Shown here: positions 1 to 39,612 of the stretch, in pieces | Layout of the letters: every line of letters starts with the position of its first letter | Numbering within the stretch: the first letter of the stretch is position 1 | IMG/VR virus record: IMGVR_UViG_3300022758_000169 | Source of the DNA: a virus | Taxonomy: Duplodnaviria > Heunggongvirae > Uroviricota > Caudoviricetes | Strand: one strand, 5' to 3' | DNA: 39,612 bases | The notes under the pieces: generated by a model | The model's database searches: none | Told to the model about the DNA's origin: nothing | The model's input: the letters and a program-made list of their open reading frames with translations, nothing else | Translations under genes and position numbers: made by a program

Positions 1-357
1 TGGATATCACGCAGGCATTTGCTCACACCGACGATGTAGCAGAACATGGTGGTCAGCTCCGCCGCCGCGCCCGATACGTCGTGCCCGTCGTCCTGTAACT
101 GGTTCAGCAGATTCATCAGCAGTGAGTTCTCCGTCAGGCCGAGAACACCAGATGGGGAATGAATCAGGCTGCGGTAGCCGGGCTTCAGTGGGGCACTGTA
201 GGTTTTGTTCTCTATCTTCATCGCCTGCATTACTGCTGACGCCGTGGCGTTGGCTACCTGGTCGGCAACCATCTTTATGCGTTCTTCTTGCGGGAGCGAG
301 TTTTTTATGTAACTTCCGGTGCGGCGGATCTGAGGAAGAACCTCACCTGTAACCCAT
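1..357. repeat. inverted repeat, left copy (antirepressor C-terminal module); reverse complement of 39256..39612
   Basis: Direct comparison: window start tggatatcacgcaggca is the reverse complement of the window end; about 98 percent identity over 357 bp with roughly 8 mismatches. Confidence 0.9.
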
Positions 358-668
358 TTACGAAAGCGGTAGGGGATAGTGCCTGGTGTCACTGCGTCGC
401 GGCAGCGGAGGATCAGTGTGTAGAGGCCTGACTCGGAGATGATGTTGATCTCTTTTACTCGGCTGTCAAAAATTGCACGATGTTCATGCCCTATGTTGAA
501 CATAGACCTTTCATCATCATCCAGTTTTTCAAGTGCTTGGGTGACGTTTTGGATACGCAGCGCACTACAAACGTCTTGGGCTACAAACCATGGTTGGCCA
601 TCGATAATGATGGAACGGATAGGGTTAACAGATTCAAATTTGAAGATGGAAGTTTGAGCATTAGCCAT
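1..668 (-). CDS. antirepressor, BRO-N-type N-terminal domain plus shared C-terminal module; 3' end cut by window edge
   Basis: ATG at 668..666 preceded by GGAGAT; translation MANAQTSIFKFESVNPIRSIIIDGQPWFVAQDVCSAL...ISESGLYTLIL...FRKWVTGEVLPQIRRTGSY is a BRO-N-like pattern; reading frame open to the window start. Confidence 0.75.
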   Translation of the reverse strand, partial: MANAQTSIFKFESVNPIRSIIIDGQPWFVAQDVCSALRIQNVTQALEKLDDDERSMFNIGHEHRAIFDSRVKEINIISESGLYTLILRCRDAVTPGTIPYRFRKWVTGEVLPQIRRTGSYIKNSLPQEERIKMVADQVANATASAVMQAMKIENKTYSAPLKPGYRSLIHSPSGVLGLTENSLLMNLLNQLQDDGHDVSGAAAELTTMFCYIVGVSKCLRDI

Positions 669-823
669 GGTGGTTATCTCCACTTAGTGATTTTAATCAC
701 CACCGCAACGCCAATTACTGGTGGTGAACTGGACAAGGTTGGCGTACCGGCCTAAGTGGTACCGGCGTCCTTTCGGACCCCTGCCCAGCCCACCATAATT
801 CGGATATAGCTGTGCTTAACGCA

Positions 824-945
824 TAAAAAAACCACGTCTGGCGTGGTATGCGCCACTTAGTAACCCGGGACGCCAATCCCGGCACTGGATTTTGCCAGTG
901 CCCGATTACTATGGCACAAGAGGAGTGCGATGTAAATTTACCGAA
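824..945 (-). ncRNA. candidate structured antisense small RNA (c4-like), copy A
   Basis: Promoter TTGATT-N17-TATTAT on minus strand, predicted three-way-junction fold, hairpin loop UUGGCGU, terminator hairpin CCACG/CGTGG followed by U7; homologous to 38686..38806. Confidence 0.45.
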
Positions 946-952
946 AAGGTAA
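938..952. promoter_or_regulatory. operator-like palindrome TTACCGAAAAGGTAA
   Basis: TTACC-N5-GGTAA overlapping the predicted start of sRNA copy A. Confidence 0.5.
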
Positions 953-1099
953 TAATAGACGAAGATAAATATCAAAATCAACCATATTTGGTTAAGGTGT
1001 ATAAAAGAGCCACCAGCGAGAAATTGTACCGCGATGTAAAATAACGAGCATCTGCTGGCTTACAACCAGCGATGTTTCAAACTTGTCACTACTATCAAC

Positions 1100-1498
1100 G
1101 TGCCATTCCACGGCGTAGAACTTTATGTTGTCAATCACAACGGCGAACCGTACACCCCAATGAAACCTATCGTTGAGGGAATGGGTCTAGACTGGAAATC
1201 TCAACATAAGAAGATTTCTCAACGCTTCTCGAAGGGTATGGTGGAAATCACCATACCTTCTGCCGGAGGGGTGCAAGCCATGATTTGTATGGCTTTACGA
1301 AAATTGGCAGCTTGGTTGAACAGCATCAGTCCAAACAAAGTCCGCCCTGAAATCCGCGATAAGGTAATCCAGTATCAGGAAGAGTGTGATGATGTGCTCT
1401 ACGAGTACTGGACTAAAGGCCATGTGGTTAACCCGCGCAAAGCTAAAAAGGTGTTGCCGGGTAAAATCACGACTGAACAGCAGGAGGTATACACTTAA
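1100..1498 (+). CDS. antirepressor-like protein (recalled P22 antirepressor N-terminal domain pattern)
   Basis: ORF with motif GEPY...EGMGLDWKSQHKKI; divergent from sRNA/antirepressor copy A. Domain assignment from memory. Confidence 0.45.
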   Translation: MPFHGVELYVVNHNGEPYTPMKPIVEGMGLDWKSQHKKISQRFSKGMVEITIPSAGGVQAMICMALRKLAAWLNSISPNKVRPEIRDKVIQYQEECDDVLYEYWTKGHVVNPRKAKKVLPGKITTEQQEVYT

Positions 1499-1523
1499 CA
1501 CTTGATCACATTAGCACAAAATA

Positions 1524-1538
1524 TTACCTTTAAGGTAA
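1524..1538. promoter_or_regulatory. operator-like palindrome TTACCTTTAAGGTAA
   Basis: Perfect TTACC-N5-GGTAA about 20 bp upstream of the ORF at 1559; the same site and leader recur at 38586..38600. Confidence 0.5.
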
Positions 1539-1558
1539 TGTTATTGTGAGGAAAAGCA

Positions 1559-2086
1559 ATGGAAGTTTTCTTAATCATCGTCGGCATCGTGATTATTAAT
1601 TTTGTTTTTTTATTTATTGCAAAAAAACAAAAAAGTAACGATATGCATGTTTCTACAACTGATGATCTTACCTTTGTAGAGCATGCACTGAATGTATCAG
1701 GATATAAACTCACCCCATACGGAGCTGGTGTATCACTCATGTCTTTAAGTAACGGTTTTTCAAAAGAAGAAACATTTTCACATATAGCTTTGATGGCTCT
1801 TTCTCAACACGCCAAAGTCGCAGGTAGTGACGCAATTGAGCTTAGTAAAGTTAGCATTCGTGCGATGTCGATAGCTGAAAACTTAACTAAATTATTCAGG
1901 AAAGGTCTTATTCGATCAGAAATATATAAAAATGATTTGAATGCTATCATGGCTGTCAGCACAATTAATGAAAACCAAGAGGATTGGATTTCCATAGTTC
2001 TGGAAAGCAATAGCACATCTAACAAGGATACTATTGCTTTGCCGATAAGTGCAGAAGCTTCTTTAGAAGCCATAAACAGCCATTGA
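1559..2086 (+). CDS. membrane-anchored hypothetical protein (moron), AT-rich
   Basis: SD GAGGAAAA then ATG; N-terminus MEVFLIIVGIVIINFVFLFIA is a predicted TM helix; AT-rich codon usage; leader and first 13 nt of CDS shared with the gene at 37837..38565. Confidence 0.6.
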   Translation: MEVFLIIVGIVIINFVFLFIAKKQKSNDMHVSTTDDLTFVEHALNVSGYKLTPYGAGVSLMSLSNGFSKEETFSHIALMALSQHAKVAGSDAIELSKVSIRAMSIAENLTKLFRKGLIRSEIYKNDLNAIMAVSTINENQEDWISIVLESNSTSNKDTIALPISAEASLEAINSH

Positions 2087-2107
2087 AAGAACTCCAATAA
2101 ATATTGA

Positions 2108-4771
2108 TTAACGCATCACCGGATCCACTTGGTTTATTAGTGGCGCAATCCAGAACAGGTTATTGCCGGGTATCAGGGTTCGGACATTATGCACAATACG
2201 ATCACCGGCATCACCATTCAACACTCCTGAGGTCACATCAATGATGCTATCCGCAAGACCAAATGACGGTCCGAATAGAGATCCTACGAATCCACGACTG
2301 GCATACCTGGACTGTGTGCCAGTGCCAAATAAAGCCCCCAGCCCAACAGCACCACCAGTCGCCTTTTCAGCCATGTTGTTATATTCCATCAATGGCCCAA
2401 GAATACCGGATCTATCTATACCCTCAAGCACCAGCTTCTCTGGTGACCAGTCAACATTTTTCCCTTTCGATGCTTCTTTAAGCGCATAGACCAGTGAGCC
2501 AAGAGCAATCTGAAATGCAGTGCCATAATAAAATTGCGCAGTTCCTTCCTGTAACCCACCAAGTAGCGCACGGTTGTATGAAGCCGTTGTGAATGATTTA
2601 AACTGAAATATCGTTCGCCCCATTGGAGTACTCGCCCATAAAGGTGTGTCACCAATACCGGGGGTGATGATAGTGTTATTAACGTCTTTCAGAACCGCTG
2701 ACTGGAATACTCCGGCAACGTACTGATCGTCCCATTTATCAAAGTTACCAATGTGCCATCCATCAATTACCTCACCATGTTTCTCGAACTCACTGCGAAT
2801 ACGCGCAGCCATATTGTCGTTGATACCGAGTTTTGCCATGCGACGTGCAGAAAACGCACCGGACAAAATACCGTCTGACGTGAGCATTCCGTTCATGGAT
2901 TTGTTTATGTCATTAAATCGATCCATGAGTGTCAGCTTGCCGAAGGCATCAGTAATTCGCTCCATTCCTGCTTCGACTGCTGTTGTCCTGGAAGAACTGT
3001 CAACAAGATCACCAATTGCACGAGAACGTGAATGTAGTACAGCTTCCAATCCAATCCCCATCTTCAACATATCTTCTTTGCTGGCCTTAAATGCCGGTGA
3101 TTGGGATATCTGAGAAGCATAGCCTTTCATGGTGTTACGGAAACCATTAACCATAACCCCTCTGGCCAGATCTGGAATAGCTGATACTGTCATTCCACCG
3201 AGTTTGGTCGTGAAGTTCACATCCCGCAGAAAAGCGCCAGCACGAACAAAAAACGAAGACGGATCATCAGGCATCCCATATGTACCAACAAGACGATCGC
3301 GTAATGCTGTTATGTCTCTGAGATCATTTGCTCTTGATTTTGAAAGTCTGGACTGTTCTTTCCGTAATTCCTTTTCGTACTTTCGCATTAATGAATCGAG
3401 TTTACCCTGAGGAACAACTTCACCATTGCTCTCATAACGTGCTTTCAGATTTGCCACACTTTCGTCATATTTCGCCTTTATTTTTTCAGGCACTTCCCGT
3501 AACAGACTGTCATATTCGTCCTCAATTAATTGCAGACGCTCTGTCATAGTTCGTTTGCCAAATGTTCTCGTCAACTCAATTTCTGCTGCCGCTTCACGGA
3601 TATGACGTTGTAGAACGTAATTCACATCACTTTCGAGATAATCCCTGATAAGACTATCAGGCACATTTAATGTTCTTTCTTTCGTACTACCTGCGGCTTT
3701 TACAGAAAATACGCTGACAAAATCCTGTGGAACCTTAGCACCAGTAATTTTATTAATTACGATATCCGCTGCAATTTCAGCATCCTCAGGATCCAGTGTT
3801 TTATTGCCTCTCGACCACCAGTCAACCAAAATACGTCGAAATTTATCGCGTTCACTGATTATTTTTCCAACTTTATATATACGTGGGAAATAGCTTGCCT
3901 GGCCTAATGCTTTCAGTTCTTCATCTGGAGGCAATAAACCAAGCTTTTGCATTTCAACCTTCACCCGATTTAATACAGTTCGCATCGCCTGCGCCGTTTC
4001 CTGAACAACAGGATTAGCATGCACATCACCGCTTCGCATAGCATTCCCAACCTGCTGACGAAATGAATCAAAACTCATGTCACCACCATCAGCTTTATAC
4101 TTTGCGTATGCCTGTTTATTTCCGACAACAACAGCAGCTTCTTCACGCTGCCATCCACGTGTACGGGTTTCTACAGCTACCGGTGTTTCAATCCCCCTTT
4201 CATTTCCTTTAAGGGTGAAATTATTTTCGGCTAACTCCAGCGTTGTTTTTCGCACTGTCTTGGACGGAGACTCCATTAACCTTGTCAAAGGAGTAAGATA
4301 GCTCCCTGCTTTCCATGCAGCCTTTCCAACCACCCCACCGGAAACAGGGGTTAAATCATCCAGAGTCGCTGTATCAATTTTCATAGCACCAACACTACCA
4401 CCATCAGAAAGCGAAGCGGCAGCCCTGTCAGTCGCTGATGTAATGCTCATATTATCAAGAGCATCAGCAACCTCACGCGTGGCTGCAGCCCGGACGGATG
4501 GCGAAAGCGCAACACCAGCACTGGCAAACACGCCGCTCATCATCGCACCCGCTGCAATGTGAGCGGCACTTTCACCCCATGAGCGTGTTATTTGCTGATT
4601 ATTCAGCACAACCTCGCTTAATGCTGTACCGGCTGCACCAATCGCAATCTGTGAGCCAATACGCGCCAGTGCCCCTCCTTGAGCACCGGGGATAAACATT
4701 GACGCAACAGTAACCGGATCCATTCCCGCAGCAATACTGGCAAGGGTTCCAACTACGCCAGCATCAGACAA
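2108..4771 (-). CDS. large internal virion / ejection protein (887 aa)
   Basis: Long ORF at the distal end of the virion operon, Gly/Ala-rich N-terminus; position analogous to T7-like internal core proteins. Confidence 0.55.
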   Translation of the reverse strand: MSDAGVVGTLASIAAGMDPVTVASMFIPGAQGGALARIGSQIAIGAAGTALSEVVLNNQQITRSWGESAAHIAAGAMMSGVFASAGVALSPSVRAAATREVADALDNMSITSATDRAAASLSDGGSVGAMKIDTATLDDLTPVSGGVVGKAAWKAGSYLTPLTRLMESPSKTVRKTTLELAENNFTLKGNERGIETPVAVETRTRGWQREEAAVVVGNKQAYAKYKADGGDMSFDSFRQQVGNAMRSGDVHANPVVQETAQAMRTVLNRVKVEMQKLGLLPPDEELKALGQASYFPRIYKVGKIISERDKFRRILVDWWSRGNKTLDPEDAEIAADIVINKITGAKVPQDFVSVFSVKAAGSTKERTLNVPDSLIRDYLESDVNYVLQRHIREAAAEIELTRTFGKRTMTERLQLIEDEYDSLLREVPEKIKAKYDESVANLKARYESNGEVVPQGKLDSLMRKYEKELRKEQSRLSKSRANDLRDITALRDRLVGTYGMPDDPSSFFVRAGAFLRDVNFTTKLGGMTVSAIPDLARGVMVNGFRNTMKGYASQISQSPAFKASKEDMLKMGIGLEAVLHSRSRAIGDLVDSSSRTTAVEAGMERITDAFGKLTLMDRFNDINKSMNGMLTSDGILSGAFSARRMAKLGINDNMAARIRSEFEKHGEVIDGWHIGNFDKWDDQYVAGVFQSAVLKDVNNTIITPGIGDTPLWASTPMGRTIFQFKSFTTASYNRALLGGLQEGTAQFYYGTAFQIALGSLVYALKEASKGKNVDWSPEKLVLEGIDRSGILGPLMEYNNMAEKATGGAVGLGALFGTGTQSRYASRGFVGSLFGPSFGLADSIIDVTSGVLNGDAGDRIVHNVRTLIPGNNLFWIAPLINQVDPVMR

Positions 4772-4797
4772 TAAACGTCTGTCTTCATTTTCATCAT

Positions 4798-5127
4798 CTA
4801 TCTGCTGCTTAATCCACGCCGTTTCCTCTGGCGATCGGGAATCTGCAAATTTCGCCCCCAGTATTCATAACCGTGCAACTCATTTTTATCAGCATATGGG
4901 TTATAACCTTCGACCGGTTCAAACTGTCTGGCAGGACGGAAAAAACCAGCCAGAATATTGTTCTGTCGTATTGCTGCGGCAAGCAATGAAGGCTCTTTGG
5001 GACGAGGTTCAGGGTTCTTACCTTCTGGCGGATGCACATCAAAACTCTGTTCATCAGGTTCAGGAATGGCGAGACCAGCAGAAATAAATCCGTTATTGTT
5101 TGATTCAGATACAGGATAGAACGGCAT
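4798..5127 (-). CDS. small virion-operon protein, translationally coupled
   Basis: ATG overlaps the upstream stop in TAATG at 5129..5125; 109-aa Pro-rich ORF. Confidence 0.4.
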   Translation of the reverse strand: MPFYPVSESNNNGFISAGLAIPEPDEQSFDVHPPEGKNPEPRPKEPSLLAAAIRQNNILAGFFRPARQFEPVEGYNPYADKNELHGYEYWGRNLQIPDRQRKRRGLSSR

Positions 5128-7835
5128 TATTTAGATCCCCACGAAAAGTAATCTTTAAATTTGTCCATACGTTCGTTATGCAGGCGCTGATACTGCTCAT
5201 CCAGAGCGCGATGCTTGTCTTTGAAGTTTCGTATAGCCTGTCCACGCATAATTTCTTCCTGCTCGTGCTGCTCCCGTTCCTGCTGCATTTTCTTATAAGG
5301 TTCCCAATCTTCTAGTGATGGCCCCCAGCGCATCTGTCTTCCATGCTTGTCATAAAATAAATCATCCCTCGTAATACCATCTTTATCTTTTGTTCTGATC
5401 ACAACTGAATAAAGCTTATCTCTCGGAGTTGATAAGTCAGGAACGAGAATCAACTCACCTCCAACCAGTGAGCGTGGCTTATTCAGTCCCAATGCACCAG
5501 CCTCAGTTGAAGGTCGGTTAAATGAAGGAGCCGGTTTATGTAAGTCATCGCCATACATGATTTTTTCTTTTTCAGCCTTCCATTGCGCTGCAATCCAGCC
5601 TGACGGCCCATATTGATAAAGCGCCTCCGGTGCATATTTCATAAACTGTGCTTCCCCGTTGACCTCGCTGATACTCCAAGTGCGGGCTATCTGCTGGTTG
5701 GTCATTTGCTTCGCTACGTCAGCGTTACCACCAGCAAGGCGATAGTTAACGTCATACAGCATCTGATAGTCATTGCGAAAGAGCGCTGCTTCCGGTGTCT
5801 GGTCATCCGCAGACGGATCCCAGCGAAGCCAGTGAGTCATATTACTGACAGCAGAATTGGCTGCGCTGTCACGCTCTTTTTTGTATTCTCTTGTACTCTG
5901 AACAGATGAGAGCTGCGCCCTTAGTGCATCTGTCTGGTTGTATGTCTTACTCTGCGCTTCCACAATAGCAGCATCTGAAGACATCCCTGCATCAGTTAGT
6001 TGCTTAACAGTCAGATAAAAACCCTGCATATCCTTCGGCATATTTCCAATAGATGCATTGTCTGTTTCATATAACCGACTAAACAGTTCCGCCGCATTTT
6101 TAACCACTTCCTGATTGCTGGATCGGGATACTGCTGAAAGCTGCGTGATGACCTGCGAAGGCATTATGCCAGTCTGAGCCACAAGCCGAACAACCCCATC
6201 ATGAGTGGAGGCATCATTAATACGAAAGTTCTGCGCCATTTCTGTGTAATCAGCAGCTTTCTGCATTGACTTGTTGCTTGGGTCTAATTTTTCACCTATT
6301 GTCAGCGCCTCATTAAATCTGCGTGAATCCCGTTGCGCCTGAATTGCTTCATTTGATCTCTGAAGCAATGCAGACAATTTTCCGTAAGCATCGAGTTTTA
6401 ACGCATAGTGAGGATCGTTAACCTCAGGCTTCACTTTCTGCATTTCTTCTTGCTGCTGAGAAGGAGGCAAATACTGAATTGTCTGGAATATTCTCGCGTT
6501 ATCAATCGCTATATCCAGTTGATTGATTATTTTATCTGCGTTTTTTCCATACCCCCTGATGATGGTCTCCTGAGCCGGTATATAATCTGGAACCTCACCG
6601 TTATATAGCTGGGCCATGGTGTTATTAATAGCTGGCTCAAGCTGTTCTAATATTAACTTCCTTTGCTTTTCTATCTGACTATTAGCAAGGTTATCTATTT
6701 GATAAATAGTCAGCGGATCCATTCCAGTTTTATTTTTTCTATATCGGGAAAGCCACCCTTGTGTTTCTGATGGAAGATTTCGGATAAATTCTTCTTCTGA
6801 TATTTCACCTTTACGTGGATCACCGACTTTGGCGATCAGTTTATCCACGTTACCCATCCCCCAGTTATATGCTGCTCCGGTCAATATTTCGGAACCGTAC
6901 TTACCATACAGTTGATTTACATAGTCACTGGCGAGCATTTCATGCTGTTGTTCGTCCGTAGGGTTGTATTCAACGCCACGTTTGGCCGCCAGTTCTTTCC
7001 CTGTGCCCGGCATTAACTGGTATTTCCCCTGGGCCCTCTCTCCAGAAGATGTTTTCGGTCCTTCAAGAATACTACCATCAGGATTAAAATGACGATCACC
7101 TGATTCAACAAGGCGTATGGCACGCATGTCCATGCCTCCAGAATCATTTTTCTGAAACTGACCATTTAACCATCCTTCCGGATTAGCAGCGGCATAATTC
7201 TTCGCCCGCATTTCTGTGGCACTGCGATCATCACTTTCTATTTCTTCCAGAATGCGTTCTTGTGACCATCCCCTGGCTGCTCCATATCTGGCAATGGCTA
7301 CCATTCTGGAATTTCTGGCTAAAGTGGCAGTTTGCGGGTCATTCCAGGCATCCGCTTCATTTTGTATCCATAATTTTCTCGTTGCCTGATATTGCTCATC
7401 TTCATAGGCATTTGTCTGCCCTATCTCATGTCTGAGAACTCCAGTACTGAACTGAATTTTCTGTGTTCTGGCTTGTTGCAAAAACATATTTCTTGCTGCT
7501 TCATCAGTCAATGAAGCAGCTATTTCTTCCACATCCTGATCAAATCCAGATATGTACTCTTGCCCCTTACCAATCGCATTTTTGCCTTGTTGTGCATAAA
7601 AACCGGTTTGAGGGTTATAAAGACGTTCATTGCTGCGCTGATTAAGCTGAAGGATGGCATCCTGAGACAATGCAACATTCGCTTTCTGCCTGGCTTCACC
7701 ATATGCCACCGCATACTGATCTGCGACATTCGCCAGCACCTGACCTGCCTGAGGAACATCGAAGGTTTGAAAACCACCGGTTTGCACACCACGACTTTGC
7801 ACCTGGCGTCCGGATGTAGTAGGAACAACAGGCAT
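5127..7835 (-). CDS. internal virion protein with lytic transglycosylase (SLT-like) motif
   Basis: 902-aa ORF; motif GERAQGKYQLMPGTGKELAA...AAYNWGMGNV resembles the SLT catalytic region. Confidence 0.7.
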   Translation of the reverse strand: MPVVPTTSGRQVQSRGVQTGGFQTFDVPQAGQVLANVADQYAVAYGEARQKANVALSQDAILQLNQRSNERLYNPQTGFYAQQGKNAIGKGQEYISGFDQDVEEIAASLTDEAARNMFLQQARTQKIQFSTGVLRHEIGQTNAYEDEQYQATRKLWIQNEADAWNDPQTATLARNSRMVAIARYGAARGWSQERILEEIESDDRSATEMRAKNYAAANPEGWLNGQFQKNDSGGMDMRAIRLVESGDRHFNPDGSILEGPKTSSGERAQGKYQLMPGTGKELAAKRGVEYNPTDEQQHEMLASDYVNQLYGKYGSEILTGAAYNWGMGNVDKLIAKVGDPRKGEISEEEFIRNLPSETQGWLSRYRKNKTGMDPLTIYQIDNLANSQIEKQRKLILEQLEPAINNTMAQLYNGEVPDYIPAQETIIRGYGKNADKIINQLDIAIDNARIFQTIQYLPPSQQQEEMQKVKPEVNDPHYALKLDAYGKLSALLQRSNEAIQAQRDSRRFNEALTIGEKLDPSNKSMQKAADYTEMAQNFRINDASTHDGVVRLVAQTGIMPSQVITQLSAVSRSSNQEVVKNAAELFSRLYETDNASIGNMPKDMQGFYLTVKQLTDAGMSSDAAIVEAQSKTYNQTDALRAQLSSVQSTREYKKERDSAANSAVSNMTHWLRWDPSADDQTPEAALFRNDYQMLYDVNYRLAGGNADVAKQMTNQQIARTWSISEVNGEAQFMKYAPEALYQYGPSGWIAAQWKAEKEKIMYGDDLHKPAPSFNRPSTEAGALGLNKPRSLVGGELILVPDLSTPRDKLYSVVIRTKDKDGITRDDLFYDKHGRQMRWGPSLEDWEPYKKMQQEREQHEQEEIMRGQAIRNFKDKHRALDEQYQRLHNERMDKFKDYFSWGSK

Positions 7836-8194
7836 CAGTAACCTCCTATTTTGAATCGGGAGTCAGAATTCATAAAACCTGAGTTAGATAACATTGGCGT
7901 TCCACCACCAGATGCACTTCCTTTAGAGAACGGACTCCACGTCCCACCAAACATCTGGTACGCACCGTATGCCTTCAGAGGCGCAGTGAGCAATGTTGTT
8001 GCTGCTCCCACATTCCCCTGTTTACGGGCTGAACTGGCTTCTGCTTTATAGTTGGCAGCCTGAACCTGATAACCGTAAGCCTCGCGTTGCGCGTTATTCA
8101 CCGTCGTCAGCGAATCAAGAGCGCCAAACTGAGCAGTGTCACCAAATATATCCAGCGCGTTACCTGTAGATAAATCGGCGCCGGTCGCCCCCAT
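7835..8194 (-). CDS. virion-operon protein; possibly the C-terminal part of a frameshifted gene
   Basis: 119-aa ORF; its frame stays open upstream to about 8272 and overlaps a 47-aa ORF (8265..8408) that starts in TAATG after the upstream gene. Confidence 0.4.
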   Translation of the reverse strand: MGATGADLSTGNALDIFGDTAQFGALDSLTTVNNAQREAYGYQVQAANYKAEASSARKQGNVGAATTLLTAPLKAYGAYQMFGGTWSPFSKGSASGGGTPMLSNSGFMNSDSRFKIGGY

Positions 8195-8407
8195 TGTCGC
8201 CGCCTGTGTACCAAGCCGCTGTCGGGTCTCTCTGCGCCGTTGCTCAGCTTCAGCGTTACCCTGTTTATTGCATCATTGCCTGAGCTGTGGCTATATCTGC
8301 GTTCGCTTCTGCAACCTTCGAGGCATACCTTCCCTGTTGGTACTGGGTGTATGCCTGAATGCCACTCATGGCGAGCATTGCGCCACCAGCAATAACCGGA
8401 TCGCACA

Positions 8408-8872
8408 TTATTTTCTCTCCATGTGAAATCTGTGGAAATTAAGACCAAGAGCACCATAAGGCGCGGCTTCTTCAAGCCTGAATCCAAGCCAGTGCAGCCA
8501 TGCTTTGGCAACATGGTTTCGCTCGTCGACGTAGTTTTCCAGGCGCGGATAAACTGCCAGCATCTGCTGCAATACAGGGCGGCAGTGGCGAAGAAATGTC
8601 TTCTGATATTTTTCAATACGGCTGGTCCCGACCAGCCAGGGCGTACCATTGCCACCGATCATTGACGCCGGAGATACACCAAACATGGTTACCAGTTCTC
8701 CGTTCGCGAACCCTGACCAGGCCATAGTCGCAGTGCGAAGACCAACACGCAGCGCATCTTCGGTAGTCATCAGCGATACCGCATACAGTTCGTCAATATC
8801 AGCCTGACGAACATCCGGCAAAATCATCTGAAGATGCTCTTCGGTAGCGGGAATAATTCGAACATCGATCAT
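8408..8872 (-). CDS. virion-operon protein (154 aa)
   Basis: ORF between the tail tube gene and the internal protein genes. Confidence 0.45.
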   Translation of the reverse strand: MIDVRIIPATEEHLQMILPDVRQADIDELYAVSLMTTEDALRVGLRTATMAWSGFANGELVTMFGVSPASMIGGNGTPWLVGTSRIEKYQKTFLRHCRPVLQQMLAVYPRLENYVDERNHVAKAWLHWLGFRLEEAAPYGALGLNFHRFHMERK

Positions 8873-11343
8873 CAGAATCCCCCAACAGTAAGGCGAGGAA
8901 TAACGGCAAGAACAGACAGTGGCAACGGGTCAAGCTGACGGATTCTTACACGTCCGTTTTTGCCCCAGTTACTGTCCAGTTTCACTTCTACTTTTCCGGT
9001 AGCATCATCAACAGGATCATCGTAGAACTCGAATTCACGCTGTGGATATTCGTACCATTTACCGCCGGGCGTAGTCGCCCAGATGCCGCGACTGGCATTC
9101 ACAACCAGAGTAACGGACGGGATCACCTGTTTTTTGTCCAGCAGCGTTTCCTGTCCGTTAATGTTGATATCCAGTGTTTCGAATTCAGCAGTTATTGGCA
9201 GGCCGATGTGCACAACAGCCCCAGGTGATTCCAGCGTGACGGCACCTCCGGAAACCACTTTCTGTGGTTCCACGTTCGCATCAGAGAGAATGTTTACGGT
9301 CTGGCCTTCAAGATGAGACAGGCCTCCAAATGTCCGGCGCGCCATCTGCCAGTTCGTGGTGGCCACATTCCTGAGGGATGGCGGGACGTTCCTGTTAGCA
9401 CGAACCACTACAGCGGTGTTGCTGGTTACAGAAATAATGTCGCAACGTAATTCTTTTGACACCTCATCGCCAGTATCAGGATCAGTTCCGGTATAAGGGA
9501 ACTGTAGTTGCGCGCCGACATCACTACTGGTGAAGTACGCACCACCAGAAACACTGATTGTATATTCCGCGCGGTAATCCCATTCGCCAGAACCACCAGT
9601 GATGATCATCGTTCTGTCAGACGTATTTCTTCCATCATAGCTAAGGCCAGAATCAACAAAGAAAGCATCTTCATCGCTGGTAAATAAACGGCTGGACAGT
9701 CGCTCGATGTATCTCACTGTTTGCCCTTTAACGGTTCGGTTAACGACGAAATACACCGCATCTTCATTGCCTTCGCTGATACTGCATGTGCTTTCATATT
9801 TTCCGGTACTGGATTGTGGTGCCCATGCAAAAACCTGCTGATCACGCAAATAGGTCATCACCAGTAATTTACCGTCATCACGAATGCAGAAGGCACTGGA
9901 GTAAGGGACAATAGAGAAGCACCAGTCAACAATGCTGTGCTTCTGAAAAAGATGATTGGCAAGGATAGTAAGGTCGTTCCCCTGATAGCCGTCAACATCG
10001 AATGAGTAGGCCAGATCACGGACAACACTGCCTTTCTCCTGGACGAACAGAGCAATATTCGCCACGGCAATTGGTGGGACATTGCTCGAGCCATTTGATC
10101 CCTGAGAGCTGAATGCAAATGATGATGGGGTTAACACTTTGTTCTGGTCGCCGGTGATGACGTACTCACCTCCGGAAGTCAGCGCCACCAGCGAACCAAC
10201 ATCAATCAGGTGGCGGATCTCATTAACCTGACGCCCGGCATAGGTGTAGATAATTCTATCGTCATCCTGCGTAGGATTGCTTTTGCCAAAATCCTTATAA
10301 TCCCCAGTACGGCTGGCCCAGATAGTCTGAGGGAACGCAGTCGATGCGGCGAAGTAAAGACGCTGTTGATAATAAACAACAGTGCCAGGATAACCATTAA
10401 CACTGTTCCAGGCATATTTAGCCCATTTATAGCTGGCATTATCCTCGCCAACGACCTGCGAAGGAATATAGGAAATCACCTCGGCAGTTGCAGTAGTTCC
10501 ATTTGCAGCAGTGATACGGGCAATGCCAAAACCACTGTGCAGATATTCCCACTCAATGCCAGTATCATCATCACCGGATCCACCCCAGCCATCCCATGAT
10601 GTGCCTTCTGTATGCGAAGGGCGCAAAGTACCTGTTTTGCCTGCTGTAACGGCGCGATAGTAGTTACTGTCTGCACGGCGAATATCGCCAATTGACGTAC
10701 TCTTACTGGTTTCCCATACCGGCACAGAATCCACTGCAGGCTGTTCCAGATAGAACAATTTGCCTACCTGCTCCGCGCCAAAAATAGAGGCGCTTGCCGT
10801 TAACGTAATTGTCCCGGTGCTGGCGCTGGCATAAACCGTCACTGACTCGTCAATATTGATATCTTCAAATGGCCCGTTCTTCGTTACCACATCAACCAGT
10901 TGCCAGTTGTCATGCGCGTAGCGGCGCAACTCTTTCGGCGGGTATGCCGGGTGAACCAGCGTAAGCACGTCGGCGCTTTGCGTGAATTTAATTCGGAACA
11001 GATCGGCTTCAGTATATGGCGTGGCAATTTCATAAATAACATTGCTGCTGTTCAGCACCAACGCACCATCTTTGATAACGCGCATGTACTGGTGCCCGAA
11101 CTCCAGAGCATAGGTCTGAACCGTCGAGAACTGGAACGGGATCAGGCGGCATTTCCGATTTGGGTATTTGGCGGCACCGACAAAACGCGTACCAGGTCGA
11201 TTCTCAACTCCGCCATACTGCCGCACGATAAAGTTATCGCACTTGCGCAATGCCACCTGGTACTTCGCCATGTCAATACGACCGTACAACGACGGTCCAA
11301 TCTCACCACCGGCAAAGCTGGGCTGGATCCAACTGATAGCCAT
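8872..11343 (-). CDS. tail tube / nozzle protein (T7 gp12-like position and size)
   Basis: 823-aa ORF immediately downstream of a gp11-like gene; start overlaps upstream stop. Confidence 0.55.
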   Translation of the reverse strand: MAISWIQPSFAGGEIGPSLYGRIDMAKYQVALRKCDNFIVRQYGGVENRPGTRFVGAAKYPNRKCRLIPFQFSTVQTYALEFGHQYMRVIKDGALVLNSSNVIYEIATPYTEADLFRIKFTQSADVLTLVHPAYPPKELRRYAHDNWQLVDVVTKNGPFEDINIDESVTVYASASTGTITLTASASIFGAEQVGKLFYLEQPAVDSVPVWETSKSTSIGDIRRADSNYYRAVTAGKTGTLRPSHTEGTSWDGWGGSGDDDTGIEWEYLHSGFGIARITAANGTTATAEVISYIPSQVVGEDNASYKWAKYAWNSVNGYPGTVVYYQQRLYFAASTAFPQTIWASRTGDYKDFGKSNPTQDDDRIIYTYAGRQVNEIRHLIDVGSLVALTSGGEYVITGDQNKVLTPSSFAFSSQGSNGSSNVPPIAVANIALFVQEKGSVVRDLAYSFDVDGYQGNDLTILANHLFQKHSIVDWCFSIVPYSSAFCIRDDGKLLVMTYLRDQQVFAWAPQSSTGKYESTCSISEGNEDAVYFVVNRTVKGQTVRYIERLSSRLFTSDEDAFFVDSGLSYDGRNTSDRTMIITGGSGEWDYRAEYTISVSGGAYFTSSDVGAQLQFPYTGTDPDTGDEVSKELRCDIISVTSNTAVVVRANRNVPPSLRNVATTNWQMARRTFGGLSHLEGQTVNILSDANVEPQKVVSGGAVTLESPGAVVHIGLPITAEFETLDININGQETLLDKKQVIPSVTLVVNASRGIWATTPGGKWYEYPQREFEFYDDPVDDATGKVEVKLDSNWGKNGRVRIRQLDPLPLSVLAVIPRLTVGGF

Positions 11344-11948
11344 CAGGACAACCTCGCAATGGCAAACTCGTCAACCGGTGGCAGTGGTTCCTGTGATTCA
11401 TTCTGGCTATGCGAGCCAGCACTAAGAATCACGCGATTGTACATATTGAGGGCAAACGTACCGAGGTCTGCATTCCCAGTCAGCGCCATGTTAATAGCTG
11501 CCGCAAGACGCCAGGCCAACGCCTCCATAAAAATGGCATCAAACATGTTCACATCTGTAACGCGAGATACATACTTGAGCCATGCCTGCGGCTGGTCTGT
11601 GTAGATCAACTTTCCTGTTCCGTTGGTGTCTGCACCAACTTCGTACTGAACGCGCATTGCTGCTGTTGGATTGCGTACACCAGGAAGCATAATTTCAGTA
11701 ATGCGCAGACAATCGGACGGGTACTGGTACGCATATTCCCAGTCAGGCGGTGGATTGCTCGTATCTGCAAGCGCCACGCGTTTGGTAGCAAAGTTCCAGT
11801 CAAAATCAGAAAGCACAGCATCACGGCAGGCCTCAAAGTGCAGCGAACATTCCCCCGCTTCCTTGCTGGCTTCCGTCAGGCTGTTAATACTGCGGCTGTT
11901 GCCAATATTGGACAGCGCACGATTGCAGATCTCTACTACAGAGGCCAT
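11343..11948 (-). CDS. tail adaptor protein (T7 gp11-like)
   Basis: 201-aa ORF; N-terminal pattern resembles T7 gp11 by recollection; position after capsid genes. Confidence 0.45.
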   Translation of the reverse strand: MASVVEICNRALSNIGNSRSINSLTEASKEAGECSLHFEACRDAVLSDFDWNFATKRVALADTSNPPPDWEYAYQYPSDCLRITEIMLPGVRNPTAAMRVQYEVGADTNGTGKLIYTDQPQAWLKYVSRVTDVNMFDAIFMEALAWRLAAAINMALTGNADLGTFALNMYNRVILSAGSHSQNESQEPLPPVDEFAIARLS

Positions 11949-12004
11949 AAGTTTCTATACTCCTGCAATAAAGGGGCCGAAGCCCCTTGTCTGATTCGCG
12001 AGGC

Positions 12005-12349
12005 TTACACGCCAAGTTCTTTACGCTTATCTGCGATCTTCTCGCGTAGCGTTTCGGCTTTGGCGTTATGGTGTGGCTTCTCGTTAAAGAGCAATTCGTA
12101 CTCTTCACGGAGCTTATCCAGTTCACCATCATCTGACACATCGTTGATGATTTTGGTGCTGGTTGCTGCCATTGACACCTTTCCTGCAACTTTTGCTTTT
12201 GCCTGTCTGGCTGCATCGTTAACAGGTTCCAGTGCGCTACCAGGCTCACCTTCGTATTCGATTTCTGCCCCCTCCGGCCACAGAGTGTTATGGATATGAG
12301 AGAGGCGCAGAACGCGGTATCTTGGTTTCTCACCTGACATCGATATCAC
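12005..12349 (-). CDS. hypothetical virion-operon protein
   Basis: 114-aa ORF; a stable hairpin AAGGGGC-cgaa-GCCCCTT follows at 11971..11988. Confidence 0.4.
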   Translation of the reverse strand: MISMSGEKPRYRVLRLSHIHNTLWPEGAEIEYEGEPGSALEPVNDAARQAKAKVAGKVSMAATSTKIINDVSDDGELDKLREEYELLFNEKPHHNAKAETLREKIADKRKELGV

Positions 12350-12350
12350 C

Positions 12351-12788
12351 TTAACCAGTTACTTTTGAGCGGATCGGGTACGGCGTATTGGCATCAACAT
12401 CCAGACTGATACCCGCAGTGAATTTGCCAGCCGTTAGTGGGCCAGTTGCGACGGAGTAGTTAACACGCAGATATCGCTGAACACCGGCAGGCACCTTTGC
12501 AGAAACAACTCGTTTACCTGCTGTCAGGGCGGTCTTTGCCAGTGCGCCACTATCATAAATAGTGGTCCATGAGCTGTTATTCTCACTCGTCTGCAACTGG
12601 ATGTTTACAGTTGCATCACCGCTTGCCGCGGCGGCTGCGTTAACCAGCGCCCAAAACTCAAGCGGGTAACCCACGCCGATATCACGACGTTTTCCGTCAA
12701 TTGGACCGAGATCGATTACGTCAGTAGAAGCCGCGGTATTCGTAACCGCCTGAGCTTCGGAGAACATCAACAGTTTGTCGGTGATCAT
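12351..12788 (-). CDS. possible capsid decoration protein
   Basis: 145-aa ORF directly after the major capsid gene, with SD GGAGAAAG. Confidence 0.4.
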   Translation of the reverse strand: MITDKLLMFSEAQAVTNTAASTDVIDLGPIDGKRRDIGVGYPLEFWALVNAAAAASGDATVNIQLQTSENNSSWTTIYDSGALAKTALTAGKRVVSAKVPAGVQRYLRVNYSVATGPLTAGKFTAGISLDVDANTPYPIRSKVTG

Positions 12789-12839
12789 CTTCTTTCTCCA
12801 TTAGTGGGTCTGTTACGACCCACAGGTTAATAACAGGCG

Positions 12840-13832
12840 TTACACCACGCGGGCTTCTGTTTCCAGAAGCGCATCAGTTTCACGGATTGGTACACCACGG
12901 AATGAAGTCCACCACTCGCCTTCAGTCTCTTTTACGCTGATAGCCAGAGATGTTTTCTCCAGAGATTGCAGATCAAGAGCCTGGCCTACAGTGCGGTTCA
13001 TGTAGAACACCGGGCGGCCCATGCCACGGTTTGGAATGCGATGCAGTGCCTTAACCATCAACTTGGCAATATTTGCGGCAGAGGATGGTTCTGAAAGATT
13101 GCTGACATCGATGTTTGCAATGCGAACAACATAACGCCAGTCACGCAGAGCAAGTCCGTTGTCCCATTTGTAATGGGTGCGATAACCTTCGTACTTGCCG
13201 CCATTAGCATCTTCCAGTGTCACCTGGCCTTTATCTTCCATCTGGATGCCAGCCTTCTTCCCTTTCGGGAAGATGCCATGCACGGTGTTTTCGCCCCACA
13301 CCACTAACCAGATTGAGGTGTTATCTGTACCCGTGCCACCAGCATCAATGATGTTCTGAGCATTACCCGCAGACAGGCTGGAATAGCGGGAGGACAGTCC
13401 CATAAACTGCTGAGGGTTAACGCTGGAATCACCATAAAACAGCGTCTGCGCCATCTGCTGATTCATCGCTTCAATAAATGCGCGGTCTTCAGACAGGCGG
13501 AATTCAGCGGTATTGCCGTTCAGATCAGCCAGTGACTTATCGACTTCAGCATAGGTTTCCAGCATGCCAACGGAATCGGTTACCTGCACTGTGGTTGATT
13601 TGCTTGGCTGTACGCCATAGTTCAGCAAACGCCAGGTAGCTGAAGGTAAACCAGAACGAATGGTGGTTCGGTGTCCGGTAGGAAGGTTCCCTTCGACAAA
13701 GGGCATATCCTGAAGGATCGGGTTAGTTTGACCGAGAAGCTCGATAATCTTATCGACTTTCCCGTTTGGATCGACGCGCTTACCCCAGTCAGCCAGCGTT
13801 AGCGCAGTTAAGCCTTTAACAGCCATTGTCAT
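12840..13832 (-). CDS. major capsid protein
   Basis: 330-aa ORF with strong SD AGAGAGGAA, immediately downstream of the scaffold gene; stem-loop 12804..12823 follows. Confidence 0.7.
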   Translation of the reverse strand: MTMAVKGLTALTLADWGKRVDPNGKVDKIIELLGQTNPILQDMPFVEGNLPTGHRTTIRSGLPSATWRLLNYGVQPSKSTTVQVTDSVGMLETYAEVDKSLADLNGNTAEFRLSEDRAFIEAMNQQMAQTLFYGDSSVNPQQFMGLSSRYSSLSAGNAQNIIDAGGTGTDNTSIWLVVWGENTVHGIFPKGKKAGIQMEDKGQVTLEDANGGKYEGYRTHYKWDNGLALRDWRYVVRIANIDVSNLSEPSSAANIAKLMVKALHRIPNRGMGRPVFYMNRTVGQALDLQSLEKTSLAISVKETEGEWWTSFRGVPIRETDALLETEARVV

Positions 13833-13840
13833 TTCCTCTC

Positions 13841-14536
13841 TTATTTGCCATAGAGCACTTCGGCCGCACTACGCTGGCCTTCATTACCACCGGTGACCAT
13901 GCCATCTTCAGACATCGCCTTTCCGATTTTCACGAACGTTTTGACCAGATCAGGGTGATTACCCAGCCCGGTGGTGTTCAGATATTCTTTGAGTTCAGGT
14001 GTCCCAAACTGGTCAAGCGCACGCTGTGCGGCGCTAAGGTTAGAAATCAACTTGTCGCCACCGATTTCTTTGTCAGCTTTTACATCCGCAGCCCACTGCT
14101 CGGTTGTTTTCTGCCAGGCTTCTGCCTGGCGCTGCTGAACACCTGCCAGAATCTTCGGATAAGCATCAACCAGCTTTTGCGCTTGTTCGTTGGTCAGGTT
14201 AAGTTCTCGCGCCACCGGCTCGAATTCCTTCAACGCTTCTGTATCCAGCTCTACGCCTTCGGCAGCCTGAAACTCGTACTTCTCAGGCGCCCCCTCTGGT
14301 TTATCGCCGTCCTTTTTTTCATCCTGCTTATCGTTTTCAGGCTTTTTGTCATCAGCAGGTTTATCGCCATCAGCAACAGGTTGTGGCTTATCACCTTCCT
14401 GTTGTGATGGATCACCAACTGGAGCAGGGTTATCACCTGCAGGCGCTGACGGTTCTGACGCAGCCGGAGCTGCTCCACCATCGACTGGTTGCTCATTGCA
14501 AAGACGGCGATACAGCAAACGCTCAAATAAATTCAT
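13841..14536 (-). CDS. scaffolding protein
   Basis: Highly acidic, Lys/Asp/Glu-rich, predicted helical ORF between portal and capsid; ATG at 14536 with SD AGGAG. Confidence 0.65.
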   Translation of the reverse strand: MNLFERLLYRRLCNEQPVDGGAAPAASEPSAPAGDNPAPVGDPSQQEGDKPQPVADGDKPADDKKPENDKQDEKKDGDKPEGAPEKYEFQAAEGVELDTEALKEFEPVARELNLTNEQAQKLVDAYPKILAGVQQRQAEAWQKTTEQWAADVKADKEIGGDKLISNLSAAQRALDQFGTPELKEYLNTTGLGNHPDLVKTFVKIGKAMSEDGMVTGGNEGQRSAAEVLYGK

Positions 14537-14538
14537 GA

Positions 14539-14835
14539 TCACTCCTGTTCACTGGCCTCTTTGGCCATCTTCAAATACTGTTCAGGGCAATGCGCCATAA
14601 CGCGCTGAAACAGTTCCAGCGCCAGATTGCGTTGCCCCTCATTAAATGCCATTGCCATAGCGTCCATCGGTGAGATAGCGGAAAACACACGGCCTTTCTC
14701 CAGCACCGACCAGACAACGCGACGCCCCTGTTCACTGCTCATGACAAAGCGAATGTCATCAATTTCGCGCTGCGCCATGTCACGTTTCTTACGGGCGTTT
14801 TCTTCTTTCAGTTGATCGTCTTCGTAATCTGTCAT
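14539..14835 (-). CDS. hypothetical protein
   Basis: 98-aa ORF overlapping the portal stop and scaffold start. Confidence 0.45.
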   Translation of the reverse strand: MTDYEDDQLKEENARKKRDMAQREIDDIRFVMSSEQGRRVVWSVLEKGRVFSAISPMDAMAMAFNEGQRNLALELFQRVMAHCPEQYLKMAKEASEQE

Positions 14836-16511
14836 TGTGATTGCCCACCCTGACCACTAACTGCATTCGCCATAGCTGACAAAACACTCGGATCCGAAGT
14901 TTTAGCTTCGCTTAGCGTCTTGGCACCCTGTGCCGCCGCCATCCCCATCGCCATCATTTGTTGCTGCTGTTGCTGCTGTGCCCGTTGCTGGCGAGCCTGC
15001 TCAACCTGTTCCTGCGGAACAATGACGGTTGGAGACACTCCAGACATATCAGCGAATGCATCGATCGCCTGATCAACGTTGAGTTTGTCGAGAGCTTCTG
15101 GTTTCGCTTGCGCAAGTTGACCAATGAAGTTGACCGTAGACGCCAGACTGGACAGGCCGATAGACTTCTGCGCCTGAGCCATGACGGAAATGTATTCGAC
15201 CTTCAGGGGCATGCCTTCCATCGCGTCAGGCGGTGGCGGCAACATGTTTTTACGCACCATCATCGAGAAAGCGCGGTCAATGAGAGGATTAAGACATTCG
15301 TCGTTCAGACGCTCCAGAACCGGCCCCAACATCAGAAGTTTTTCTTCTTTCATTTCGATCACCGCTTCAACAGGCATCGAGCGGGTATTGATGTTCTGCA
15401 ACATCATGAACAGATCGACAAAGTAGGCGCTGTTAATGATTTGCCGAGTGTCCTGAATGTCTGCTACCAGATCTGCTGTACTGGGGTTAACCAGATAAGC
15501 AGGCCTGAAGCCATCCTGACCAGTAATCTGATCGATATACGTGATGTCGCCAGGAAGAAGGGAGGCGCGCTGATTCTTGAGGGAAGTCGGAGCAACCATC
15601 GGCGGATTGGTGGCTTTATCAATCAACTGCGACTTGCGCTTCTGGAGAAGCTGCAATGCCTTAACAGGTCCAAGCGCCAGCATACCCGGGCATGATGATC
15701 CATAAACATCTTCGCCGTTAACTTCCCAGCGCGGAGCCATAATTGGAAACTCATCGAATCCGGACTCACGCAACAACTTGTCGTTATCGCCACCAACCTC
15801 GTAATAAACCGATTTGAATGGCTTGTTCTTGCTATCCAGCTTCGATGTATCGCGGTCAATGTTCGGGTAAACCGAATGCATCACTTCAATCCACTTCTCG
15901 TAGGTGCCGCTTTCCCACATGCTTTTTACGGATTCGCTGACGTTATTTAGCCCGAACTCCTGAACAAGCTGACGAACAGTCATAGAGAACTTGCGAAAAC
16001 AGGTGTCCACACTGCCACGAGGTGAGTTAGCCAGGTAGTAACTGCCTATCGGGAATGGCATTGTGCGAATGATGTCCTCGTCATCCTCCAGTACCGCCAT
16101 TGCACCAGTGCTGTATGTGCCGAGGCTTCCGTATAACTGCGGCAGCGACTGATAGAGATTCGACTTATTGAACATATCGTTCATGCGGTTCTGCACCGCC
16201 TCAAGCCACAACTTAACAGGGCCATAATCCATCATTTCAGGATCTGGCGTAGCCAGGCGAAACCACGGACGCGCTGGGCTTGTGATGCCTGACATCATGC
16301 CGCTGGCGAGAGTGCGCGCCGCCATAGTCCCGGTCGAATCAATAATGCGTGTATTGCGTCGATCGTTACGGTTGACCTCAGAAGTCAGAAAGCGGGAACC
16401 ACGCGGGTTGATGTAATCACTCAACTCGCGCCAGTGCGGCTCGAACGACTGACGCTCGCTTTCAAGTTGTGCGAACTGTTTGTTCAATCGCTCTTTAGTT
16501 GTTTCCGCCAT
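14832..16511 (-). CDS. portal protein
   Basis: 559-aa ORF between large terminase and scaffold; SD GGAG; Gln-rich C-terminus. Confidence 0.7.
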   Translation of the reverse strand: MAETTKERLNKQFAQLESERQSFEPHWRELSDYINPRGSRFLTSEVNRNDRRNTRIIDSTGTMAARTLASGMMSGITSPARPWFRLATPDPEMMDYGPVKLWLEAVQNRMNDMFNKSNLYQSLPQLYGSLGTYSTGAMAVLEDDEDIIRTMPFPIGSYYLANSPRGSVDTCFRKFSMTVRQLVQEFGLNNVSESVKSMWESGTYEKWIEVMHSVYPNIDRDTSKLDSKNKPFKSVYYEVGGDNDKLLRESGFDEFPIMAPRWEVNGEDVYGSSCPGMLALGPVKALQLLQKRKSQLIDKATNPPMVAPTSLKNQRASLLPGDITYIDQITGQDGFRPAYLVNPSTADLVADIQDTRQIINSAYFVDLFMMLQNINTRSMPVEAVIEMKEEKLLMLGPVLERLNDECLNPLIDRAFSMMVRKNMLPPPPDAMEGMPLKVEYISVMAQAQKSIGLSSLASTVNFIGQLAQAKPEALDKLNVDQAIDAFADMSGVSPTVIVPQEQVEQARQQRAQQQQQQQMMAMGMAAAQGAKTLSEAKTSDPSVLSAMANAVSGQGGQSQ

Positions 16512-16525
16512 TTCAATGACTCCGG

Positions 16526-16732
16526 TTACTGACCAAGCAGCGTTTTACCGCTGGTATTAGCAGTTGATGTGTCGCCCTGAGAACCGGTAAGCAGCGTAGA
16601 ACTACGACCAGCAGCAACGCGACGGCGACGAGTTTCTTCGTCGCGGGCATCAACAACGGCGGCATCCTGCTCCTGTGGTGCTGCCTGAACTTCTGGTGTT
16701 GCAGGCACTGATGGTGAGCTACCCATGCACAT
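16526..16732 (-). CDS. small hypothetical protein
   Basis: 68-aa acidic ORF; its RBS context CGGAGTCATTGAT-ATG is nearly identical to the portal RBS. Confidence 0.35.
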   Translation of the reverse strand: MCMGSSPSVPATPEVQAAPQEQDAAVVDARDEETRRRRVAAGRSSTLLTGSQGDTSTANTSGKTLLGQ

Positions 16733-16822
16733 ATCAATGACTCCGTACGCAATTAAATTATTACCAATTTAACCACATATGATTTATTTATCGTAGACAG
16801 TTGACATTTAACGCGCGAATTA

Positions 16823-16837
16823 TTACCTTTCAGGTAA
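16823..16837. promoter_or_regulatory. operator-like palindrome TTACCTTTCAGGTAA with TTGACA 17 bp upstream
   Basis: Perfect TTACC-N5-GGTAA; TTGACA at 16801..16806. Confidence 0.5.
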
Positions 16838-17159
16838 CCAAAGAGTTCATTCCGGTTACTAACCTGACTGGCTTGTCGTTAAATTGAACAGGTGGAGTGA
16901 GCTTTTATTTTGAGCAGTACGGCGTATGGCACATGCGCCGATAGCGGTCTGGATGCGTTTAAGGGGCACCCTCCCTGGCTGTGGCAAACGAACCAGGTAG
17001 CCGGAATGTGCAAGTCGAGCGGTTTTATTCCGCGCACGGGGATTCACCATCCCGGCGATTCGGTGTGACGCCTCGGAAGAGACGAGGGTACAACGATGAG
17101 AGCATTTATGGAGCCGCGACAAAGTGTGGCGCCTTAACAGGCTAAGTGCTCTCAGCGTT

Positions 17160-17236
17160 GTGGCATTAGCTCAGTTGGACAGAGCAACCGCCTTCTAAGC
17201 GGTTGGTCGCAGGTTCGAATCCTGCATGCCACGCCA
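17160..17236 (+). tRNA. tRNA-Arg (anticodon UCU), phage-encoded
   Basis: Manual cloverleaf: acceptor GTGGCAT/ATGCCAC, D-stem GCTC/GAGC, anticodon stem ACCGC/GCGGT with loop CTTCTAA, T-arm GCAGG-TTCGAAT-CCTGC, discriminator G, encoded CCA. Confidence 0.85.
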
Positions 17237-17398
17237 GAATCACGCCTAAGGACCGTGATGCCAGAAGTTCCAGGTGCTTGGCGGTGATGGTTTCCCTTGA
17301 AGGACTATCACCGCCCTTTTACAGCAGGACGCCATTGCGATGACTTCATGCTGTAAACCAGTACAGCCACGGAAGGCATAACTCATTGCTTCCAGTTC

Positions 17399-17421
17399 GC
17401 CCGGTTCGCCGGGCATTTTTT
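17399..17421 (+). terminator. intrinsic terminator or attenuator (UUCG tetraloop hairpin plus U6)
   Basis: GCCCGG-ttcg-CCGGGC followed by ATTTTTT, ending just before the SD of the ORF at 17434. Confidence 0.5.
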
Positions 17422-17433
17422 AAAGGTGAGATC

Positions 17434-17856
17434 ATGAAGACAATTGATATGTTGGCTAAGTATCTAAATGAATGGCCATTAAAATATTCTCGTATCGTTC
17501 AGGCTGAAGACTGCATTTTTTATGGCGTTTTTGCTGGTAATGAAATGCATTACGAAGTAATTCAGAGTGAGGGACTGGCCGGGTTAACTCTTAGCGAAGA
17601 CCATGGTACTAGCGTTACGTACCATGACTGGATTTCAGCGCAGAAAACTGAAATGGAAAAAGGCAATGTGTTTGATATTTCTCGCGCTGTATACGCCAAA
17701 GAAAAAAGTGATGATGATTACATGCGCGAAAACTTATACAACATGAAGTTACAATGCCTGGCTGAAGTGCTTAGTAAAAGATCTTTACTTGATGTGGTTG
17801 GTGCTGAGCAGGACGCCAAGGCAATCAACGCCGCATTCGATAAAATAACCTTCTAA
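17434..17856 (+). CDS. hypothetical protein (moron, opposite strand to virion genes)
   Basis: SD AAAGGTGAG then ATG; 140-aa ORF; flanked by tRNA upstream and terminator downstream. Confidence 0.6.
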   Translation: MKTIDMLAKYLNEWPLKYSRIVQAEDCIFYGVFAGNEMHYEVIQSEGLAGLTLSEDHGTSVTYHDWISAQKTEMEKGNVFDISRAVYAKEKSDDDYMRENLYNMKLQCLAEVLSKRSLLDVVGAEQDAKAINAAFDKITF

Positions 17857-17876
17857 CGCCGTGACATGTCACAATC

Positions 17877-17901
17877 AGCCCGCCGATTCGCGGGCTTTTT
17901 T
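17877..17901 (+). terminator. rho-independent terminator
   Basis: AGCCCGC-cgattc-GCGGGCT followed by TTTTT. Confidence 0.6.
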
Positions 17902-25819: not shown

Positions 25820-25972
25820 ATGCAGTGGAAAATCATCAACGGTTGGTACTGCGTTACTGCATGCGGATTCATGAGCTGGAAGTTCCGCACCTTACAGGAA
25901 GGCATTAAGTGGGCTTTCGTCAGCAAAGAAGCTCGCGATGTGGCCAACGATAACGAGATATGGGAGGGCTGA
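25820..25972 (+). CDS. small hypothetical protein (50 aa)
   Basis: SD GAGGTAA then ATG; below the ORF-track size cutoff; stop abuts the next start. Confidence 0.3.
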   Translation: MQWKIINGWYCVTACGFMSWKFRTLQEGIKWAFVSKEARDVANDNEIWEG

Positions 25973-25974
25973 TA

Positions 25975-26274
25975 ATGAACGTTAATCAGCAGAAAAATCT
26001 TCAAAAAATCATGCTGGCATTCGACAAGGACTACCGCCTGTCAGAACAGCTATATGACCGACAAGTTGAACTGATCGATAGCATCCGGCTTCATCAACTG
26101 GCCTCAACTTTTGACGCTGTAACAGGCAAAGGAGTTCGCCAGGAAGTACTGGAGGCTGCTAAAGACAGCCCTGAGTTCGAAGAACTGATGGATGCCTACC
26201 GGCGAGAGGCAATGGCAATTATCGCCCGCTGGGATCTGGCGGATCGGATTGATGGGCAGAGGGAAGCGGCATGA
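25975..26274 (+). CDS. hypothetical protein
   Basis: ATG at 25975; 99-aa ORF; stop overlaps the exonuclease start. Confidence 0.45.
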   Translation: MNVNQQKNLQKIMLAFDKDYRLSEQLYDRQVELIDSIRLHQLASTFDAVTGKGVRQEVLEAAKDSPEFEELMDAYRREAMAIIARWDLADRIDGQREAA

Positions 26275-27092
26275 AACCGGGAATTTATTTCGACATCAGC
26301 AATGAGGACTACCACGCCGGTGACGGCGTGAGTAAGTCGCAACTGGACATGGTTGCCAAGAATCCGGCGCTTCTTAAATGGGTTCAGGCAGCACCAGAAG
26401 ACGAAGAGAAAAAGTCTGCACTGGATATGGGAACCGCATTGCACTGCCTGCTTCTGGAGCCTGGAGAGTTCGACAAACGCTTCATTGTTTCACCGAAATT
26501 CGATCGTCGGACGAAACAAGGTAAAGCTGACGAAGAAGCATTTCTTCGTGATGTAGCGGATATGGGGATTACGGTACTTGATGCCGAGCAGTGGCGGAAA
26601 CTGGAGCTGATGCGTGATAGCGCAATGGCTCACCCGGCGGCACGCTGGATGCTGGAAGCACCTGGTTACTGCGAAGCATCAATGTACTGGAATGATGAAG
26701 AGACTGGTGAGTTGTGCCGCATTCGTCCAGACAAATGGCTGAACGAGCACAACGTGATCGTCGACGTGAAAAAGGTTGCAGATATGGACCGTTTTGCACG
26801 CCACATCGAGGAATTCCGCTACCACGTGCAGGACGCAATGTACCGCGAAGGCGCAATGAGGGTTACTGGTCAGCCGCATGGTTTTTTCTTTCTTGCCGTG
26901 AGCGAAAGCATTGATTGTGGTCGGTATCCGGTACGCGTGTTCGAGCTGGATGCGCCGGATGTCGATGCCGGGCACGCTCTGTTCCGCCGGGATCTGAATA
27001 CCTATCACGAATGCCGCATCAACGATGAGTGGGGCGGAGTGGAAATTATTAAACGCCCTGACTGGGCACGTAAACAGGATATGTACGTATGA
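26271..27092 (+). CDS. RecE-like exonuclease (PD-(D/E)XK)
   Basis: Strong similarity to the recalled RecE catalytic domain: PGIYFDISNEDYHAG...GTALHCLLLEP...RIRPDK...VIVDVKK...YHVQDA. Confidence 0.75.
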   Translation: MKPGIYFDISNEDYHAGDGVSKSQLDMVAKNPALLKWVQAAPEDEEKKSALDMGTALHCLLLEPGEFDKRFIVSPKFDRRTKQGKADEEAFLRDVADMGITVLDAEQWRKLELMRDSAMAHPAARWMLEAPGYCEASMYWNDEETGELCRIRPDKWLNEHNVIVDVKKVADMDRFARHIEEFRYHVQDAMYREGAMRVTGQPHGFFFLAVSESIDCGRYPVRVFELDAPDVDAGHALFRRDLNTYHECRINDEWGGVEIIKRPDWARKQDMYV

Positions 27093-27463
27093 GCAATGAT
27101 ATCGCAATCACATCACAACCAGGCGCAACTGTAGGTACTGCTGCGGCAATCTTCAGCCCGGAGGGCATGAATCAACTGGTGCGTTTCGCGGAGTTGATGT
27201 CACAAAGCAAAGCGACTGTACCGAAACATCTTGAAGGCAAACCTGCCGATTGTCTGGCGGTGACCATGCAGGCGGCACAGTGGGGAATGAACCCTTTCGC
27301 CGTGGCGCAGAAAACGCATGTGGTAAACGGAACGTTAGGCTACGAAGCACAGTTGGTAAACGCGGTCGTATCCTCTTCCAGCCTGCTAGCGACACGCCTG
27401 AATTATCGCTGGAGCGGTGACTGGTCGAATGTTAACGGCAAACAGATAAATCACCGAATCTGA
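27089..27463 (+). CDS. single-strand annealing protein (Bet/RecT-like), N-terminal fragment
   Basis: Motif WGMNPF; ends in a stop while the adjacent frame continues the homology. Confidence 0.5.
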   Translation: MSNDIAITSQPGATVGTAAAIFSPEGMNQLVRFAELMSQSKATVPKHLEGKPADCLAVTMQAAQWGMNPFAVAQKTHVVNGTLGYEAQLVNAVVSSSSLLATRLNYRWSGDWSNVNGKQINHRI

Positions 27464-27471
27464 CGGTAACT

Positions 27472-27969
27472 GTGTCAGCAGTTCTTAAAGGAGAAGCAGA
27501 ACCCCGTGAGCTTACCATCAGTATGGCGCAAGCCGGAGTGCGTAACTCTCCATTGTGGGAACAGGATCCGCGCCAGCAGCTTGCCTATCTTTGCACGAAA
27601 CGATGGGCTCGCCTGCACGCTCCTGATGTGCTTCTCGGTGTTTACACCCCTGACGAATTACAGGAAACGGCACCGCGCGTTGAGCGAGACATTACTCCGC
27701 AAACGACTACTGCTGCGGGAATGAACAGTCTGATCAACGCTAAACCAGTGAAAAAGCATGATGAGCAAACGCGTAAAGCGGATAGCCGTGATCCAGAAGA
27801 AATGCTGATGGCCTTTACCAGCGCAGCGATGAATTACAGCACTGTCTCCGAACTGGATAAGGCTTACAAATACATTGCACAAAAACTTTCAGATGATGAC
27901 GAACTGCTGGCAAAAGCCACCGACGTTTACAGCGTTCGTCGGGAAGAATTAAACGAAACATCTATGTAA
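27472..27969 (+). CDS. single-strand annealing protein (Bet/RecT-like), C-terminal fragment in a different frame
   Basis: Contains ERDITP and surrounding similarity to recalled lambda Bet; frame is open upstream to 27436, overlapping the previous ORF. Confidence 0.5.
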   Translation: MSAVLKGEAEPRELTISMAQAGVRNSPLWEQDPRQQLAYLCTKRWARLHAPDVLLGVYTPDELQETAPRVERDITPQTTTAAGMNSLINAKPVKKHDEQTRKADSRDPEEMLMAFTSAAMNYSTVSELDKAYKYIAQKLSDDDELLAKATDVYSVRREELNETSM

Positions 27970-28018
27970 CCACCACCGCGGCGCCACACGCGCCGCACTG
28001 CAACCAAGAGAGGTATTT

Positions 28019-28267
28019 ATGAAAGGTGCATTAGGTAAGAAGGAACTCCTGGCGGTGGTGCCACTGTCATGGAGCACTATCGACCGTATGGAGCGCGCAG
28101 GGGAATTTCCTAAACGCTGGTATATCACTGACAAACGCTGCGCATGGAACCGTGACGAAGTTGAGCGTTGGCTTGATGAACGTCAGGCAGCAAGCCCGGC
28201 AGAGTTCCAGGGTAAAAAACCTCCTGTTCAGCAACGTGTATATCGTCCCGTGAGCAACGCTGCATGA
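28019..28267 (+). CDS. AlpA-family small DNA-binding protein (excisionase-like)
   Basis: SD GAGAGG; 82-aa ORF with pattern STIDRMERAGEFPKRWYITDKRCAWNRDEVERWL. Confidence 0.65.
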   Translation: MKGALGKKELLAVVPLSWSTIDRMERAGEFPKRWYITDKRCAWNRDEVERWLDERQAASPAEFQGKKPPVQQRVYRPVSNAA

Positions 28268-28424
28268 GTGCGCTGCTAAGGCACTGGATCAAATGGTCAG
28301 GATGGTACTTATTCCTGGCCTCTGTTTCAGCATGGCTTTATCTGCTGGCATTAATTTTCAGAGAGGGTTGGATTAAGTGAGAAAGTTAAGCCGACTTGAA
28401 AAATATCACATGAATAAGGTTTCA

Positions 28425-28676
28425 ATGCGCAGTCCGTCAAAGATTGTCGCCGTTACTCCTGCGGCGATAGAGATCGAAAAACGCGCGATTGAAAGAGAGA
28501 AAAAAGGGCAGTTCCGCATTGCCGCTCACCTTTGGCTTCAGTGTATGGATGTTGCTTCTGGTGATGTTGAGCGTGCAAGGATCGCGGTTCGCAGGGACCA
28601 ATGTATCACAAAAGGTAACGGCCTTCGCCGTGGAGACTATAGCGGTATAGGATGTTGCGGGGTGGTTTATGACTAA
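28425..28676 (+). CDS. hypothetical protein
   Basis: ATG at 28425 with AAGG upstream; stop overlaps the methyltransferase start. Confidence 0.4.
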   Translation: MRSPSKIVAVTPAAIEIEKRAIEREKKGQFRIAAHLWLQCMDVASGDVERARIAVRRDQCITKGNGLRRGDYSGIGCCGVVYD

Positions 28677-29319
28677 GAAATACACACTAATCTATGCAGA
28701 TCCACCCTGGGTATACCGGGACAAAGCCGCAGATGGTAATCGCGGTGCCGGTTTTAAATATCCGGTTATGAGTGTGATGGATATCTGCCGCCTTCCTGTG
28801 TGGGATTTGGCCGATGAAAACTGTCTGTTGGCCATGTGGTGGGTGCCAACACAACCACTCGAAGCACTAAAAGTTGTTGAAGCCTGGGGGTTCCGTCTGA
28901 TGACCATGAAGGGCTTCACGTGGATAAAATGTGGTAGTCGACAACCAGATAAACTGGTTATGGGTATGGGACACATGACTCGCGCCAATAGTGAAGATTG
29001 CCTGTTTGCAGTTAAGGGAAAACTACCTCCGCGCATTAATGCAGGGATCGTTCAGTCATTTACCGCACCGCGGCTTGAGCATTCAAGAAAACCAGATGTC
29101 GTTCGTGAAAAACTTGTGCAATTGTTAGGCGATGTTTCTCGCATTGAACTGTTCGCCCGCCAGACGTCTCATGGCTTCGATGTTTGGGGTAATCAGTGCG
29201 AAGACCCGGCAGTGCAACTACACCCCGGATACGCGTTGGATATTGGCGGATTAACAAATGCATTCAGCAATGCTCCGCTGTCACCAACAGACAACCAGGG
29301 ACGGGAGCGTGCAGCATGA
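28669..29319 (+). CDS. MT-A70-family N6-adenine DNA methyltransferase
   Basis: Catalytic motif IYADPPW near the N-terminus; 216 aa. Confidence 0.75.
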   Translation: MTKKYTLIYADPPWVYRDKAADGNRGAGFKYPVMSVMDICRLPVWDLADENCLLAMWWVPTQPLEALKVVEAWGFRLMTMKGFTWIKCGSRQPDKLVMGMGHMTRANSEDCLFAVKGKLPPRINAGIVQSFTAPRLEHSRKPDVVREKLVQLLGDVSRIELFARQTSHGFDVWGNQCEDPAVQLHPGYALDIGGLTNAFSNAPLSPTDNQGRERAA

Positions 29320-29564
29320 AGCAGATTATGGTTGCACACAACGGCGTCAGGTTTGAAGTCGTCATGGTTTTGACTAAGTTCCACAATGATGAGGTATTGC
29401 ACAGAAAAGAAACTGTAACTTACCGTTATAAACACCGCAGTTCAGCTGTTAGAAAATTACGGAAGATTGCGGAAGAACTAAAAAATGATCCTCATCGTGT
29501 TATTGAGGTAAAAGGCAACCCATATAAAATCAAAACTTCAGTGGAGCTAAGACATATGCAATAA
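29316..29564 (+). CDS. hypothetical protein
   Basis: ATGA overlap with the methyltransferase stop; 82-aa ORF. Confidence 0.45.
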   Translation: MKQIMVAHNGVRFEVVMVLTKFHNDEVLHRKETVTYRYKHRSSAVRKLRKIAEELKNDPHRVIEVKGNPYKIKTSVELRHMQ

Positions 29565-29888
29565 AATCACGCCTGACGAATCGCGATTATCTCGCTATTG
29601 GTATTGCAGAGATTGCTGGACTCAATGGCGCATGATTTGACAATGCCGCCAGAGCTATCGCATACTGACCGCACTAGAAAACAAACAGCGGTCATCCGCA
29701 CCCGATAGCTTTGCGGCTTTTTTATGCCTGCAATCTGGCATAGTCACATCCGTACAAAGGTCGGGTGGAGAGGCGTAATACAACACCCGAAAGGGGAATA
29801 TGCCCGGAGCTACTGTTTGTGCTCTAGTTGACACCCGATCACCAGCTACTAACTGGTTTTCGTAACTAAAAACAAACAGGAGGTCATC

Positions 29889-30545
29889 ATGACCAGTCAA
29901 CTCATCCCCGTATTCAACGGCACTATATCTAACGAAACAGCCCTACTTTGTAATGCCCGCGATCTGCACGCTTTTTTAGGTGTTAAAAAGGTGTTTGCAG
30001 CATGGATTACAAATCGCATATCAGAATACGAATTCATTGAAAATCAAGACTATATTTTGCTTTCCAATTTGGGAAAGCAAACATCTGGTAGAGGCGGCCA
30101 CAACCGCAAAGAGTACCACCTCACCCTTGATACAGCCAAAGAGCTGGCGATGGTCGAGCGTAACGAAAAAGGTCGCCAGGTGCGACGCTACTTCATTGAA
30201 TGCGAGAAACGTTTAAGACAACAAGAAACAAAAGTGGAGAAGGTCTTGTCAGGCTTCATGCCCGCCATTATGGAGGCGATCAAGCTGGAAGACAAAAAAG
30301 AATACAGTGCCCCACTGAAGCCCGGCTACCGCAGCCTGATTCACTCGCCGTCTGGTGTTCTCGGCCTGACGGAGCACTCACTGCTGATGAATCTGCTGAA
30401 CCAGTTACAGGACGACGGGCACGACGTATCGGGCGCGGCGGCGGAGCTGACCACCATGTTCTGCTACATCGTCGGTGTGAGCAAATGCCTGCGTGATATC
30501 CAGACTCACGCGGAGTACATCAACGACAAGGCAGGGTTCTTCTGA
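29889..30545 (+). CDS. antirepressor (AntA/KilA-N-like N-terminal domain plus shared C-terminal module)
   Basis: Strong SD AGGAGG; C-terminal 68 aa nearly identical at DNA level to the two terminal copies. Confidence 0.7.
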
Positions 30546-30578
30546 CAGAACGGCGGCACAGGGATGTGTCGGGCAAAA

Positions 30579-31829
30579 TTATTCCCCCGCTATCCACTTC
30601 TCAAACTTCGACGGGGAGAACGGAATCAGATCTGTATGCTCCCCGTTAATCCAGGAATCAATCATATCGGCCCACTGCTGCAACATGTAGGCGCGCTGTC
30701 TGGCGTATTCCGCTTTGTTATATACGGCGCGCACACCTTTCTGCTCATGTGCCAGAGCCTTTTCAATCCAGTCTGAAGGATAACCAGCCTCATGCAACAA
30801 CGTACTGGCTGTACGGCGCATATCATGTACAGTGAAGTCCTGAATATGCTCACCATCTTCATTTATTATTTTCACCGTTCTGTCGATCAGAGAGTTCAGC
30901 GCGGCATTAGATAATGGCTTCCGGAAATTGTAACGACCAGGAACCAGATATTCACTTCCACCAGCGCACATCTGCAACCCGACCAATATATCCTGTGCCT
31001 GTTTAGGCAGGTAAATAACGTGCGCCCGGCTTCCCTTCATGCGGTCTGGAGGAATTGTCCATGTCCATTTTTTAAAATCTATTTCATCCCACGTTGCATT
31101 GGTGAATTCGCCCTTACGAACCATAGTGATAAGCACCAGTTTTAAAGCCATTTTCATAGTGCCCATAGCACCAATGGCATCCAGCGTACGGAAGAACAGG
31201 CCAATTTCTTCTGGTGTCAGTGTTCGCTCTCGTGGTTTAAATATGGCGATAGACGAAGGTTTAATGTCAGCCGCAGGATTAAACAAACCATGACCACGGT
31301 CATTGGCGTGACGGTATACGCTGCTGATGATCTCCCTTGCCTGTACTGCTGTTGCCCGACCACCGCGTTCGACAATCCGGTCACACAAATCACGAACCAT
31401 CGATGTGGTAATTTCAGCCATCATTTTGTTGCCAAGAACCGGAAGTATGTCACGGTCGATCACTGCCTGCTTCATTGCGCGGGTACTTTCAGCCAGGATG
31501 ACGTGTTTCATATAACTGTCGGTATGTACCGCAAACGTCTCGGCACCACGAATCTTTTTGATACCGTCACGTTTAGCCGCAGCCGGCGACTGGCCTGCTT
31601 TAAGCAGCTTCTTTGCAGCAATCAGTTCTTCTCGCGCTTCTGCCAGGCTGATACCGTCACGCCCATACTGCCCGATTACCAGTGTTTCGCGGCGACCGTT
31701 GATACGGTAGTCATAGCGAAACGAGGCCGTGCCTGACGTAAGCACAGCTACATACAGCCCGTCACGATCGGAGACCTTGTACAGTTTGTCCTGCGGCTTG
31801 AGGTTTTTTAATTTTGTATCGGTAAGCAC
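30579..31829 (-). CDS. int: tyrosine integrase
   Basis: 416-aa ORF; N-terminus MLTDTKLKNLKPQDKLYKVSDRDGLY; catalytic motifs HDMRRT and AVYNKAEY near the C-terminus; apparent GTG start. Confidence 0.85.
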   Translation of the reverse strand: MLTDTKLKNLKPQDKLYKVSDRDGLYVAVLTSGTASFRYDYRINGRRETLVIGQYGRDGISLAEAREELIAAKKLLKAGQSPAAAKRDGIKKIRGAETFAVHTDSYMKHVILAESTRAMKQAVIDRDILPVLGNKMMAEITTSMVRDLCDRIVERGGRATAVQAREIISSVYRHANDRGHGLFNPAADIKPSSIAIFKPRERTLTPEEIGLFFRTLDAIGAMGTMKMALKLVLITMVRKGEFTNATWDEIDFKKWTWTIPPDRMKGSRAHVIYLPKQAQDILVGLQMCAGGSEYLVPGRYNFRKPLSNAALNSLIDRTVKIINEDGEHIQDFTVHDMRRTASTLLHEAGYPSDWIEKALAHEQKGVRAVYNKAEYARQRAYMLQQWADMIDSWINGEHTDLIPFSPSKFEKWIAGE

Positions 31830-31871
31830 AATTCACCCGTATAGAAACCATTTTCATGACGGTATGAGAGT

Positions 31872-31886
31872 ATACCTTTAAGGTAA
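31872..31886. promoter_or_regulatory. operator-like palindrome (imperfect) ATACCTTTAAGGTAA upstream of int
   Basis: About 45 bp upstream of the integrase start. Confidence 0.4.
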
Positions 31887-31937
31887 TACCGTCACCTGTA
31901 CCGCAGAAAAATATGGTGTAGAGTGAATAGAAATGAA

Positions 31938-31974
31938 TACATAAAAACAAAAACCCTCTGTAAAAACAGAGGGT
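31938..31974 (-). terminator. rho-independent terminator after the lysis cassette
   Basis: 9-bp stem AACCCTCTG/CAGAGGGTT followed by a U-rich tract on the minus strand. Confidence 0.55.
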
Positions 31975-32123
31975 TGAATTAGTATCTGAATAGGAATGAC
32001 TTGCTATGAGTTAGCTGTTAATCATTCCCACTCAATTATTTACGACAACCATAACCAATTGACTGATAACATTTTTCCAAACCTCAACTTTTCCCGTACC
32101 GTTTTATATACCGTCACCGGAAA

Positions 32124-32621
32124 TCAGTGCCACGATTTTTTCTTCTTCAGTGAATCGTATTGCTGCTCGCAGAATTCCCCTGCGATACGATACTTTTCAG
32201 CCTCAGCTGCTGTTGCGTTGTAAACTCGGTTGCTTTCTTCAAGCATGTCGGCGAGCACACCGATGACCTTGCTGGCTGGCGTGCCAGGGGGGAAAGATCC
32301 GGTATAGTGTTCGGCGAGCCGCCTGGTTTTGTCAAGCTCGGCGCGCATGCTGTCAGCAGCGGAATTAGCATACTCAGCATCAGCACGCGCCGCATCGATA
32401 CGGGATTGTGCTTCACGTTCAATTTGTGTTTTCTCCTGCTCACGCTGTGACCTTAACTTATCATCAGCCTGTTTCTGATCTTCCTTCGCCTGCGCATACC
32501 CGGCATCGTACTGACGGATGCCGTGCACATTCCAGGCAACAACTCCTGATATGACCAGAACAGCAAGCATCGCCACGATAAGTAACTGTTTACGGTATGC
32601 TTTTACAAATGCCCAGATCAT
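32124..32621 (-). CDS. i-spanin (Rz-like)
   Basis: N-terminal TM helix, long charged coiled-coil body; immediately downstream of endolysin with ATGA overlap. Confidence 0.6.
32147..32395 (-). CDS. o-spanin (Rz1-like) embedded in a different frame
   Basis: Lipoprotein signal with lipobox LLTAC, Pro-rich mature part, fully inside the i-spanin gene. Confidence 0.5.
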   Translation of the reverse strand: MRRVLMLSMLIPLLTACAPSLTKPGGSPNTIPDLSPLARQPARSSVCSPTCLKKATEFTTQQQLRLKSIVSQGNSASSNTIH

Positions 32622-33247
32622 ACCGCCAGTACCTTACTTGCTGTGATGTACCGCGCACGCCGGTCGTCGATACCGTTTCTGCCACCATTGATAATCAGAG
32701 TTACACGTACAATATCGCCGGTATACTTCATGCATCCTTTGCTGGCGAAGAACCACGCCGCGCTACGAGCCGCATATTCGTCCTGCGCCAGCAGTTCAGG
32801 GCTCTCCAGCAGGTCAACCTTCAGACCGTTTCCGCAATCACGATAGTTATTCAAACCGGTAATCTGGATAAGTCCGCGCCCTCGGTAATTCCAGCCATCA
32901 CCAGGGGCATTGTTCCCCATGCGTTTGCTGTATACCAGATTTGCGATCGCGCGCTGGCGCTCAAGTGGCAATGGTGGTTCACCAGCACGGCGCCCCAGTG
33001 CATTAGCCTGCCCCTGAGTGAGACGCCCAGCCCGAACGAAGTTAGCCAGTCCGCTGACACTGTAGTTGAAATTCTCCTGCAACCTGGTGAAGCTCCCAGA
33101 CTCATGCCCGACTTGAGCAATAAACATTGCCTGATCTTCTGCTTTGCTGATACCAAACTCTTTCATCGCAGAAGTTATATGCGAGAACCAGCGTGCGGCC
33201 AGTGCCTCGCTGATACCAGCAGCTCGCTGGAATTGTTTAATCTCCAT
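32618..33247 (-). CDS. endolysin, glycoside hydrolase family 19-like
   Basis: Start MEIKQFQ at 33247; motifs [10 protein letters not shown] and [11 protein letters not shown]. Confidence 0.75.
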
Positions 33248-33545
33248 GTTTAGACCTCGATACTTTAAAAATTTGAACGACGTTACCGCGCGTTTTAATA
33301 ACCGCAGCCAGCATGACAGCGTTGATAATGACCTCAGATAAATCCACAGCCATTGGCGTACGTAACCAGATTGCATAGGCGACTCGAACAGGAATACTGG
33401 CCGCAGCAACAATCAGGAAATAAGCAAGCCATCCTCCCCACCTTCGATGTTGAGAGCCGTTACGCCGGAATGTGACAACGCGAATTGCTATGCCAGTGCA
33501 AATAACTGCATTGGTGATAAGCAAAAAAAACTCATGCGTTACCAT
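33237..33545 (-). CDS. membrane protein (holin or antiholin candidate)
   Basis: 102-aa ORF with predicted TM segments between holin and endolysin. Confidence 0.45.
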
Positions 33546-33936
33546 CGTCTTTTCTCCCCGGAATTAACTCGCGTGGATTATCGGAACGGTGATAGAGCCA
33601 TATACCAATACGCACAGCGACAATTGCTGACACGAATGCGCCTGCAGAGAAAACAATCCCTTTTTCAAAAGAGTCCTGCGTGATGGTAGGGATCAGGCTG
33701 GCTATGCCGATAAGAATTGATGCTGCTGGTTTGTAAAAGAGAAGGCCACAAAGAAAGCTGAGCATCGAAAGGAGCACCCGGCGACGGATGGGGTACTCTA
33801 CTGCAGAGGTAACAAAAATTACCGCCCCAGCCAAAGCCCCTAAAGCAACCTCCGGAGGGACACCTGCAATAACCGCAGCAAGAGAACCAAAACTAAGCAA
33901 CTGATTTAATTGCTCACTTGTTACTTGAGCAGACAT
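33532..33936 (-). CDS. holin candidate
   Basis: SD AGGAGAAAG; 134-aa ORF with several predicted TM helices; first gene of the lysis cassette. Confidence 0.55.
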   Translation of the reverse strand: MSAQVTSEQLNQLLSFGSLAAVIAGVPPEVALGALAGAVIFVTSAVEYPIRRRVLLSMLSFLCGLLFYKPAASILIGIASLIPTITQDSFEKGIVFSAGAFVSAIVAVRIGIWLYHRSDNPRELIPGRKDDGNA

Positions 33937-34217
33937 ACTTTCTCCTGTTTACTATCTATAAGCCAGTCAATTATTGATGACTAACCCCGCATAGTAAACC
34001 ATATATGAATCATTATTGTTCCATATCATATATCTCAATAAAAGTACTAATGATTTTACAGAACGAGCCAGCAGAGTGGGGGCAGTTGTACAGGAACCAT
34101 AGACTTAATTTTGTATTTAATAATGCTATGGTGTAATAAACCTGAACATGTATTTAAAATACGTACTGATTCATGATAGAATTCAAAGATAACTTTTCAC
34201 CAACTCCGTTTTTGATA

Positions 34218-34244
34218 CCCGCAATATTTTGCGGGCTTTTTTTT
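34218..34244 (+). terminator. plus-strand intrinsic terminator with no annotated upstream plus-strand gene
   Basis: CCCGCAA-uauu-UUGCGGG followed by U8; overlaps the tailspike stop codon on the other strand. Confidence 0.45.
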
Positions 34245-37200
34245 AACGTTCTTCCAGAGACTGAACCCGCTCTTTTATCTTATCCATTTCTCTGCGCTGC
34301 CATGCTGCCTCGATATAGAATAAGAGATCAGGTCTGACCCCCCATCTAGATCCTGCTGGCGTTATTTCAACGCGCTCAATGATGTCTTCTATTACCATCA
34401 CTGGATTATCATCCTCATCAACAATGATGCTCCCGTCATTATCAGTCAGCGGCATTTCCCTTTGGCCAGTAATGACGTCATCATATACTGCGGGATAATC
34501 GTCATAGCAAAGAAAGGCATAGCGGCATGTTGTGCTTTCTTCTTCCATGAGTCCGTGAGAAATAAGAACATCACGAAGTTGCTGCGCGATTACACCATGA
34601 TGTATCCTCGCCCCTTCTTCCCCCTTTATAGCGACAGCGTTCAGCCATTTATAAGCGATATACCTGACGTCACCCCAGGCATCCAGCAATGCTTCGTCAG
34701 GAGAGACCGGCTCTGTCTTTAATGTTCCGTCACTGGTAACCACAGGATTGGAGCCAAGATAAACTGTCGAGAACCTGTTTCCCGGACCACCAAGAGCATT
34801 TACATTATCAAGATAAGGTTTAACATCTCCGTTCTCAAAAAGATGTTCGAGTGCGTTATATACCGCGCGACGTGGAGTACTGCTTCCGGAACCATGCAAC
34901 GTTATCATTGCACCATCTGCTGAAGACGTTGTTTCACCGCCGCTAACGATTAATCTCTGAGCGGTAACATCATCAGACGGTACTTTCTTCGCAATAATGG
35001 CGTAATTACCCTCAAGTTTGACTTCCGCGCGAACTTGTCCTGATGTACCTGCATGGACAGTCAGTGACTGGACGGCAACATCATCTGTGAAATCAACGGG
35101 TACAGGAACCGTCCTCACGCCTGACGTCGACATAAAAGTAGGAAGCGTTCTGTTAGGAGTGGCTCCGTAGACAAAATCCCTTGAAACAAATTCTTCCTGT
35201 TTAATTTTCACCCTGAAACAATACAAATCAGCCGGGTGACCATCGTGAACATAAGGATATTTTCTGTTGTTATCCCCTATGCTCCATGGGTTTAGAAAGT
35301 CTTCCCCACCGAAAATGTAGTACAGCCAGTTGTCTTTGATACAAACTGAACCAACACCAACCGCAGAGTTAACTATTCCGCCCTGATAAATCTGATCAGT
35401 AACATTAACCCACTCTACATTATCCAGACTCCACTCATTGACGTTAACTCTGGTCATAAATGTTCTTGGATAATTTCCTGCATAACGGTTATCAGGTTCT
35501 CCTCCTTCCCACTCACCAAATGCGCGCTCACTGCCAAAAATAATCAGCTCATCGCCAACTTTGGCAAAAGGAAGGTTTGAGTGATGAACATTATTTGGGA
35601 AGCGAAGAGAATTCCATGATGTACCTAAATCAGAGCTTCTGTGCAATGAACTACCGGGTTGAGTACTTAATGTCCCCCTGGTCGTCAGATACAGAATGCC
35701 ATCATAATATTTTACACATGGCTCAGATGCATTCGCCTCATATTCTGCAGGTATGCGTCTGCGAACAAAGCTACCAGGAGAACCGAAAGCATCAGAGAAA
35801 TAGAGTATCCCAAGCTCGCGTGGACCAATATCACCATTATGGTAGCCAACAGCAAAACTGTTATCGCTAATCGTCGCAAAACTGTGAATCTCAGTAACAG
35901 GAGTGCTTCCGTCAACAAAAGAAGGAATAGTTCCAAGACTGGTTTTTCTCCATGGTGACGAGTGAAATGATGTACCAAAACTCCAGTATCTACCCTCGTT
36001 ATTCTGATCCACATCCTGGGTATTTTGCGTCGTAACTGTAAAAGTATTTTTATCAATAACAGTAGTCACCGTCATATTCCCGGTAACACCTGTAACACCA
36101 GAGTTTGAGAAGTTGACAAAATCACCAGCAAATAATCCGTGATCAGTAATGCGAATATAAGCGACTTGCTGATTTGCTGCTTTCGTTATACCACCATAAA
36201 CGCGAAGGCTGCGACTCATTGGGCGATCCCACAACTCTGCAACCTGCAGTTTATTTCCGCTCACGGTCCGCGTCTCAATTACAGCAAAAAGGCGATTTCT
36301 GACAACCCCCATACTCATGCAGTGATAGTTAACTGTGGGATAGTTTTCATGTAAATCTGTAAGCCATTCCGGCGTTGTCCAGGTCTTCCCGTCATCTCCT
36401 GAGCGAACCCATGCAACATGGAGGTTATTTACACCATGGCGGTCTCCAGCCATAAAAGGCGCATAGATGACATTGTCATATACAAACGTTTTATCCTGCG
36501 TCCAGGCGTTGTACCACGGTGTATCTGTAATTTTAAATAACTCTCCCTGGATAAAATCTTCAGAAGCATAAAAAAGAGGCTGACCCGGTATTCTCTCAAA
36601 TAAAAAACGAGCATTTTTAAATCGACTGACATCCGGAAGAGTTGATACTTTAAAAGTAAGCCCTAATCCGTCAATTTTATAACCTGGAGATGAGGCTTCA
36701 AGGCACGCGCTTATTGCAGTGGAATCGTCATTTATACCATCACCAACAGCTCCAAAATCTTTGGGGCTAATAGCATCACGCATTTTATCCTGGAACGTTC
36801 GGTACACAGCCCCAGAACCATACTGAATAAACCAACCAAAACCACCAACAACCCCGGCGATTGCAGCATCGACATAATTACGCATTGAGCGATTATTTAC
36901 AGCGTCCTGCTCAAATGATGGATCTGCAAGGTTAGAAATTTTGTTTTGCTTTGCATCGTAATATTTTGCAAGCAAAGATGGTTTCATCAATGCACGTCTG
37001 AACCACCCAAAACATTGCTGGATCAGCATCGTCAGGTAGTCAAAGGCATCTTCATGCACTTCGGGGAAAAATTTTCCCTGATTGCGAAGGTCTGTCTCCT
37101 GCACTACATCAAGCACACGATCTATCGTAATTCGCCATCCAGTAGCAAGCGGAGACGGAAGAACCACAGAACCGCCACTATAAGTGCCCGCCCCAGTTAC

Positions 37201-37362
37201 CGTATAACCGGTATCCAGAACCAATTCTGTTACGTTTCCGTTCAGGTCAGACACCTGAACAACCAGGTCTGATTTTCTGAAAATTCGAAAAGTATACGGA
37301 AACGATGTCGTAACGCCGTTACCGGTGTATTCGTTGTGGTCAACTTCGGTTGAGACCGTCAT
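34243..37362 (-). CDS. tailspike with Asp-box (BNR) motifs and C-terminal self-cleaving chaperone-like domain
   Basis: 1039 aa; N-terminus MTVSTEVDHNEYTGNGVTTSFPYTF; Asp-boxes SGDDGKTW and SDLGTSW; C-terminal VVTSDGTLK with the Ser codon at 34732..34734. Confidence 0.8.
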   Translation of the reverse strand: MTVSTEVDHNEYTGNGVTTSFPYTFRIFRKSDLVVQVSDLNGNVTELVLDTGYTVTGAGTYSGGSVVLPSPLATGWRITIDRVLDVVQETDLRNQGKFFPEVHEDAFDYLTMLIQQCFGWFRRALMKPSLLAKYYDAKQNKISNLADPSFEQDAVNNRSMRNYVDAAIAGVVGGFGWFIQYGSGAVYRTFQDKMRDAISPKDFGAVGDGINDDSTAISACLEASSPGYKIDGLGLTFKVSTLPDVSRFKNARFLFERIPGQPLFYASEDFIQGELFKITDTPWYNAWTQDKTFVYDNVIYAPFMAGDRHGVNNLHVAWVRSGDDGKTWTTPEWLTDLHENYPTVNYHCMSMGVVRNRLFAVIETRTVSGNKLQVAELWDRPMSRSLRVYGGITKAANQQVAYIRITDHGLFAGDFVNFSNSGVTGVTGNMTVTTVIDKNTFTVTTQNTQDVDQNNEGRYWSFGTSFHSSPWRKTSLGTIPSFVDGSTPVTEIHSFATISDNSFAVGYHNGDIGPRELGILYFSDAFGSPGSFVRRRIPAEYEANASEPCVKYYDGILYLTTRGTLSTQPGSSLHRSSDLGTSWNSLRFPNNVHHSNLPFAKVGDELIIFGSERAFGEWEGGEPDNRYAGNYPRTFMTRVNVNEWSLDNVEWVNVTDQIYQGGIVNSAVGVGSVCIKDNWLYYIFGGEDFLNPWSIGDNNRKYPYVHDGHPADLYCFRVKIKQEEFVSRDFVYGATPNRTLPTFMSTSGVRTVPVPVDFTDDVAVQSLTVHAGTSGQVRAEVKLEGNYAIIAKKVPSDDVTAQRLIVSGGETTSSADGAMITLHGSGSSTPRRAVYNALEHLFENGDVKPYLDNVNALGGPGNRFSTVYLGSNPVVTSDGTLKTEPVSPDEALLDAWGDVRYIAYKWLNAVAIKGEEGARIHHGVIAQQLRDVLISHGLMEEESTTCRYAFLCYDDYPAVYDDVITGQREMPLTDNDGSIIVDEDDNPVMVIEDIIERVEITPAGSRWGVRPDLLFYIEAAWQRREMDKIKERVQSLEER

Positions 37363-37466
37363 GTTAAATCTCCAGATAGTCGCAGCACCCGTTGCGCCGC
37401 ATATCTGGTTATTCTATTACCTGGAAAACCACATATGGATAGAAAGGCTGTAAATACGAATAGATA

Positions 37467-37481
37467 TTACCTTTCAGGTAA
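37467..37481. promoter_or_regulatory. operator-like palindrome TTACCTTTCAGGTAA
   Basis: In the divergent intergenic region between the tailspike start and the ORF at 37557. Confidence 0.5.
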
Positions 37482-37556
37482 TTTGCAAAACGTGCTGGAT
37501 AGCAAACAAATTATTTGATACTGTATAAATATCAGTTATTGCATGGAGAAGATAAG

Positions 37557-37814
37557 ATGCAGCAGTATCACTATCCACTGGAAGACGGATTTACCGAAAG
37601 GATTCACACGCCGGGAGGCGTCAGGTCACTGGTGGAGGGATCGCACTTGATGAAATTACTCCGGGATCTCGATAAGGATGGATTTAATGTCGATGGCCCA
37701 CTTGCCGAACTGACTGCACTGATTAACTACGTCACCAGCTCACAGATGTCTATGCAGGATCTGCAAACACATCTCGACTATTGTGCCGAACAATTACGAA
37801 AACAAACCCGGTAA
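37557..37814 (+). CDS. hypothetical protein (85 aa)
   Basis: SD GGAGAAG then ATG; convergent with the gene at 37837..38565. Confidence 0.45.
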   Translation: MQQYHYPLEDGFTERIHTPGGVRSLVEGSHLMKLLRDLDKDGFNVDGPLAELTALINYVTSSQMSMQDLQTHLDYCAEQLRKQTR

Positions 37815-37820
37815 ATTTAA

Positions 37821-37838
37821 AGGCCGCAAGAGCGGCCT
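37821..37838. terminator. hairpin between convergent genes
   Basis: AGGCCGC-aaga-GCGGCCT. Confidence 0.35.
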
Positions 37839-38565
37839 ATCGTTTCGCTTTGTGCTCGTCCCAGCACGTTTTGCACCATGCCATTAAGCCGTCCGCATTT
37901 TGATTATTAGGGTAAAAGCTGGTCCGTTTTCTGCGGACATTACAAATTGGGCACCACTTCATATGGCGTGTATTCTTTGGGCCATCGAGACACCTTGCAC
38001 ACCACTTAGTCAATCCATCTGGATTTTTTGACGATTTCCGGAATTTGTCATATGGAAGGTTTATTCTGCATCGCAAACACTGCTTGCGGCCACTTGAAAC
38101 TCTGTTAGCTGATTCTTCTTTTGGCGGCGATACAGAAGGTATTCTTGCTGGCTCTGATACTGCCTGAGGTGCTTTTTTAGATGACTGAGACGATATGTCA
38201 TCACCAGGGAATCTTCCATGATATGCCGGACGCGTTGACACTCCAGGTGGAAGCTCAGCTGTAAACGGCTTTGGCTGAATCAGTTGCCTCTCTTTTGCTA
38301 ACTCCTGCTGTTTATAATATGTCTGGATTACCGCACTATCATAAGCAGGAGGTACGGAAATATCAGGCGCGTTACCTCCAGTTTTTTGAAAATGAGTAGA
38401 TGTGTGTTCTATCACCTGTGTACGACTAATCGTTACCTCCCCATCTTCGGTCTTTATCGTTTTGTTCTGATTAACGACCGTACGATCAGAGATCTTAGTC
38501 TTGTTCTGGTTGATAACGTAAATAATCACCGCAACCACACCAACAACTATCCAGAAAACTTCCAT
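37837..38565 (-). CDS. membrane-anchored protein with C-terminal double Cys4 repeats (moron)
   Basis: N-terminus MEVFWIVVGVVAVIIYVI is a predicted TM helix; C-terminal repeats CLRC...WCARC and CPIC...WCKTC; promoter, leader and start shared with the ORF at 1559. Confidence 0.55.
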   Translation of the reverse strand: MEVFWIVVGVVAVIIYVINQNKTKISDRTVVNQNKTIKTEDGEVTISRTQVIEHTSTHFQKTGGNAPDISVPPAYDSAVIQTYYKQQELAKERQLIQPKPFTAELPPGVSTRPAYHGRFPGDDISSQSSKKAPQAVSEPARIPSVSPPKEESANRVSSGRKQCLRCRINLPYDKFRKSSKNPDGLTKWCARCLDGPKNTRHMKWCPICNVRRKRTSFYPNNQNADGLMAWCKTCWDEHKAKR

Positions 38566-38585
38566 TGCTTTTCCTCACAATAACA

Positions 38586-38600
38586 TTACCTTAAAGGTAA
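38586..38600. promoter_or_regulatory. operator-like palindrome TTACCTTAAAGGTAA
   Basis: Upstream of the minus-strand gene at 38565; mirror of the site at 1524..1538. Confidence 0.5.
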
Positions 38601-38678
38601 TATCTTGCTTTCAGGTGATCAAGCGTTAAACGCAATCAACCAAATACGGTTGATTTTAATATTTCTTCGCGTTTATCA

Positions 38679-38693
38679 TTACCTTTGCGGTAA
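38679..38693. promoter_or_regulatory. operator-like palindrome TTACCTTTGCGGTAA overlapping the sRNA promoter
   Basis: Promoter TTGATT (38651..38656) - N17 - TATCAT (38674..38679); the site covers the predicted start. Confidence 0.5.
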
Positions 38694-38806
38694 ATTTACA
38701 TCGCACTCCTCTTGTGCCATAGTAATCGGGCACTGGCAAAATCCAGTGCCGGGATTGGTCTCCCGGATTACTACAGAGGCACATATGCCGCATAAGCGGT
38801 TTTTTT
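38686..38806 (+). ncRNA. candidate structured antisense small RNA (c4-like), copy B
   Basis: Predicted fold: outer stem 38713..38718/38778..38783, stem 38721..38727/38766..38772, hairpin 38729..38750, hairpin 38751..38764 with loop UUGGUC, then terminator hairpin plus U7 (38800..38806). Confidence 0.5.
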
Positions 38807-38960
38807 ATGTGTAAAGCGCACCTATTCTATGGTGGGCTGTGTGGGGGCACCGAAAGGTGCGCCGGGTTCCTTTGTAGCCGGTAAGACCAACTCTGCACAG
38901 TTCACCACCATCTGATTGGTCTCAGCGGTGGTGATTAACCTAACTACAAAGGTGATCGCC

Positions 38961-39612
38961 ATGAATACCAAACCTTCCATCTTTTCCTTTGAGTTATCCT
39001 GCCAGATCCGTATGTTCATGATTGACGGAGAACCTTGGTTTGTCACCAAAGATGTGTGCAATGCTTTGAATATTGATGTTACACAAGCGAGAAAACTTGA
39101 TAAAAAAGGGCTGGAACAAAAAGGGGGTCTGTATTCAATACAGACCCCTGGTGGAATACAAGAACTATCCATCGTTTCAGATCAGGTCTCTACATCCTTA
39201 TTCTGCGTTGCAAAGAGGCAATGACTGAGGGAACGAGAGCATTCAGATTTCTTGAATGGGTTACAGGTGAGGTTCTTCCTCAGATCCGCCGCACCGGAAG
39301 TTACATTAAAAACTCGCTCCCGCAGGAAGAACGCATAAAGATGGTTGCCGACCAGGTAGCCAACGCCACGGCGTCAGCAGTAATGCAGGCGATGAAGATA
39401 GAGAACAAAACCTACAGTGCCCCGCTGAAGCCCGGCTACCGCAGCCTGATTCATTCGCCGTCGGGTGTTCTCGGCCTGACGGAGCACTCACTGCTGATGA
39501 ATCTGCTGAACCAGTTACAGGACGACGGGCACGACGTATCGGGCGCGGCGGCGGAGCTGACCACCATGTTCTGCTACATCGTCGGTGTGAGCAAATGCCT
39601 GCGTGATATCCA
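38961..39612 (+). pseudogene. antirepressor (BRO-N plus shared C-terminal module), frame-disrupted by a 1-nt deletion near 39182; 3' end cut by window edge
   Basis: BRO-N frame (MNTKPSIFSF...) stops at 39224; homology continues in the +2 frame (SGLYILILRCKEAMTEGTRAFRFLEWVTGEV...); copy A has GAGTCAGGC where this copy has GATCAGGT. Confidence 0.55.
39256..39612. repeat. inverted repeat, right copy; a third direct copy of the last ~200 bp lies at 30302..30501
   Basis: Direct comparison with 1..357 and with 30302..30501 (about 3 mismatches over 200 bp). Confidence 0.9.

What the first reader, a model, noticed from the sequence alone, without database searches (positions are those of the whole stretch)
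1..357. Window begins and ends at the same point inside inverted copies of one antirepressor module
Positions 1..357 are the reverse complement of 39256..39612 at about 98 percent identity. The mismatches include a codon change (TENSLL versus TEHSLL), so this is not a simple assembly mirror artefact. A third direct copy of the last 200 bp sits inside the antirepressor at 30302..30501 and shows the module continues about 45 nt past the point where both terminal copies are cut. The contig therefore probably broke at a repeat, and the true genome has two convergent antirepressor genes with a short missing segment between them. Homologous recombination between these inverted copies would invert the segment between them. 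The three antirepressors share a C-terminal module (likely the repressor-contacting part) but carry different N-terminal domains (BRO-N twice, AntA/KilA-like once), indicating domain shuffling or gene conversion.
Basis: seen in the sequence. Interest (0 to 1): 0.6.

Follow-up and report, generated by a model that had tools for sequence, protein, structure and literature searches.

The report
Assembly break inside duplicated phage antirepressor genes
The two ends of this contig are the cut-off tails of two converging, partly identical antirepressor genes of an ordinary temperate E. coli phage; the assembler could not cross that repeat, so about 1.4 kb carrying a small cargo cassette is missing. 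That is a routine assembly effect sitting in a recombination-prone regulatory region.

Summary
Positions 1-357 are the reverse complement of 39256-39612 at 350/357 identity, and a third copy lies at 30290-30502.

The first 127 nt are exactly identical and the first mismatch is at base 128. That is the signature of a k=127 de Bruijn assembler stopping at a shared k-mer.

The window is a nearly complete phiV10/epsilon15-like (Uetakevirus) E. coli phage in its circular form; it crosses an intact attP. Its ends are two convergent Bro-N antirepressor genes, antA and antB.

The gap is not short. A close relative with the same arrangement (IMG/VR 2541047735_000003) has 1,357 nt between the two cut points. 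That stretch holds a 108-aa gene, a YafO-like toxin and a 53-aa membrane protein.

The repeated module is homologous to the SPC32H Ant protein crystallised with its repressor (PDB 5D50). The window also encodes the Rep orthologue and a stand-alone Ant.

Each antirepressor has its own isrK/C4-like antisense RNA leader, whose loop matches that gene's own ribosome-binding site.

Between two near-identical prophages the whole 3.25-kb double-antirepressor unit is inverted, with breakpoints in an outer repeat. Active flipping at the inner repeat is not shown. The finding is ordinary and its parts are known.

The parts
1..668 (-). antA: Bro-N::Ant-C antirepressor gene. The ATG is at 668 and the gene is cut at the window edge, 43 nt before its stop codon.
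   Evidence: Translation. Pfam Bro-N 8.9e-20. Full-length 236-aa homologue in L038.
1..431 (.). Inner inverted-repeat arm A. 1-357 is 98% identical to the other arm and 1-127 is exactly identical. It encodes the linker and the Ant-like repressor-binding domain.
   Evidence: In L038 the full inner repeat is 504 nt.
717..800 (-). C4-like antisense RNA of the antA leader. Its loop CCACUUAG is complementary to the antA ribosome-binding region CUAAGUGG.
   Evidence: Rfam RF01695, 66 bits against a gathering score of 45. Loop/target covariation.
825..901 (-). isrK-like RNA of the antA leader, with its terminator at 831-847.
   Evidence: Rfam RF01394, 67.7 bits against a gathering score of 50. Terminator scan.
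858..993 (.). Outer inverted-repeat arm on the antA side. It holds the isrK 5' end and the promoter-like site TTTACA-17-CATAGT (908-936, - strand). The inversion breakpoint relative to the E. coli A_5 prophage lies near 952.
1100..1498 (+). 132-aa ORF consisting only of a P22_AR_N domain, apparently the remnant of another antirepressor. It belongs to the fixed flank, not to the invertible unit.
   Evidence: Pfam 5e-44. Present at this position in relatives.
1559..2086 (+). 175-aa flank gene of unknown function (PHROG 21690). It was used as the anchor to collect related loci.
25083..25667 (+). Rep, the orthologue of the SPC32H repressor and the presumed common target of all the Ant-domain proteins.
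   Evidence: PDB 5D50 chain A, E=4.5e-42, full length.
29759..29848 (+). sRNA-Xcc1-family (C4-like) RNA in the antC leader. Its loop CUGUUUGU is complementary to ACAAACAG, which abuts the antC Shine-Dalgarno sequence.
   Evidence: Rfam RF02221, 64.8 bits against a gathering score of 53. Sequence.
29889..30545 (+). antC: complete AntA::Ant-C antirepressor gene. It contains the third repeat copy at 30290-30502.
   Evidence: Pfam AntA 4.2e-26..
32020..32036 (.). attP core AATCATTCCCACTCAAT, lying between the integrase gene (30579-31829, - strand) and the lysis genes. It shows the window is the excised, circular form of the phage.
   Evidence: The core sequence is taken from PMC9782041.
37557..37814 (+). 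Stand-alone Ant (85 aa), the orthologue of the SPC32H antirepressor.
   Evidence: PDB 5D50 chain E, E=4.1e-47.
38638..38773 (.). Outer inverted-repeat arm on the antB side, with the promoter-like site at 38695-38723. The inversion breakpoint relative to the E. coli A_5 prophage lies near 38638.
38730..38806 (+). isrK-like RNA of the antB leader.
   Evidence: Rfam RF01394, 74.7 bits.
38825..38912 (+). C4-like antisense RNA of the antB leader. Its loop CCUUUGUAG is complementary to the antB ribosome-binding region CUACAAAGG.
   Evidence: Rfam RF01695, 78.6 bits..
38961..39612 (+). antB: Bro-N::Ant-C antirepressor gene, cut at the window edge. In this window it is frameshifted (-1 nt near 39181, stop at 39222-39224). 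It contains inner repeat arm B at 39182-39612.
   Evidence: Intact copies in L004 and L038.

Best explanation
What it is: the window is one contig holding almost all of a roughly 41-kb phiV10/epsilon15-like temperate E. coli podophage, assembled from its circular (excised) form.

Why the contig ends there: both ends lie in the 3' halves of two convergent antirepressor genes, antA and antB. Those halves form a roughly 0.5-kb inverted repeat. A de Bruijn-graph assembler with k=127 stopped at the first 127-mer shared by both copies, so both ends fall at the same codon.

What is missing: in the closest relative with the same arrangement the unassembled piece is 1,357 nt. It holds the last 43 nt of each gene plus a three-gene cargo cassette (a 108-aa protein, a YafO-family toxin and a 53-aa membrane protein) lying downstream of antA.

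How the locus probably works (inferred): the repeated DNA encodes an SPC32H-Ant-like domain that binds the phage repressor Rep. Three genes fuse this domain to different N-terminal domains. Each gene has its own promoter, isrK-like RNA and C4-like antisense RNA, and the antisense loop pairs with that gene's own ribosome-binding site. They would therefore act as separately controlled triggers aimed at one repressor.

Why the repeat stays so similar (inferred): it is kept nearly identical by recombination or gene conversion, and the repeats let modules, and the whole unit, be exchanged or inverted between phages.
For: Repeat and k-mer signature:
- 350/357 identity, exact for 127 nt, first mismatch at base 128; the third copy carries the same 127-mer.

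Phage identity and completeness:
- 97-98% DNA identity to TL-2011b, ZX5 and phiV10 over most of the window.
- The attP core is intact at 32020 and no host DNA is present.

Geometry in relatives:
- All 10 E. coli loci found through the 175-aa flank gene have two convergent antirepressor genes with cargo between them. TL-2011b and the A_5 prophage have the same layout.

Same arrangement, resolved:
- L038 matches window 1304-1 at 98.1% and window 39612-38673 at 98.6%, with 1,357 nt between the two cut points.
- Its inner repeat is 504 nt.

Function of the repeated module:
- It matches PDB 5D50 chain E, labelled anti-repressor, at E=4.8e-14.
- The window has a Rep orthologue (E=4.5e-42) and a stand-alone Ant orthologue (E=4.1e-47).
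- ZX5 ORF4 is also a Bro-N antirepressor. Its gene matches the window's repeated C-terminal module almost base for base. Overexpressing it lowered lysogeny (PMC9782041).

RNA leaders:
- isrK and C4 score above Rfam gathering thresholds at both ends.
- The antisense loop and its target covary in four classes across 57 copies.

Recombination:
- L038 and the A_5 prophage differ by a 3,249-nt inversion at 99.1% identity with collinear flanks.
- The window's two ends show the same inversion relative to A_5.
Against: - No reads are available, so the assembler, its k value and the exact missing sequence for this phage are inferred.
- The window's own cargo could differ from L038's. Cargo varies between relatives.
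- antB merges with the internal copy antC 22 nt before the contig end. The contig is therefore a resolved path, not a plain unitig, and the k=127 reading needs the extra assumption that the assembler trimmed the part shared by both ends.
- Rep binding by the fused C-terminal domain rests on homology only.
- antB is frameshifted here, so this phage may have only one working gene of the convergent pair.
Confidence: 0.85

Rival explanations
1. The phage population that was sequenced held both orientations of the segment between the repeats, or several different cargo variants. On this view the mixture broke the assembly, not just the length of the repeat.
For: - The inner repeat is only about 0.5 kb and its exact part is short, so paired reads would often resolve it.
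- The assembler did cross the third copy, which carries the same 127-mer.
- Relatives show an inversion of the whole unit.
- One cassette occurs in both orientations relative to an AntA-type gene (L006 versus L030, 98.3% identity).
- Cargo is hypervariable between relatives.
Against: - The clean inversion seen in relatives uses the outer repeat, while the contig broke at the inner one.
- A modelled inner flip of the L006 arrangement was found in 0 of 5,426 complete genomes, whereas the native arrangement was found in 31.
- No invertase gene is present.
- A repeat break alone explains the data.
Confidence: 0.15
2. The inverted ends are a mirror or chimeric artefact, such as a fold-back read or a palindromic misjoin, and only one antirepressor gene exists at this locus.
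For: Both ends stop at the same base, and the last 127 nt are an exact inverted repeat.
Against: - There are seven mismatches in 357 nt.
- The N-terminal domains are only 62% identical and the RNA leaders 79% identical.
- The flanks on the two sides differ.
- Independent finished genomes carry both genes, and L038 and E. coli N21 have the same A-type gene at this position.
Confidence: 0.02
3. The two ends come from two different co-resident prophages or phage strains, and the contig is a chimeric path through a shared repeat.
For: E. coli genomes carry up to 7 places matching these modules.
Against: - The window is collinear with single phage genomes throughout.
- It crosses attP.
- L038 has the same pair of genes at the same two positions within one prophage.
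Confidence: 0.04
4. The phage has a linear genome with true inverted terminal repeats.
For: The contig carries a terminal inverted repeat.
Against: - The ends fall inside open reading frames that continue in relatives.
- Relatives are circular records or integrated prophages in which this region is internal.
- The genome encodes terminase genes (annotated in close relatives), an integrase ORF and an intact attP core.
Confidence: 0.01

Closest known systems
Rep/Ant antirepression system of the Salmonella epsilon15-like podophage SPC32H (PDB 5D50; Kim & Ryu 2013 and the later structural work, cited from reference lists and from memory)
   Same: The window has a full-length Rep orthologue (E=4.5e-42) and an 85-aa Ant orthologue (E=4.1e-47) next to the tailspike gene. 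The module repeated at the window ends is homologous to that Ant (E=4.8e-14).
   Different: Here the Ant-like domain is also fused to Bro-N or AntA N-terminal domains in three extra genes. Each of those genes sits behind an antisense-RNA leader. Whether the stand-alone Ant is under LexA control, as I recall it is in SPC32H, was not established: the candidate box has a 9-nt spacer, not the usual 10 nt.
E. coli phage vB_EcoP_ZX5 ORF4 anti-repressor (PMC9782041)
   Same: It belongs to the same genus and sits at the same locus next to the tailspike gene. It has the same Bro-N plus C-terminal module, which is nearly identical in DNA to window 39256-39612. Overexpression lowered lysogeny.
   Different: ZX5 has a single antirepressor followed by cargo, with no convergent second copy.
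Gifsy-1 isrK-orf45-anrP locus (PMC4825925)
   Same: An isrK RNA with a leaky terminator lies upstream of an antirepressor gene and is transcribed from its own promoter. Both leaders here score above the Rfam isrK gathering threshold.
   Different: No conserved orf45-like reading frame is coupled to the antirepressor gene here. A C4-like RNA occupies that interval. Activation by IsrK in trans was not tested.
P1/P7 ImmI region (c4 antisense RNA - icd - ant), from established knowledge
   Same: A C4-family RNA lies in the leader of an antirepressor gene, and its loop is complementary to a downstream site in the same transcript. Different specificities give separately controlled modules.
   Different: There is no icd gene. 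The target overlaps the antirepressor's own Shine-Dalgarno sequence. The antirepressor proteins are unrelated to P1 Ant.
E. coli phage TL-2011b and the E. coli A_5 prophage, which carry the double antirepressor locus
   Same: They have two convergent antirepressor genes sharing the C-terminal module, with a YafO-family toxin cassette and the 53-aa gene between them.
   Different: In A_5 the whole 3.25-kb unit lies in the opposite orientation relative to the flanks. TL-2011b has a P22_AR_N-type gene at one position.

Membership tests
SPC32H-type Ant (repressor-binding antirepressor domain) | Sequence homology to the Ant chain of the Rep-Ant crystal complex 5D50 | tested here: met
   The repeated C-terminal module matches at E=4.8e-14 over 77 residues. 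The stand-alone 85-aa gene matches at E=4.1e-47.
SPC32H-type Ant (repressor-binding antirepressor domain) | A cognate Rep encoded in the same genome | tested here: met
   Window 25083-25667 matches 5D50 chain A at E=4.5e-42 over its full length.
SPC32H-type Ant (repressor-binding antirepressor domain) | Physical binding to Rep and disassembly of the Rep tetramer | not testable with these tools
   This needs biochemistry. Only indirect support exists, from ZX5 ORF4 overexpression (PMC9782041).
SPC32H-type Ant (repressor-binding antirepressor domain) | SOS (LexA) control of ant | tested here: inconclusive
   No CTGT-N8-ACAG box lies near any antirepressor gene. A LexA-like palindrome, ACTGTATAAATATCAGT, lies upstream of the 85-aa ant but has CTG-N9-CAG spacing.
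BRO-N / AntA antirepressor families (Pfam PF02498, PF08346) | The N-terminal domain scores above the Pfam gathering threshold | tested here: met
   antA Bro-N scores 71.6 bits (cut-off 25.6). B-type Bro-N scores 51.4 bits, measured on the intact MS20653 copy and not on the window's frameshifted antB. antC AntA scores 91.8 bits (cut-off 27).
C4 antisense RNA (Rfam RF01695), P1 ImmI-type control | Covariance-model match above the gathering score | tested here: met
   78.6 and 66 bits against a gathering score of 45. The antC leader matches the related family sRNA-Xcc1 at 64.8 bits against 53.
C4 antisense RNA (Rfam RF01695), P1 ImmI-type control | The loop is complementary to a target in the antirepressor leader, with specificity classes | tested here: met
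   Four loop/target classes covary over 57 copies. The target lies 32-34 nt after the C4 stem and the ATG about 50 nt after it, so the target overlaps the Shine-Dalgarno region.
C4 antisense RNA (Rfam RF01695), P1 ImmI-type control | An icd-like upstream ORF translationally coupled to ant | tested here: not met
   Neither leader has a conserved ORF between the RNA and the antirepressor gene.
isrK-anrP locus (Rfam RF01394) | An isrK RNA with its own promoter and terminator directly upstream of an antirepressor gene | tested here: met
   74.7 and 67.7 bits against a gathering score of 50. Promoter-like and terminator-like sites lie at the expected places.
isrK-anrP locus (Rfam RF01394) | An orf45 reading frame whose translation is needed for antirepressor translation | tested here: not met
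   All three frames of both leaders are interrupted by stop codons.
Programmed invertible DNA switch (Hin/Gin/Cin type or shufflon) | A site-specific invertase gene next to short inverted recombination sites | tested here: not met
   No recombinase lies in or next to the unit in the window or in about 30 related loci; only the phage integrase gene at 30579-31829 is present. The repeats are 0.1-0.5 kb of coding or promoter DNA.
Genome with true inverted terminal repeats | Physical genome ends at the repeats | tested here: not met
   The ends lie inside genes that continue in relatives. The region is internal in circular and prophage records.

The most novel reading that the evidence does not exclude
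The double-antirepressor unit may be a recombination-driven invertible element. On this reading, homologous recombination (by RecA or the phage's own RecET) at the 0.5-kb inner repeat or the outer isrK-promoter repeat flips it at an appreciable rate within a phage population. That would change which separately regulated antirepressor leader drives the toxin/cargo cassette. The resulting mixture of orientations would be what broke this assembly.
Probability: 0.12. Interest if true: 0.5.

Novelty: new member of a known kind. Interest (0 to 1): 0.27.

Why it matters
Practical value comes first. A 127-nt exact inverted terminal repeat can be mistaken for a true ITR and scored as a 'complete genome' by completeness tools (from my own knowledge of such tools). 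In this case it instead marks about 1.4 kb of missing sequence, including a toxin cassette.

Biologically, the locus shows how one repressor-binding domain is reused behind several sensor and leader modules, each with its own antisense RNA. It also shows how the resulting repeats let phages swap or invert these modules and their cargo. This adds to what is known about epsilon15-like phage immunity regions but does not overturn anything.

Tried and rejected
- Recovering the window's own source, or a sibling assembly with the junction resolved. Exact-pattern scans for the window-specific antB indel variant found nothing in viral contigs or metagenome contigs. Exact-protein look-ups of the truncated antB product also found nothing.
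- Using the partial phage records Phi05_2388 B and Phi05_1999 B to extend past the window end. They turned out to be single-antirepressor phages.
- Testing an inner-repeat flip. A synthetic version of the L006 locus with the cassette flipped had no hit at 80% coverage or more in 5,426 complete E. coli genomes, against 31 for the native order. The opposite cassette orientation in L006 versus L030 is explained equally well by inversion of the whole unit or by module exchange.
- Looking for the window's exact isomer in complete E. coli genomes. None covers 80% or more. E. coli N21 has the A-type gene at the same position but a different partner and cargo.
- Looking for an orf45/icd-like coupled ORF in the leaders. 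None was found.
- Looking for a canonical LexA box near the antirepressor genes. None was found.
- Literature searches for a description of this double inverted arrangement found none in the held library. The SPC32H primary paper is not held.

Full report
**1. The observation**

Positions 1-357 are the reverse complement of 39256-39612 with seven mismatches, at 128, 150, 153, 156, 189, 288 and 306 (98.0%). The repeat finder extends the pair to 431 nt at 92%. It also reports two more inverted pairs further in: 858-993/38638-38773 (136 nt, 91%) and 1495-1584/38540-38629 (90 nt, 86%). A direct third copy lies at 30290-30502 (213 nt, 96%).

The TENSLL/TEHSLL difference is real. The third copy continues 43 nt to a stop codon at 30545.

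**2. Why both ends stop at the same base**

The terminal identity is exact for precisely 127 nt, with the first mismatch at base 128. The internal third copy carries the same 127-mer.

In a de Bruijn-graph assembly, a path ends at the first k-mer it shares with another path, that is, k bases after the last distinguishing SNP. 127 is the largest k that SPAdes allows (my own knowledge). I read this as the signature of a k=127 graph break.

One wrinkle remains. antB already merges with the internal copy 22 nt earlier, because their first mismatch is at 150. The contig is therefore a resolved path trimmed where its two ends become the same edges, not a simple unitig. This step is inference; no reads or logs are available.

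**3. What the window is**

- It is 97-98% identical over most of its length to phiV10/epsilon15-like E. coli podophages of genus Uetakevirus. These include TL-2011b, vB_EcoP_ZX5 and phiV10, with genomes of 39-45 kb.
- The integrase gene (30579-31829, - strand) and the lysis genes (from 32124) flank a 294-nt spacer. That spacer holds the published attP core AATCATTCCCACTCAAT at 32020 and no host DNA (core from PMC9782041).
- The contig therefore represents the excised, circular form.

**4. The genes at the ends**

- antA runs from the ATG at 668 leftward off the window and has a Bro-N domain (8.9e-20).
- antB starts at 38961 and runs rightward off the window. Its intact homologue in E. coli MS20653 has a Bro-N domain (1.8e-13).
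- The third gene, antC (29889-30545), has an AntA domain (4.2e-26).
- The N-terminal parts of antA and antB are 62% identical in DNA, and their leaders 79%.
- In this window antB carries three indels that are absent from all 21 B-type copies in related loci. A +G and a +GT together keep the reading frame and turn a quasi-palindrome into a perfect 12-bp one. A missing A near 39181 shifts the frame and gives a stop at 39222-39224. antB may be a pseudogene here, or this may be sequencing error.

**5. What lies in the gap**

- The 175-aa flank gene (1559-2086) recovered ten E. coli loci. All ten have the order: tailspike, 85-aa gene, sometimes a 242-aa gene, antirepressor 1 (+), two or three cargo genes, antirepressor 2 (-), P22_AR_N fragment where the gene caller listed it (a DNA match is present in all ten), 175-aa gene, tail genes. 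TL-2011b and the E. coli A_5 prophage show the same order.
- Beyond the cut point, relatives share 43 nt up to the stop codon plus about 22 nt more. They then diverge into a 'cassette leader' or the terminator of the 53-aa gene.
- A pattern spanning the window-specific junction, from the A-type isrK to the P22_AR_N fragment, found IMG/VR contig 2541047735_000003 (L038, 40,965 nt).
- L038 matches window 1304-1 at 98.1% and window 39612-38673 at 98.6%, with 1,357 nt between the two cut points.
- That segment reads: antA tail, a 108-aa gene, a 170-aa YafO-family toxin (so named in the A_5 annotation), the 53-aa membrane protein, then the tail of an intact antB.
- The complete inner repeat in L038 is 504 nt.
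- The predicted genome size for the window's phage is therefore about 40.97 kb. The 'short missing segment' is not short.

**6. What the repeated module does**

- It has no Pfam match. It does match the anti-repressor chain of PDB 5D50 at E=4.8e-14. Secondary sources describe that entry as the Rep-Ant complex of the epsilon15-like Salmonella phage SPC32H.
- The 85-aa gene next to the tailspike (37557-37814) is the direct orthologue of that Ant (E=4.1e-47).
- Window 25083-25667 is a full-length orthologue of its Rep (E=4.5e-42).
- ZX5 ORF4 is also a Bro-N antirepressor. Its gene matches the window's repeated module almost base for base, and overexpressing it lowered lysogeny.
- This phage has four proteins with the Ant domain, plus a P22_AR_N-only remnant at 1100-1498.

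**7. Regulation**

- Rfam finds isrK (825-901 on the - strand; 38730-38806 on the + strand) and C4 antisense RNA (717-800 on the - strand; 38825-38912 on the + strand) above gathering scores in both leaders. It finds an sRNA-Xcc1-family RNA (29759-29848) ahead of antC.
- The same promoter-like element, TTTACA-17-CATAGT, ends 6-7 nt before each isrK. Each isrK carries a terminator.
- The second hairpin loop of each C4-like RNA is complementary to its own gene's ribosome-binding region. The pairs are CCUUUGUAG/CUACAAAGG for antB, CCACUUAG/CUAAGUGG for antA and CUGUUUGU/ACAAACAG for antC.
- Across 57 copies in the collected loci, loop and target covary in four classes.
- This fits the P1 ImmI logic (established knowledge) and the Gifsy-1 isrK-anrP locus (PMC4825925). 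However, no icd/orf45-like coupled ORF is conserved here.
- I infer three separately controlled triggers acting on one repressor. This was not tested.

**8. Recombination**

- Relative to the E. coli A_5 prophage, window 38638-39612 matches the other position in inverted orientation at 97.95%, and window 1-952 does likewise at 98.95%. The flanks remain collinear.
- With the gap filled, L038 and A_5 differ by a clean 3,249-nt inversion at 99.1% identity. The breakpoints fall in the outer repeat, which holds the isrK promoter and 5' end and has a longest exact run of 71 nt.
- Each antirepressor type occurs at either position in different genomes.
- The same cargo (98.3% identical) sits behind AntA-type, B-type or ZX5-type genes.
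- The repeats are therefore clearly sites of exchange over evolutionary time.
- For the inner repeat specifically, a modelled flip of L006 was absent from 5,426 complete genomes, while the native order occurred in 31.
- No invertase gene is present. I regard the inversions as occasional homologous-recombination events, not a programmed switch.

**9. Comparison and verdict**

All the parts belong to known families: SPC32H Rep/Ant, Bro-N/AntA antirepressors, isrK and C4. The same fusion protein has experimental support in ZX5. I found no description of the convergent pair flanking a cargo cassette, or of its inverted isomers, in the held literature. Even so, it is an arrangement of known parts.

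The finding itself, a window that begins and ends at the same point in inverted copies, is an assembly break. It is a new member of a known kind and of modest interest. Its main value is as a warning about false 'ITR-complete' calls and as a tidy example of module shuffling in phage immunity regions.

Noticed in passing
window 39100-39225: antB carries three indels that are absent from all 21 B-type copies in relatives. Two of them (+G and +GT) keep the reading frame and turn a quasi-palindrome into a perfect 12-bp hairpin (GGGGTCTGTATT/AATACAGACCCC). A missing A near 39181 shifts the frame. This is either templated palindrome correction plus a pseudogene, or sequencing error.
   Followed up: partly
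window 37557-37814 and 25083-25667: These are the stand-alone 85-aa orthologue of SPC32H Ant and the full-length orthologue of SPC32H Rep (PDB 5D50 chains E and A).
   Followed up: yes
window 37519-37535: A LexA-box-like palindrome, ACTGTATAAATATCAGT, lies just upstream of the 85-aa ant gene. Its spacing is CTG-N9-CAG, not the canonical N10.
   Followed up: partly
window 29680-29888: The antC leader has an sRNA-Xcc1-family RNA whose loop CUGUUUGU matches ACAAACAG next to the antC Shine-Dalgarno sequence. A second ACAAACAG lies upstream, near 29681, which is reminiscent of the two C4 target sites in P1.
   Followed up: partly
window 1100-1498: A 132-aa ORF consists only of a P22_AR_N domain. 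It interrupts what is a continuous outer repeat on the other side (38540-38773). TL-2011b has a full-length P22_AR_N::Ant-C gene at this position.
   Followed up: partly
window 37837-38565 (- strand): A 242-aa accessory gene (PHROG 6762) has C-terminal similarity to endonuclease VII, HNH and Lar-like zinc-finger proteins. It is present or absent between otherwise near-identical relatives, and in E. coli N21 a second YafO-family pair takes its place.
   Followed up: no
L007:3244-3330, L010:3148-3280 and other relatives (not in the window): Directly after the stop codon of the antirepressor that precedes the cargo, relatives share a conserved leader with a promoter-like TTGCAG-17-TACTAT. The cassette may therefore have its own promoter.
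   Followed up: no
L036 and L037 (Logan contigs SRR21752466_430 and SRR11080871_178): Other short-read assemblies of related phages also end about 330 nt upstream of the P22_AR_N fragment, that is, in the outer isrK repeat. This region seems to break assemblies routinely.
   Followed up: no
window 17160-17233: A tRNA gene (Rfam, 73 bits) lies in the intergenic region next to the terminase/packaging genes. Relatives annotate a tRNA-Arg within their matching regions.
   Followed up: no

What the first reader, a model, noticed from the sequence alone, without database searches (positions are those of the whole stretch)
665..1000. Second inverted copy of the sRNA-antirepressor module with compensatory loop and target changes
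The minus-strand region 824..945 is homologous to 38686..38806, with promoter TTGATT-N17-TATTAT and an operator at 938..952. In this copy the hairpin-2 loop is UUGGCGU (complement of plus 870..876) instead of UUGGUCU. The predicted target in the leader of this copy's antirepressor has changed in step: ACGCCAA (complement of plus 739..745) instead of AGACCAA. The leader hairpin loop has changed too (AUUGGCGUU versus GAUUGGUCUC). Three elements therefore covary between the two copies while the flanking stems are conserved, and the one stem difference is a G-U wobble (GGUUACU versus GAUUACU). This is the pattern expected for two antisense-RNA immunity modules of different specificity carried by one element.
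Basis: seen in the sequence. Interest (0 to 1): 0.85.

Follow-up and report, generated by a model that had tools for sequence, protein, structure and literature searches.

The report
Two P1-type antisense antirepressor locks
This phiV10-like E. coli phage carries two inverted copies of the known P1/P7 "c4" antisense-RNA switch that keeps an antirepressor gene silent, and the copies have different matching sequences, so each should control only its own gene; this is a neat example of a mechanism known since 1990, not a new one.

Summary
Every motif is at the stated coordinates, except that the promoter spacer is 18 nt, not 17. Both copies pass Rfam thresholds as an IsrK sRNA followed by a C4 antisense RNA, upstream of a Bro-N antirepressor gene.

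The IsrK hairpin-2 loop is P1's a1 site and the leader hairpin loop is a2. Here b1 lies in IsrK, b' is the C4 hairpin loop, and b2 covers the ant Shine-Dalgarno sequence. The b set also differs between copies in a matched way. P1 versus P7 shows the same six-site pattern.

In 124 related modules, a1/a'/a2 were concordant every time. There are two a alleles and at least 9 switches on a tree. There are 21 b' loop variants, each with matching b1 and b2.

Published Gifsy-1 compensatory mutants (G28:C162, G31:C159) fall inside a1:a'. In that system IsrK activates rather than represses.

The two-module layout is genuine: complete E. coli genomes and viral contigs carry it. I file it as a new member of a known kind, of moderate interest.

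The parts
952..981 (-). L module distal sigma-70-like promoter, TTGATT-N18-TATTAT
   Evidence: Consensus match only; not tested for function.
938..952 (.). L module operator TTACC-N5-GGTAA, between the distal -10 and the proximal -35
   Evidence: One of 16 sites (up to 1 mismatch) in the window, against 0.77 expected by chance.
908..936 (-). L module proximal promoter TTTACA-N17-(TG)CATAGT. The predicted start is about 901, the first base of the IsrK match, as in Gifsy-1 and P1 P1c4.
825..901 (-). L IsrK-like sRNA, equivalent to the P1 a1b1 leader. Hairpin 1 is 901-882. Hairpin 2 is 881-866, with the a1 loop UUGGCGU at 876-870. b1 CUAAGUGG is 860-853. The intrinsic terminator is 846-825.
   Evidence: Rfam isrK 67.7 bits (gathering 50). 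c4-a1b1 44.1 bits (gathering 46.7). Coordinates.
717..800 (-). L C4 antisense RNA. The b' hairpin is 765-747 (loop UACCACUUAGG). a' ACGCCAA is 745-739, in the single-stranded junction. The conserved AUGGUGG 5' end is the RNase P site motif in P1.
   Evidence: Rfam C4 66 bits (gathering 45). Fold.
666..726 (-). L ant leader. The hairpin is 726-698, with a2 UUGGCGU at 714-708 in its loop. b2 CUAAGUGG(AG) at 687-680 overlaps the Shine-Dalgarno sequence. The ATG is 668-666.
1..668 (-). ant2, a Bro-N antirepressor gene that runs off the window end. It is 237 aa and intact in L089.
   Evidence: Pfam Bro-N 8.9e-20; L089 ORF
38650..38723 (+). R module control region. The distal promoter is TTGATT 38650-55 / TATCAT 38674-79 (spacer 18). 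The operator is 38679-38693. The proximal promoter is TTTACA 38695 to CATAGT 38723.
38730..38806 (+). R IsrK-like sRNA. The a1 loop UUGGUCU is 38755-38761. b1 CUACAGAGG is 38771-38779. The terminator is 38787-38806.
   Evidence: Rfam isrK 74.7 bits; coordinates
38825..38912 (+). R C4 antisense RNA. The b' hairpin is 38862-38881 (loop GUUCCUUUGUAG). a' AGACCAA is 38884-38890.
   Evidence: Rfam C4 78.6 bits; fold
38903..38963 (+). R ant leader. The hairpin is 38903-38933, with a2 UUGGUCU at 38916-38922. b2 CUACAAAGG at 38944-38952 overlaps the Shine-Dalgarno sequence. The ATG is 38961.
38961..39612 (+). ant1, a Bro-N antirepressor gene. In this window it is frameshifted near 39180, with a stop at 39224. 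It is intact (230 aa) in E. coli A_5 and in L089.
29681..29891 (+). Third, analogous module. b1-like ACAAACAG is 29681-29688, followed by a terminator. sRNA-Xcc1 is 29759-29848, with loop CUGUUUGU. b2-like ACAAACAGGAGG is 29872-29883. The ATG at 29889 starts an AntA-type antirepressor that shares the C-terminal domain of ant1 and ant2.
   Evidence: Inverted repeat 1-213 vs 30290-30502 at 96%.

Best explanation
Each end of the window carries one copy of a P1/P7-type immI switch, in the enterobacterial IsrK-C4 form.

Anatomy. A repressor-controlled promoter region transcribes three elements in order:
1. An IsrK-like leader RNA. It presents site a1 in the hairpin-2 loop and site b1 just after it, and ends in an intrinsic terminator.
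2. A C4 RNA, made by read-through. Site b' is in a hairpin loop and site a' is in a single-stranded junction.
3. The ant leader. Site a2 is in a hairpin loop and site b2 lies over the Shine-Dalgarno sequence of a Bro-N antirepressor gene.

Mechanism (inferred from P1 and Gifsy-1). C4 pairs through a' and b' with a2 and b2 and blocks ant translation, which keeps the prophage repressor safe. The short IsrK-like RNA carries the same a and b sequences as the leader. It competes for C4 as an anti-antisense or decoy, or refolds the read-through transcript, and so turns ant on.

Specificity. The two copies differ at both sites in all three partners:
- L: a = UUGGCGU/ACGCCAA, b = CUAAGUGG/CCACUUAG.
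- R: a = UUGGUCU/AGACCAA, b = CUACA(A/G)AGG/CCUUUGUAG.
They are therefore predicted to be orthogonal, like P1 versus P7.

Shown: the anatomy, family membership, covariation across relatives, and the genuine two-module layout. Inferred: repression by C4, RNase P processing, activation by IsrK, orthogonality in vivo, and control by the phage repressor.
For: Family membership:
- Rfam places isrK and C4 above gathering score in both copies.
- P1's own record annotates Oc4, two promoters, a1, b1, c4, a2, b2, then icd/ant.
- P1's a1b1 region hits c4-a1b1 at 51 bits and isrK at 35 bits.

P1/P7 parallel:
- P1 vs P7 differ by 2-nt changes in each of a1, b1, b', a', a2 and b2. This is the same pattern as L vs R.

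Population survey:
- In 124 modules from viral contigs, a1/a'/a2 are concordant 124 of 124 times.
- Both a helices are 100% paired in 67 distinct rows.
- At least 9 a-allele switches occur on a tree built from the masked alignment, and all are concordant.
- There are 21 b' loops. Cognate helices average 8.6-8.7 bp; non-cognate ones average 4.3-5.3 bp.
- Four b' types occur with both a alleles, although the a and b sites are interleaved along the transcript.

Predicted orthogonality:
- Duplex energies are -22 to -24 kcal/mol for cognate pairs and -8.5 to -12.6 for crossed pairs.

Experimental support from Gifsy-1:
- The Gifsy-1 isrK locus scores isrK 79.3, C4 69.0 and c4-a1b1 48.1 bits.
- Its published compensatory pairs G28:C162 and G31:C159 map into a1:a'. 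G31 is one of the two positions that differ between L and R.
- IsrK-G28A and IsrK-G31A are inactive in trans.

Function of the downstream gene:
- Overexpressing the Bro-N ORF4 of the related phage ZX5 cut lysogens about 1000-fold (PMC9782041).

The layout is real:
- It occurs in complete E. coli chromosomes and in a contiguous IMG/VR contig.
Against: - Nothing here was tested on these RNAs. Expression, processing and trans action are inferred by homology.
- There is no icd-like or orf45-like coupled ORF. The ORF that starts at the C4 AUG stops after 14 codons (L) or 28 codons (R). So the translational-coupling step described in P1 and Gifsy-1 does not apply.
- The Gifsy-1 authors explain activation by refolding of an mRNA, not by titration of a C4 repressor. 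The two literatures have not been reconciled experimentally.
- ant1 is frameshifted in this window, so the R module may guard a dead gene here, or the shift may be a sequencing error.
- Only two a alleles exist in the sample.
- Co-resident modules in L081 differ only at a, and in L021 and L115 only at b. Whether one site is enough for orthogonality is unknown.
Confidence: 0.75

Rival explanations
1. The terminated sRNA (IsrK-like) is the repressor. Its hairpin-2 loop pairs with ACGCCAA/AGACCAA in the ant leader and silences ant.
For: The a1 loop and the ACGCCAA/AGACCAA element are complementary and covary perfectly. Pairing of these exact positions was shown by compensatory mutants in Gifsy-1.
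Against: In Gifsy-1, IsrK in trans raised anrP translation 139-fold rather than repressing it. The "target" lies inside an RNA that scores as C4, which is the repressor in P1/P7. This model also leaves a2, b2 and the b' loop without a role.
Confidence: 0.1
2. The elements act only in cis. a1/b1, a'/b' and a2/b2 are alternative pairings within one read-through transcript, forming a structural switch. No diffusible regulator exists, so the two copies differ by drift plus intramolecular compensation, not by selection for orthogonality.
For: The C4 3' strand CACCACC is shared with the leader hairpin (726-717 overlap), so mutually exclusive folds exist. Gifsy-1 structures A and B are cis alternatives.
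Against: P1 c4 acts in trans and defines heteroimmunity. Gifsy-1 IsrK acts in trans from a plasmid. Concordance across at least 9 allele switches fits either view and does not separate them.
Confidence: 0.1
3. The second copy is an assembly artefact or chimera. The contig ends in a roughly 127-bp perfect inverted repeat, so the two modules might belong to two different prophages.
For: The window begins and ends inside a 431-nt inverted repeat. From reading, the outermost roughly 127 nt look identical, which is typical of a contig broken in a repeat.
Against: Both modules lie inside the contig, not in the repeat. The same convergent pair is contiguous in the complete chromosome of E. coli A_5 (L002), where both modules were verified by Rfam. 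Three further complete genomes match at least 80% of the left end. The pair is also contiguous in IMG/VR loci L009, L021, L081, L089, L111 and L115. L089 bridges the window ends with 1357 bp.
Confidence: 0.03

Closest known systems
immI of phages P1 and P7 (c4 antisense RNA, a1/b1, a2/b2, icd-ant; Citron & Schuster 1990, cited; P1 record NC_005856)
   Same: - Same order of parts: repressor operator, two promoters, a1, b1, terminator-like hairpin, C4 with b' loop and a' junction, a2 in a hairpin loop, and b2 over the ribosome-binding site.
- Same Rfam C4 family.
- Same kind of specificity difference between variants: matched changes at both sites in all three partners.
   Different: - The guarded gene is a Bro-N antirepressor read directly from b2, with no icd ORF and no Ant1/Ant2.
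- The host phage is a phiV10/epsilon15-like integrating podovirus, not a plasmid prophage.
- Two heterospecific modules sit convergently in one genome, whereas P1 and P7 carry one each. Some P1-like records also showed two matching places, which I did not examine.
Gifsy-1 isrK-orf45-anrP locus (Hershko-Shalev et al. 2016, PMC4825925)
   Same: - Same Rfam isrK and C4 pair upstream of an antirepressor.
- The a site is identical to the window's L copy (UUGGCGU/ACGCCAA).
- The pairing verified by mutants is the a1:a' helix.
   Different: - Gifsy-1 has a 45-codon ORF through C4 that is coupled to anrP. Here that ORF stops after 14 or 28 codons, and b2 lies at the ant Shine-Dalgarno sequence.
- The b sequence differs (AUCACCG).
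- Gifsy-1 has a single module.
P22 immI (Arc, Mnt, Ant, sar antisense RNA)
   Same: An antirepressor kept silent in a lysogen, partly by a small antisense RNA. The close relative TL-2011b carries a P22-type Arc-Ant-sar cassette where this window has its L module. A truncated P22_AR_N gene remains at 1100-1498.
   Different: sar is a true cis-antisense transcript from the opposite strand. C4 is encoded on the same strand and pairs through two short sites.

Membership tests
C4 antisense RNA (Rfam RF01695; P1/P7 c4) | Covariance-model score at or above the curated gathering score, with a full-length match | tested here: met
   66.0 bits (800-717, minus strand) and 78.6 bits (38825-38912, plus strand), against gathering 45; model positions 1-87 of 87
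C4 antisense RNA (Rfam RF01695; P1/P7 c4) | Long outer stem enclosing a tetraloop hairpin and a second hairpin (b' loop), followed by a single-stranded a' junction | tested here: met
   CM alignments and MFE folds of -43.6 kcal/mol for both copies
C4 antisense RNA (Rfam RF01695; P1/P7 c4) | a' and b' complementary to a2 and b2 downstream on the same strand, with b2 over the ribosome-binding site of the first gene | tested here: met
   L: ACGCCAA/UUGGCGU and CCACUUAG/CUAAGUGG(AG). R: AGACCAA/UUGGUCU and CCUUUGUAG/CUACAAAGG. Covariation in relatives.
C4 antisense RNA (Rfam RF01695; P1/P7 c4) | A second copy of the target sites (a1, b1) upstream of C4 | tested here: met
   a1 lies in the IsrK hairpin-2 loop and b1 follows directly. 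Rfam c4-a1b1 scores 44.1 bits, E = 5.6e-10, just under gathering 46.7. Covariation.
C4 antisense RNA (Rfam RF01695; P1/P7 c4) | C4 is cut from the primary transcript by RNase P and acts in trans as a repressor of ant | not testable with these tools
   The AUGGUGG 5' motif (the GGU site in P1, per PMC5320573) is invariant in 68 aligned modules. There are no expression data.
C4 antisense RNA (Rfam RF01695; P1/P7 c4) | A small upstream ORF (icd) whose translation is blocked and is coupled to ant | tested here: not met
   No ORF lies between C4 and ant. b2 sits at the ant Shine-Dalgarno sequence itself.
C4 antisense RNA (Rfam RF01695; P1/P7 c4) | Promoter under an operator of the prophage's main repressor (Oc4 in P1) | tested here: inconclusive
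   TTACC-N5-GGTAA lies at both module promoters. It also flanks the HTH repressor gene 25083-25667 on both sides. There are 16 sites against 0.77 expected. Binding was not tested.
isrK Hfq-binding sRNA (Rfam RF01394; Gifsy-1 IsrK) | Covariance-model score at or above gathering; two 5' hairpins plus an intrinsic terminator | tested here: met
   67.7 and 74.7 bits, against gathering 50. Terminators found.
isrK Hfq-binding sRNA (Rfam RF01394; Gifsy-1 IsrK) | The middle hairpin pairs with the downstream C4/orf45 region (G28:C162, G31:C159) | tested here: met
   The homologous positions are the a1:a' helix, which is 100% paired in 67 distinct relatives.
isrK Hfq-binding sRNA (Rfam RF01394; Gifsy-1 IsrK) | orf45 is translated through C4 and coupled to the antirepressor start (AUGA overlap) | tested here: not met
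   The ORF from the conserved AUG stops after 14 codons (L) or 28 codons (R), well before the ant AUG. This is my own reading of the sequences.
isrK Hfq-binding sRNA (Rfam RF01394; Gifsy-1 IsrK) | Hfq binding and trans-activation of the antirepressor | not testable with these tools
   Known only from Salmonella experiments.

The most novel reading that the evidence does not exclude
Enterobacterial temperate phages may use a two-site RNA address code. In this sample there are two a alleles and at least 21 b alleles, and the three partners at each site are kept matched.

This phage stacks three mutually orthogonal antisense locks: two IsrK-C4 modules and one sRNA-Xcc1 module. They sit on three antirepressors that share one C-terminal domain. 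That arrangement would make the lysogen immune to antirepressor attack by several otherwise heteroimmune relatives.

As a corollary, IsrK would be the diffusible form of P1's unexplained a1/b1 sites, acting as an anti-antisense decoy. sRNA-Xcc1 would be an unrecognised C4 analogue.
Probability: 0.35. Interest if true: 0.6.

Novelty: new member of a known kind. Interest (0 to 1): 0.4.

Why it matters
The finding gives a natural pair of heterospecific c4-type switches, possibly a trio, inside one small, tractable E. coli phage. Single-module relatives are already isolated: HEMP4 carries the L type and EC.W1-9 carries the R type. RNA-based immunity specificity could therefore be tested directly.

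The survey shows that the P1/P7 principle is a widespread, polymorphic and combinatorial code in Stx, Gifsy, APSE and phiV10-like phages.

It also links two literatures that do not cite each other's model. In the P1 literature c4 is a repressor. In the Gifsy-1 literature IsrK is an activator. The link suggests a role for P1's a1/b1 sites.

None of this changes the known mechanism.

Tried and rejected
- **Assembly artefact.** Rejected after finding the same convergent pair in complete genomes and in contiguous viral contigs.
- **Formal pair counts for the b helices.** Counts on the MAFFT alignment were blurred by indels: only 41-61% of cells paired for b':b2. I relied instead on a landmark-based extraction. 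That method picks the best helix and is therefore somewhat generous; non-cognate controls were scored the same way.
- **Co-resident modules always differ.** This held in 8 of 8 loci, but they give only 4 distinct combinations. With roughly 5-10% chance identity, this is not statistically meaningful.
- **An a-type site for the sRNA-Xcc1 module.** I found none. The upstream loop UUUGACA is not complementary to the Xcc1 junction.
- **The P1 genome paper (PMC523184).** It is not held, so P1 details come from the GenBank annotation and secondary papers.
- **No protein-homology, structure or metagenome searches.** The question is about RNA.

Full report
**What the window is**

Structural genes at 7.9-25 kb are 97-98% identical to Escherichia phages TL-2011b, HEMP4, ZX5 and phiV10, the epsilon15-like podoviruses of genus Uetakevirus. 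The 39.6-kb window is almost a whole genome.

Its two ends form an inverted repeat: 1-431 vs 39182-39612, 92% complementary. The outermost roughly 127 nt look identical. The repeat consists of the 3' halves of two outward-reading Bro-N antirepressor genes.

This is not an artefact:
- The complete chromosome of E. coli A_5 carries the same pair of convergent Bro-N genes, each behind an isrK and C4 pair. Three further complete genomes match at least 80% of the window's left end.
- IMG/VR locus L089 bridges the window's ends with 1357 bp. That stretch encodes a hypothetical protein, a YafO-like toxin and a small membrane protein.

**Check of the observation**

The only correction is the promoter spacer, which is 18 nt rather than 17. 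The GGUUACU/GAUUACU difference lies in the 3' strand of a stem with UAGUAAUC that encloses both 5' hairpins. A-to-G gives a U-G wobble, and both MFE folds keep the stem.

**What the elements are**

Rfam scores each copy above the curated threshold as two families in tandem:

| Family | L copy | R copy |
|---|---|---|
| isrK | 901-825, 67.7 bits | 38730-38806, 74.7 bits |
| C4 antisense RNA | 800-717, 66 bits | 38825-38912, 78.6 bits |

The P1 record annotates the same order: operator Oc4, promoters P2c4 and P1c4, a1, b1, c4, a2, b2, icd, ant. Rfam finds C4, c4-a1b1 and a sub-threshold isrK match on P1's a1b1 stretch. In P1 nomenclature:
- The hairpin-2 loop is a1.
- ACGCCAA/AGACCAA is a'.
- The leader hairpin loop is a2.

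The C4 hairpin loop (b') is CCACUUAG in L and CCUUUGUAG in R. It is complementary to two sites:
- b1, just after hairpin 2 of IsrK: CUAAGUGG in L, CUACAGAGG in R.
- b2, over the ant Shine-Dalgarno sequence: CUAAGUGGAG in L, CUACAAAGGUGA in R.

So six elements differ in a matched way, not three. An alignment of P1 with P7, the classical heteroimmune pair, shows the same thing: 2-nt changes in each of a1, b1, b', a', a2 and b2 in an otherwise 96% identical region.

**Is it more than chance?**

I scanned viral contigs for the hairpin-2 frame with two free loop bases. This gave 124 parsed modules and two false matches.

The a sites:
- Only two a alleles occur, CG (60 modules) and UC (64 modules).
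- a1, a' and a2 agree in 124 of 124 modules.
- On a 68-sequence alignment, both a helices are 100% paired in 67 distinct rows. Double compensatory changes occur at two positions in 29 rows. No shuffle out of 500 reached the observed covariation score, and slid controls drop to 24-56% paired.
- On a neighbour-joining tree built with the a and b columns masked, the a allele switches at least 9 times, always concordantly.

The b sites:
- There are 21 different b' loops. Each has a cognate b1 and b2 helix of 8.6-8.7 bp on average. Non-cognate combinations average 4.3-5.3 bp.
- Four b' types occur with both a alleles. The order along the RNA is a1-b1-b'-a'-a2-b2, so the two sites assort independently while each trio stays matched.

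This is what selection for pairing predicts.

**Mechanism**

P1 and P7 provide the repressor logic. C4 is cut out of the transcript by RNase P and binds a2 and b2. It blocks the ribosome-binding site, and four changed bases make the two phages heteroimmune.

Gifsy-1 provides the other half.
- Its isrK locus scores as isrK, C4 and c4-a1b1.
- If +1 is placed at the first base of the isrK match, the published compensatory pairs G28:C162 and G31:C159 are base pairs of a1:a'. A107 is the AUG at the 5' end of C4.
- IsrK in trans raised anrP translation 139-fold. IsrK-G28A and IsrK-G31A were inert.
- G31 is one of the two positions that differ between the window's copies.

From this I infer three things:
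- C4 is the repressor of each ant gene.
- The terminated IsrK-like RNA is an anti-antisense activator or decoy.
- The two copies do not cross-talk. Predicted duplex energies are -22 to -24 kcal/mol for cognate pairs and -8.5 to -12.6 for crossed pairs.

Two points differ from both models:
- There is no icd or orf45 coupling ORF here.
- The C4 3' strand (CACCACC) is shared with the a2 hairpin, so alternative folds exist.

Antirepressor function for the Bro-N gene is supported by overexpression of ORF4 in the related phage ZX5, which cut lysogens about 1000-fold.

**Control and context**

The operator TTACC-N5-GGTAA lies between a distal and a proximal promoter in both copies. It occurs 16 times in the window against 0.77 expected, including on both sides of an HTH repressor gene at 25083-25667. 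This resembles P1's dispersed C1 operators. Binding is inferred, not tested.

Each module type exists alone in sequenced phages: the L type in HEMP4 (98.9%) and the R type in EC.W1-9 (99.6%). TL-2011b has a P22-type Arc-Ant-sar cassette in place of the L module.

Eight loci carry two modules. The pair always differs in a, in b, or in both. These are only four distinct combinations, so that is not statistically meaningful.

**Novelty**

The parts, the families and the specificity principle are all known. The tandem isrK and C4 pair next to a Bro-N gene, with a'/b' matches, has been noted in APSE phages. I found no description of the following in the searchable literature:
- Two heterospecific modules in one phage.
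- The combinatorial a-by-b polymorphism.
- The identity of IsrK with P1's a1b1 leader.

I therefore rate this a new member of a known kind, with moderate interest.

Noticed in passing
window 29681-29891: A third antisense lock. sRNA-Xcc1 (RF02221, 64.8 bits) has a hairpin loop CUGUUUGU. The loop is complementary to ACAAACAG upstream (before a terminator) and to ACAAACAGGAGG, the Shine-Dalgarno sequence of an AntA-type antirepressor. In viral contigs I found 62 distinct Xcc1 loops, and many have a 7-8 nt complement both upstream and over the downstream Shine-Dalgarno sequence. sRNA-Xcc1 therefore looks like a C4 analogue, but Rfam does not place it in the C4 clan.
   Followed up: partly
window 938, 1524, 16823, 19968, 19986, 22660, 22722, 24624, 24962, 25012, 25724, 25786, 31872, 37467, 38586, 38679: The palindrome TTACC-N5-GGTAA occurs 16 times (up to 1 mismatch), against 0.77 expected. 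It flanks the HTH repressor gene 25083-25667 on both sides and sits at both module promoters. It looks like a dispersed operator regulon, similar to P1's C1 operators.
   Followed up: partly
window 39100-39224: ant1 differs from the intact A_5 and L089 gene by indels of +1, +2 and -1, two of them in A or G runs. This gives a frameshift and a stop at 39224. It is either a pseudogene or a sequencing error.
   Followed up: partly
window 1-431, 30290-30502, 39182-39612: Three antirepressor-type genes have different N-terminal domains (Bro-N, Bro-N, AntA). They share a near-identical C-terminal stretch of about 75 aa (92-96% at the DNA level) with no Pfam match. It may be the part that recognises this phage's repressor.
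   Followed up: no
L002 (E. coli A_5) 3700-7000 vs window ends and L089: In A_5 the R-type module lies on the P22_AR_N/tail side. In the window and in L089 the L-type module lies there. The segment between the inverted promoter/IsrK repeats therefore exists in both arrangements, as expected from recombination between inverted repeats.
   Followed up: partly
window 1100-1498: A truncated P22_AR_N antirepressor gene (Pfam 5e-44). It is a remnant of the Arc-Ant-sar cassette that TL-2011b has intact at this position.
   Followed up: partly
L125 (Gifsy-1) 132-330; L123 (P1) 10218-10312: The Gifsy-1 isrK locus passes the Rfam thresholds of isrK, C4 and c4-a1b1. P1's a1b1 leader gives a 35-bit isrK match. 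IsrK and the c4-a1b1 motif appear to be the same element, although Rfam keeps isrK outside the C4 clan and the IsrK paper's main text never uses the phrase "bacteriophage P1".
   Followed up: yes
L028, L097, L109, L110, L113: A subfamily of modules has an insertion of about 35 nt between the IsrK terminator and C4. The insertion contains GGTATAAT, an extended -10-like element, so C4 may have its own promoter there.
   Followed up: no
phage records JL22, Ro157c2YLVW, RCS47, 673R5, D6: Several P1-like phages show two matching places for the P1 c4-icd region, so double immI modules may also occur in P1 relatives.
   Followed up: no
window 17160-17233: A tRNA gene (73.3 bits) lies between the structural and terminase genes. 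Related O157 typing phages annotate a tRNA-Arg in the corresponding matched region.
   Followed up: no

What the first reader, a model, noticed from the sequence alone, without database searches (positions are those of the whole stretch)
938..38693. The same palindrome is dispersed at about a dozen other intergenic promoters
Outside the switch region, TTACC-N5-GGTAA or a one-mismatch variant occurs at 938, 1524, 16823, 22660, 22722, 24624, 25724, 25786, 31872, 37467, 38586 and 38679. Every copy is intergenic and most overlap or flank a recognisable sigma70-like promoter: upstream of both sRNA/antirepressor modules, both membrane morons, the tRNA/moron cassette, the DUF1064 operon, the PL-like recombination operon, int, and the tailspike region. 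A single dimeric regulator therefore appears to control immunity, morons, integrase and parts of the late region together, a dispersed-operator design reminiscent of the P1 C1 regulon rather than lambda. Whether these are all targets of the 25083..25667 protein is an inference.
Basis: partly seen in the sequence, partly recalled or inferred. Interest (0 to 1): 0.8.

Follow-up and report, generated by a model that had tools for sequence, protein, structure and literature searches.

The report
Dispersed repressor operators of ε15-like phage
The repeated palindrome TTACC-N5-GGTAA is real and is almost certainly the binding site of this ε15/φV10-type phage's repressor, scattered in front of nearly every transcription unit, but the same dispersed sites are already annotated in the type phage ε15, so this is a correct re-discovery, not a new system.

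Summary
Observation confirmed. TTACC-N5-GGTAA occurs 12 times exactly (0.01 expected) and 16 times at ≤1 mismatch (0.77 expected). It occurs only at spacing 5 and only in non-coding DNA.

The window is a near-complete Uetakevirus (ε15/φV10-like) genome. The ORF at 25083-25667 is a full-length homologue of the crystallised SPC32H repressor Rep (PDB 5D50).

The GenBank record of ε15 already annotates seven dispersed copies of the same palindrome as repressor-binding sites, upstream of terS, the portal operon, the tailspike, PL and RuvC. All 12 Rep-encoding genomes I examined (E. coli, Salmonella, Enterobacter, Klebsiella, Serratia; Rep identity down to 42%) carry the motif at the same syntenic positions. 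The half-sites are invariant while spacers and flanks drift. A Rep-less control phage has none.

- It missed the operator pair in front of terS (19968, 19986).
- Four of its 12 sites are two duplicated pairs.
- Rep acts as a tetramer, not a dimer.
- The P1 likeness is one of design (dispersed operators; antirepressor under both repressor and C4 RNA), not homology.

Direct binding at the outlying sites is still unproven. Verdict: already known, low to moderate interest.

The parts
25083..25667 (+). rep: prophage repressor with an N-terminal HTH (recognition helix ...QANLVNRW), a second HTH_3-like domain and no S24 peptidase domain
   Evidence: PDB 5D50_A SPC32H Repressor, E=4.5e-42 over residues 1-190. 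Pfam HTH_3 only. phrog_8. 98.5% identical to the ZX5 ORF21 repressor, whose overexpression abolished free phage.
24962..25026 (.). Switch region between the cro-like gene and rep. Three operators: 24962-24976 (TCACC..GGTAA, 1 mismatch), 24994-25008 (2 mismatches), 25012-25026 (exact). They overlap two leftward promoter-like sites: TTGTTA-17-TATTAT at 24979-24951 and TTAAAA-18-TAAAAT at 25038-25009.
   Evidence: the triple arrangement is conserved in 7 genomes
25724..25800 (+). PL region. The distal operator 25724-25738 lies just after the rep terminator (25688-25707). The promoter is TTGACA-17-AATTAT (25758-25786). The proximal operator 25786-25800 starts on the last base of the -10. Centre-to-centre distance is 62 bp.
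   Evidence: the 62-bp spacing is invariant in 7 genomes and 63 bp in the Klebsiella phage
24624..24638 (-). Operator with a conserved one-mismatch variant (GTACC on the transcribed strand), directly after the cro terminator (24672-24653) and ahead of the replication-gene unit.
   Evidence: φV10 annotates a terminator at 33078-33100 just before its copy at 33112.
22660..22736 (-). Operator pair, 62 bp apart, ahead of the DUF1064 / Holliday-junction-resolvase-like gene (22312-22656). Operator 22722-22736 fills the spacer of TCGATA-16-TAAAAT (22743-22716). Operator 22660-22674 covers the ribosome-binding site, 3 nt from the ATG.
19968..20000 (-). Operator pair 18 bp apart (19986-20000 exact; 19968-19982 one mismatch). 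It lies between a terminator (20037-20020) and the terS start (ATG at 19965). The proximal operator contains the terS RBS.
   Evidence: ε15 annotates its copy (12-27) as a repressor site.
16823..16837 (.). Operator 91 bp upstream of the gp3-like/portal late operon (- strand). It overlaps the -10 of a conserved rightward promoter TTGACA(16801)-17-TACCTT that faces tRNA-Arg (17160-17236).
   Evidence: ε15 copy 2931-2947 is annotated as a repressor site.
37467..37481 (.). Operator in the divergent region between the tailspike (34243-37362, -) and the SPC32H-type antirepressor gene.
   Evidence: ε15 copy 19895-19911 is annotated as a repressor site.
37557..37814 (+). ant: small SPC32H-type antirepressor (85 aa). 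A LexA-like box TACTGTATAAATATCAGTTA (37519-37538) lies over its putative -10.
   Evidence: PDB 5D50_E Anti-repressor protein, E=4e-47; sequence inspection
31872..31886 (-). Operator variant 43 bp upstream of int (30579-31829). The single mismatch (GGTAT) is conserved in all genomes examined and creates a TATACT -10-like hexamer.
938..952 (-). Operator between tandem leftward promoters. The P1-like promoter TTGATT-18-TATTAT (981-952) has its -10 abutting the operator. The P2-like promoter TTTACA-17-CATAGT (936-908) has its -35 abutting the operator, and its predicted start coincides with the isrK 5' end (901).
3..901 (-). Left immI-like module: isrK (901-825), C4 antisense RNA (800-717) and a Bro-N antirepressor (668-3, running off the contig end).
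   Evidence: Rfam RF01394 67.7 bits and RF01695 66 bits; Pfam Bro-N
38679..38693 (+). Duplicate of the 938 operator, with the same tandem promoters (38650-38679 and 38695-38723).
38730..39612 (+). Right immI-like module: isrK (38730-38806), C4 (38825-38912) and a second Bro-N antirepressor (from 38961) that is frameshifted and runs off the contig end.
1524..1538 (+). Operator at +2..+16 after the -10 of TTAACA-16-CAAAAT (1495-1522), upstream of a 175-aa protein with an N-terminal TM helix (1559-2086).
38586..38600 (-). Duplicate of the 1524 operator, upstream of a 242-aa protein with an N-terminal TM helix and a C-terminal Cys-rich region (37837-38565). It lies 93 bp from operator 38679.
24694..24924 (-). 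Cro-like small HTH protein gene (orthologue of ε15 gp39 / φV10 p41), a possible second reader of the same operators. In this window it carries a +1 G frameshift.
   Evidence: phrog_35

Best explanation
The 15-17-bp palindrome (a)TTACC-N5-GGTAA(t) is the operator of the phage's SPC32H/ε15-type repressor Rep (25083-25667). Rep's N-terminal helix-turn-helix domains read the two TTACC half-sites.

Instead of controlling only two early promoters and leaving the rest to an antitermination cascade as in lambda, this phage family is split into short transcription units. Several of them begin right after an intrinsic terminator, and most carry their own operator(s) placed in one of four ways:
(i) starting on the last base of the -10, so that the operator covers the transcription start (PL, tRNA promoter, isrK P1, TM-protein genes);
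(ii) filling the -35/-10 spacer (PR, DUF1064 promoter);
(iii) over the ribosome-binding site (terS, DUF1064);
(iv) about 62 bp upstream as a partner site (PL).

In the lysogen, Rep therefore directly silences early, recombination, replication, integrase, accessory, antirepressor and packaging/late units. This is a flat regulon.

Rep has no autocleavage domain. Induction comes from antirepressors: a small LexA-box-preceded Ant, plus Bro-N antirepressors held down by C4/isrK antisense RNA and by a Rep operator.

Shown here: motif enrichment, position, conservation, homology of Rep and Ant, and co-occurrence of Rep with the motif.
Taken from others' annotation or literature: that Rep binds this sequence and acts as a tetramer.
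Inferred: that every outlying copy is occupied and repressive.
For: - Enrichment and spacing specificity.
- Non-coding location.
- Reproducible operator-promoter geometries.
- Rep is homologous to PDB 5D50_A and Ant to 5D50_E. Rep has no S24 domain.
- The ε15 GenBank features call seven dispersed copies of the same sequence repressor-binding sites.
- SPC32H itself has the motif at the same places.
- Phylogenetic footprint over 10 orthologous site classes in 7 genomes: half-site columns 0.90-1.00 identity, spacer about 0.67, flanks 0.45-0.9.
- The motif is present at syntenic sites in all 12 Rep-encoding genomes examined, down to 42% Rep identity, including Klebsiella and Serratia.
- 80 of 80 IMG/VR Rep loci have 3-5 exact copies within about ±4 kb.
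- Control phage CUS-3 (no Rep) has 0 exact and 0 one-mismatch copies; host flanks have 0 exact and one 1-mismatch copy.
- The recognition helix N-L-[VI]-[NS]-R-W is conserved.
- ZX5 (Rep 98.5% identical): Rep overexpression cut endolysin and holin transcripts by more than 99.9% and abolished free phage.
- Rep is a tetramer with a looping-type tetramerisation domain, which fits the operator pairs with invariant 62-bp spacing.
Against: - There are no binding or expression data for this phage or for any outlying site. The primary ε15 and SPC32H papers could not be read here, so I cannot say which sites were tested experimentally.
- No convincing σ70 promoter is visible at the terS, int and tailspike sites, so what Rep would block there is unclear.
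- The lysis cassette in this window has no site at ≤2 mismatches, so the regulon is not complete.
- The covariation test was uninformative because the operator never varies.
- The Cro-like protein is equally conserved and could be the relevant reader at some sites.
Confidence: 0.85

Rival explanations
1. The sites are shared operators. They are read by Rep in the lysogen and also by the small Cro-like HTH protein during lytic growth. The dispersed copies would then mainly serve temporal shut-down or tuning of early and accessory units by Cro. This would make it a two-regulator regulon, not a single-regulator one.
For: - The cro-like gene is divergent from rep across the triple operator, as in lambdoid switches.
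- Its HTH segment AGTTSHYIQTHLTG is near-invariant across E. coli, Enterobacter and Salmonella phages, with one conservative change (T→V) in the Klebsiella phage. It is more conserved than Rep, matching the invariant operator.
Against: - No data exist on what the Cro-like protein binds.
- In this window its gene is frameshifted.
- A separate conserved palindrome, CTGAAATAAATATCAG (24935-24950), next to its promoter could be its own site.
Confidence: 0.35
2. At some promoters bound Rep is an activator or a neutral anchor, not a repressor. This would apply to operators abutting or upstream of a -35: the isrK P2 promoter, PRM, and the -62 sites at PL and Pant. In the lysogen Rep would then keep C4/isrK RNA and its own gene ON, or loop DNA through its tetramer.
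For: - The operator at 938/38679 ends 1 bp from the -35 of the promoter whose predicted start equals the isrK 5' end, placing its centre near -44, like lambda CI at PRM.
- Upstream operators lie at -62..-48 relative to the -10 end at PL and at a hand-called Pant.
- Rep has a looping-type tetramerisation domain.
Against: - This rests purely on geometry, and promoter calls are weak evidence: genome-wide, promoter-like hits are no more frequent than in shuffles.
- The same operator also covers the start of the upstream tandem promoter, which is a classical repression position.
Confidence: 0.25
3. The outlying copies are not functional operators. They would be relics or 'boundary sequences' that mark recombination joints between exchangeable modules, or a repressor sink that merely buffers free Rep.
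For: - Several copies sit exactly at module joints. The operator-ATG junction is kept while the downstream gene switches between RuvC and DUF1064, independently of Rep phylogeny.
- The copies travel with duplicated modules.
Against: - The half-sites are under strong purifying selection at every site class over Rep divergence down to 42%.
- Positions relative to -10, -35 and RBS are precise and recurrent.
- The conserved single-mismatch variants (int GGTAT, post-cro GTACC, OR TCACC/GGTGA) look like tuned affinities, not decay.
Confidence: 0.08
4. The palindromes act as RNA hairpins (terminators, attenuators, processing sites) or as targets of a restriction-modification or methylase activity, not as protein operators.
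For: - They are perfect inverted repeats.
- The phage family encodes adenine methylases.
- ε15 annotators marked RNase III sites nearby.
Against: - The predicted RNA hairpins are weak (-1 to -7 kcal/mol, 5-bp core stem) and lack U-tracts.
- None is called by the terminator scan, whereas real terminators lie next to them.
- The loop sequence is free to vary but the stem never shows compensatory changes.
- Sites occur in both orientations relative to transcription.
- Ten specified bases is far longer than known R-M sites, and such sites would be avoided, not enriched and confined to intergenic DNA.
Confidence: 0.02

Closest known systems
Salmonella phage ε15 repressor (gp38) and its annotated operators (GenBank AY150271.2; Kropinski et al. 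2007, Virology 369:234, not readable here)
   Same: - Same genus (Uetakevirus) and same genome architecture.
- Identical palindrome ATTACC-N5-GGTAAT.
- ε15 annotates it as 'protein_bind repressor' upstream of terS, the gp3/portal operon, the tailspike, three times downstream of rep at the head of the PL recombination operon, and before RuvC. The window has sites at the orthologous positions.
   Different: - The Reps are only 42% identical.
- The window adds sites the ε15 record does not annotate or lacks: int variant, post-cro site, second DUF1064 site, isrK-C4-Bro-N modules and TM-protein genes.
- The window lacks the lysis/O-antigen-conversion site that ε15 has at 24704.
Salmonella phage SPC32H/SPN1S Rep-Ant switch (Kim & Ryu 2013 J Virol; Kim et al. 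2016 PNAS; PDB 5D50, 5D4Z)
   Same: - Rep (E=4.5e-42) and Ant (E=4e-47, about 87% identical) are both present.
- Rep lacks an autocleavage domain.
- A LexA-like box precedes ant.
- SPC32H carries the same palindrome at the same positions.
- Rep is a tetramer with paired DNA-binding domains.
   Different: The window has additional antirepressor layers that are absent from SPC32H: two Bro-N modules with C4/isrK RNAs, an AntA-domain protein and a P22-type Ant fragment. The LexA box has one mismatch to CTGT-N8-ACAG.
Bacteriophage P1 C1 regulon and tripartite immunity (immC/immI/immT)
   Same: - Many repressor operators are dispersed over the genome: 22 in P1.
- An antirepressor operon is controlled both by the primary repressor and by C4 antisense RNA. 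Here there are Rfam C4 hits plus an adjacent operator.
- Induction proceeds via antirepressors, not repressor cleavage.
   Different: - No homology: the PDB and Pfam searches with Rep returned only SPC32H Rep and generic HTH families.
- The P1 operator is an asymmetric 17-mer, ATTGCTCTAATAAATTT. Here the operator is a strict palindrome bound by paired HTH domains of a tetramer.
- P1 C1 controls late genes indirectly via Lpa. Here operators sit directly in front of the packaging, portal and tailspike units.
Lambda/P22 CI-Cro switch
   Same: - Divergent rep and cro-like genes flank a triple operator.
- An operator pair lies at a leftward recombination operon.
- The operators are palindromic and HTH-read, with graded-affinity variants.
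   Different: - No S24 peptidase domain.
- Operators are not confined to OL/OR.
- No N- or Q-type antiterminator was noticed.
- Units are separated by terminators, each followed by its own operator.

Membership tests
ε15/SPC32H-type (Uetakevirus) Rep-operator immunity system | Repressor homologous to SPC32H Rep / ε15 gp38: an N-terminal HTH plus a second HTH-like C-terminal tetramerisation/Ant-binding domain, with no S24 peptidase | tested here: met
   5D50_A E=4.5e-42 over residues 1-190; Pfam HTH_3 only; aligned with ε15, SPN1S, Tyrion and φV10 Reps
ε15/SPC32H-type (Uetakevirus) Rep-operator immunity system | Operator is the palindrome ATTACC-N5-GGTAAT | tested here: met
   The window consensus a-TTACC-tywra-GGTAA-t is identical to the sequences annotated as repressor sites in ε15.
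ε15/SPC32H-type (Uetakevirus) Rep-operator immunity system | Operators dispersed at the syntenic positions annotated in ε15 (terS, gp3/portal, tailspike, PL, RuvC/DUF1064), plus a cluster between rep and cro | tested here: met
ε15/SPC32H-type (Uetakevirus) Rep-operator immunity system | Small antirepressor Ant, LexA-controlled, next to the tailspike gene | tested here: met
   5D50_E E=4e-47. A LexA-like box with one mismatch overlaps the putative -10. LexA control itself was not testable.
ε15/SPC32H-type (Uetakevirus) Rep-operator immunity system | Rep physically binds the sites and represses the adjacent promoters | not testable with these tools
   Only indirect support: co-occurrence of Rep and motif, the negative control and the ZX5 overexpression phenotype.
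Bacteriophage P1 C1 regulon | Repressor homologous to P1 C1 | tested here: not met
   Rep matches only SPC32H Rep in the PDB and HTH_3/HTH_26 in Pfam. Nothing P1-like appeared among the phage tblastn hits.
Bacteriophage P1 C1 regulon | Asymmetric 17-bp operator ATTGCTCTAATAAATTT | tested here: not met
   The operator here is a symmetric TTACC-N5-GGTAA. The P1 consensus is taken from PMC8546580.
Bacteriophage P1 C1 regulon | Many operators dispersed genome-wide, and an antirepressor operon under both the primary repressor and C4 antisense RNA | tested here: met
   There are 17 sites in 10 intergenic regions. Rfam C4 and isrK lie downstream of operator-flanked promoters and upstream of Bro-N antirepressors. 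This is a functional analogy only.
Lambda-type CI/Cro switch | RecA-stimulated autocleaving repressor (S24 domain) and operators restricted to OL/OR, with late genes reached by antitermination | tested here: not met
   There is no S24 domain and the operators are dispersed. Terminators followed by operators separate the units. N/Q homologues were not searched for systematically.

The most novel reading that the evidence does not exclude
Because one operator is wired into 13 or more promoters, operator specificity in this phage family is evolutionarily frozen. TTACC-N5-GGTAA is unchanged across Reps that have diverged to 42% identity, in phages of at least five enterobacterial genera. Immunity specificity and induction control would therefore have shifted to a changing set of antirepressors (LexA-controlled Ant, C4/isrK-gated Bro-N, AntA), as in P1/P7. 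If so, all Uetakevirus prophages would cross-repress one another. The family would also be a naturally 'flat' lysogeny regulon in which the repressor directly locks the packaging, portal and tailspike units with no activator or antiterminator cascade, using tetramer bridging of operators held at an invariant 62-bp spacing.
Probability: 0.35. Interest if true: 0.5.

Novelty: already known. Interest (0 to 1): 0.22.

Why it matters
It matters mainly as a correct annotation. It identifies the repressor, its operator and about 17 sites in an ε15/φV10-type E. coli phage whose close relatives' records (φV10, ZX5, TL-2011b) annotate none of these sites and whose closest relative HEMP4 has no annotation at all. 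These phages are used for O157 detection and are common as prophages: at least 267 related loci were found in IMG/VR.

The comparative result gives specialists two testable predictions:
- broad cross-immunity within the genus;
- direct repressor control of late units.

It rests on an invariant operator across highly diverged repressors, a conserved 62-bp operator phasing, and a terminator-operator unit structure. None of this overturns current understanding.

Tried and rejected
1. Chance or composition: rejected by shuffles, the spacing scan and the Rep-less control phage CUS-3, which has 0 sites.

2. RNA hairpin or terminator: weak folds with no U-tract, and none is called by the terminator scan.

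3. LexA sites: only four loose CTG[TA]-N8-[TA]CAG matches, none at the palindromes. The real LexA-like box is at 37519-37538, next to ant.

4. Covariation between the Rep recognition helix and the operator:
- The IMG/VR scan returned only 98-100% identical Reps.
- The protein search found helix variants NLVSRW, NLISRW and NLINRW.
- Their contigs carry the unchanged palindrome.
The test is therefore uninformative for assignment, though it does show the specificity is frozen.

5. Reading the primary papers failed. Kropinski 2007, Kim & Ryu 2013, Kim 2016 and Łobocka 2004 are not held. A sequence-string literature search was useless. I therefore relied on the ε15 GenBank features and on secondary descriptions.

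6. I first took 29889-30545 for the adenine methylase by synteny. Pfam shows it is an AntA antirepressor.

7. Treating the window as a closed circle: rejected, because both ends stop inside inverted copies of one module.

Full report
**1. The observation**

A search for TTACC-N5-GGTAA finds 12 exact copies, where dinucleotide-preserving shuffles give 0.01. At ≤1 mismatch there are 16 copies, where 0.77 are expected.

All 12 coordinates in the finding are correct: ten are exact, and 24624 and 31872 are one-mismatch variants. The remaining hits are:

The arrangement is specific. There are 12 copies at spacing 5 and 0-1 at every other spacing from 0 to 20, and none to speak of in everted or direct orientation. 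An unbiased count of all 5-mer inverted pairs ranks TTACC-N5 first. The symmetrised consensus is a-TTACC-t-y-w-r-a-GGTAA-t, with A/T-rich flanks.

Against a deliberately inclusive ORF set covering 90% of the window, 11 of 17 sites lie outside every ORF. The other six lie only in ORFs that are evidently spurious: ones that overlap Rfam RNAs, a terminator or antisense strands, plus the N-terminal over-extension of terS that ε15, ZX5 and TL-2011b do not annotate.

One caveat on independence. The window's two ends are inverted copies of one another (1-431 vs 39182-39612, 858-993 vs 38638-38773, 1495-1584 vs 38540-38629). So 938≈38679 and 1524≈38586 are paralogous pairs.

**2. What the window is**

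The window is 97-98% identical over long stretches to Escherichia phages HEMP4, vB_EcoP_ZX5, TL-2011b and φV10, and about 77% identical to Salmonella phage ε15 in the structural genes. It is a Uetakevirus. Gene order is that of ε15 read backwards.

The ORF at 25083-25667 aligns over residues 1-190 with the crystallised repressor of Salmonella phage SPC32H (PDB 5D50 chain A, E=4.5e-42). It has HTH_3 as its only significant Pfam family and no S24 peptidase domain.

The ORF at 37557-37814 is the SPC32H antirepressor Ant (5D50 chain E, E=4e-47). It is preceded by a LexA-like box, TACTGTATAAATATCAGTTA.

ZX5's repressor is 98.5% identical to the window's. The ZX5 paper reports that overexpressing it abolished free phage and cut endolysin and holin transcripts by more than 99.9% (PMC9782041).

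**3. It is already annotated in the type phage**

The GenBank record of ε15 (AY150271.2) carries seven 'protein_bind' features with bound moiety 'repressor' and note 'lysogeny':
- at 12-27, before terS;
- at 2931-2947, before gp3/portal;
- at 19895-19911, between gp19 and the tailspike;
- at 32479-, 32554- and 32616-, downstream of the repressor gene at the head of the recombination operon;
- at 35906-35922, before RuvC.

Their sequences are all ATTACC-N5-GGTAAT. The dispersed-operator idea is therefore not new. From memory, the accompanying paper (Kropinski et al. 2007) gives a degenerate consensus of this form, but I could not open it.

**4. Comparative evidence gathered here**

The motif is present at ≤1 mismatch 14-18 times in each of ε15, φV10, ZX5, Tyrion (Enterobacter), SPN1S and TL-2011b. 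It is also present in SPC32H itself and in Klebsiella phage BUCT711, whose Rep is 45% identical.

The positions are syntenic:
- a pair 18 bp apart between a terminator and terS;
- one site about 90 bp before gp3;
- one site between ant and the tailspike;
- a conserved variant (…GGTAT) before int;
- a pair exactly 62 bp apart around PL;
- a triple site between rep and cro;
- a conserved variant (GTACC…) just after the cro terminator;
- a pair exactly 62 bp apart before DUF1064/RuvC.

I anchored on ten orthologous site classes in seven genomes. Half-site columns are 0.90-1.00 identical, the five spacer columns average about 0.67, and flanks are 0.45-0.9. That is a protein-binding footprint and not general conservation.

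The single-mismatch variants are themselves conserved. The int variant creates a TATACT -10-like hexamer. This suggests tuned affinities.

Rep's putative recognition helix (…NLVNRW) is invariant between Reps 43% identical.

I looked for covariation using more distant homologues (52-64% identity) with helices NLVSRW, NLISRW and NLINRW. Their contigs include a Serratia prophage and E. coli prophages integrated next to guaA. They still have TTACC-N5-GGTAA as the top palindrome at the same places. The operator simply never varies, so this test cannot discriminate. It does extend co-occurrence to 12 of 12 genomes.

All 80 IMG/VR loci retrieved with Rep have 3-5 exact copies within about ±4 kb. A P22-like E. 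coli phage without this Rep (CUS-3, 40 kb) has none even at one mismatch. The host DNA flanking three prophages has no exact copy and a single 1-mismatch copy.

**5. Anatomy and likely mechanism**

Promoter-like hexamers are not enriched genome-wide, but their register with the operators is strikingly regular.

(i) The operator's first T is the last base of a -10 hexamer, so the operator covers the start site. This holds at:
- PL (TTGACA-17-AATTAT, 25758-25786; operator 25786);
- the promoter facing tRNA-Arg (16794/16801; operator 16823);
- the upstream isrK promoter (981-952 / 38650-38679);
- within 2 bp, the promoter of the 175-aa TM protein (1495-1522; operator 1524).

(ii) The operator fills the -35/-10 spacer at the DUF1064 promoter (22743-22716; operator 22722) and at the rightward switch promoters (25012, 24962).

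(iii) The operator overlies the ribosome-binding site 3 nt from the start codon at DUF1064 (22660) and terS (19968).

(iv) A partner operator lies at -62..-48 from the -10 end at PL, and also at a hand-called ant promoter.

Four operators lie within about 10-20 bp downstream of intrinsic terminators:
- the rep terminator 25688-25707 precedes operator 25724;
- the cro terminator 24672-24653 precedes operator 24638;
- the terminator 20037-20020 precedes operator 20000;
- φV10 annotates a terminator just before its DUF1064 site.

So the 'early right operon' is really a chain of terminator-bounded units, each with its own operator. I did not notice an N/Q-type antiterminator. The simplest reading is a flat regulon: in the lysogen Rep directly silences every unit.

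Secondary sources report that SPC32H Rep binds DNA as a tetramer, whereas the dimer binds weakly. Its DNA-binding pairs come from different dimers, and Ant dismantles the tetramer (PMC9638917). Its tetramerisation domain resembles those of DNA-looping regulators (PMC9986798). A tetramer can hold two palindromes, which fits the operator pairs. It also fits the invariance of the 62-bp (about six helical turns) spacing at two different promoters in eight genomes, despite sequence drift in between. So 'dimeric regulator' should read 'tetramer'.

Rep has no cleavage domain, so induction must go through antirepressors. This window has several:
- the LexA-box Ant;
- two Bro-N proteins;
- an AntA-domain protein (29889-30545);
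- a P22/CUS-3-type Ant fragment (1100-1498).

**6. The P1 comparison**

Rfam finds isrK followed by C4 antisense RNA twice: at 901-825/800-717 on the minus strand and at 38730-38806/38825-38912 on the plus strand. In each case the RNAs lie upstream of a Bro-N antirepressor and downstream of tandem promoters that bracket an operator. The predicted start of the second promoter coincides with the Rfam 5' end of isrK.

In P1, C1 binds 22 dispersed operators with an asymmetric 17-bp consensus (PMC8546580). Ant synthesis in P1 is controlled by C1 and by C4 RNA (PMC8201110).

It is analogy only. Rep is unrelated to C1 by the searches run, the operator is a strict palindrome, and here operators sit directly before late units, whereas P1 C1 acts on late genes through Lpa.

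**7. Rivals**

- Dual use of the operators by the Cro-like protein is plausible, since its HTH is near-invariant genus-wide, but it is untested.
- Activation, not repression, at promoters where the operator abuts the -35 (isrK P2, PRM) cannot be excluded.
- 'Relic / boundary sequence' and 'repressor sink' readings are disfavoured by the strength and precision of the conservation.
- Hairpin/terminator and R-M readings are effectively excluded.

**8. What remains unproven**

There are no binding or transcription data for any outlying site in this phage. I could not check which sites were tested in ε15 or SPC32H. No σ70 promoter is visible at terS, int or the tailspike side of 37467. The lysis cassette of this window (and of ZX5) has no site, although ε15 has an exact one at 24704 and φV10, Tyrion, SPN1S and SPC32H have 1-mismatch TCACC variants there.

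**9. Verdict**

It needs three corrections: tetramer not dimer, duplicated sites, and analogy (not homology) to P1.

It re-discovers what the ε15 record already annotates. The novelty rating is 'already known', and the interest is low to moderate.

The most novel reading still open is that the many-promoter wiring has frozen operator specificity across the whole family. That would imply genus-wide cross-immunity and would shift specificity to antirepressors.

Noticed in passing
window 1-1584 and 38540-39612: The two ends of the window are inverted, diverged copies (81-98% identity by segment) of one module: operator/promoter, then isrK, C4 and a Bro-N antirepressor. This module is single-copy in HEMP4, ZX5, TL-2011b and φV10. 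The left copy is HEMP4-like (98.8%) and the right copy is TL-2011b-like (93%). Both ends stop at the same homologous base, about 43 nt before the Bro-N stop codon. That looks like an assembly break inside an inverted repeat, so the window is not a closed genome and a short piece between two convergent Bro-N genes is missing.
   Followed up: partly
window 24694-24924 (- strand), about 24861: The cro-like gene has one extra G (GAGCGTGGAAGCC) relative to ZX5, φV10 and HEMP4, which frameshifts it after about codon 21. Only a 63-aa TTG-initiated ORF remains. This is either a sequencing error or an inactivating mutation in a prophage.
   Followed up: partly
window 38961-39612 (+ strand), about 39160: The right-hand Bro-N antirepressor gene is frameshifted: the N-terminal 66 aa are in one frame and the rest in another. 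The left-hand copy (668-3) is intact.
   Followed up: no
window 29637-30545: At the position where relatives have PerC/methylase genes there is an AntA-domain antirepressor (29889-30545, Pfam PF08346). Its last 213 nt (30290-30502) are 96% identical to the 3' parts of both Bro-N antirepressor genes, so they share a C-terminal domain. It is preceded by an Rfam sRNA-Xcc1 hit (29759-29848) and a near-consensus promoter, TTGACA-18-CATACT (29637-29666). There is no Rep operator nearby.
   Followed up: partly
window 24935-24950: A second conserved palindrome, CTGATATTTATTTCAG, lies between the PR -10 and the cro-like start codon. It is present in the E. coli phages and Tyrion. It resembles a LexA box but both halves deviate (CTGA…TCAG). 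Its function is unknown; it could be the Cro-like protein's own site.
   Followed up: no
window 22656-22674 versus ε15 (L001) 35969-35986 and Tyrion (L004) 37327-37344: The junction operator-'atc'-ATG is conserved while the gene behind it alternates between DUF1064 (E. coli phages, SPN1S) and RuvC (ε15, Tyrion). This alternation is independent of Rep phylogeny, so the operator marks a recombination joint between modules.
   Followed up: partly
window 16801-17414: A conserved promoter (TTGACA-17-TACCTT) whose -10 is the operator half-site points at tRNA-Arg(UCU) (17160-17236), followed by a terminator (17399-17414). The rare-codon tRNA would therefore be repressor-controlled and lytic-phase specific.
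   Followed up: no
window 33937-34243: There is no operator (≤2 mismatches) upstream of the lysis cassette in this window or in ZX5. ε15 has an exact site and φV10, Tyrion, SPN1S and SPC32H have a TCACC variant there, in the divergent region shared with O-antigen-modification genes, which this phage lacks.
   Followed up: partly
loci L091 and L093 (E. coli prophages): Rep-family prophages are integrated immediately next to guaA/guaB. This matches the attB at the 3' end of guaA reported for ZX5, φV10 and ε15.
   Followed up: no

What the first reader, a model, noticed from the sequence alone, without database searches (positions are those of the whole stretch)
1500..2086. Two membrane-anchored morons with identical promoter, operator, leader and start but different bodies
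The segment ATTACCTTTAAGGTAATGTTATTGTGAGGAAAAGCAATGGAAGTTTTCT, preceded by a conserved TTGATCAC, is identical upstream of the gene at 1559..2086 (plus strand) and the gene at 37837..38565 (minus strand). Both proteins begin MEVF plus a hydrophobic helix and then diverge completely: one is an AT-rich 175-aa protein, the other a 242-aa protein with two C-terminal Cys4 repeats. Same-regulation, different-payload cassettes at mirrored positions next to the immunity modules are candidates for superinfection exclusion or other lysogen-benefit functions; the function is unknown.
Basis: partly seen in the sequence, partly recalled or inferred. Interest (0 to 1): 0.65.

Follow-up and report, generated by a model that had tools for sequence, protein, structure and literature searches.

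The report
Shared repressor-gated start, two membrane proteins
Two unrelated accessory genes of an E. coli temperate phage share the same repressor-controlled promoter, leader and membrane-anchor start, a real but fairly ordinary case of phage gene-cassette swapping whose function is still unknown.

Summary
A 49-nt stretch (1523-1571 and 38553-38601 reverse) is identical in front of, and into, two intact ORFs of 175 aa and 242 aa. The two proteins share only about 22 N-terminal residues.

The window is an epsilon15/phiV10-like K1 podophage genome cut inside an inverted repeat. In complete E. coli genomes the two genes lie about 5 kb apart, flanking two convergent P1-type immI modules (isrK, C4 RNA, Bro-N antirepressor).

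The "operator" ATTACC-N5-GGTAAT occurs 16 times in the window (1.2 expected) in front of most operons, so I read it as the phage's general operator. In seven diverged lineages a TTGAnn hexamer lies exactly 15 nt upstream of it, which places the -10 (TACCTT) inside the operator. Both genes are therefore predicted to be shut off in the lysogen and switched on at infection or induction. That is not the behaviour of classical lysogen-expressed morons.

Both products look like single-pass inner-membrane proteins with cytoplasmic domains: tandem zinc ribbons of the kind found at the N-termini of HNH endonucleases, or an uncharacterised helical domain. In related phages the two families alternate in the same slot, next to the last internal-virion gene.

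Function is untested. Exclusion of incoming DNA at the membrane is my leading guess.

The parts
1502..1507 (+). -35-like hexamer TTGATC of the left cassette
   Evidence: Read directly from the sequence. A TTGAnn hexamer lies exactly 15 nt upstream of the operator in 7 diverged lineages.
1523..1539 (+). Perfect 17-bp operator ATTACCTTTAAGGTAAT. Its left half supplies the predicted -10, TACCTT, at 1525-1530.
   Evidence: The pattern occurs 16 times in the window against 1.2 expected, and 15 times in phiV10. Geometry.
1523..1571 (+). The 49-nt stretch identical to 38553-38601 on the minus strand: operator, 19-nt leader with GAGG Shine-Dalgarno (1548-1551), and the first 13 nt of the ORF.
1559..2086 (+). 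175-aa gene: N-terminal transmembrane helix (about residues 3-21) plus a helical cytoplasmic domain. AT-rich. Matches phrog_21690 (unknown function).
1100..1498 (+). Remnant of a P22-type antirepressor (P22_AR_N domain only), lying between the isrK promoter and the left cassette.
   Evidence: Pfam E 5e-44. RefSeq annotates the homologue as a pseudogene missing its C-terminus.
937..953 (-). Operator at the left isrK-C4-ant promoter (TTGATT, 18-nt spacer, TATTAT on the minus strand).
717..901 (-). Left isrK (825-901) and C4 antisense RNA (717-800).
   Evidence: Rfam hits above the gathering scores.
1..668 (-). Left Bro-N antirepressor gene. Its 3' end is cut off by the window edge.
37837..38565 (-). 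242-aa gene: transmembrane helix 3-20, conserved beta-hairpin 26-55, helix 77-93, disordered Pro/Ser linker, and a tandem Cys4 zinc-ribbon domain at 160-241. Matches phrog_6762 (unknown function).
38585..38601 (-). Perfect operator of the right cassette.
38617..38622 (-). -35-like TTGATC of the right cassette.
37821..37838 (-). GC-rich hairpin (terminator-like, weak T tract) overlapping the stop codon of the 242-aa gene.
38678..38694 (+). Operator at the right isrK-C4-ant promoter (TTGATT, 18-nt spacer, TATCAT).
38730..38912 (+). Right isrK (38730-38806) and C4 antisense RNA (38825-38912).
38961..39612 (+). Right Bro-N antirepressor gene. It is out of frame through three homopolymer indels and is cut off by the window edge.
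37515..37814 (+). Small gene like phiV10 gp24 / epsilon15 gp19, convergent with the 242-aa gene.
   Evidence: phrog_450; synteny
2108..4771 (-). Gene for a large internal-virion protein occupying the position of phiV10 gp20 (no detectable sequence relation to gp20 tested; called 'gp20-like' here for position only), convergent with the 175-aa gene.
   Evidence: Synteny.

Best explanation
The two ORFs are real accessory genes of an epsilon15/phiV10-like temperate podophage. They sit in the variable island between the last internal-virion (ejection) gene and the tailspike module, on either side of two convergent P1-type immI modules.

They share an expression and anchoring cassette made of:
- a sigma-70 -35 hexamer (TTGATC);
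- a 15-nt spacer;
- a perfect copy of the phage's genome-wide 17-bp operator, whose left half doubles as the -10 (TACCTT);
- a short leader with a GAGG ribosome-binding site;
- a start that encodes the beginning of a single N-terminal transmembrane helix.

The two unrelated bodies are alternative payloads behind this cassette. In other lineages either family occupies the same slot, next to the last internal-virion gene. The exact 49-nt identity in this genome reflects recent recombination or gene conversion between the two copies.

Inferred: the prophage repressor (ORF 25083-25667) occupies the operator and blocks RNA polymerase. Both genes would then be silent in the lysogen and switched on with the antirepressor and early operons at infection or induction.

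Inferred: the products insert N-out/C-in and hold their cytoplasmic domains at the inner face of the membrane. One domain is a tandem zinc ribbon of the type found at the N-termini of viral HNH and endonuclease VII proteins. The other is a helical domain from an uncharacterised family with more than 120 representatives.

Most speculative: they act at the DNA-entry site early in infection, for example to exclude superinfecting DNA.
For: Cassette and bodies:
- Identity and ORFs.
- Bodies unrelated.
- Both genes under purifying selection, pN/pS 0.27 and 0.38.

Operator:
- 16 sites against 1.2 expected, 15 sites in phiV10, in front of most operons including the repressor/cro intergenic region.
- The candidate repressor has HTH domains.
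- Over-expressing the homologous repressor in phage ZX5 cut lysis-gene transcripts by about 10^4-fold: PMC9782041.

Promoter geometry:
- TTGAnn, 15 nt, then operator is conserved although spacers and leaders differ. It holds in both arms of the window, the Enterobacter/Citrobacter-type group (L123-L128), L129, Serratia L064, Providencia L066 (variant palindrome), and L268, which carries a 175-family gene.

Same slot, alternative occupants:
- In non-E. coli relatives the 242-family gene is convergent with the gp20-position gene.
- In L268 a 41%-identical 175-family gene with the same cassette is in that position.

Genome closure: complete genomes MS8345 and UTME-12.

Topology and domains:
- One hydrophobic helix followed by KKQK or NKTK.
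- AlphaFold model with the zinc-ribbon domain at pLDDT above 90.
- BFVD matches to the zinc modules of HNH and endonuclease VII proteins, E about 3e-7.
- PHROG hits.
- Size of the 175-domain family.

Accessory status: absent from phiV10; present in 6 and 129 of 5426 complete E. coli genomes.
Against: - No transcription start, repressor binding or expression data exist for these genes. The -10 TACCTT matches only 3 of 6 consensus positions.
- In one relative (L069) the 242-family gene lies 12 nt downstream of an mnt-like gene in a P22-type immI module. By analogy with P22 mnt it should then be made in the lysogen.
- In a Buttiauxella island (L068) the gene has an operator-free, consensus-like promoter. 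So expression in the repressed state cannot be excluded.
- The 175-aa model is poor (pLDDT 55).
- No library links either protein to a function.
- Assigning the operator to the CI-like repressor is an inference from site distribution.
Confidence: 0.55

Rival explanations
1. These are classical morons. Both genes are expressed from the repressed prophage and protect the lysogen, for example by SieA-like exclusion of incoming podophage DNA at the inner membrane.
For: - Each gene has its own promoter, and the 242-aa gene has a terminator-like hairpin.
- The 175-aa gene is AT-rich.
- The slot corresponds to where P22 keeps sieA and immI, between ejection gene 16 and tailspike gene 9 (my own knowledge of the P22 map). 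[quoted passage not shown]
- The L069 homologue sits in an mnt operon, and the L068 homologue has an operator-free promoter.
Against: - A perfect copy of the genome-wide operator covers the predicted -10 and start site. This arrangement is conserved in seven lineages, and the same operator guards the antirepressor promoter, which must be off in a lysogen.
- No homology to SieA or any exclusion or defence family.
- One transmembrane helix here against three in SieA.
Confidence: 0.22
2. The genes are early lytic host-takeover or regulatory factors rather than exclusion proteins. Examples would be a Kil/Icd-like inhibitor of cell division, or a membrane tether that sequesters DNA, the repressor or the antirepressor during the lysis-lysogeny switch.
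For: - Co-regulated with, and adjacent to, antirepressor modules.
- P1 keeps the division inhibitor icd inside its immI operon (my own knowledge).
- Zinc-ribbon modules of this type accompany DNA-acting enzymes.
- The 175-type domain is fused to N-termini that look like winged helices in other proteins. This is my reading of the sequences; Pfam gave no hit.
Against: There is no homology to Kil, Icd or any regulator. The genes are dispensable for the phage type, since phiV10 lacks both. The C4 RNAs show no pairing with their leaders.
Confidence: 0.15
3. The shared 5' end has no functional meaning. It is a scar of an inverted duplication or gene conversion, and the 175-aa ORF is a fortuitous or decaying fusion.
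For: The arms are inverted repeats that are 86-92% identical elsewhere. The 175-aa gene is rare, in 6 of 5426 genomes that are nearly identical to each other.
Against: - pN/pS is 0.27 between diverged copies.
- A 41%-identical homologue with the same cassette and the same neighbour exists in another element.
- The soluble domain belongs to a family with 123 representatives.
Confidence: 0.05
4. It is an assembly artefact. The two copies are one locus that an assembler duplicated at the contig ends.
For: The window begins and ends with a 127-nt perfect inverted repeat, which is typical of a contig broken at a repeat.
Against: Complete chromosomes (MS8345, UTME-12) carry both cassettes about 5 kb apart with different payloads. 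One IMG/VR contig also holds both (L019).
Confidence: 0.01

Closest known systems
Phage morons and accessory-gene hot spots (lambdoid and HK97-type, sensu Hendrix and Juhala)
   Same: Self-contained genes with their own promoter, inserted between conserved genes, absent from close relatives, of atypical base composition, and with alternative unrelated occupants in one slot.
   Different: Classical morons are transcribed from the repressed prophage. Here a perfect repressor operator overlaps the promoter. The alternative occupants also share the translational start and the type of membrane anchor, not just the flanks.
P22 sieA / immI region, and SieA exclusion
   Same: A podophage with an inner-membrane accessory protein encoded next to the antirepressor module, between the ejection-protein genes and the tailspike.
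   Different: No sequence similarity, and one transmembrane helix plus a large cytoplasmic domain against three helices in SieA. sieA is expressed from the prophage. The immI here is P1-type (isrK/C4/Bro-N), not mnt/arc/ant.
[quoted passage not shown]
   Same: A small protein with an N-terminal membrane anchor, made early in infection rather than by a prophage. This is the timing predicted here.
   Different: No homology. T4 is virulent. The comparison is only a functional analogy.
P1 C1 regulon and P1 immI (c4-icd-ant)
   Same: A single repressor with many operators scattered over the genome, including one at the antirepressor operon. A C4 antisense RNA has loops that pair with the ant leader.
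   Different: The operator sequence and the repressor differ, and the phage morphotype is different. The two genes studied here have no P1 counterpart.
N-terminal zinc-ribbon modules of viral HNH / endonuclease VII / Stc1-domain proteins
   Same: Tandem CxxC...(D/N)G...WCxxC units, with structural matches at E about 1e-7 and PHROG profile matches.
   Different: No nuclease domain follows, and the module is tethered to the membrane by a long disordered linker. The Pfam Stc1 score (21.4) is below the gathering threshold (24.8).

Membership tests
Moron (Hendrix/Juhala sense) | Own promoter | tested here: met
   Predicted from sequence only: TTGATC, 17-nt spacer, TACCTT, with the geometry conserved in 7 lineages.
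Moron (Hendrix/Juhala sense) | Own terminator | tested here: inconclusive
   The 242-aa gene has a GC-rich hairpin with a weak T tract. None was found after the 175-aa gene.
Moron (Hendrix/Juhala sense) | Insertion absent from close relatives, with atypical composition | tested here: met
   phiV10 lacks both genes. GC is 35.4% (175-aa gene) and 44.6% (242-aa gene) against 48.3% for the window.
Moron (Hendrix/Juhala sense) | Transcribed from the repressed prophage | not testable with these tools
   The sequence argues against it, because a perfect operator lies over the -10 and +1. RNA-seq of a lysogen is needed.
SieA-type superinfection exclusion proteins | Sequence homology to a SieA type | tested here: not met
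   The only PHROG full-length matches are the proteins' own unknown-function families, and there are no Pfam, NCBIfam or PADLOC matches. No direct pairwise comparison with SieA was run.
SieA-type superinfection exclusion proteins | Polytopic inner-membrane protein (three transmembrane segments) | tested here: not met
   Each protein has a single hydrophobic segment. The SieA description comes from PMC10883804.
SieA-type superinfection exclusion proteins | Blocks DNA injection by related phages | not testable with these tools
   Needs phage challenge and K+ efflux or DNA-entry assays.
Stc1 / HNH-N-terminal zinc-ribbon module (242-aa protein, residues 160-241) | Two Cys4 units with the conserved spacing | tested here: met
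   All 8 Cys are invariant in 28 homologues. Model pLDDT is above 90. BFVD matches at E 3e-7.
Stc1 / HNH-N-terminal zinc-ribbon module (242-aa protein, residues 160-241) | Passes the Pfam Stc1 gathering score | tested here: not met
   21.4 bits against a cut-off of 24.8.
HNH / endonuclease VII nucleases | Catalytic nuclease domain | tested here: not met
   PHROG matches cover only the zinc-ribbon part of those profiles, and the protein ends at residue 242 right after the second ribbon.
Regulon of the phage's repressor (ATTACC-N5-GGTAAT operator) | Operator copy overlapping the promoter | tested here: met
   Zero-mismatch sites at 1523 and 38585. The site is enriched 13-fold in the window and in phiV10.
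Regulon of the phage's repressor (ATTACC-N5-GGTAAT operator) | Repressor binds the site and represses transcription | not testable with these tools
   Needs EMSA or footprinting and reporter assays.
   No such hit in Pfam, PHROGs, PDB or BFVD.

The most novel reading that the evidence does not exclude
Epsilon15-like phages carry a modular, repressor-gated 'membrane-tether' cassette: promoter, operator and an MExFW transmembrane anchor, onto which unrelated cytoplasmic effector domains are swapped. The resulting proteins would be a new class of early-expressed factors acting at the cytoplasmic face of the DNA-entry site, either excluding superinfecting DNA or countering host defence.
Probability: 0.2. 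Interest if true: 0.6.

Novelty: new member of a known kind. Interest (0 to 1): 0.35.

Why it matters
If the prediction holds, these genes are accessory cargo wired into the main immunity circuit rather than expressed by the prophage. Annotating them as "morons" would then misstate when they act.

The 242-aa family occurs in about 2% of complete E. coli genomes and across Enterobacterales. Neither it nor the 175-type domain family has any known function. A membrane-tethered tandem zinc ribbon switched on at infection is an easily testable candidate for exclusion or anti-defence at the site of DNA entry.

The locus is also a clean natural example of payload swapping behind a fixed regulatory and anchoring cassette.

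Tried and rejected
- Profile searches in Pfam, NCBIfam and PADLOC gave nothing informative for either protein.
- PDB sequence searches, with single sequences and with profiles, gave only chance-level hits. A weak match to the PacI N-terminal zinc site (E 0.69) was not relied on.
- Foldseek against the PDB found nothing at E below 0.9.
- The 175-aa AlphaFold model was too poor (pLDDT 55) to search with.
- The exact-leader and operator-plus-start pattern scans of IMG/VR found only the two known payload types plus chance hits, so there is no third payload there.
- The same pattern in one-genome-per-species contigs gave only chance hits in unrelated taxa.
- The scan for the Providencia variant palindrome gave mostly chance hits and a single site in the relevant contig. 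I could not show that it is that phage's general operator.
- I tested whether the C4 or isrK RNAs pair with the shared leader. They do not.
- An alternative promoter (TTAACA/G, 16-nt spacer, CAAAAT/CAAGAT) was rejected as the main one because it is not conserved in other lineages.
- The epsilon15 genome paper (Kropinski 2007), which I believe discusses these operators, is not held. Searches by protein accession found no paper.
- Context look-ups for distant 175-family members returned contigs too short to use.
- I first thought the MEVF start was native only to the 242-aa family. I softened this after finding 175-family members that begin MEIFW, MTTFW and MKIFL.

Full report
**Observation.** Weaker similarity extends over 1495-1584 / 38540-38629 (90 nt, 86%). 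Both ORFs are intact: 1559..2086, 175 aa, and 37837..38565, 242 aa. The proteins align only over about the first 22 residues (hhalign) and not at all beyond that (BLASTP E 2.9). Each has a single strongly hydrophobic N-terminal segment followed by basic residues, KKQK or NKTK...R. The 175-aa gene is 35.4% GC against 48.3% for the window. The 242-aa protein ends in two CxxC...WCxxC units.

**What the window is.**
- DNA matches point to epsilon15/phiV10-like podophages (TL-2011b, phiV10, ZX5 and others).
- The window carries an integrase, a two-HTH repressor candidate (25083-25667), an SLT-domain internal-virion protein and an endosialidase (K1-type) tailspike.
- Its two ends are an inverted repeat (1-431 vs 39182-39612, 92%), and the first 127 nt are identical. 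That looks like a contig broken at a repeat.
- The complete chromosomes of E. coli MS8345 and UTME-12 show how the circle closes. The order is: tailspike (-), gp24-like (+), 242-aa gene (-), isrK/C4/Bro-N ant (+), about 1 kb of small genes, Bro-N ant (-)/C4/isrK, a P22_AR_N pseudogene (+), 175-aa gene (+), then the large internal-virion gene (-).
- So the 'mirrored' genes are really about 5 kb apart and flank two convergent antirepressor modules. An assembly artefact is excluded.

**The neighbours.** Rfam finds isrK and C4 antisense RNA, above their gathering scores, upstream of each Bro-N antirepressor gene. This is the architecture of P1 immI. In each arm the two C4 loop sequences are complementary to that arm's own ant leader:
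- right arm: CCTTTGTAG / CTACAAAGG and AGACCAA / TTGGTCT;
- left arm: CCACTTAG / CTAAGTGG and ACGCCAA / TTGGCGT.

The two modules therefore have different antisense specificities. Neither C4 RNA pairs with the shared leader of the two genes under study.

**The operator.**
- ATTACC-N5-GGTAAT (up to 2 mismatches) occurs 16 times in the window against 1.2 expected, and 15 times in phiV10 against 1.0 expected.
- The sites lie in front of most operons. These include the repressor/cro-like intergenic region, the early-left operon, replication genes, terminase, a tRNA, integrase, the tailspike/gp24 region, both isrK-C4-ant promoters and both genes studied here.
- The two copies in front of the 175-aa and 242-aa genes are perfect palindromes.
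- I infer that this is the operator of the phage's lysogenic repressor, in a dispersed regulon like that of P1 C1. Over-expressing the homologous repressor in phage ZX5 reduced lysis-gene transcripts about 10^4-fold (PMC9782041). That is consistent with the inference but does not show direct binding.

**The promoter.**
- In both arms TTGATC lies exactly 15 nt upstream of the operator. With a 17-nt spacer the -10 is then TACCTT, inside the operator's left half.
- The same geometry, with different hexamer variants, spacers and leaders, is found in front of 242-family homologues in five other settings:
  - an Enterobacter/Citrobacter/Salmonella-type group (TTGACC);
  - another lineage, L129 (TTGATC);
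  - Serratia (TTGAAC);
  - Providencia (TTGAAT/TTGAAC, with a variant palindrome ATTAACC-N5-GGTTAAT);
  - L268, in front of a 175-family homologue (TTGATT).
- It also occurs at the window's own site at 16822 (TTGACA).
- This comparative conservation is the best evidence available here that the promoter is real and that operator control is selected.
- It predicts repression in the lysogen and co-induction with ant and the early operons.
- There are counter-examples. In L069 the homologue follows an mnt-like gene by 12 nt. In a Buttiauxella island it has an operator-free TTGACG, 18-nt spacer, TATTAT promoter.

**The two families.**
- The 242-aa family has 32 clusters at 90% identity across Enterobacterales. 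Its conserved parts are ME[VI]FWIVVGVV, a juxtamembrane beta-hairpin, and the C-terminal double zinc ribbon with all eight Cys invariant. The Pro/Ser-rich linker is variable.
- The AlphaFold model is confident for the helix and the zinc-ribbon domain. That domain resembles the N-terminal zinc modules of viral HNH, endonuclease VII and Stc1-domain proteins (BFVD E about 3e-7; PHROG profile hits). No nuclease domain is present, and Pfam Stc1 scores below threshold.
- The 175-aa protein has few close relatives. A full HMM scan shows that its soluble domain belongs to a family with 123 representatives. The domain is often C-terminal in longer proteins that have no Pfam domains.
- Other membrane-anchored members of the 175 family begin MEIFWVVVGV, MTTFW and MKIFL. 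The 47%-identical P0008/P0009 begin differently.
- Both genes are under purifying selection (pN/pS 0.27 and 0.38).
- Both are accessory: 6 and 129 of 5426 complete E. coli genomes carry them, and phiV10 has neither.

**Same slot, alternative payloads.**
- In non-E. coli relatives the 242-family gene lies convergent with the last internal-virion gene (the phiV10 gp20 position). That is the position the 175-aa gene holds in this window.
- In L268, a degraded epsilon15-like element, a 41%-identical 175-family gene occupies that same position behind the same cassette. It even has the GTGACATGTCAC palindrome seen upstream of the -35 in the Enterobacter-type group.
- The two families are therefore long-standing alternative occupants of one slot behind one regulatory and anchoring cassette.
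- The perfect 49-nt identity within this genome is most simply explained by recent recombination or gene conversion. Neighbouring repeat segments are only 86-92% identical.
- In IMG/VR no third payload was found behind the cassette.

**Function.** Nothing links either protein to a known function. By the positive-inside rule the domains are cytoplasmic, which fits a Cys4 zinc module.
- My leading mechanistic guess is an action at the inner face of the membrane early in infection, such as interference with incoming DNA. The closest analogies are T4 Imm in timing and P22 SieA in genome position and membrane location (PMC10883804).
- These alternatives can be separated by lysogen versus induction transcriptomics, repressor-binding assays, topology fusions and phage-challenge experiments.

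**Verdict.** This is a real, well-defined feature and a tidy example of cassette exchange. It is of a known general kind (phage accessory genes at a variable locus) and its function is unknown. The interpretation needs one correction: the shared operator argues that these genes belong to the repressor regulon, so they are probably not lysogen-expressed morons.

Noticed in passing
1-431 and 39182-39612 (the first 127 nt are identical): The window ends are an inverted repeat inside the 3' parts of two convergent Bro-N antirepressor genes. The window looks like a circular phage genome whose contig broke at this repeat. In MS8345 and UTME-12 about 1-1.25 kb of small genes bridge the gap, including a YafO-family toxin in UTME-12 and TL-2011b.
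   Followed up: yes
717-901 (-) and 38730-38912 (+), with the ant leaders at 640-716 and 38913-38990: There are two P1-type immI modules in one phage. Their C4 loop sequences covary with their own ant-leader targets (9+7 nt in the right arm, 8+7 nt in the left), which implies two different antisense immunity specificities, as between P1 and P7.
   Followed up: partly
38961-39612, indels near 39102-39182: The right Bro-N antirepressor is out of frame because of three homopolymer-length differences that MS8345, UTME-12 and an IMG/VR contig lack. This is either a real pseudogene or a sequencing error.
   Followed up: partly
937, 1523, 16822, 19967, 19985, 22659, 22721, 24623, 25011, 25723, 25785, 31871, 37466, 38585, 38678 (33577 is doubtful): The 17-bp operator ATTACC-N5-GGTAAT is spread genome-wide. 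It occurs with two promoter geometries. In one the -35 ends 15 nt upstream, so the -10 lies inside the operator. In the other the -35 ends 21-22 nt upstream, so the operator sits at +1, as at the early-left and isrK promoters.
   Followed up: partly
1100-1498 (+): A truncated P22-type antirepressor (N-terminal domain only, GTG start) is wedged between the left isrK promoter and the left cassette. It is 96% identical to the ant gene of phage CUS-3.
   Followed up: partly
29759-29848 and 29889-30545 (+): A third antirepressor gene (AntA/AntB domain) is preceded by an Rfam sRNA-Xcc1 match. Its 3' end (30290-30502) repeats the 3' end of the two Bro-N genes at 96% identity.
   Followed up: no
16822-17856 (+): An operator-controlled promoter (TTGACA, 15 nt, operator) points against the late genes towards a tRNA (17160-17233) and a 156-aa ORF with no Pfam match. 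This is another inserted cassette between the portal and terminase genes.
   Followed up: no
37515-37814 (+): The small gp24/gp19-like gene next to the tailspike belongs to phrog_450. That family also matches the C-terminal about 70 residues of the Bro-N antirepressors, so it may be a free-standing antirepressor C-terminal domain.
   Followed up: no
L123-L128 and L268 (related loci), just upstream of the -35: A perfect 12-bp palindrome, GTGACATGTCAC, precedes the cassette in the Enterobacter/Citrobacter-type relatives and in L268, but not in the E. coli version. It may be a second regulatory site.
   Followed up: no
34243-37362 (-): The tailspike is a complete endosialidase (all five Pfam endosialidase domains). 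The phage therefore targets K1-capsulated E. coli, unlike phiV10 and epsilon15.
   Followed up: partly
L005 (MS8345) against the window: The Bro-N gene type that sits next to the 242-aa gene in the window sits next to the 175-aa gene in MS8345. In L070 a single module combines the window's left-type Bro-N with an identical 242-aa gene. The modules are being reshuffled among closely related prophages.
   Followed up: partly

What the first reader, a model, noticed from the sequence alone, without database searches (positions are those of the whole stretch)
27089..27969. Bet/RecT-like annealase appears split across two frames
Two adjacent ORFs in different frames both resemble a Redbeta-type annealase (WGMNPF in the first, ERDITP in the second). 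The second frame is open upstream to 27436 and overlaps the first, which places a frameshift around 27440..27465 near an AAA run. Together with the antirepressor and cro-like cases, the apparent frameshifts cluster in regulatory and recombination genes while every large structural ORF is intact.
Basis: partly seen in the sequence, partly recalled or inferred. Interest (0 to 1): 0.4.

Follow-up and report, generated by a model that had tools for sequence, protein, structure and literature searches.

The report
RecT gene split by one-base homopolymer deletion
A phage recombination gene (RecT) looks broken in two only because this sequence lacks one A in a run of four A's; no related sequence shares that loss, and it is most likely a sequencing error rather than biology.

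Summary
ORFs 27089..27463 and 27472..27969 are the two halves of one RecT-family gene (Pfam PF03837, profile positions 2-85 and 120-188). The break is a 1-nt deletion in a homopolymer: the window has GGC-AAA-CAG at 27440-27442, and every relative has GGCAAAACAG. All relatives examined have the four-A version: 70 of 70 fetched loci with a complete gene carry a single-frame 293-aa ORF, and 191 E. coli genome records, 9 phage records and 63 IMG/VR contigs match only with the extra A. The deleted version gave no hit in three large contig collections, and its truncated product is not on record.

The lesion is one of at least 15 private small indels in the window, nearly all homopolymer-length changes and often clustered. 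They also split a 1004-aa virion protein gene, a T7-gp14-family core protein gene, the cro-like gene and a BRO-N antirepressor gene. Six of eight relatives have 0-1 such indels over the same ~21 kb. The window's private substitutions are mostly synonymous (34 versus 11 nonsynonymous), and the genome is in the excised attP form.

Best explanation: a homopolymer consensus error. Rival: a genuine recent null mutation. Programmed frameshifting and a two-gene arrangement are rejected. Interest is low.

The parts
26271..27092 (+). RecE-like PD-(D/E)XK 5'-3' exonuclease gene (273 aa), the partner of RecT. Its TGA stop overlaps the recT ATG (ATGA at 27089-27092).
   Evidence: Pfam DUF3799 PDDEXK-like, 79.5 bits. 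49% identity over 268 aa to the C-terminal nuclease domain of Rac RecE, E 2e-93. Annotated as exonuclease VIII/RecE-like in relatives.
27089..27463 (+). recT 5' fragment: 118 native residues, then 6 out-of-frame residues (QINHRI) and a TGA stop.
   Evidence: Pfam RecT, profile 2-85. 100% identical to residues 1-118 of the E. coli N25 prophage RecT.
27440..27442 (+). Lesion site: an A3 run that is A4 in all relatives (a 1-nt deletion). It moves the downstream reading frame by -1.
   Evidence: Alignment A1. 8/8 relatives show the gap. 191 E. coli genome records and 9 phage records all match at 61/62. The A3 38-mer gave 0 hits in viral, genome and metagenome contigs. The A4 39-mer occurs in 63 IMG/VR contigs.
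27436..27969 (+). recT 3' part in the -1 frame (residues about 118-293). It is listed mechanically as ORF 27472..27969 from a GTG. No Shine-Dalgarno-like sequence precedes that GTG or the next in-frame ATG.
   Evidence: Pfam RecT, profile 120-188. 99.4% identical to residues 118-293 of N25 RecT. Frame reading.
27089..27969 (+). The whole recT gene as it would read with the missing A restored (882 nt, 293 aa).
   Evidence: Relatives have one 882-nt CDS at the same position. The intact protein gives one Pfam RecT domain, residues 35-197 on profile 2-188, 110.8 bits.

Best explanation
The window carries one ordinary RecT-family single-strand annealing protein gene. It sits downstream of, and is translationally coupled to, a RecE-like exonuclease gene, forming a RecET-type recombination module of a Uetakevirus-like (phiV10/TL-2011b group) temperate E. 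coli phage. The gene appears split because the sequence has three A's where all relatives have four (27440-27442). The most likely cause is a homopolymer-length miscall in the sequencing or consensus of this record, not a change in the phage's DNA. The real phage most likely makes an intact 293-aa RecT. Shown: the lesion, its uniqueness, and the genome-wide excess of homopolymer indels. Inferred: that these are errors rather than mutations.
For: (1) The lesion is a 1-nt run-length change, A3 versus A4.
(2) It is private to this sequence. All 70 fetched loci that contain the complete gene have a single-frame 293-aa ORF with no stop. All 191 E. coli genome records and all 9 phage records that match a 61-nt probe do so at 61/62, meaning they carry the extra A. 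The deleted version is absent from IMG/VR, GTDB species-representative genomes and JGI metagenomes. The 124-aa truncated product is not on record in the gene-position index.
(3) It is one of many. In 21,335 nt covered by at least 5 relatives, the window has 10 private isolated 1-nt indels. N25, A3176, ZX5, Phi05_2388B and HEMP4 have 0 each, TL-2011b has 1 (an N), PAS61 has 1 and phiv142-3 has 6. Five more lie outside that set, at 4860 and at 39108, 39127-8 and 39180. Ten of the 11 sites examined are homopolymer-length changes in both directions, in runs as short as 1-3 nt.
(4) The indels are clustered: 8262 and 8278; four +1 insertions within 175 nt at 24861-25036; and +1, +2 and -1 within 75 nt at 39108-39180.
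(5) They break genes a virion needs: the 1004-aa virion protein and the T7-gp14-family core protein. Yet the window is in the excised attP configuration. The integrase gene is joined to the lysis cassette, collinear with sequenced phage genomes across 32036, where the prophage alignments stop.
(6) The window's private substitutions are 34 synonymous, 11 nonsynonymous and 9 noncoding. The lineage has therefore been under purifying selection, which does not fit long-term decay.
(7) The flanking recT sequence is otherwise essentially identical to intact alleles: 1 amino-acid difference in 293.
Against: No reads, quality values or platform information are available, so the error is inferred and not observed. 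Homopolymer slippage is also the commonest natural source of 1-nt indels. The indel-to-substitution ratio (10:54) is only a few-fold above a neutral expectation (my own rough figure, not computed here). RecT is dispensable for lytic growth, so a genuine null allele would be tolerated. A prophage can carry several recent real frameshifts.
Confidence: 0.72

Rival explanations
1. The 1-nt deletion is genuine: a recent slippage mutation in the A4 run has inactivated recT. The product would be a 124-aa N-terminal fragment, with the C-terminal half untranslated. The other indels would likewise be real and would mark a defective or decaying element, perhaps one propagated in a mutator host.
For: The lesion is in the sequence as given. 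Homopolymers are natural indel hotspots. RecT is non-essential for phage growth. Several other genes in the same window also carry frameshifts, as a decaying prophage would. Relatives in E. coli genomes carry their own pseudogenes and an IS insertion.
Against: No other sequence shares the allele. No decay follows the frameshift: the downstream part is 99.4% identical. The indels are tightly clustered and go in both directions in very short runs. Substitutions show strong purifying selection. The genome is full length and in attP form, with no large deletions or IS elements. Good-quality relatives have 0-1 such indels.
Confidence: 0.25
2. Programmed -1 ribosomal frameshifting or transcriptional slippage produces full-length RecT from the two frames. 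Alternatively, the two ORFs are separate functional genes.
For: A 25-nt overlap zone (27436-27460) exists in which a -1 shift would restore the protein.
Against: There is no X_XXY_YYZ heptamer in the zone. The downstream RNA folds no better than shuffled sequence (z +0.56). An A3 run is far too short for transcriptional slippage. None of the 70 relatives has the two-frame arrangement. Both halves belong to one Pfam domain. ORF2 has no recognisable ribosome-binding site.
Confidence: 0.02

Closest known systems
RecT family recombinase WP_000063820.1 of guaA-integrated E. coli prophages (strains N25, A3176), and the RecT-like proteins of phages TL-2011b (YP_007001957.1), phiv142-3 (QGF19653.1) and vB_EcoP_ZX5 (QTH80028.1)
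   Same: Same gene at the same position, downstream of the RecE-like exonuclease. Nucleotide identity is 98-99.9%. Protein identity is 100% and 99.4% on either side of the shift.
   Different: Those records have A4 and a single 882-nt ORF. The window has A3 and therefore two ORFs.
RecET of the Rac cryptic prophage (E. coli K-12 b1349/b1350)
   Same: Same module logic and gene order: exonuclease upstream, annealase downstream, overlapping stop and start. The window's exonuclease is 49% identical to the RecE C-terminal nuclease domain. Both annealases fall in Pfam RecT.
   Different: The window's exonuclease is only the 273-aa nuclease domain, not the 866-aa RecE. The annealase is not detectably similar to Rac RecT by BLASTP (E 0.51). 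It is a distant branch of the RecT family with a roughly 95-aa C-terminal extension beyond the Pfam domain.
Lambda Red-beta (Bet)
   Same: The same functional role is expected: a phage single-strand annealing protein paired with a 5'-3' exonuclease. This rests on general knowledge of the families.
   Different: No Red-beta family model was hit. Only PF03837 RecT passed E<=0.1.
Homopolymer indel artefacts in deposited phage genomes, for example phiv142-3 (MN187550)
   Same: phiv142-3 shows 6 private 1-nt deletions in the same shared region. Its methylase and integrase are annotated as short or split genes. This is the same signature as in the window.
   Different: Different sites. Its recT is intact.

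Membership tests
RecT family (Pfam PF03837) | Sequence scores above the curated Pfam gathering threshold (24 bits) | tested here: met
   N-terminal fragment 61.3 bits, C-terminal fragment 47.6 bits. The intact relative scores 110.8 bits, as one domain covering residues 35-197 and profile 2-188.
RecT family (Pfam PF03837) | The domain is encoded contiguously in one reading frame | tested here: not met
   In the window the domain is split between two frames at 27440. It is contiguous in 70/70 relatives with the complete gene.
RecT family (Pfam PF03837) | Paired with a 5'-3' dsDNA exonuclease gene in the same operon | tested here: met
   A RecE-like PDDEXK exonuclease lies immediately upstream with an ATGA stop/start overlap.
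RecT family (Pfam PF03837) | ssDNA binding and annealing activity | not testable with these tools
   Needs biochemistry or a recombineering assay.
Lambda Red-beta/Bet family | Match to a Red-beta family profile | tested here: not met
   Pfam scans at E<=0.1 and E<=0.01 returned only RecT.
Programmed -1 ribosomal frameshift | Slippery heptamer X_XXY_YYZ in the overlap zone | tested here: not met
   None found in 27420-27463.
Programmed -1 ribosomal frameshift | Stable stimulatory RNA structure downstream | tested here: not met
   MFE -18.8 kcal/mol against a shuffle mean of -20.5, z +0.56.
Programmed -1 ribosomal frameshift | Two-frame arrangement conserved in relatives | tested here: not met
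   0 of 70 relatives. All are A4.
Genuine pseudogene (real frameshift allele) | The lesion is seen in independent sequences of the same lineage | tested here: not met
   0 hits for the A3 38-mer in three collections. No 100% match among E. coli genome or phage records. The truncated product is not on record.
Genuine pseudogene (real frameshift allele) | The lesion is supported by raw reads | not testable with these tools
   No reads or quality values are available.

The most novel reading that the evidence does not exclude
The homopolymer indels are real. This phage genome would have accumulated a burst of 1-nt slippage mutations, for example during replication in a mismatch-repair-deficient host. 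These would knock out RecT, Cro, an antirepressor and two virion proteins while the genome remained in excised form. That would make it a naturally occurring multiply defective Uetakevirus-like element, and a natural recT-null allele.
Probability: 0.2. Interest if true: 0.15.

Novelty: not a real feature. Interest (0 to 1): 0.05.

Why it matters
It matters mainly for curation. The record should be annotated with one recT gene, either corrected or flagged as frameshifted, rather than with two hypothetical ORFs. The other split genes in this window should be read the same way. The apparent targeting of frameshifts to regulatory and recombination genes is not a biological signal. If the deletion proved real, it would only be one more example of a dispensable recombination gene lost in a temperate phage.

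Tried and rejected
- Exact-pattern scans for the deleted (A3) allele in IMG/VR, GTDB species-representative genomes and JGI metagenomes found nothing.
- An exact-product look-up of the truncated 124-aa protein found nothing.
- A sequence search of the PDB with the intact RecT gave no hit at E<=1, so I made no structural statement about the break point beyond the Pfam domain coverage.
- BLASTP against Rac RecT was not significant, so I rejected calling this a close RecT(Rac) homologue.
- My first attempt to compare the exonuclease with RecE failed on frame and was redone.
- I rejected programmed frameshifting.
- I rejected two separate conserved genes.
- I considered a prophage decaying in a chromosome less likely, because the window is in attP form with no host flanks.
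- I did not use the large protein-homology searches or structure prediction. The question was settled at the DNA level.

Full report
**What is there.** The region holds two adjacent ORFs on the + strand in different frames: 27089..27463 (124 aa) and 27472..27969 (165 aa). Both pass the Pfam RecT (PF03837) gathering threshold on complementary parts of the model. The first covers profile positions 2-85 and the second covers 120-188. Immediately upstream is a 273-aa PD-(D/E)XK protein (26271..27092, DUF3799). It is 49% identical to the C-terminal nuclease domain of Rac RecE (E 2e-93). Its TGA stop overlaps the first ORF's ATG (ATGA at 27089-27092). This is therefore a RecET-type exonuclease and annealase module.

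**Relatives have one gene.** A megablast of 27050-28000 found 22 phage records and 472 E. coli genome records. Nearly all full-length matches span 952 nt against the window's 951. In E. coli N25, phiv142-3 and TL-2011b, the two window ORFs are covered by a single annotated 882-nt CDS, labelled RecT family recombinase or RecT-like ssDNA annealing protein. Its translation is an uninterrupted 293-aa protein. PAS61 annotates a shorter call from an internal start, but its DNA is intact. The intact protein gives one contiguous Pfam RecT domain, residues 35-197, at 110.8 bits.

**The lesion.** Alignment A1 shows the window reads GGC-AAACAG where all four relatives read GGCAAAACAG. One A is missing from an A4 run, leaving A3 at 27440-27442.
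- The upstream frame then reads six wrong codons and stops at the TGA at 27461-27463.
- The downstream part continues in the -1 frame, which is open from 27436.
- tblastn with the N25 protein aligns residues 1-118 at 100% identity in one frame and residues 118-293 at 99.4% identity in the other.

**The lesion is private to this sequence.**
- A 61-nt probe across the site matched 191 E. coli genome records and 9 phage records, all at 61/62 and none at 100%.
- The exact 38-mer with A3 is absent from IMG/VR, from one genome per GTDB species, and from the JGI metagenome contigs.
- The 39-mer with A4 occurs in 63 IMG/VR contigs.
- Across all 75 loci held, 70 have a single-frame hit to residues 1-293 with no stop. 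The other 5 are simply cut by locus ends. None is split. Four of the 75 are re-fetches of the same records.
- The truncated 124-aa product is not on record in the gene-position index.

**The wider window.** The window is a full-length, roughly 39.6-kb Uetakevirus-like genome of the TL-2011b / ZX5 / phiV10 group.
- It is in the excised attP configuration. The alignment to guaA-integrated prophages stops at 32036, at the 3' end of guaA. Sequenced phage genomes stay collinear across that point, from the integrase gene into the lysis genes.
- Against eight relatives, in the 21,335 nt covered by at least five of them, the window has 10 private isolated 1-nt indels. They lie at 8261, 8276, 17317, 24861, 24978, 25010, 25033, 25706, 27440 and 37533.
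- Over the same region N25, A3176, ZX5, Phi05_2388B and HEMP4 have none. TL-2011b has one (an N) and PAS61 has one. phiv142-3 has six.
- More private indels lie outside that set. At 4860 the window has C5 where 45 of 45 E. coli genomes have C6. In the BRO-N antirepressor gene there are +1, +2 and -1 changes at 39108, 39127-8 and 39180.
- All but one of the sites examined are homopolymer run-length changes. They go in both directions and occur in runs as short as one to three bases.
- They are clustered: two within 17 nt, four insertions within 175 nt, and three events (four bases) within 75 nt.

**Genes affected.** These indels split not only recT and the cro-like gene (24861) but also two structural genes. 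The 1004-aa virion protein gene is broken at about 4858. The T7-gp14-family core protein gene is broken at 8263/8277.

**Error or mutation?** Reads are not available, so this is an inference. Five points favour error:
- The excess of private homopolymer indels compared with well-assembled relatives.
- Their clustering and bidirectionality.
- The disruption of virion genes in a genome that is in phage form.
- The strong synonymous bias of the window's private substitutions, 34 synonymous against 11 nonsynonymous. This shows the lineage was under purifying selection.
- The absence of any decay downstream of the frameshift.

Three points favour a real mutation. Homopolymer slippage is the usual natural route to such changes. 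RecT is dispensable. The indel-to-substitution ratio is only a few-fold above a neutral expectation. I put error at about 0.72 and a genuine null allele at about 0.25.

**Recoding is rejected.** The 27436-27460 overlap zone has no X_XXY_YYZ heptamer. The downstream RNA folds no better than shuffled sequence (z +0.56). An A3 run is too short for transcriptional slippage. No relative has the two-frame arrangement. The second ORF has no recognisable ribosome-binding site before its GTG or its first in-frame ATG, so independent expression of a C-terminal half is not supported. Both halves belong to a single domain model.

**Comparison with known families.** The gene belongs to Pfam RecT. It is not a Red-beta/Bet family member by profile. 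It is only a distant relative of Rac RecT (BLASTP E 0.51), although its partner exonuclease is clearly RecE-like. No solved structure was found by sequence.

**Verdict.** The split is a real property of the sequence as given. It is an ordinary single-base homopolymer deletion in a well-known gene, most probably an artefact, and of low interest.

Noticed in passing
window 2108-5127 (- strand), lesion at about 4860: The gene for a 1004-aa virion protein (homologue of TL-2011b gp38) is split into 109-aa and 887-aa ORFs by a C5-versus-C6 run-length difference. All 45 E. coli genomes with this segment, plus N25 and TL-2011b, have C6.
   Followed up: yes
window 7835-8408 (- strand), lesions at 8262 and 8278: The gene for the T7-gp14-family virion core protein (181 aa in relatives) is split by two private 1-nt deletions 16 nt apart (C3 versus C4, T2 versus T3). 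7 of 7 relatives agree against the window.
   Followed up: yes
window 24697-25711: The cro-like gene (76 aa in relatives) is split by an extra C at 24861. Three further private +1 insertions (24978-83, 25010-13, 25033-36) lie in the repressor/cro intergenic region. One T is missing from the T-tract of the terminator-like hairpin just after the repressor gene (25706-11). The repressor ORF itself (25083..25667) is intact.
   Followed up: partly
window 38916-39612: The BRO-N antirepressor gene carries +1 (39108), +2 (39127-8) and -1 (39180) homopolymer changes relative to the E. coli N25 homologue.
   Followed up: partly
window 1-431 and 39182-39612; also 30290-30502: The two ends of the window are inverted repeats of each other (431 nt, 92% complementary). 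Both ends cut a BRO-N/Ant paralogue at the same residue (about 217 of 231), and a third copy of the 213-nt segment lies in the Ant gene at 29889..30545. The contig appears to have broken at a repeat, so the antirepressor region between the ends may be incomplete.
   Followed up: partly
window 30579-32621: The integrase gene (30579..31829, - strand) is joined directly to the lysis cassette, as in virion-derived phage genomes (attP form). Related prophages are integrated at the 3' end of guaA, and their alignment to the window stops at 32036.
   Followed up: partly
L012 (phiv142-3, MN187550), positions matching window 28399-31470: This published relative has six private 1-nt deletions of its own. 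Its methylase and integrase are annotated as short or split ORFs, which is probably the same kind of sequencing artefact.
   Followed up: partly
L003/L011 (vB_EcoP_PAS61, OQ921333): Annotation inconsistency in a relative. The RecE-like exonuclease is labelled 'RecT protein', and the true recT is called from an internal start (705 nt) although the full 882-nt ORF is open.
   Followed up: no
window 17160-17236 (+): A tRNA-Arg (anticodon TCT) lies between the portal and terminase gene blocks, as in relatives. A private T4-versus-T5 indel lies just downstream at 17317-21, apparently in noncoding sequence.
   Followed up: no

What the first reader, a model, noticed from the sequence alone, without database searches (positions are those of the whole stretch)
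28377..29564. MT-A70 adenine methyltransferase in a three-gene unit with two unknown small proteins
The methyltransferase (DPPW motif) has no adjacent restriction endonuclease. Its start overlaps the stop of the upstream 83-aa ORF and its stop overlaps the start of the downstream 82-aa ORF, so the three are likely co-translated. It may protect phage DNA from host restriction or play an epigenetic regulatory role; the partners are uncharacterised.
Basis: partly seen in the sequence, partly recalled or inferred. Interest (0 to 1): 0.4.

Follow-up and report, generated by a model that had tools for sequence, protein, structure and literature searches.

The report
Orphan adenine methyltransferase in phiV10-like phage
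This is the already-annotated stand-alone adenine methyltransferase of a phiV10/epsilon15-type temperate E. coli phage, sitting in a tightly packed early operon; the claimed three-gene unit is not a unit, though the small PerC-type gene in front of it recurs beside such enzymes in unrelated phages and could be an untested partner.

Summary
The ORFs and overlaps are real. The 216-aa protein (28669-29319) is a complete MT-A70 N6-adenine methyltransferase with DPPW and no nuclease partner. It is 97.7% identical to phiV10 gp33 and carries the same annotation in RefSeq.

It is not a three-gene unit. The start/stop overlap chain spans five genes of the repressor-controlled early-left operon: AlpA, a 38-aa membrane ORF, PerC-like, the methyltransferase and orf82.

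The upstream ORF is not unknown. It is a PerC/ANR-family protein, most likely 99 aa from GTG 28377. It is a conserved Uetakevirus backbone gene, and relatives carry 1-3 extra genes between it and the methyltransferase.

The downstream 82-aa ORF is a rare AT-rich accessory gene (19 of 5426 E. coli genomes). It always travels with an antirepressor cassette, and its one distant homolog lies in an element with no methyltransferase nearby.

The most likely function is a Dam-like (GATC) DNA methyltransferase made on infection or induction. Relatives tested alone methylate GATC. The 83%-identical Stx-phage enzyme instead needs an upstream partner, PNB-2, and prefers 16S rRNA. PNB-2 and the matching C-terminal tail are absent here.

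One lead remains: PerC/ANR genes abut MT-A70 genes in at least four unrelated phage backgrounds.

The parts
25758..25786 (+). Promoter-like site (TTGACA-17-AATTAT) just after the repressor gene (25083-25667) and its terminator (25688-25707). This is the probable start of the early-left operon that contains the methyltransferase.
   Evidence: The position matches the operator/promoter region annotated in epsilon15 and phiV10. Consensus match only; function not shown.
28019..28267 (+). AlpA-family excisionase/regulator, the first gene of the overlap chain.
   Evidence: Pfam PF05930 and phrog_66. Its TGA overlaps the ATG at 28264. 4-5 synonymous and 0 non-synonymous differences between alleles.
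28264..28380 (+). 38-aa hydrophobic ORF, the homolog of phiV10 gp35 / epsilon15 gp32 'membrane protein'.
   Evidence: Its stop overlaps the GTG at 28377 (GTGA).
28377..28676 (+). PerC/ANR-family small protein, 99 aa from GTG (RefSeq aa from ATG 28426; phiV10 aa). It is a conserved Uetakevirus backbone gene. Predicted as a helical bundle plus a C-terminal hairpin.
   Evidence: Pfam PF06069, 30.1 bits. NCBIfam ANR, 23.6 bits, below cutoff. phrog_868 1-99/99. N-terminus conserved. 4-9 synonymous against 0-1 non-synonymous changes. AlphaFold2 mean pLDDT 74.
28669..29319 (+). Orphan MT-A70 (beta-class) N6-adenine methyltransferase, 216 aa, with DPPW at residues 11-14 (nt 28699-28710).
   Evidence: Pfam PF05063 full length. 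PADLOC MTase_II. Matches PDB MTA1/METTL3 catalytic domains. 97.7% identical to phiV10 gp33 and 83% to the Stx-phage PA8 enzyme over residues 1-187. 40% identical to the GATC-specific BZS1 p32.
29316..29564 (+). orf82, a rare AT-rich (38% GC) accessory ORF of unknown function. It is part of an orf82+ant cassette and is not a methyltransferase partner.
   Evidence: AlphaFold2 gives a beta-beta-alpha-beta-beta fold at pLDDT 80 with no structural match. 6 non-synonymous against 2 synonymous differences between alleles.
29645..29723 (+). Long hairpin followed by a T-run, the probable intrinsic terminator ending the early-left operon.
   Evidence: Minimum-free-energy fold of 29560-29890 (z = -4.77 for the region) and the sequence itself. 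Inferred.
29759..29848 (+). Match to Rfam sRNA-Xcc1 (RF02221), 40 nt upstream of ant. It belongs to the ant cassette.
   Evidence: 64.8 bits against a gathering score of 53, E 1e-11.
29889..30545 (+). AntA/Ant antirepressor, present in every orf82-carrying locus whose flank was examined.
   Evidence: Pfam PF08346, phrog_377.
30579..31829 (-). P4-type tyrosine integrase, convergent with the operon and marking its end.

Best explanation
The window is the genome of a phiV10/epsilon15-type (Uetakevirus) temperate E. coli podophage. The methyltransferase is the phage's own orphan beta-class (MT-A70) N6-adenine methyltransferase.

It is the seventh or so gene of the repressor-controlled early-left operon: gp36-like, RecE-like, RecT, AlpA/Xis, 38-aa membrane ORF, PerC-like, methyltransferase, orf82. 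That operon runs from a promoter just downstream of the repressor gene to a hairpin terminator about 80 nt past orf82. The enzyme is therefore made on infection or induction and not in the stable lysogen (inferred from operon position).

Most likely it is a Dam-like DNA methyltransferase that methylates GATC, or a relaxed adenine context, on rapidly replicating phage DNA. That would protect the DNA from methylation-sensitive restriction and keep it fully methylated (inferred from tested relatives).

The overlapping starts and stops reflect the general tight packing and translational coupling of this operon. They also coincide with module-exchange junctions. They do not define a dedicated three-gene machine.

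The upstream gene is the conserved PerC/ANR-family small protein of these phages. The downstream orf82 is a horizontally acquired accessory gene that arrived together with an antirepressor cassette.
For: Identity and context:
- The region is 96.9-99% identical in DNA to phiV10-type phages, and 100% identical over 28000-29900 to an E. coli prophage at guaA annotated 'MT-A70 family methyltransferase' and 'PerC family transcriptional regulator'.
- The enzyme looks intact: full-length PF05063, DPPW, and alignment to MTA1/METTL3 catalytic domains.
- No nuclease is adjacent.
- Operon layout: repressor terminator and promoter-like site; no other + strand terminator before the hairpin at 29645-29723; the same layout is annotated in epsilon15 and phiV10.

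DNA/GATC function:
- Serratia phage BZS1 p32 is an MT-A70 enzyme 40% identical to this one. Expressed alone in dam- E. coli it made DNA MboI-resistant and DpnI-sensitive (PMC7556043).
- The O104 Stx-phage homolog M.EcoGV is listed as GATC-specific (PMC6602927; PMC10810198). The window enzyme is 82-83% identical to Stx-phage enzymes of that kind over residues 1-187; the M.EcoGV sequence itself was not compared here.

Not a unit:
- The genes between PerC and the methyltransferase vary.
- The downstream slot varies.
- orf82 is rare and travels with ant. Its one distant homolog sits in an element with no methyltransferase in the flanks examined.
Against: - No experiment exists on this enzyme or on phiV10 gp33; the target is extrapolated from relatives at 40% and 83% identity.
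- The closest biochemically studied relative, PA8 M.EcoPA8orf6770P, showed almost no DNA activity alone in vitro, including on unmethylated GATC DNA. With its upstream partner PNB-2 it preferred 16S rRNA (PMC10810198).
- E. coli already has Dam, so a GATC enzyme looks redundant.
- GATC is neither depleted nor enriched in the phage (observed/expected 0.79-1.0), which gives no independent support.
- A PerC/ANR gene abutting MT-A70 recurs in unrelated phages. That hints the upstream gene may matter for the enzyme after all.
Confidence: 0.6

Rival explanations
1. The PerC-like protein is a bona fide subunit or specificity/activity factor of the methyltransferase. The pair would form a two-gene module, analogous to PNB-2 plus methyltransferase in Stx phages or METTL14/MTA9 partners in eukaryotes. 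Translational coupling would ensure co-production.
For: - A PerC-domain ORF directly abuts the MT-A70 gene (about 2-8 nt overlap or gap) in window/phiV10 and in six lambdoid nin-region loci with no Uetakevirus genes: Dryocola, two Buttiauxella, Lonsdalea and two Acerihabitans. Pfam confirms PerC in three of the four lambdoid neighbours scanned, with the fourth weak and below cutoff.
- In the myovirus BZS1 the immediate upstream gene is ANR family (NCBIfam 1e-13).
- PerC-positive loci fall in at least three methyltransferase clades.
- All 80 IMG/VR loci with this PerC have the methyltransferase next to it.
- The precedent of an upstream gene product being a 1:1 partner is experimental (PMC10810198). 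PNB-2 homologs likewise recur upstream of 42%-diverged MT-A70 genes.
- The predicted PerC fold is a small helical bundle resembling protein-binding MIT/TPR modules only weakly.
Against: - In Tyrion, SPC32N, epsilon15 and several prophages, 1-3 other genes lie between PerC and the methyltransferase.
- About 22 of 40 species-level loci and most distant phage loci have no PerC/ANR gene upstream.
- BZS1 p32 methylated GATC when expressed without its ANR neighbour.
- The PerC profile shows no similarity to PNB-2.
- The only PerC-methyltransferase fusions found are explained by a 1-nt loss in a T-run or by a deletion, each on a single contig.
- No paper links PerC and MT-A70.
- The loci are phylogenetically non-independent.
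Confidence: 0.2
2. The enzyme is an RNA (16S rRNA) methyltransferase that tunes translation and prophage induction, like the Stx-phage M.EcoPA8orf6770P-PNB-2 holoenzyme.
For: 83% identity to the PA8 catalytic subunit over residues 1-187. The PA8 holoenzyme prefers 16S rRNA/30S subunits, and the DPPW->APPA mutant loses the phenotype (PMC10810198).
Against: - The partner that confers RNA preference, PNB-2, is absent from the window.
- The C-terminal roughly 27 residues, proposed by the authors to be needed for the holoenzyme, are replaced here by an unrelated tail.
- The authors themselves note that variants lacking that C-terminal region occur without PNB-2.
- The modified rRNA base was never identified.
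Confidence: 0.1
3. The enzyme is an epigenetic regulator acting in the lysogen, changing host or prophage gene expression by methylation.
For: Orphan methyltransferases can regulate genes (general knowledge). The Stx-phage gp6-gp5 pair was reported as induced near stationary phase in lysogens (personal communication cited in PMC10810198).
Against: The gene lies deep in the repressor-controlled early-left operon. No promoter-like site was found immediately upstream of PerC or the methyltransferase.
Confidence: 0.07
4. One reading: the three ORFs form a dedicated co-translated unit whose two small proteins work with the methyltransferase.
For: Real start/stop overlaps at both junctions, and a Shine-Dalgarno-like GGGAG 8 nt before the orf82 ATG.
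Against: orf82 is present in 19 of 5426 E. coli genomes, against hundreds that carry the methyltransferase region, and in 4 of 80 IMG/VR loci. It always comes with ant. Its distant homolog has no methyltransferase nearby. The overlap chain spans five genes.
Confidence: 0.03

Closest known systems
phiV10 gp33 (PhiV10p33, 'DNA methyltransferase / putative adenine methylase') with gp34 (PerC-like transcriptional activator), Escherichia phage phiV10, NC_007804
   Same: 97.7% protein identity for the methyltransferase and 100% for the 88 aa annotated for PerC. Same gene order AlpA, membrane ORF, PerC, methyltransferase, same overlaps, same integrase.
   Different: phiV10 has a DUF1382 gene after the methyltransferase instead of orf82 plus ant. 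DNA similarity stops at window 29324, the end of the methyltransferase gene. Neither protein has been tested experimentally, as far as the searched literature shows.
M.EcoPA8orf6770P-PNB-2 of Stx2a phage PA8 (Gong, Chakraborty & Koudelka, NAR 2023, PMC10810198) and its O104:H4 homolog M.EcoGV
   Same: MT-A70 fold, DPPW, 83% identity over residues 1-187. Located near int in a temperate coliphage. The start codon overlaps the stop of a small upstream gene.
   Different: The C-terminal tail is unrelated. The upstream gene here is PerC-like, not PNB-2 (no similarity). The phage backbone is different (lambdoid Stx phage against Uetakevirus). The reported substrate for PA8 is 16S rRNA with PNB-2, whereas GATC DNA is reported for M.EcoGV when overexpressed.
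PhiBZS1_p32, the GATC-specific MT-A70 methyltransferase of Serratia phage vB_SspM_BZS1 (PMC7556043), and M.EfaBMDam of Tn1549
   Same: Phage-borne orphan MT-A70 enzyme next to the integration module, preceded directly by a PerC/ANR-family small gene.
   Different: Only 40% identity, with a roughly 20-residue insertion absent here. Myovirus background.
PerC/Pch (EPEC/EHEC LEE activators) and ANR (Aar) small regulators
   Same: The upstream ORF matches Pfam PerC above threshold and NCBIfam ANR weakly. It is a small helical protein.
   Different: It belongs to a phage-specific subfamily with a conserved N-terminal extension and a C-terminal YSGI...GVVYD hairpin. No evidence connects it to ler/LEE or AraC-type regulators.

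Membership tests
MT-A70 / beta-class N6-adenine methyltransferase (Pfam PF05063) | Full-length match to the family profile above the curated threshold | tested here: met
   79.8 bits against 23.9, profile positions 1-172/172. phrog_359 and PADLOC MTase_II also match.
MT-A70 / beta-class N6-adenine methyltransferase (Pfam PF05063) | Catalytic motif IV (D/N)PP(W/Y) near the N-terminus, ahead of the SAM-binding region (permuted beta order) | tested here: met
   ADPPW at residues 10-14. The alignment to MTA1 and METTL3 catalytic domains runs through residues 3-171.
MT-A70 / beta-class N6-adenine methyltransferase (Pfam PF05063) | SAM-dependent methyl transfer to adenine N6 | not testable with these tools
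   Needs an enzyme assay or a methylome.
Dam-like GATC-specific phage MT-A70 enzymes (BZS1 p32, M.EfaBMDam, M.EcoGV) | Sequence relationship to members with experimentally determined GATC specificity | tested here: met
   40% identity to BZS1 p32. 82-83% identity to Stx-phage enzymes of the kind the literature names M.EcoGV; the M.EcoGV sequence itself was not compared.
Dam-like GATC-specific phage MT-A70 enzymes (BZS1 p32, M.EfaBMDam, M.EcoGV) | Methylation of GATC (DpnI-sensitive, MboI-resistant DNA) | not testable with these tools
   GATC frequency in the phage is uninformative.
M.EcoPA8orf6770P-PNB-2 16S rRNA methyltransferase holoenzyme | PNB-2 gene immediately upstream | tested here: not met
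   The upstream gene is PerC-like. BLAST and profile comparison with PNB-2 find nothing.
M.EcoPA8orf6770P-PNB-2 16S rRNA methyltransferase holoenzyme | STEC-type C-terminal ~27 residues of the catalytic subunit | tested here: not met
   Similarity ends at residue 187; the tails are unrelated.
M.EcoPA8orf6770P-PNB-2 16S rRNA methyltransferase holoenzyme | Preference for 16S rRNA / 30S subunits | not testable with these tools
   Biochemical property.
Type II restriction-modification system | Cognate restriction endonuclease gene adjacent to the methyltransferase | tested here: not met
   Neighbours are AlpA, membrane ORF, PerC, orf82, Ant and Int. PADLOC hits only the methyltransferase.
PerC family (PF06069), for the upstream ORF | Profile match above the gathering score | tested here: met
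   30.1 bits against 22.6. RefSeq names it 'PerC family transcriptional regulator'.
ANR family (NCBIfam NF033650), for the upstream ORF | Profile match above the curated cutoff | tested here: not met
   23.6 bits against a cutoff of 32. The BZS1 neighbour p33 does pass, at 50.9 bits.
PerC family (PF06069), for the upstream ORF | Transcriptional activation (for example of ler) | not testable with these tools
The predicted structure shows no canonical DNA-binding fold.

The most novel reading that the evidence does not exclude
Phage MT-A70 methyltransferases are modular two-component enzymes. The small gene translationally coupled upstream would supply an exchangeable adaptor that sets substrate or activity. 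Known or candidate adaptors are PNB-2-type winged-helix proteins, PerC/ANR-type helical proteins, and winged-helix-PerC fusions. In this phage the PerC-like protein, a family so far known only as 'transcriptional activators' of virulence loci, would be a methyltransferase subunit.
Probability: 0.18. Interest if true: 0.6.

Novelty: already known. Interest (0 to 1): 0.27.

Why it matters
As it stands this is routine phage annotation. Orphan Dam-like methyltransferases are common in temperate enterobacterial phages, and this gene and its PerC-type neighbour are already named in RefSeq and in the phiV10 record.

Its residual value is as a test case for two open points.

(i) It bears on whether this MT-A70 clade methylates DNA (GATC) or rRNA, on which the literature disagrees.

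(ii) It bears on whether PerC/ANR small proteins can act as methyltransferase partners. Their mechanism is poorly understood, and they are important in EPEC/EHEC virulence regulation. The phiV10-type pair is the simplest system for this test: two overlapping genes with no PNB-2.

Tried and rejected
- orf82 homology: a word-indexed search of 5.8 billion proteins found one 90% cluster. Full phmmer against 1.84 billion representatives found one real homolog (72 aa, 55% identity), a fragment, and a spurious repeat protein.
- orf82 families and structure: Pfam, NCBIfam and PADLOC gave nothing, and PHROGs only an unknown-function family. Foldseek of a pLDDT-80 model against PDB and BFVD gave no significant match. 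Function remains unknown.
- PerC-like structure: Foldseek against PDB gave only weak MIT/TPR-like hits (E >= 0.24), not used as evidence of homology.
- PNB-2 as a relative of the PerC-like protein or orf82: rejected by BLAST and hhalign.
- 'Rosetta-stone' fusions: P0007 (PerC+MT-A70, 297 aa) is explained by loss of one T in GGTTTATG, and P0005 by an internal deletion. Each is on one contig, so they are not counted as evidence.
- tblastn with the BZS1 ANR protein found only itself.
- GATC and palindrome statistics gave no signal.
- The Fang et al. 2012 paper on M.EcoGV could not be read. Its result is cited second-hand from PMC10810198 and PMC6602927.
- The terminator scan found no + strand terminator after orf82. 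The hairpin at 29645-29723 comes from the fold and from inspection.
Full report
**1. What is in the sequence**

The three ORFs exist as described.
- The central ORF (28669-29319, 216 aa) begins MTKKYTLIYADPPW.
- It matches the whole Pfam MT-A70 profile (PF05063, positions 1-172/172, 79.8 bits against a cutoff of 23.9).
- It also matches PHROG 359 'DNA methyltransferase' and a PADLOC type II methyltransferase model.
- Among solved structures it aligns to the catalytic domains of ciliate MTA1 and human METTL3.

Its ATG lies 8 nt inside the upstream ORF (ATGACTAA), and its TGA overlaps the ATG of the 82-aa ORF (ATGA). A GGGAG sits 8 nt before that ATG. No neighbour is a nuclease of a restriction system.

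**2. Where it comes from**

The window is a phiV10/epsilon15-type (Uetakevirus) temperate coliphage.
- The 1.9-kb region is 96.9-99% identical to phages HEMP4, PAS61 and phiV10.
- It is 100% identical to a prophage at guaA in an E. coli chicken isolate. RefSeq there already calls the genes 'PerC family transcriptional regulator', 'MT-A70 family methyltransferase', 'hypothetical protein' and 'phage antirepressor Ant'.
- The methyltransferase is 97.7% identical to phiV10 gp33.

After the integrase gene the window continues into phage lysis, tail and antirepressor genes. The integrated copy diverges at 32036 into guaA. The window therefore carries the phage-form junction, not a host junction.

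**3. The 'unit' is an operon segment, not a three-gene machine**

Upstream, AlpA (28019-28267) overlaps a 38-aa membrane ORF (28264-28380) by ATGA. The stop of that ORF overlaps a GTG at 28377 (GTGA) that opens the 99-aa form of the upstream ORF.

That longer form is the likely gene.
- The stretch KLSRLEKYH, which lies before the ATG used by RefSeq, is conserved in epsilon15, Tyrion and more than 100 database clusters, mostly 97-127 aa.
- PHROG 868 covers residues 1-99.

The overlap chain therefore spans five genes. They sit in the early-left operon. The repressor gene (25083-25667) is followed by a terminator (25688-25707) and a promoter-like site (25758-25786). No + strand terminator follows until a long hairpin plus T-run at 29645-29723. 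The same layout, with mapped operators, is annotated in epsilon15.

Across 40 species-level loci encoding relatives of the methyltransferase, a 1-8 nt overlap with whatever gene lies upstream is the norm. Those upstream genes include NinB, replication proteins, HNH, DndB and others. Overlap alone is therefore not evidence of partnership.

**4. The upstream ORF**

It is a PerC-family protein (PF06069, 30.1 bits against a cutoff of 22.6). It has a sub-threshold match to the related ANR family.

It is under clear purifying selection: 4-9 synonymous against 0-1 non-synonymous differences between alleles.

The AlphaFold2 model (pLDDT 74) shows four helices and a C-terminal hairpin. It resembles MIT/TPR bundles only weakly.

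Every Uetakevirus-type locus examined has it. In Tyrion, SPC32N, epsilon15 and a Klebsiella phage, however, one to three other genes lie between it and the methyltransferase: a 52-59-aa protein, a winged-helix protein, or a DndB-like protein. The gene after PerC always starts at the same ATGAC(T)AA junction, so this junction looks like a module-exchange point.

**5. The downstream ORF**

orf82 is rare.
- It occurs in 19 of 5426 complete E. coli genomes, 1 of 50,697 phage records, and one 90% cluster among 5.8 billion proteins.
- An exhaustive phmmer search found one genuine homolog (72 aa, 55% identity). That supports orf82 as a real gene.
- The homolog lies in a P4-integrase element with no methyltransferase or Ant in the flanks examined.

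orf82 is AT-rich (38% GC against about 50% around it). Between alleles it shows 6 non-synonymous against 2 synonymous changes. It folds confidently (pLDDT 80) into a beta-beta-alpha-beta-beta unit with no structural relatives.

In every orf82-carrying locus whose flank was examined, an ant gene follows. Among 80 IMG/VR loci with this PerC and methyltransferase, the slot after the methyltransferase holds DUF1382 in 46, nothing recognised in 30, and orf82+ant in 4. DNA similarity to phiV10 ends exactly at the methyltransferase stop.

orf82 therefore belongs to an inserted cassette made of orf82, the terminator, an sRNA-Xcc1-like element and ant. It does not belong to the methyltransferase.

**6. 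What the methyltransferase probably does**

Two lines of published work bear on this.

(a) DNA/GATC.
- Serratia phage BZS1 p32 is an MT-A70 enzyme next to its integration module. Expressed alone in dam- E. coli it rendered DNA MboI-resistant and DpnI-sensitive (PMC7556043). It is 40% identical to the window enzyme.
- The O104:H4 Stx-phage enzyme M.EcoGV is listed as GATC-specific (PMC6602927).

(b) RNA.
- The PA8 Stx-phage enzyme is 83% identical over residues 1-187. Alone in vitro it was nearly inactive on DNA.
- It co-purified 1:1 with PNB-2, the product of the overlapping upstream gene. The complex preferred 16S rRNA (PMC10810198).
- The authors note that isoforms lacking the STEC-type C-terminal region occur without PNB-2.

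The window enzyme has an unrelated C-terminal tail and no PNB-2.

I therefore favour a Dam-like DNA methyltransferase that is expressed on infection or induction and acts on replicating phage DNA (confidence about 0.6). The rRNA model is at about 0.1. GATC statistics in the phage are neutral.

**7. The one non-trivial lead**

A PerC-domain ORF directly abuts the MT-A70 gene in four backgrounds.
- In phiV10-type phages.
- In six lambdoid nin-region loci that share no Uetakevirus genes: Dryocola, two Buttiauxella, Lonsdalea and two Acerihabitans. Three of these carry winged-helix-PerC fusions of 147-170 aa.
- In an IMG/VR relative of the Acerihabitans locus.
- In the myovirus BZS1, where the neighbour p33 is a clear ANR-family protein.

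These methyltransferases fall in at least three clades interspersed with PerC-less ones.

Likewise, PNB-2 homologs (54% identity) sit upstream of BZS1-type methyltransferases that are only 42% identical to the PA8 enzyme. This is seen in HK639, RothD and ST15-VIM1phi2.1.

This suggests exchangeable upstream adaptor genes. Several points count against it.
- Adjacency is broken in many Uetakeviruses.
- More than half of the sampled loci have neither family upstream.
- BZS1 p32 worked without its neighbour.
- The loci are not phylogenetically independent.
- No paper connects PerC with MT-A70.

I give the partner hypothesis about 0.2.

**8. Verdict**

It is partly wrong: there is no three-gene unit, and one 'unknown' is PerC-family.

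The feature is already annotated in public records and is ordinary for temperate enterobacterial phages. Interest is low to moderate, and it rests only on the untested PerC/ANR-MT-A70 association.

Noticed in passing
window 29759-29848 (+): Robust match to Rfam sRNA-Xcc1 (RF02221; 64.8 bits against a gathering score of 53; E 1e-11). It lies 40 nt upstream of the ant start codon, inside a strongly structured intergenic region (z = -4.77). It may be a 5' leader or regulatory RNA of the antirepressor cassette rather than a free-standing sRNA.
   Followed up: partly
window 27439 (RecT, 27089-27969): RecT is split into two ORFs by loss of one A in an A-run (AAAA to AAA). The comparison is with the otherwise identical 882-nt gene of NZ_CM163382.1, which shows 0 mismatches. 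This is either a homopolymer sequencing error or a fresh pseudogene.
   Followed up: yes
window 1-431 and 39182-39612; also 1-213 against 30290-30502: The two ends of the window are 431-nt inverted repeats (92% complementary) that start exactly at base 1 and end at the last base. They are copies of the C-terminal part of an ant gene, and a third copy is the ant at 30290-30502 (96%). Mirror-image isrK + C4 antisense-RNA pairs lie at 717-901 (-) and 38730-38912 (+). This looks like a contig bounded by an unresolved inverted repeat of an immunity (ant/C4) module.
   Followed up: partly
window 31830-39612; junction near 32036: Beyond the integrase the window continues with phiV10-type lysis, tail-fibre and antirepressor genes, not host DNA. 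The integrated copy in NZ_CM163382.1 diverges at about 32036 into guaA. The window thus holds attP (phage form), with the att core near 32036.
   Followed up: partly
window 29645-29723 (+): A long imperfect hairpin with an inner hairpin, followed by TTTTTT. It is the probable operon terminator and was missed by the consensus scan. A promoter-like TTGACA-18-CATACT (29637-29666) overlaps its 5' arm.
   Followed up: partly
window 17160-17233 (+): A tRNA gene inside the phage (Rfam tRNA, 73.3 bits).
   Followed up: no
window 25966/25975, against L001 2921-3975: The related prophage in NZ_CM163382.1 carries an extra ~1-kb gene (hypothetical, 344 aa) at the start of the early-left operon. It is absent from the window.
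   Followed up: no
L006 1437-2504 (Salmonella phage SPC32N) and L019 1937-3004 (Citrobacter werkmanii): A DndB-family (DNA-sulfur-modification-associated) gene is inserted between PerC and the MT-A70 gene and overlaps the methyltransferase start by 4 nt. This places a second DNA-modification-related protein next to the enzyme.
   Followed up: no
L135 773-1201, L142 400-828, L146 567-995: Homologs of the Stx-phage partner PNB-2 (53-55% identity, 142 aa) lie upstream of BZS1-type MT-A70 genes in Klebsiella phages ST15-VIM1phi2.1 and RothD and in coliphage HK639. The one such methyltransferase compared (ST15-VIM1phi2.1) is only 42% identical to the PA8 enzyme. The partner is more conserved than the enzyme.
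   Followed up: partly
protein P0007 (297 aa) and P0005 (263 aa), Logan assemblies: These are in-frame PerC-MT-A70 fusion proteins. P0007 is explained by loss of one T in the GGTTTATG overlap, and P0005 by an internal deletion. Each was seen on one contig only, so they are likely artefacts or sporadic mutants.
   Followed up: partly
L005 2284-2511 and 3145-3351 (Enterobacter phage Tyrion): The methyltransferase is flanked on both sides by small proteins. The upstream gp30 is a winged-helix protein (Pfam HTH_24, above its gathering score). The downstream gp28 looks similar by eye, but its only Pfam match is a weak hit to an unrelated DUF family. The Stx-phage locus likewise has a DUF1627 protein that looks like a winged helix by eye but was not scanned.
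   Followed up: no

What the first reader, a model, noticed from the sequence alone, without database searches (positions are those of the whole stretch)
33937..34244. AT-rich 300-bp spacer ending in a strong plus-strand terminator with no plus-strand gene
All flanking genes are on the minus strand, yet the hairpin at 34218..34235 is followed by U8 on the plus strand only. A small plus-strand transcript (an sRNA or a holin-antisense RNA) may originate in the AT-rich region upstream of the lysis genes; candidate promoter elements TTGTAT and TAATAA lie around 34114..34142.
Basis: inference. Interest (0 to 1): 0.4.

Follow-up and report, generated by a model that had tools for sequence, protein, structure and literature searches.

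The report
One-way terminator in empty conversion-gene slot
The hairpin-plus-T8 is a real, canonical plus-strand transcription terminator, and it sits in the spot where related phages carry a backwards-facing surface-modification gene, but in this K1-capsule phage that spot holds no gene, so it is most likely an ordinary boundary element and not a proven small RNA.

Summary
A 306-nt AT-rich spacer (33937..34242, 30-36% GC) lies between the endosialidase tailspike gene and the lysis cassette, both on the minus strand. It ends in a perfect 7-bp hairpin (34218..34235) followed by C and T8. No terminator of this quality appeared in 300 shuffles of the window. The window is a phiV10/epsilon15-type temperate phage (Uetakevirus), 99.5% identical to vB_EcoP_ZX5.

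In relatives, this position is a hypervariable slot. In 12 of 29 slot classes, and in phiV10 itself (oac), it holds a plus-strand acyltransferase or O-antigen gene that converges on the tailspike gene. Some of these genes end in a plus-strand or bidirectional terminator overlapping the tailspike stop codon. The window's lineage has the terminator but no gene.

I found no ORF with support, no gene remnant, no Rfam family and no homologue outside this one prophage lineage. The would-be sRNA body is polymorphic and has no target in the phage.

My best reading is a one-way terminator that caps short non-coding plus-strand transcription from the AT-rich slot and lets late transcription pass. An sRNA remains possible but unsupported. 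A holin-antisense RNA does not fit the geometry. Interest is low.

The parts
34218..34235 (+). Terminator hairpin CCCGCAA-TATT-TTGCGGG (7-bp stem, 5 G-C pairs, 4-nt loop). It becomes 8 bp in copies with G at 34217.
   Evidence: the stem arms are invariant in 29 distinct copies, and the loop occurs in two inverted states, TATT and AATA
34237..34244 (+). T8 tract (U8 in plus-strand RNA). It overlaps the tailspike stop codon. On the minus strand it reads as A8 upstream of the hairpin.
   Evidence: T7 in one copy and one extra T in another
33937..34242 (.). 306-nt AT-rich intergenic spacer, which is the 'conversion-gene slot' of this phage genus. The part from about 34010 onward is specific to this K1 prophage lineage.
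33996..34008 (+). AAACCATATATGA, a motif conserved across the genus at a fixed distance from the lysis-cassette start. It marks the left boundary of the swapped cassette. In relatives it is followed by TTACC-N5-GGTGA, which is missing here.
34153..34182 (+). Best plus-strand promoter candidate, TTTAAA-18-TAGAAT with an extended -10 TG. The predicted start near 34189 would give an RNA of about 56 nt ending at the terminator.
   Evidence: consensus match only; lies in the invariant block
34111..34139 (+). It is weak because the -10 lacks T at position 6.
   Evidence: not listed by the scan
34173..34200 (-). Minus-strand promoter-like site, GTGAAA-16-TATCAT. Its -10 overlaps the plus-strand -10, so this may be a bidirectional promoter facing the lysis cassette.
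   Evidence: consensus match only
34080..34186 (.). 107-nt block with no polymorphism in 29 distinct copies. It contains both plus-strand promoter candidates and a 7-bp inverted repeat, ACCATAG...CTATGGT.
   Evidence: P about 0.016 for an event-free run this long; the block was chosen after seeing the data
34243..37362 (-). Endosialidase (K1 capsule) tailspike gene. Its stop codon abuts the terminator.
33532..33936 (-). First gene of the lysis cassette (Phage_holin_8 membrane protein).

Best explanation
The hairpin plus T8 is a working-type intrinsic terminator that acts in one direction only. It sits at the junction between the tailspike gene and the genus's hypervariable receptor-modification slot. 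In many relatives this slot holds a plus-strand gene that converges on the tailspike gene and ends at this same spot. In this K1-specific lineage the slot carries only about 215 nt of lineage-specific AT-rich DNA and the terminator.

Proposed mechanism:
1. RNA polymerase starting at promoter-like sites in the AT-rich slot moves on the plus strand. The best candidate is 34153..34182, which may be the back side of a bidirectional promoter facing the lysis genes.
2. Polymerase is released at 34237..34244, leaving short non-coding RNAs of about 55-100 nt. This keeps antisense transcription out of the tailspike and late structural genes.
3. Late transcription on the minus strand meets only a hairpin with no U-tract, so it can read on into the lysis cassette.

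Shown here: the terminator's anatomy and that it is not a chance feature, the absence of any gene, the slot architecture in relatives, and the restriction to one lineage.

Inferred, not shown: that plus-strand transcription occurs here, that termination happens, and the insulating role. Whether the short RNA has any function of its own is unknown. Nothing here says it does.
For: - The terminator is canonical and far beyond chance.
- The U-tract is on the plus strand only.
- phiV10 has its O-acetyltransferase gene oac on the plus strand in this exact slot (Acyl_transf_3).
- Among 29 classes of the slot from 80 IMG/VR loci, 12 carry a plus-strand gene of about 260-650 aa convergent on the tailspike gene. 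Of the 10 scanned against Pfam, 7 are Acyl_transf_3, one is Wzy_C and one is DUF2142.
- L207, L203, L206 and L156 end such genes with a plus-strand or bidirectional terminator. In L207, L203 and L156 the T-tract runs into the tailspike stop codon, as it does here.
- Homology to relatives stops right after the AAACCATATATG motif, and the rest of the spacer is unique to this lineage.
- Promoter-like sites are enriched in the 3-kb region around the spacer: 12 against 4.5 +/- 2.3 in shuffles, with 6 of them inside the spacer.
- All changes seen at the terminator keep or strengthen it. These are A34217G, which adds a base pair, a loop inversion, and T8 to T7.
- Host read-in is already stopped by the yfgI terminator at the attachment site, so the terminator must serve a local transcript.
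- ZX5 lysogeny changed no tested host phenotype, which is consistent with an empty conversion slot (PMC9782041).
Against: - No transcript data exist, and the promoter is only a consensus match in AT-rich DNA.
- The genus-typical element next to the AAACCATATATG motif (TTACC-N5-GGTGA) is absent from this spacer.
- Most slot classes have a GC hairpin right after the tailspike stop whatever the T-tract orientation: plus, both, minus or none. The hairpin may therefore belong primarily to the tailspike mRNA.
- No remnant of a lost gene could be found.
- Divergence among copies is too low to show selection on the stem. With 6 events in the 56-nt end segment, the chance that none hits the 14 stem positions is about 0.18.
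Confidence: 0.45

Rival explanations
1. A regulatory small RNA carried as a gene-less moron. This would be an Hfq-type sRNA of about 56 nt (or about 100 nt from the upstream promoter candidate), expressed from the prophage in K1 ExPEC strains and acting on host or phage mRNAs through the single-stranded region 34189..34216 (AUAACUUUUCACCAACUCCGUUUUUGAU).
For: - An extended -10 promoter candidate lies 36 nt upstream of the hairpin.
- The predicted RNA has an unstructured 5' part, a U-rich stretch, a terminator hairpin and U8. By my own knowledge of the literature this resembles the Hfq-binding module of enterobacterial sRNAs.
- The region has the AT-rich, lineage-specific, moron-like composition.
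- The promoter-containing block 34080..34186 is invariant in 29 copies.
- Other phage sRNAs (isrK, C4) are present in the same genome.
Against: - No Rfam match.
- No homologue outside one prophage lineage.
- The seed region carries common polymorphisms: C/A at 34201 at about 50%, and A/G at 34187.
- No phage target stands out. The best duplex is -19.5 kcal/mol against -19.0 +/- 2.2 for shuffled seeds.
- Host targets could not be searched.
- ZX5 lysogeny gave no phenotype in the tested assays (PMC9782041).
Confidence: 0.15
2. The hairpin serves the minus strand. It would be the 3' stem-loop of the tailspike mRNA, acting as a weak terminator, pause site or decay barrier. The T8 would then be incidental: an A-run after the TAA stop as read on the coding strand.
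For: A GC-rich hairpin directly follows the tailspike stop in most slot classes, including classes with no plus-strand gene. Some of these are oriented for the minus strand (L201, L189, L205) and some have no T-tract on either side (L168, L204, L215, L190). Terminator-like motifs downstream of receptor-binding-protein genes are also reported for lytic genera (PMC10408124).
Against: On the minus strand the hairpin is followed by UAUCAAAAAC, which is not a U-tract, so canonical termination should be poor. Six T's beyond the two of the stop codon are unlikely to be incidental. Late transcription probably needs to reach the lysis cassette.
Confidence: 0.15
3. A silent relic. The terminator and AT-rich DNA came in with the tailspike cassette from a donor phage, where a convergent gene ended here. 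Nothing is transcribed on the plus strand today and the element is drifting neutrally.
For: - The spacer evolves about as fast as or faster than its neighbours: 16 events in 306 nt, against 37 in 1458 nt of tailspike and 17 in 405 nt of the membrane-protein gene.
- The lineage is young (at least 97.9% identity), so an intact relic is expected.
- The left junction lies exactly at the conserved recombination-boundary motif.
Against: - No donor arrangement or gene remnant was found in phages, IMG/VR, metagenomes or 5.8 billion proteins.
- The 107-nt invariant block hints at constraint (P about 0.016).
- Promoter-like sites are present.
Confidence: 0.25

Closest known systems
phiV10 oac cassette (O-acetyltransferase between the lysis cassette and the tailspike gene), and analogous plus-strand acyltransferase genes in other Uetakevirus prophages
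   Same: Same genus and same slot. The transcription unit has the same orientation: opposite to the late genes, convergent on the tailspike gene and ending at its stop codon. In several relatives the unit is closed by a plus-strand or bidirectional terminator overlapping the tailspike stop codon.
   Different: There is no gene here. There is no sequence similarity to any of those cassettes beyond the AAACCATATATG motif. The TTACC-N5-GGTGA element that precedes those genes is missing.
Morons of lambdoid phages, that is, an extra promoter-gene-terminator unit inserted between conserved genes (concept from the literature, recalled from my own knowledge)
   Same: It is inserted at a module junction, absent from relatives, has deviant AT-rich composition, and has its own terminator and promoter-like sequences.
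   Different: A moron is defined by carrying a gene. No ORF here has any support.
Prophage-encoded Hfq-binding sRNAs such as DicF and IsrK
   Same: Short size, prophage location, and a Rho-independent terminator with a long U tail preceded by a U-rich stretch. isrK itself is present twice elsewhere in this window.
   Different: No family match, no conservation beyond one lineage, a polymorphic seed, no identified target and no expression evidence.
Terminators between convergent genes, unidirectional or bidirectional
   Same: It lies tail-to-tail against a gene end, and its T-tract overlaps the neighbour's stop codon, as in L207, L203 and L156.
   Different: Only one of the two convergent partners exists, and only one side has a U-tract.

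Membership tests
Intrinsic (Rho-independent) terminator | G+C-rich stem of about 5-14 bp with a 3-8 nt loop | tested here: met
   7-bp perfect stem, 5 G-C pairs, 4-nt loop, -11 to -12 kcal/mol
Intrinsic (Rho-independent) terminator | U-tract immediately 3' of the stem | tested here: met
   On the plus strand: C followed by U8. On the minus strand the condition is not met (UAUCAAAAAC).
Intrinsic (Rho-independent) terminator | Transcripts actually end there | not testable with these tools
   No RNA data are available. This needs Term-seq, 3' RACE or a reporter assay.
Moron / lysogenic-conversion cassette | Inserted at a module junction, absent or different in close relatives, with deviant base composition | tested here: met
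Moron / lysogenic-conversion cassette | Carries a protein-coding gene | tested here: not met
   No supported ORF. The start codon is lost in some copies. No homologues. No remnant of the slot genes of relatives.
Moron / lysogenic-conversion cassette | Own promoter active in the lysogen | tested here: inconclusive
   There is a consensus match at 34153..34182. The genus-typical promoter/operator element is absent.
Hfq-dependent trans-acting sRNA | Membership of a described RNA family | tested here: not met
   Rfam 15: nothing at gathering score, and only terminator-driven weak hits
Hfq-dependent trans-acting sRNA | Conserved seed region and identifiable target | tested here: not met
   The seed is polymorphic. 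No phage target scores above the shuffled-seed background. Host targets were not searched.
Hfq-dependent trans-acting sRNA | 3' module made of a U-rich stretch, a hairpin and a poly-U tail | tested here: met
   GUUUUUGAU, hairpin, U8. That this module binds Hfq comes from my own knowledge of the literature and was not tested.
Hfq-dependent trans-acting sRNA | Stable transcript detected, bound by Hfq | not testable with these tools
   No published sRNA or transcription-start data for this locus were found.

The most novel reading that the evidence does not exclude
The K1-specific Uetakevirus prophage, found in 72 of 5426 complete E. coli genomes (the listed hosts are largely extraintestinal human and poultry isolates, several typed K1), has filled its receptor-modification slot with a gene-less moron. 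This would be a prophage-expressed Hfq-type sRNA of about 56 nt (34189..34244), driven by an extended -10 promoter in the invariant block 34080..34186, that regulates host or phage mRNAs.
Probability: 0.15. Interest if true: 0.45.

Novelty: new member of a known kind. Interest (0 to 1): 0.2.

Why it matters
This is mainly a matter of correct annotation. The region should be read as the vacant receptor-modification slot of a K1-specific phiV10-like prophage, closed by a one-way terminator, and not as an established sRNA gene. If the short plus-strand RNA exists and is functional, it would be a new prophage sRNA in K1-type extraintestinal E. coli. That would be of moderate interest and is easy to test in strains that are already sequenced. 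The comparative result has some practical use for prophage annotation and tailspike engineering: the tailspike and the slot behind it swap together as one cassette, bounded by the conserved tailspike N-terminus and the AAACCATATATG motif.

Tried and rejected
- Rfam at gathering and permissive thresholds gave only terminator-driven noise.
- The terminator pattern in 185,579 species genomes gave 120 or more unrelated generic terminators, for example Photobacterium repeats, with no shared flanks.
- Spacer patterns in IMG/VR and in metagenomes found only the same prophage context.
- I tested whether the spacer came from the siaK1-neuO intergenic region of the P22-like K1 phage CUS-3. The local alignment score (23.5) is inside the shuffle range (24.5 +/- 3.9), so this is rejected. 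Only the tailspike C-terminus is homologous.
- A tblastn search of 24 slot proteins from relatives against the spacer gave no hit that stood out from noise among the listed results; the best listed E-value was about 0.07 on a 400-nt target.
- The 51-aa stop-to-stop plus-strand frame, searched against 5.8 billion proteins, found only itself.
- A blastn search of the spacer against 62 other slot sequences matched only the AAACCATATATG motif region.
- The small plus-strand ORFs (43, 54 and 21 aa) are rejected as genes.
- Duplex search of the putative seed against phage translation-initiation regions gave nothing above background. A first attempt over the whole window timed out.
- Read-in from the host gene yfgI as the source of plus-strand RNA is rejected. 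The host terminator at the attachment site comes first, and the terminator under study lies about 2 kb further in.
- A 7-nt direct repeat ACCCGCA (33985 and 34217) was considered as a target-site duplication and rejected. About 5 such repeats are expected by chance in 400 nt, and the conserved motif lies inside the supposed insert.
- Literature searches for sRNA or transcription-start data on K1 strains, or for transcription data on this phage, found nothing on this locus.

Full report
WHAT THE WINDOW IS

The window is essentially a complete temperate phage genome of the phiV10/epsilon15 type (genus Uetakevirus). The 1.4 kb around the finding is 99.5% identical to Escherichia phage vB_EcoP_ZX5.

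Around the finding, every gene is on the minus strand:
- a 1039-aa endosialidase (K1 capsule) tailspike, 34243..37362;
- a Phage_holin_8 membrane protein, 33532..33936;
- a Phage_holin_3 holin, 33237..33545;
- a GH19 endolysin and Rz;
- a strong minus-strand terminator at 31975..31952;
- the attachment-site core, and then the integrase.

THE OBSERVATION

The spacer 33937..34242 is 306 nt long and 30-36% GC, against 45-51% on either side.

It ends with CCCGCAA-TATT-TTGCGGG (34218..34235), then C, then T8 (34237..34244). The last two T's are part of the tailspike stop codon. The consensus scan reports 7 pairs, 5 G-C pairs and a 4-nt loop. The hairpin is worth -11 to -12 kcal/mol, z = -3.4.

With strict criteria the whole window has three such sites on both strands. 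Three hundred block-wise dinucleotide shuffles had none. On the minus strand the hairpin is preceded by A8 and followed by UAUCAAAAAC, so only the plus strand has a U-tract.

There is no credible plus-strand ORF. The 43-aa and 54-aa ORFs have no Pfam match. The 43-aa ORF loses its start codon, or an internal Met, in some copies. Its extended frame has no homologue other than itself among 5.8 billion proteins.

WHERE ELSE THE SPACER OCCURS

The spacer from about 33962 to 34271 is found in these places only:
- three phage records;
- 72 of 5426 complete E. coli genomes, with hosts largely extraintestinal human and poultry isolates, including IHE3034, APEC O1 and several K1-typed APEC strains;
- a dozen IMG/VR contigs;
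- four metagenome contigs.

It is always in the same prophage context and always at least 97.9% identical. Homology to other members of the genus stops about 25-90 nt upstream of the lysis-cassette start. Homology to other endosialidase genes (CUS-3 and others) resumes at high identity 27 nt inside the tailspike gene.

No Rfam family matches. RefSeq annotates nothing there.

WHAT RELATIVES HAVE AT THIS POSITION

This comparison is the informative part.

In phiV10, the space between the lysis cassette and the tailspike gene is occupied by oac. This is an Acyl_transf_3 O-acetyltransferase gene on the opposite (window-plus) strand, and it ends 12 nt from the tailspike stop.

I fetched 80 IMG/VR loci through the membrane-protein gene and clustered their upstream regions into 29 classes.
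- Twelve classes carry a plus-strand gene of about 260-650 aa that starts 150-500 nt from the lysis-cassette start and converges on the tailspike gene.
- Of the ten I scanned, seven are Acyl_transf_3 (two fused to SGNH), one is Wzy_C, one is DUF2142 and one is unknown.
- Other classes carry minus-strand genes (TL-2011b, EC.W1-9, phiv142-3) or nothing.

The literature agrees. [quoted passage not shown]

The position is therefore a hypervariable receptor-modification slot that is swapped together with the tailspike's receptor-binding part. The conserved tailspike N-terminus (MTVSTEVDHNEY...) is one boundary. A conserved motif, ACACAATAAACCATATATGG, at +54..+76 from the lysis-cassette start is the other. 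It lies at 33996..34008 in the window.

Several of the plus-strand genes end in a terminator placed exactly like the one under study.
- L207 has GCGGGGTCAATGCCCCGC followed by TTTTTTATTTT, running into the tailspike stop codon.
- L203, L206 and L156 have bidirectional versions.

The window's terminator is thus the positional and orientational equivalent of the 3' end of a slot cassette, but the cassette has no gene.

IS IT A REMNANT OF A LOST GENE?

I could not show this.
- A tblastn search of 24 slot proteins against the spacer gave only noise.
- A blastn search against all other slot classes matched only the conserved motif.
- The CUS-3 region between siaK1 and neuO is not homologous, with an alignment score inside the shuffle range.
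- The translated frame has no relatives.

The element that follows the conserved motif in most relatives is TTACC-N5-GGTGA, sometimes with an extended -10-like TGATAnnAT. It is absent from the window's spacer. If plus-strand transcription occurs here, it must use a different promoter.

PROMOTER CANDIDATES

Promoter-like sites are enriched in the 3-kb region scanned around the spacer (32500..35500): 12 found against 4.5 +/- 2.3 expected. Six of them lie inside the spacer.
- The best plus-strand site is TTTAAA-18-TAGAAT with an upstream TG (34153..34182). It predicts a start near 34189 and a 56-nt RNA, AUAACUUUUCACCAACUCCGUUUUUGAUA followed by the hairpin and U8.
- Its -10 overlaps a minus-strand -10 (TATCAT, 34178..34173). 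This may be a bidirectional promoter whose other face points at the lysis cassette.

All of these are consensus matches in AT-rich DNA. None is evidence of function.

POPULATION VARIATION

In 29 distinct copies I count about 16 mutational events in the 306-nt spacer. This is a density at or above that of the neighbouring genes: 37 in 1458 nt of tailspike and 17 in 405 nt of the membrane-protein gene. There is no overall constraint.

The events are unevenly placed:
- ten in 33937..34079;
- none in 34080..34186;
- six in 34187..34242.

An event-free run of 107 nt or more has P of about 0.016 under uniform placement. The block was chosen after seeing the data, so this is only a hint. The block holds both plus-strand promoter candidates.

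The putative sRNA body is the most variable part, with C/A at 34201 at about 50% frequency and A/G at 34187. At the terminator, every change preserves or improves it:
- A34217G adds a G-C pair;
- the T-tract changes by one T;
- the loop exists in two states, TATT and AATA, which are reverse complements, with 34225 and 34228 always changing together. This indicates a loop inversion.

The stem arms are never hit, but with this little divergence that is not significant (P about 0.18).

TESTS OF THE sRNA READING

Points against:
- no Rfam match;
- no relatives to test covariation;
- a polymorphic seed;
- no complementary site among 109 phage translation-initiation regions, with the best at -19.5 kcal/mol against -19.0 +/- 2.2 for shuffled seeds.

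Point in favour: the U-rich stretch, hairpin and U8 resemble the known Hfq-binding 3' module. This rests on my own knowledge of the literature and was not tested here.

Host targets could not be searched. The ZX5 paper reports no change in the tested host phenotypes on lysogeny and does not mention this region (PMC9782041).

A holin-antisense RNA does not fit the geometry. Transcripts from either candidate promoter run away from the holin genes and end 300 nt upstream of them.

OTHER SOURCES OF PLUS-STRAND RNA

In the integrated prophage (IHE3034), the host genes yfgH and yfgI point into the Rz end of the prophage. A host terminator hairpin with a T-tract lies between yfgI and the attachment core. 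The phage carries a matching hairpin. Host read-in is therefore unlikely to be what the 34218 terminator stops.

A CAVEAT THAT SUPPORTS A RIVAL

Almost every slot class has a GC-rich hairpin directly after the tailspike stop, but the orientation of the T-tract varies:
- plus: the window class, L198 and L207;
- both: L203, L206 and L156;
- minus: L201, L189 and L205;
- neither: L168, L204, L215 and L190.

The common denominator is the tailspike 3' end. The hairpin may therefore matter for the tailspike mRNA as well.

In the window, however, the minus-strand side has no U-tract. Six T's beyond the two of the stop codon are unlikely to be accidental. At the least, the element was built as a plus-strand terminator.

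VERDICT

Its context explains it without invoking a new RNA gene. It closes the plus-strand side of a slot that carries backwards-facing receptor-modification genes in relatives and is vacant in this K1 lineage.

My preferred mechanism (confidence 0.45) is a one-way terminator. It caps short non-coding plus-strand transcription from the AT-rich slot and leaves late transcription free to reach the lysis genes.

The rivals are:
- a silent relic (0.25);
- a functional sRNA (0.15);
- a tailspike-mRNA 3' hairpin (0.15).

All four are separable by one strand-specific 3'-end mapping experiment. This is a new member of a known kind, and its interest is low.

Noticed in passing
window 938, 1524, 16823, 19968, 19986, 22660, 22722, 24624, 24962, 25012, 25724, 25786, 31872, 37467, 38586, 38679: The 15-bp palindrome TTACC-N5-GGTAA occurs at about 16-17 sites: 39 strand matches at up to 1 mismatch, against 3.0 +/- 2.2 in shuffles. 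It is usually preceded by ATTAT and lies just upstream of gene starts. It is probably the operator of a phage regulator scattered across the genome. The same element sits in the slot of most related phages but not in this window's slot.
   Followed up: partly
window 979..994, 16770..16785, 22679..22691, 24607..24619, 33996..34008, 37426..37438: A second recurrent motif, AACCAyATATGG, gives 9 matches against 1.6 expected. Five of the six sites (all except the slot copy at 33996..34008) lie within a few to about 40 nt of a TTACC-N5-GGTAA site. This suggests a composite promoter or regulatory module. The copy in the slot (33996..34008) has lost its partner.
   Followed up: partly
window 717..901 (-) and 38730..38912 (+): There are two inverted copies of an isrK plus C4 antisense-RNA pair, the P1/P7-type immunity RNA module. 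They face each other across the window ends, next to ash and anti-repressor genes in the ZX5 annotation.
   Followed up: no
window 34225 and 34228: The terminator loop exists in two states, TATT and AATA, which are exact reverse complements. The two positions always change together across 29 copies. This indicates a hairpin loop inversion, by template switching or a cruciform, and not two separate substitutions.
   Followed up: yes
window 29759..29848 (+) and 17160..17233 (+): There is an sRNA-Xcc1 family match (64.8 bits, gathering score 53) and a tRNA gene inside the phage genome.
   Followed up: no
window 31940..31990 and L002 2020..2060: The phage's late terminator hairpin next to the attachment core (aaaccctctgtaaaaacagagggtt) is nearly the same sequence as the host yfgI terminator at the integration site (aaaccctctgtagtaacagagggtt). 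Integration therefore leaves a terminator at the junction.
   Followed up: partly
L012 / L149 (IMGVR_UViG_2740892258_000015) and L227 (E. coli A33): In one IMG/VR prophage copy, homology to the tailspike gene stops about 100 nt inside its 3' end (window 34341) and unrelated genes follow. In strain A33 the endosialidase gene is annotated as frameshifted. These are decaying copies that keep the spacer and terminator.
   Followed up: no
L201, L189, L205 (slot classes of related prophages): Some relatives have a minus-strand terminator between the tailspike gene and the lysis cassette. This implies that the lysis cassette has its own promoter in the genus. The conserved region around AAACCATATATGG reads as TTAACC-17-TATGAT/TATAAT on the minus strand in most classes but not in the window.
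   Followed up: partly
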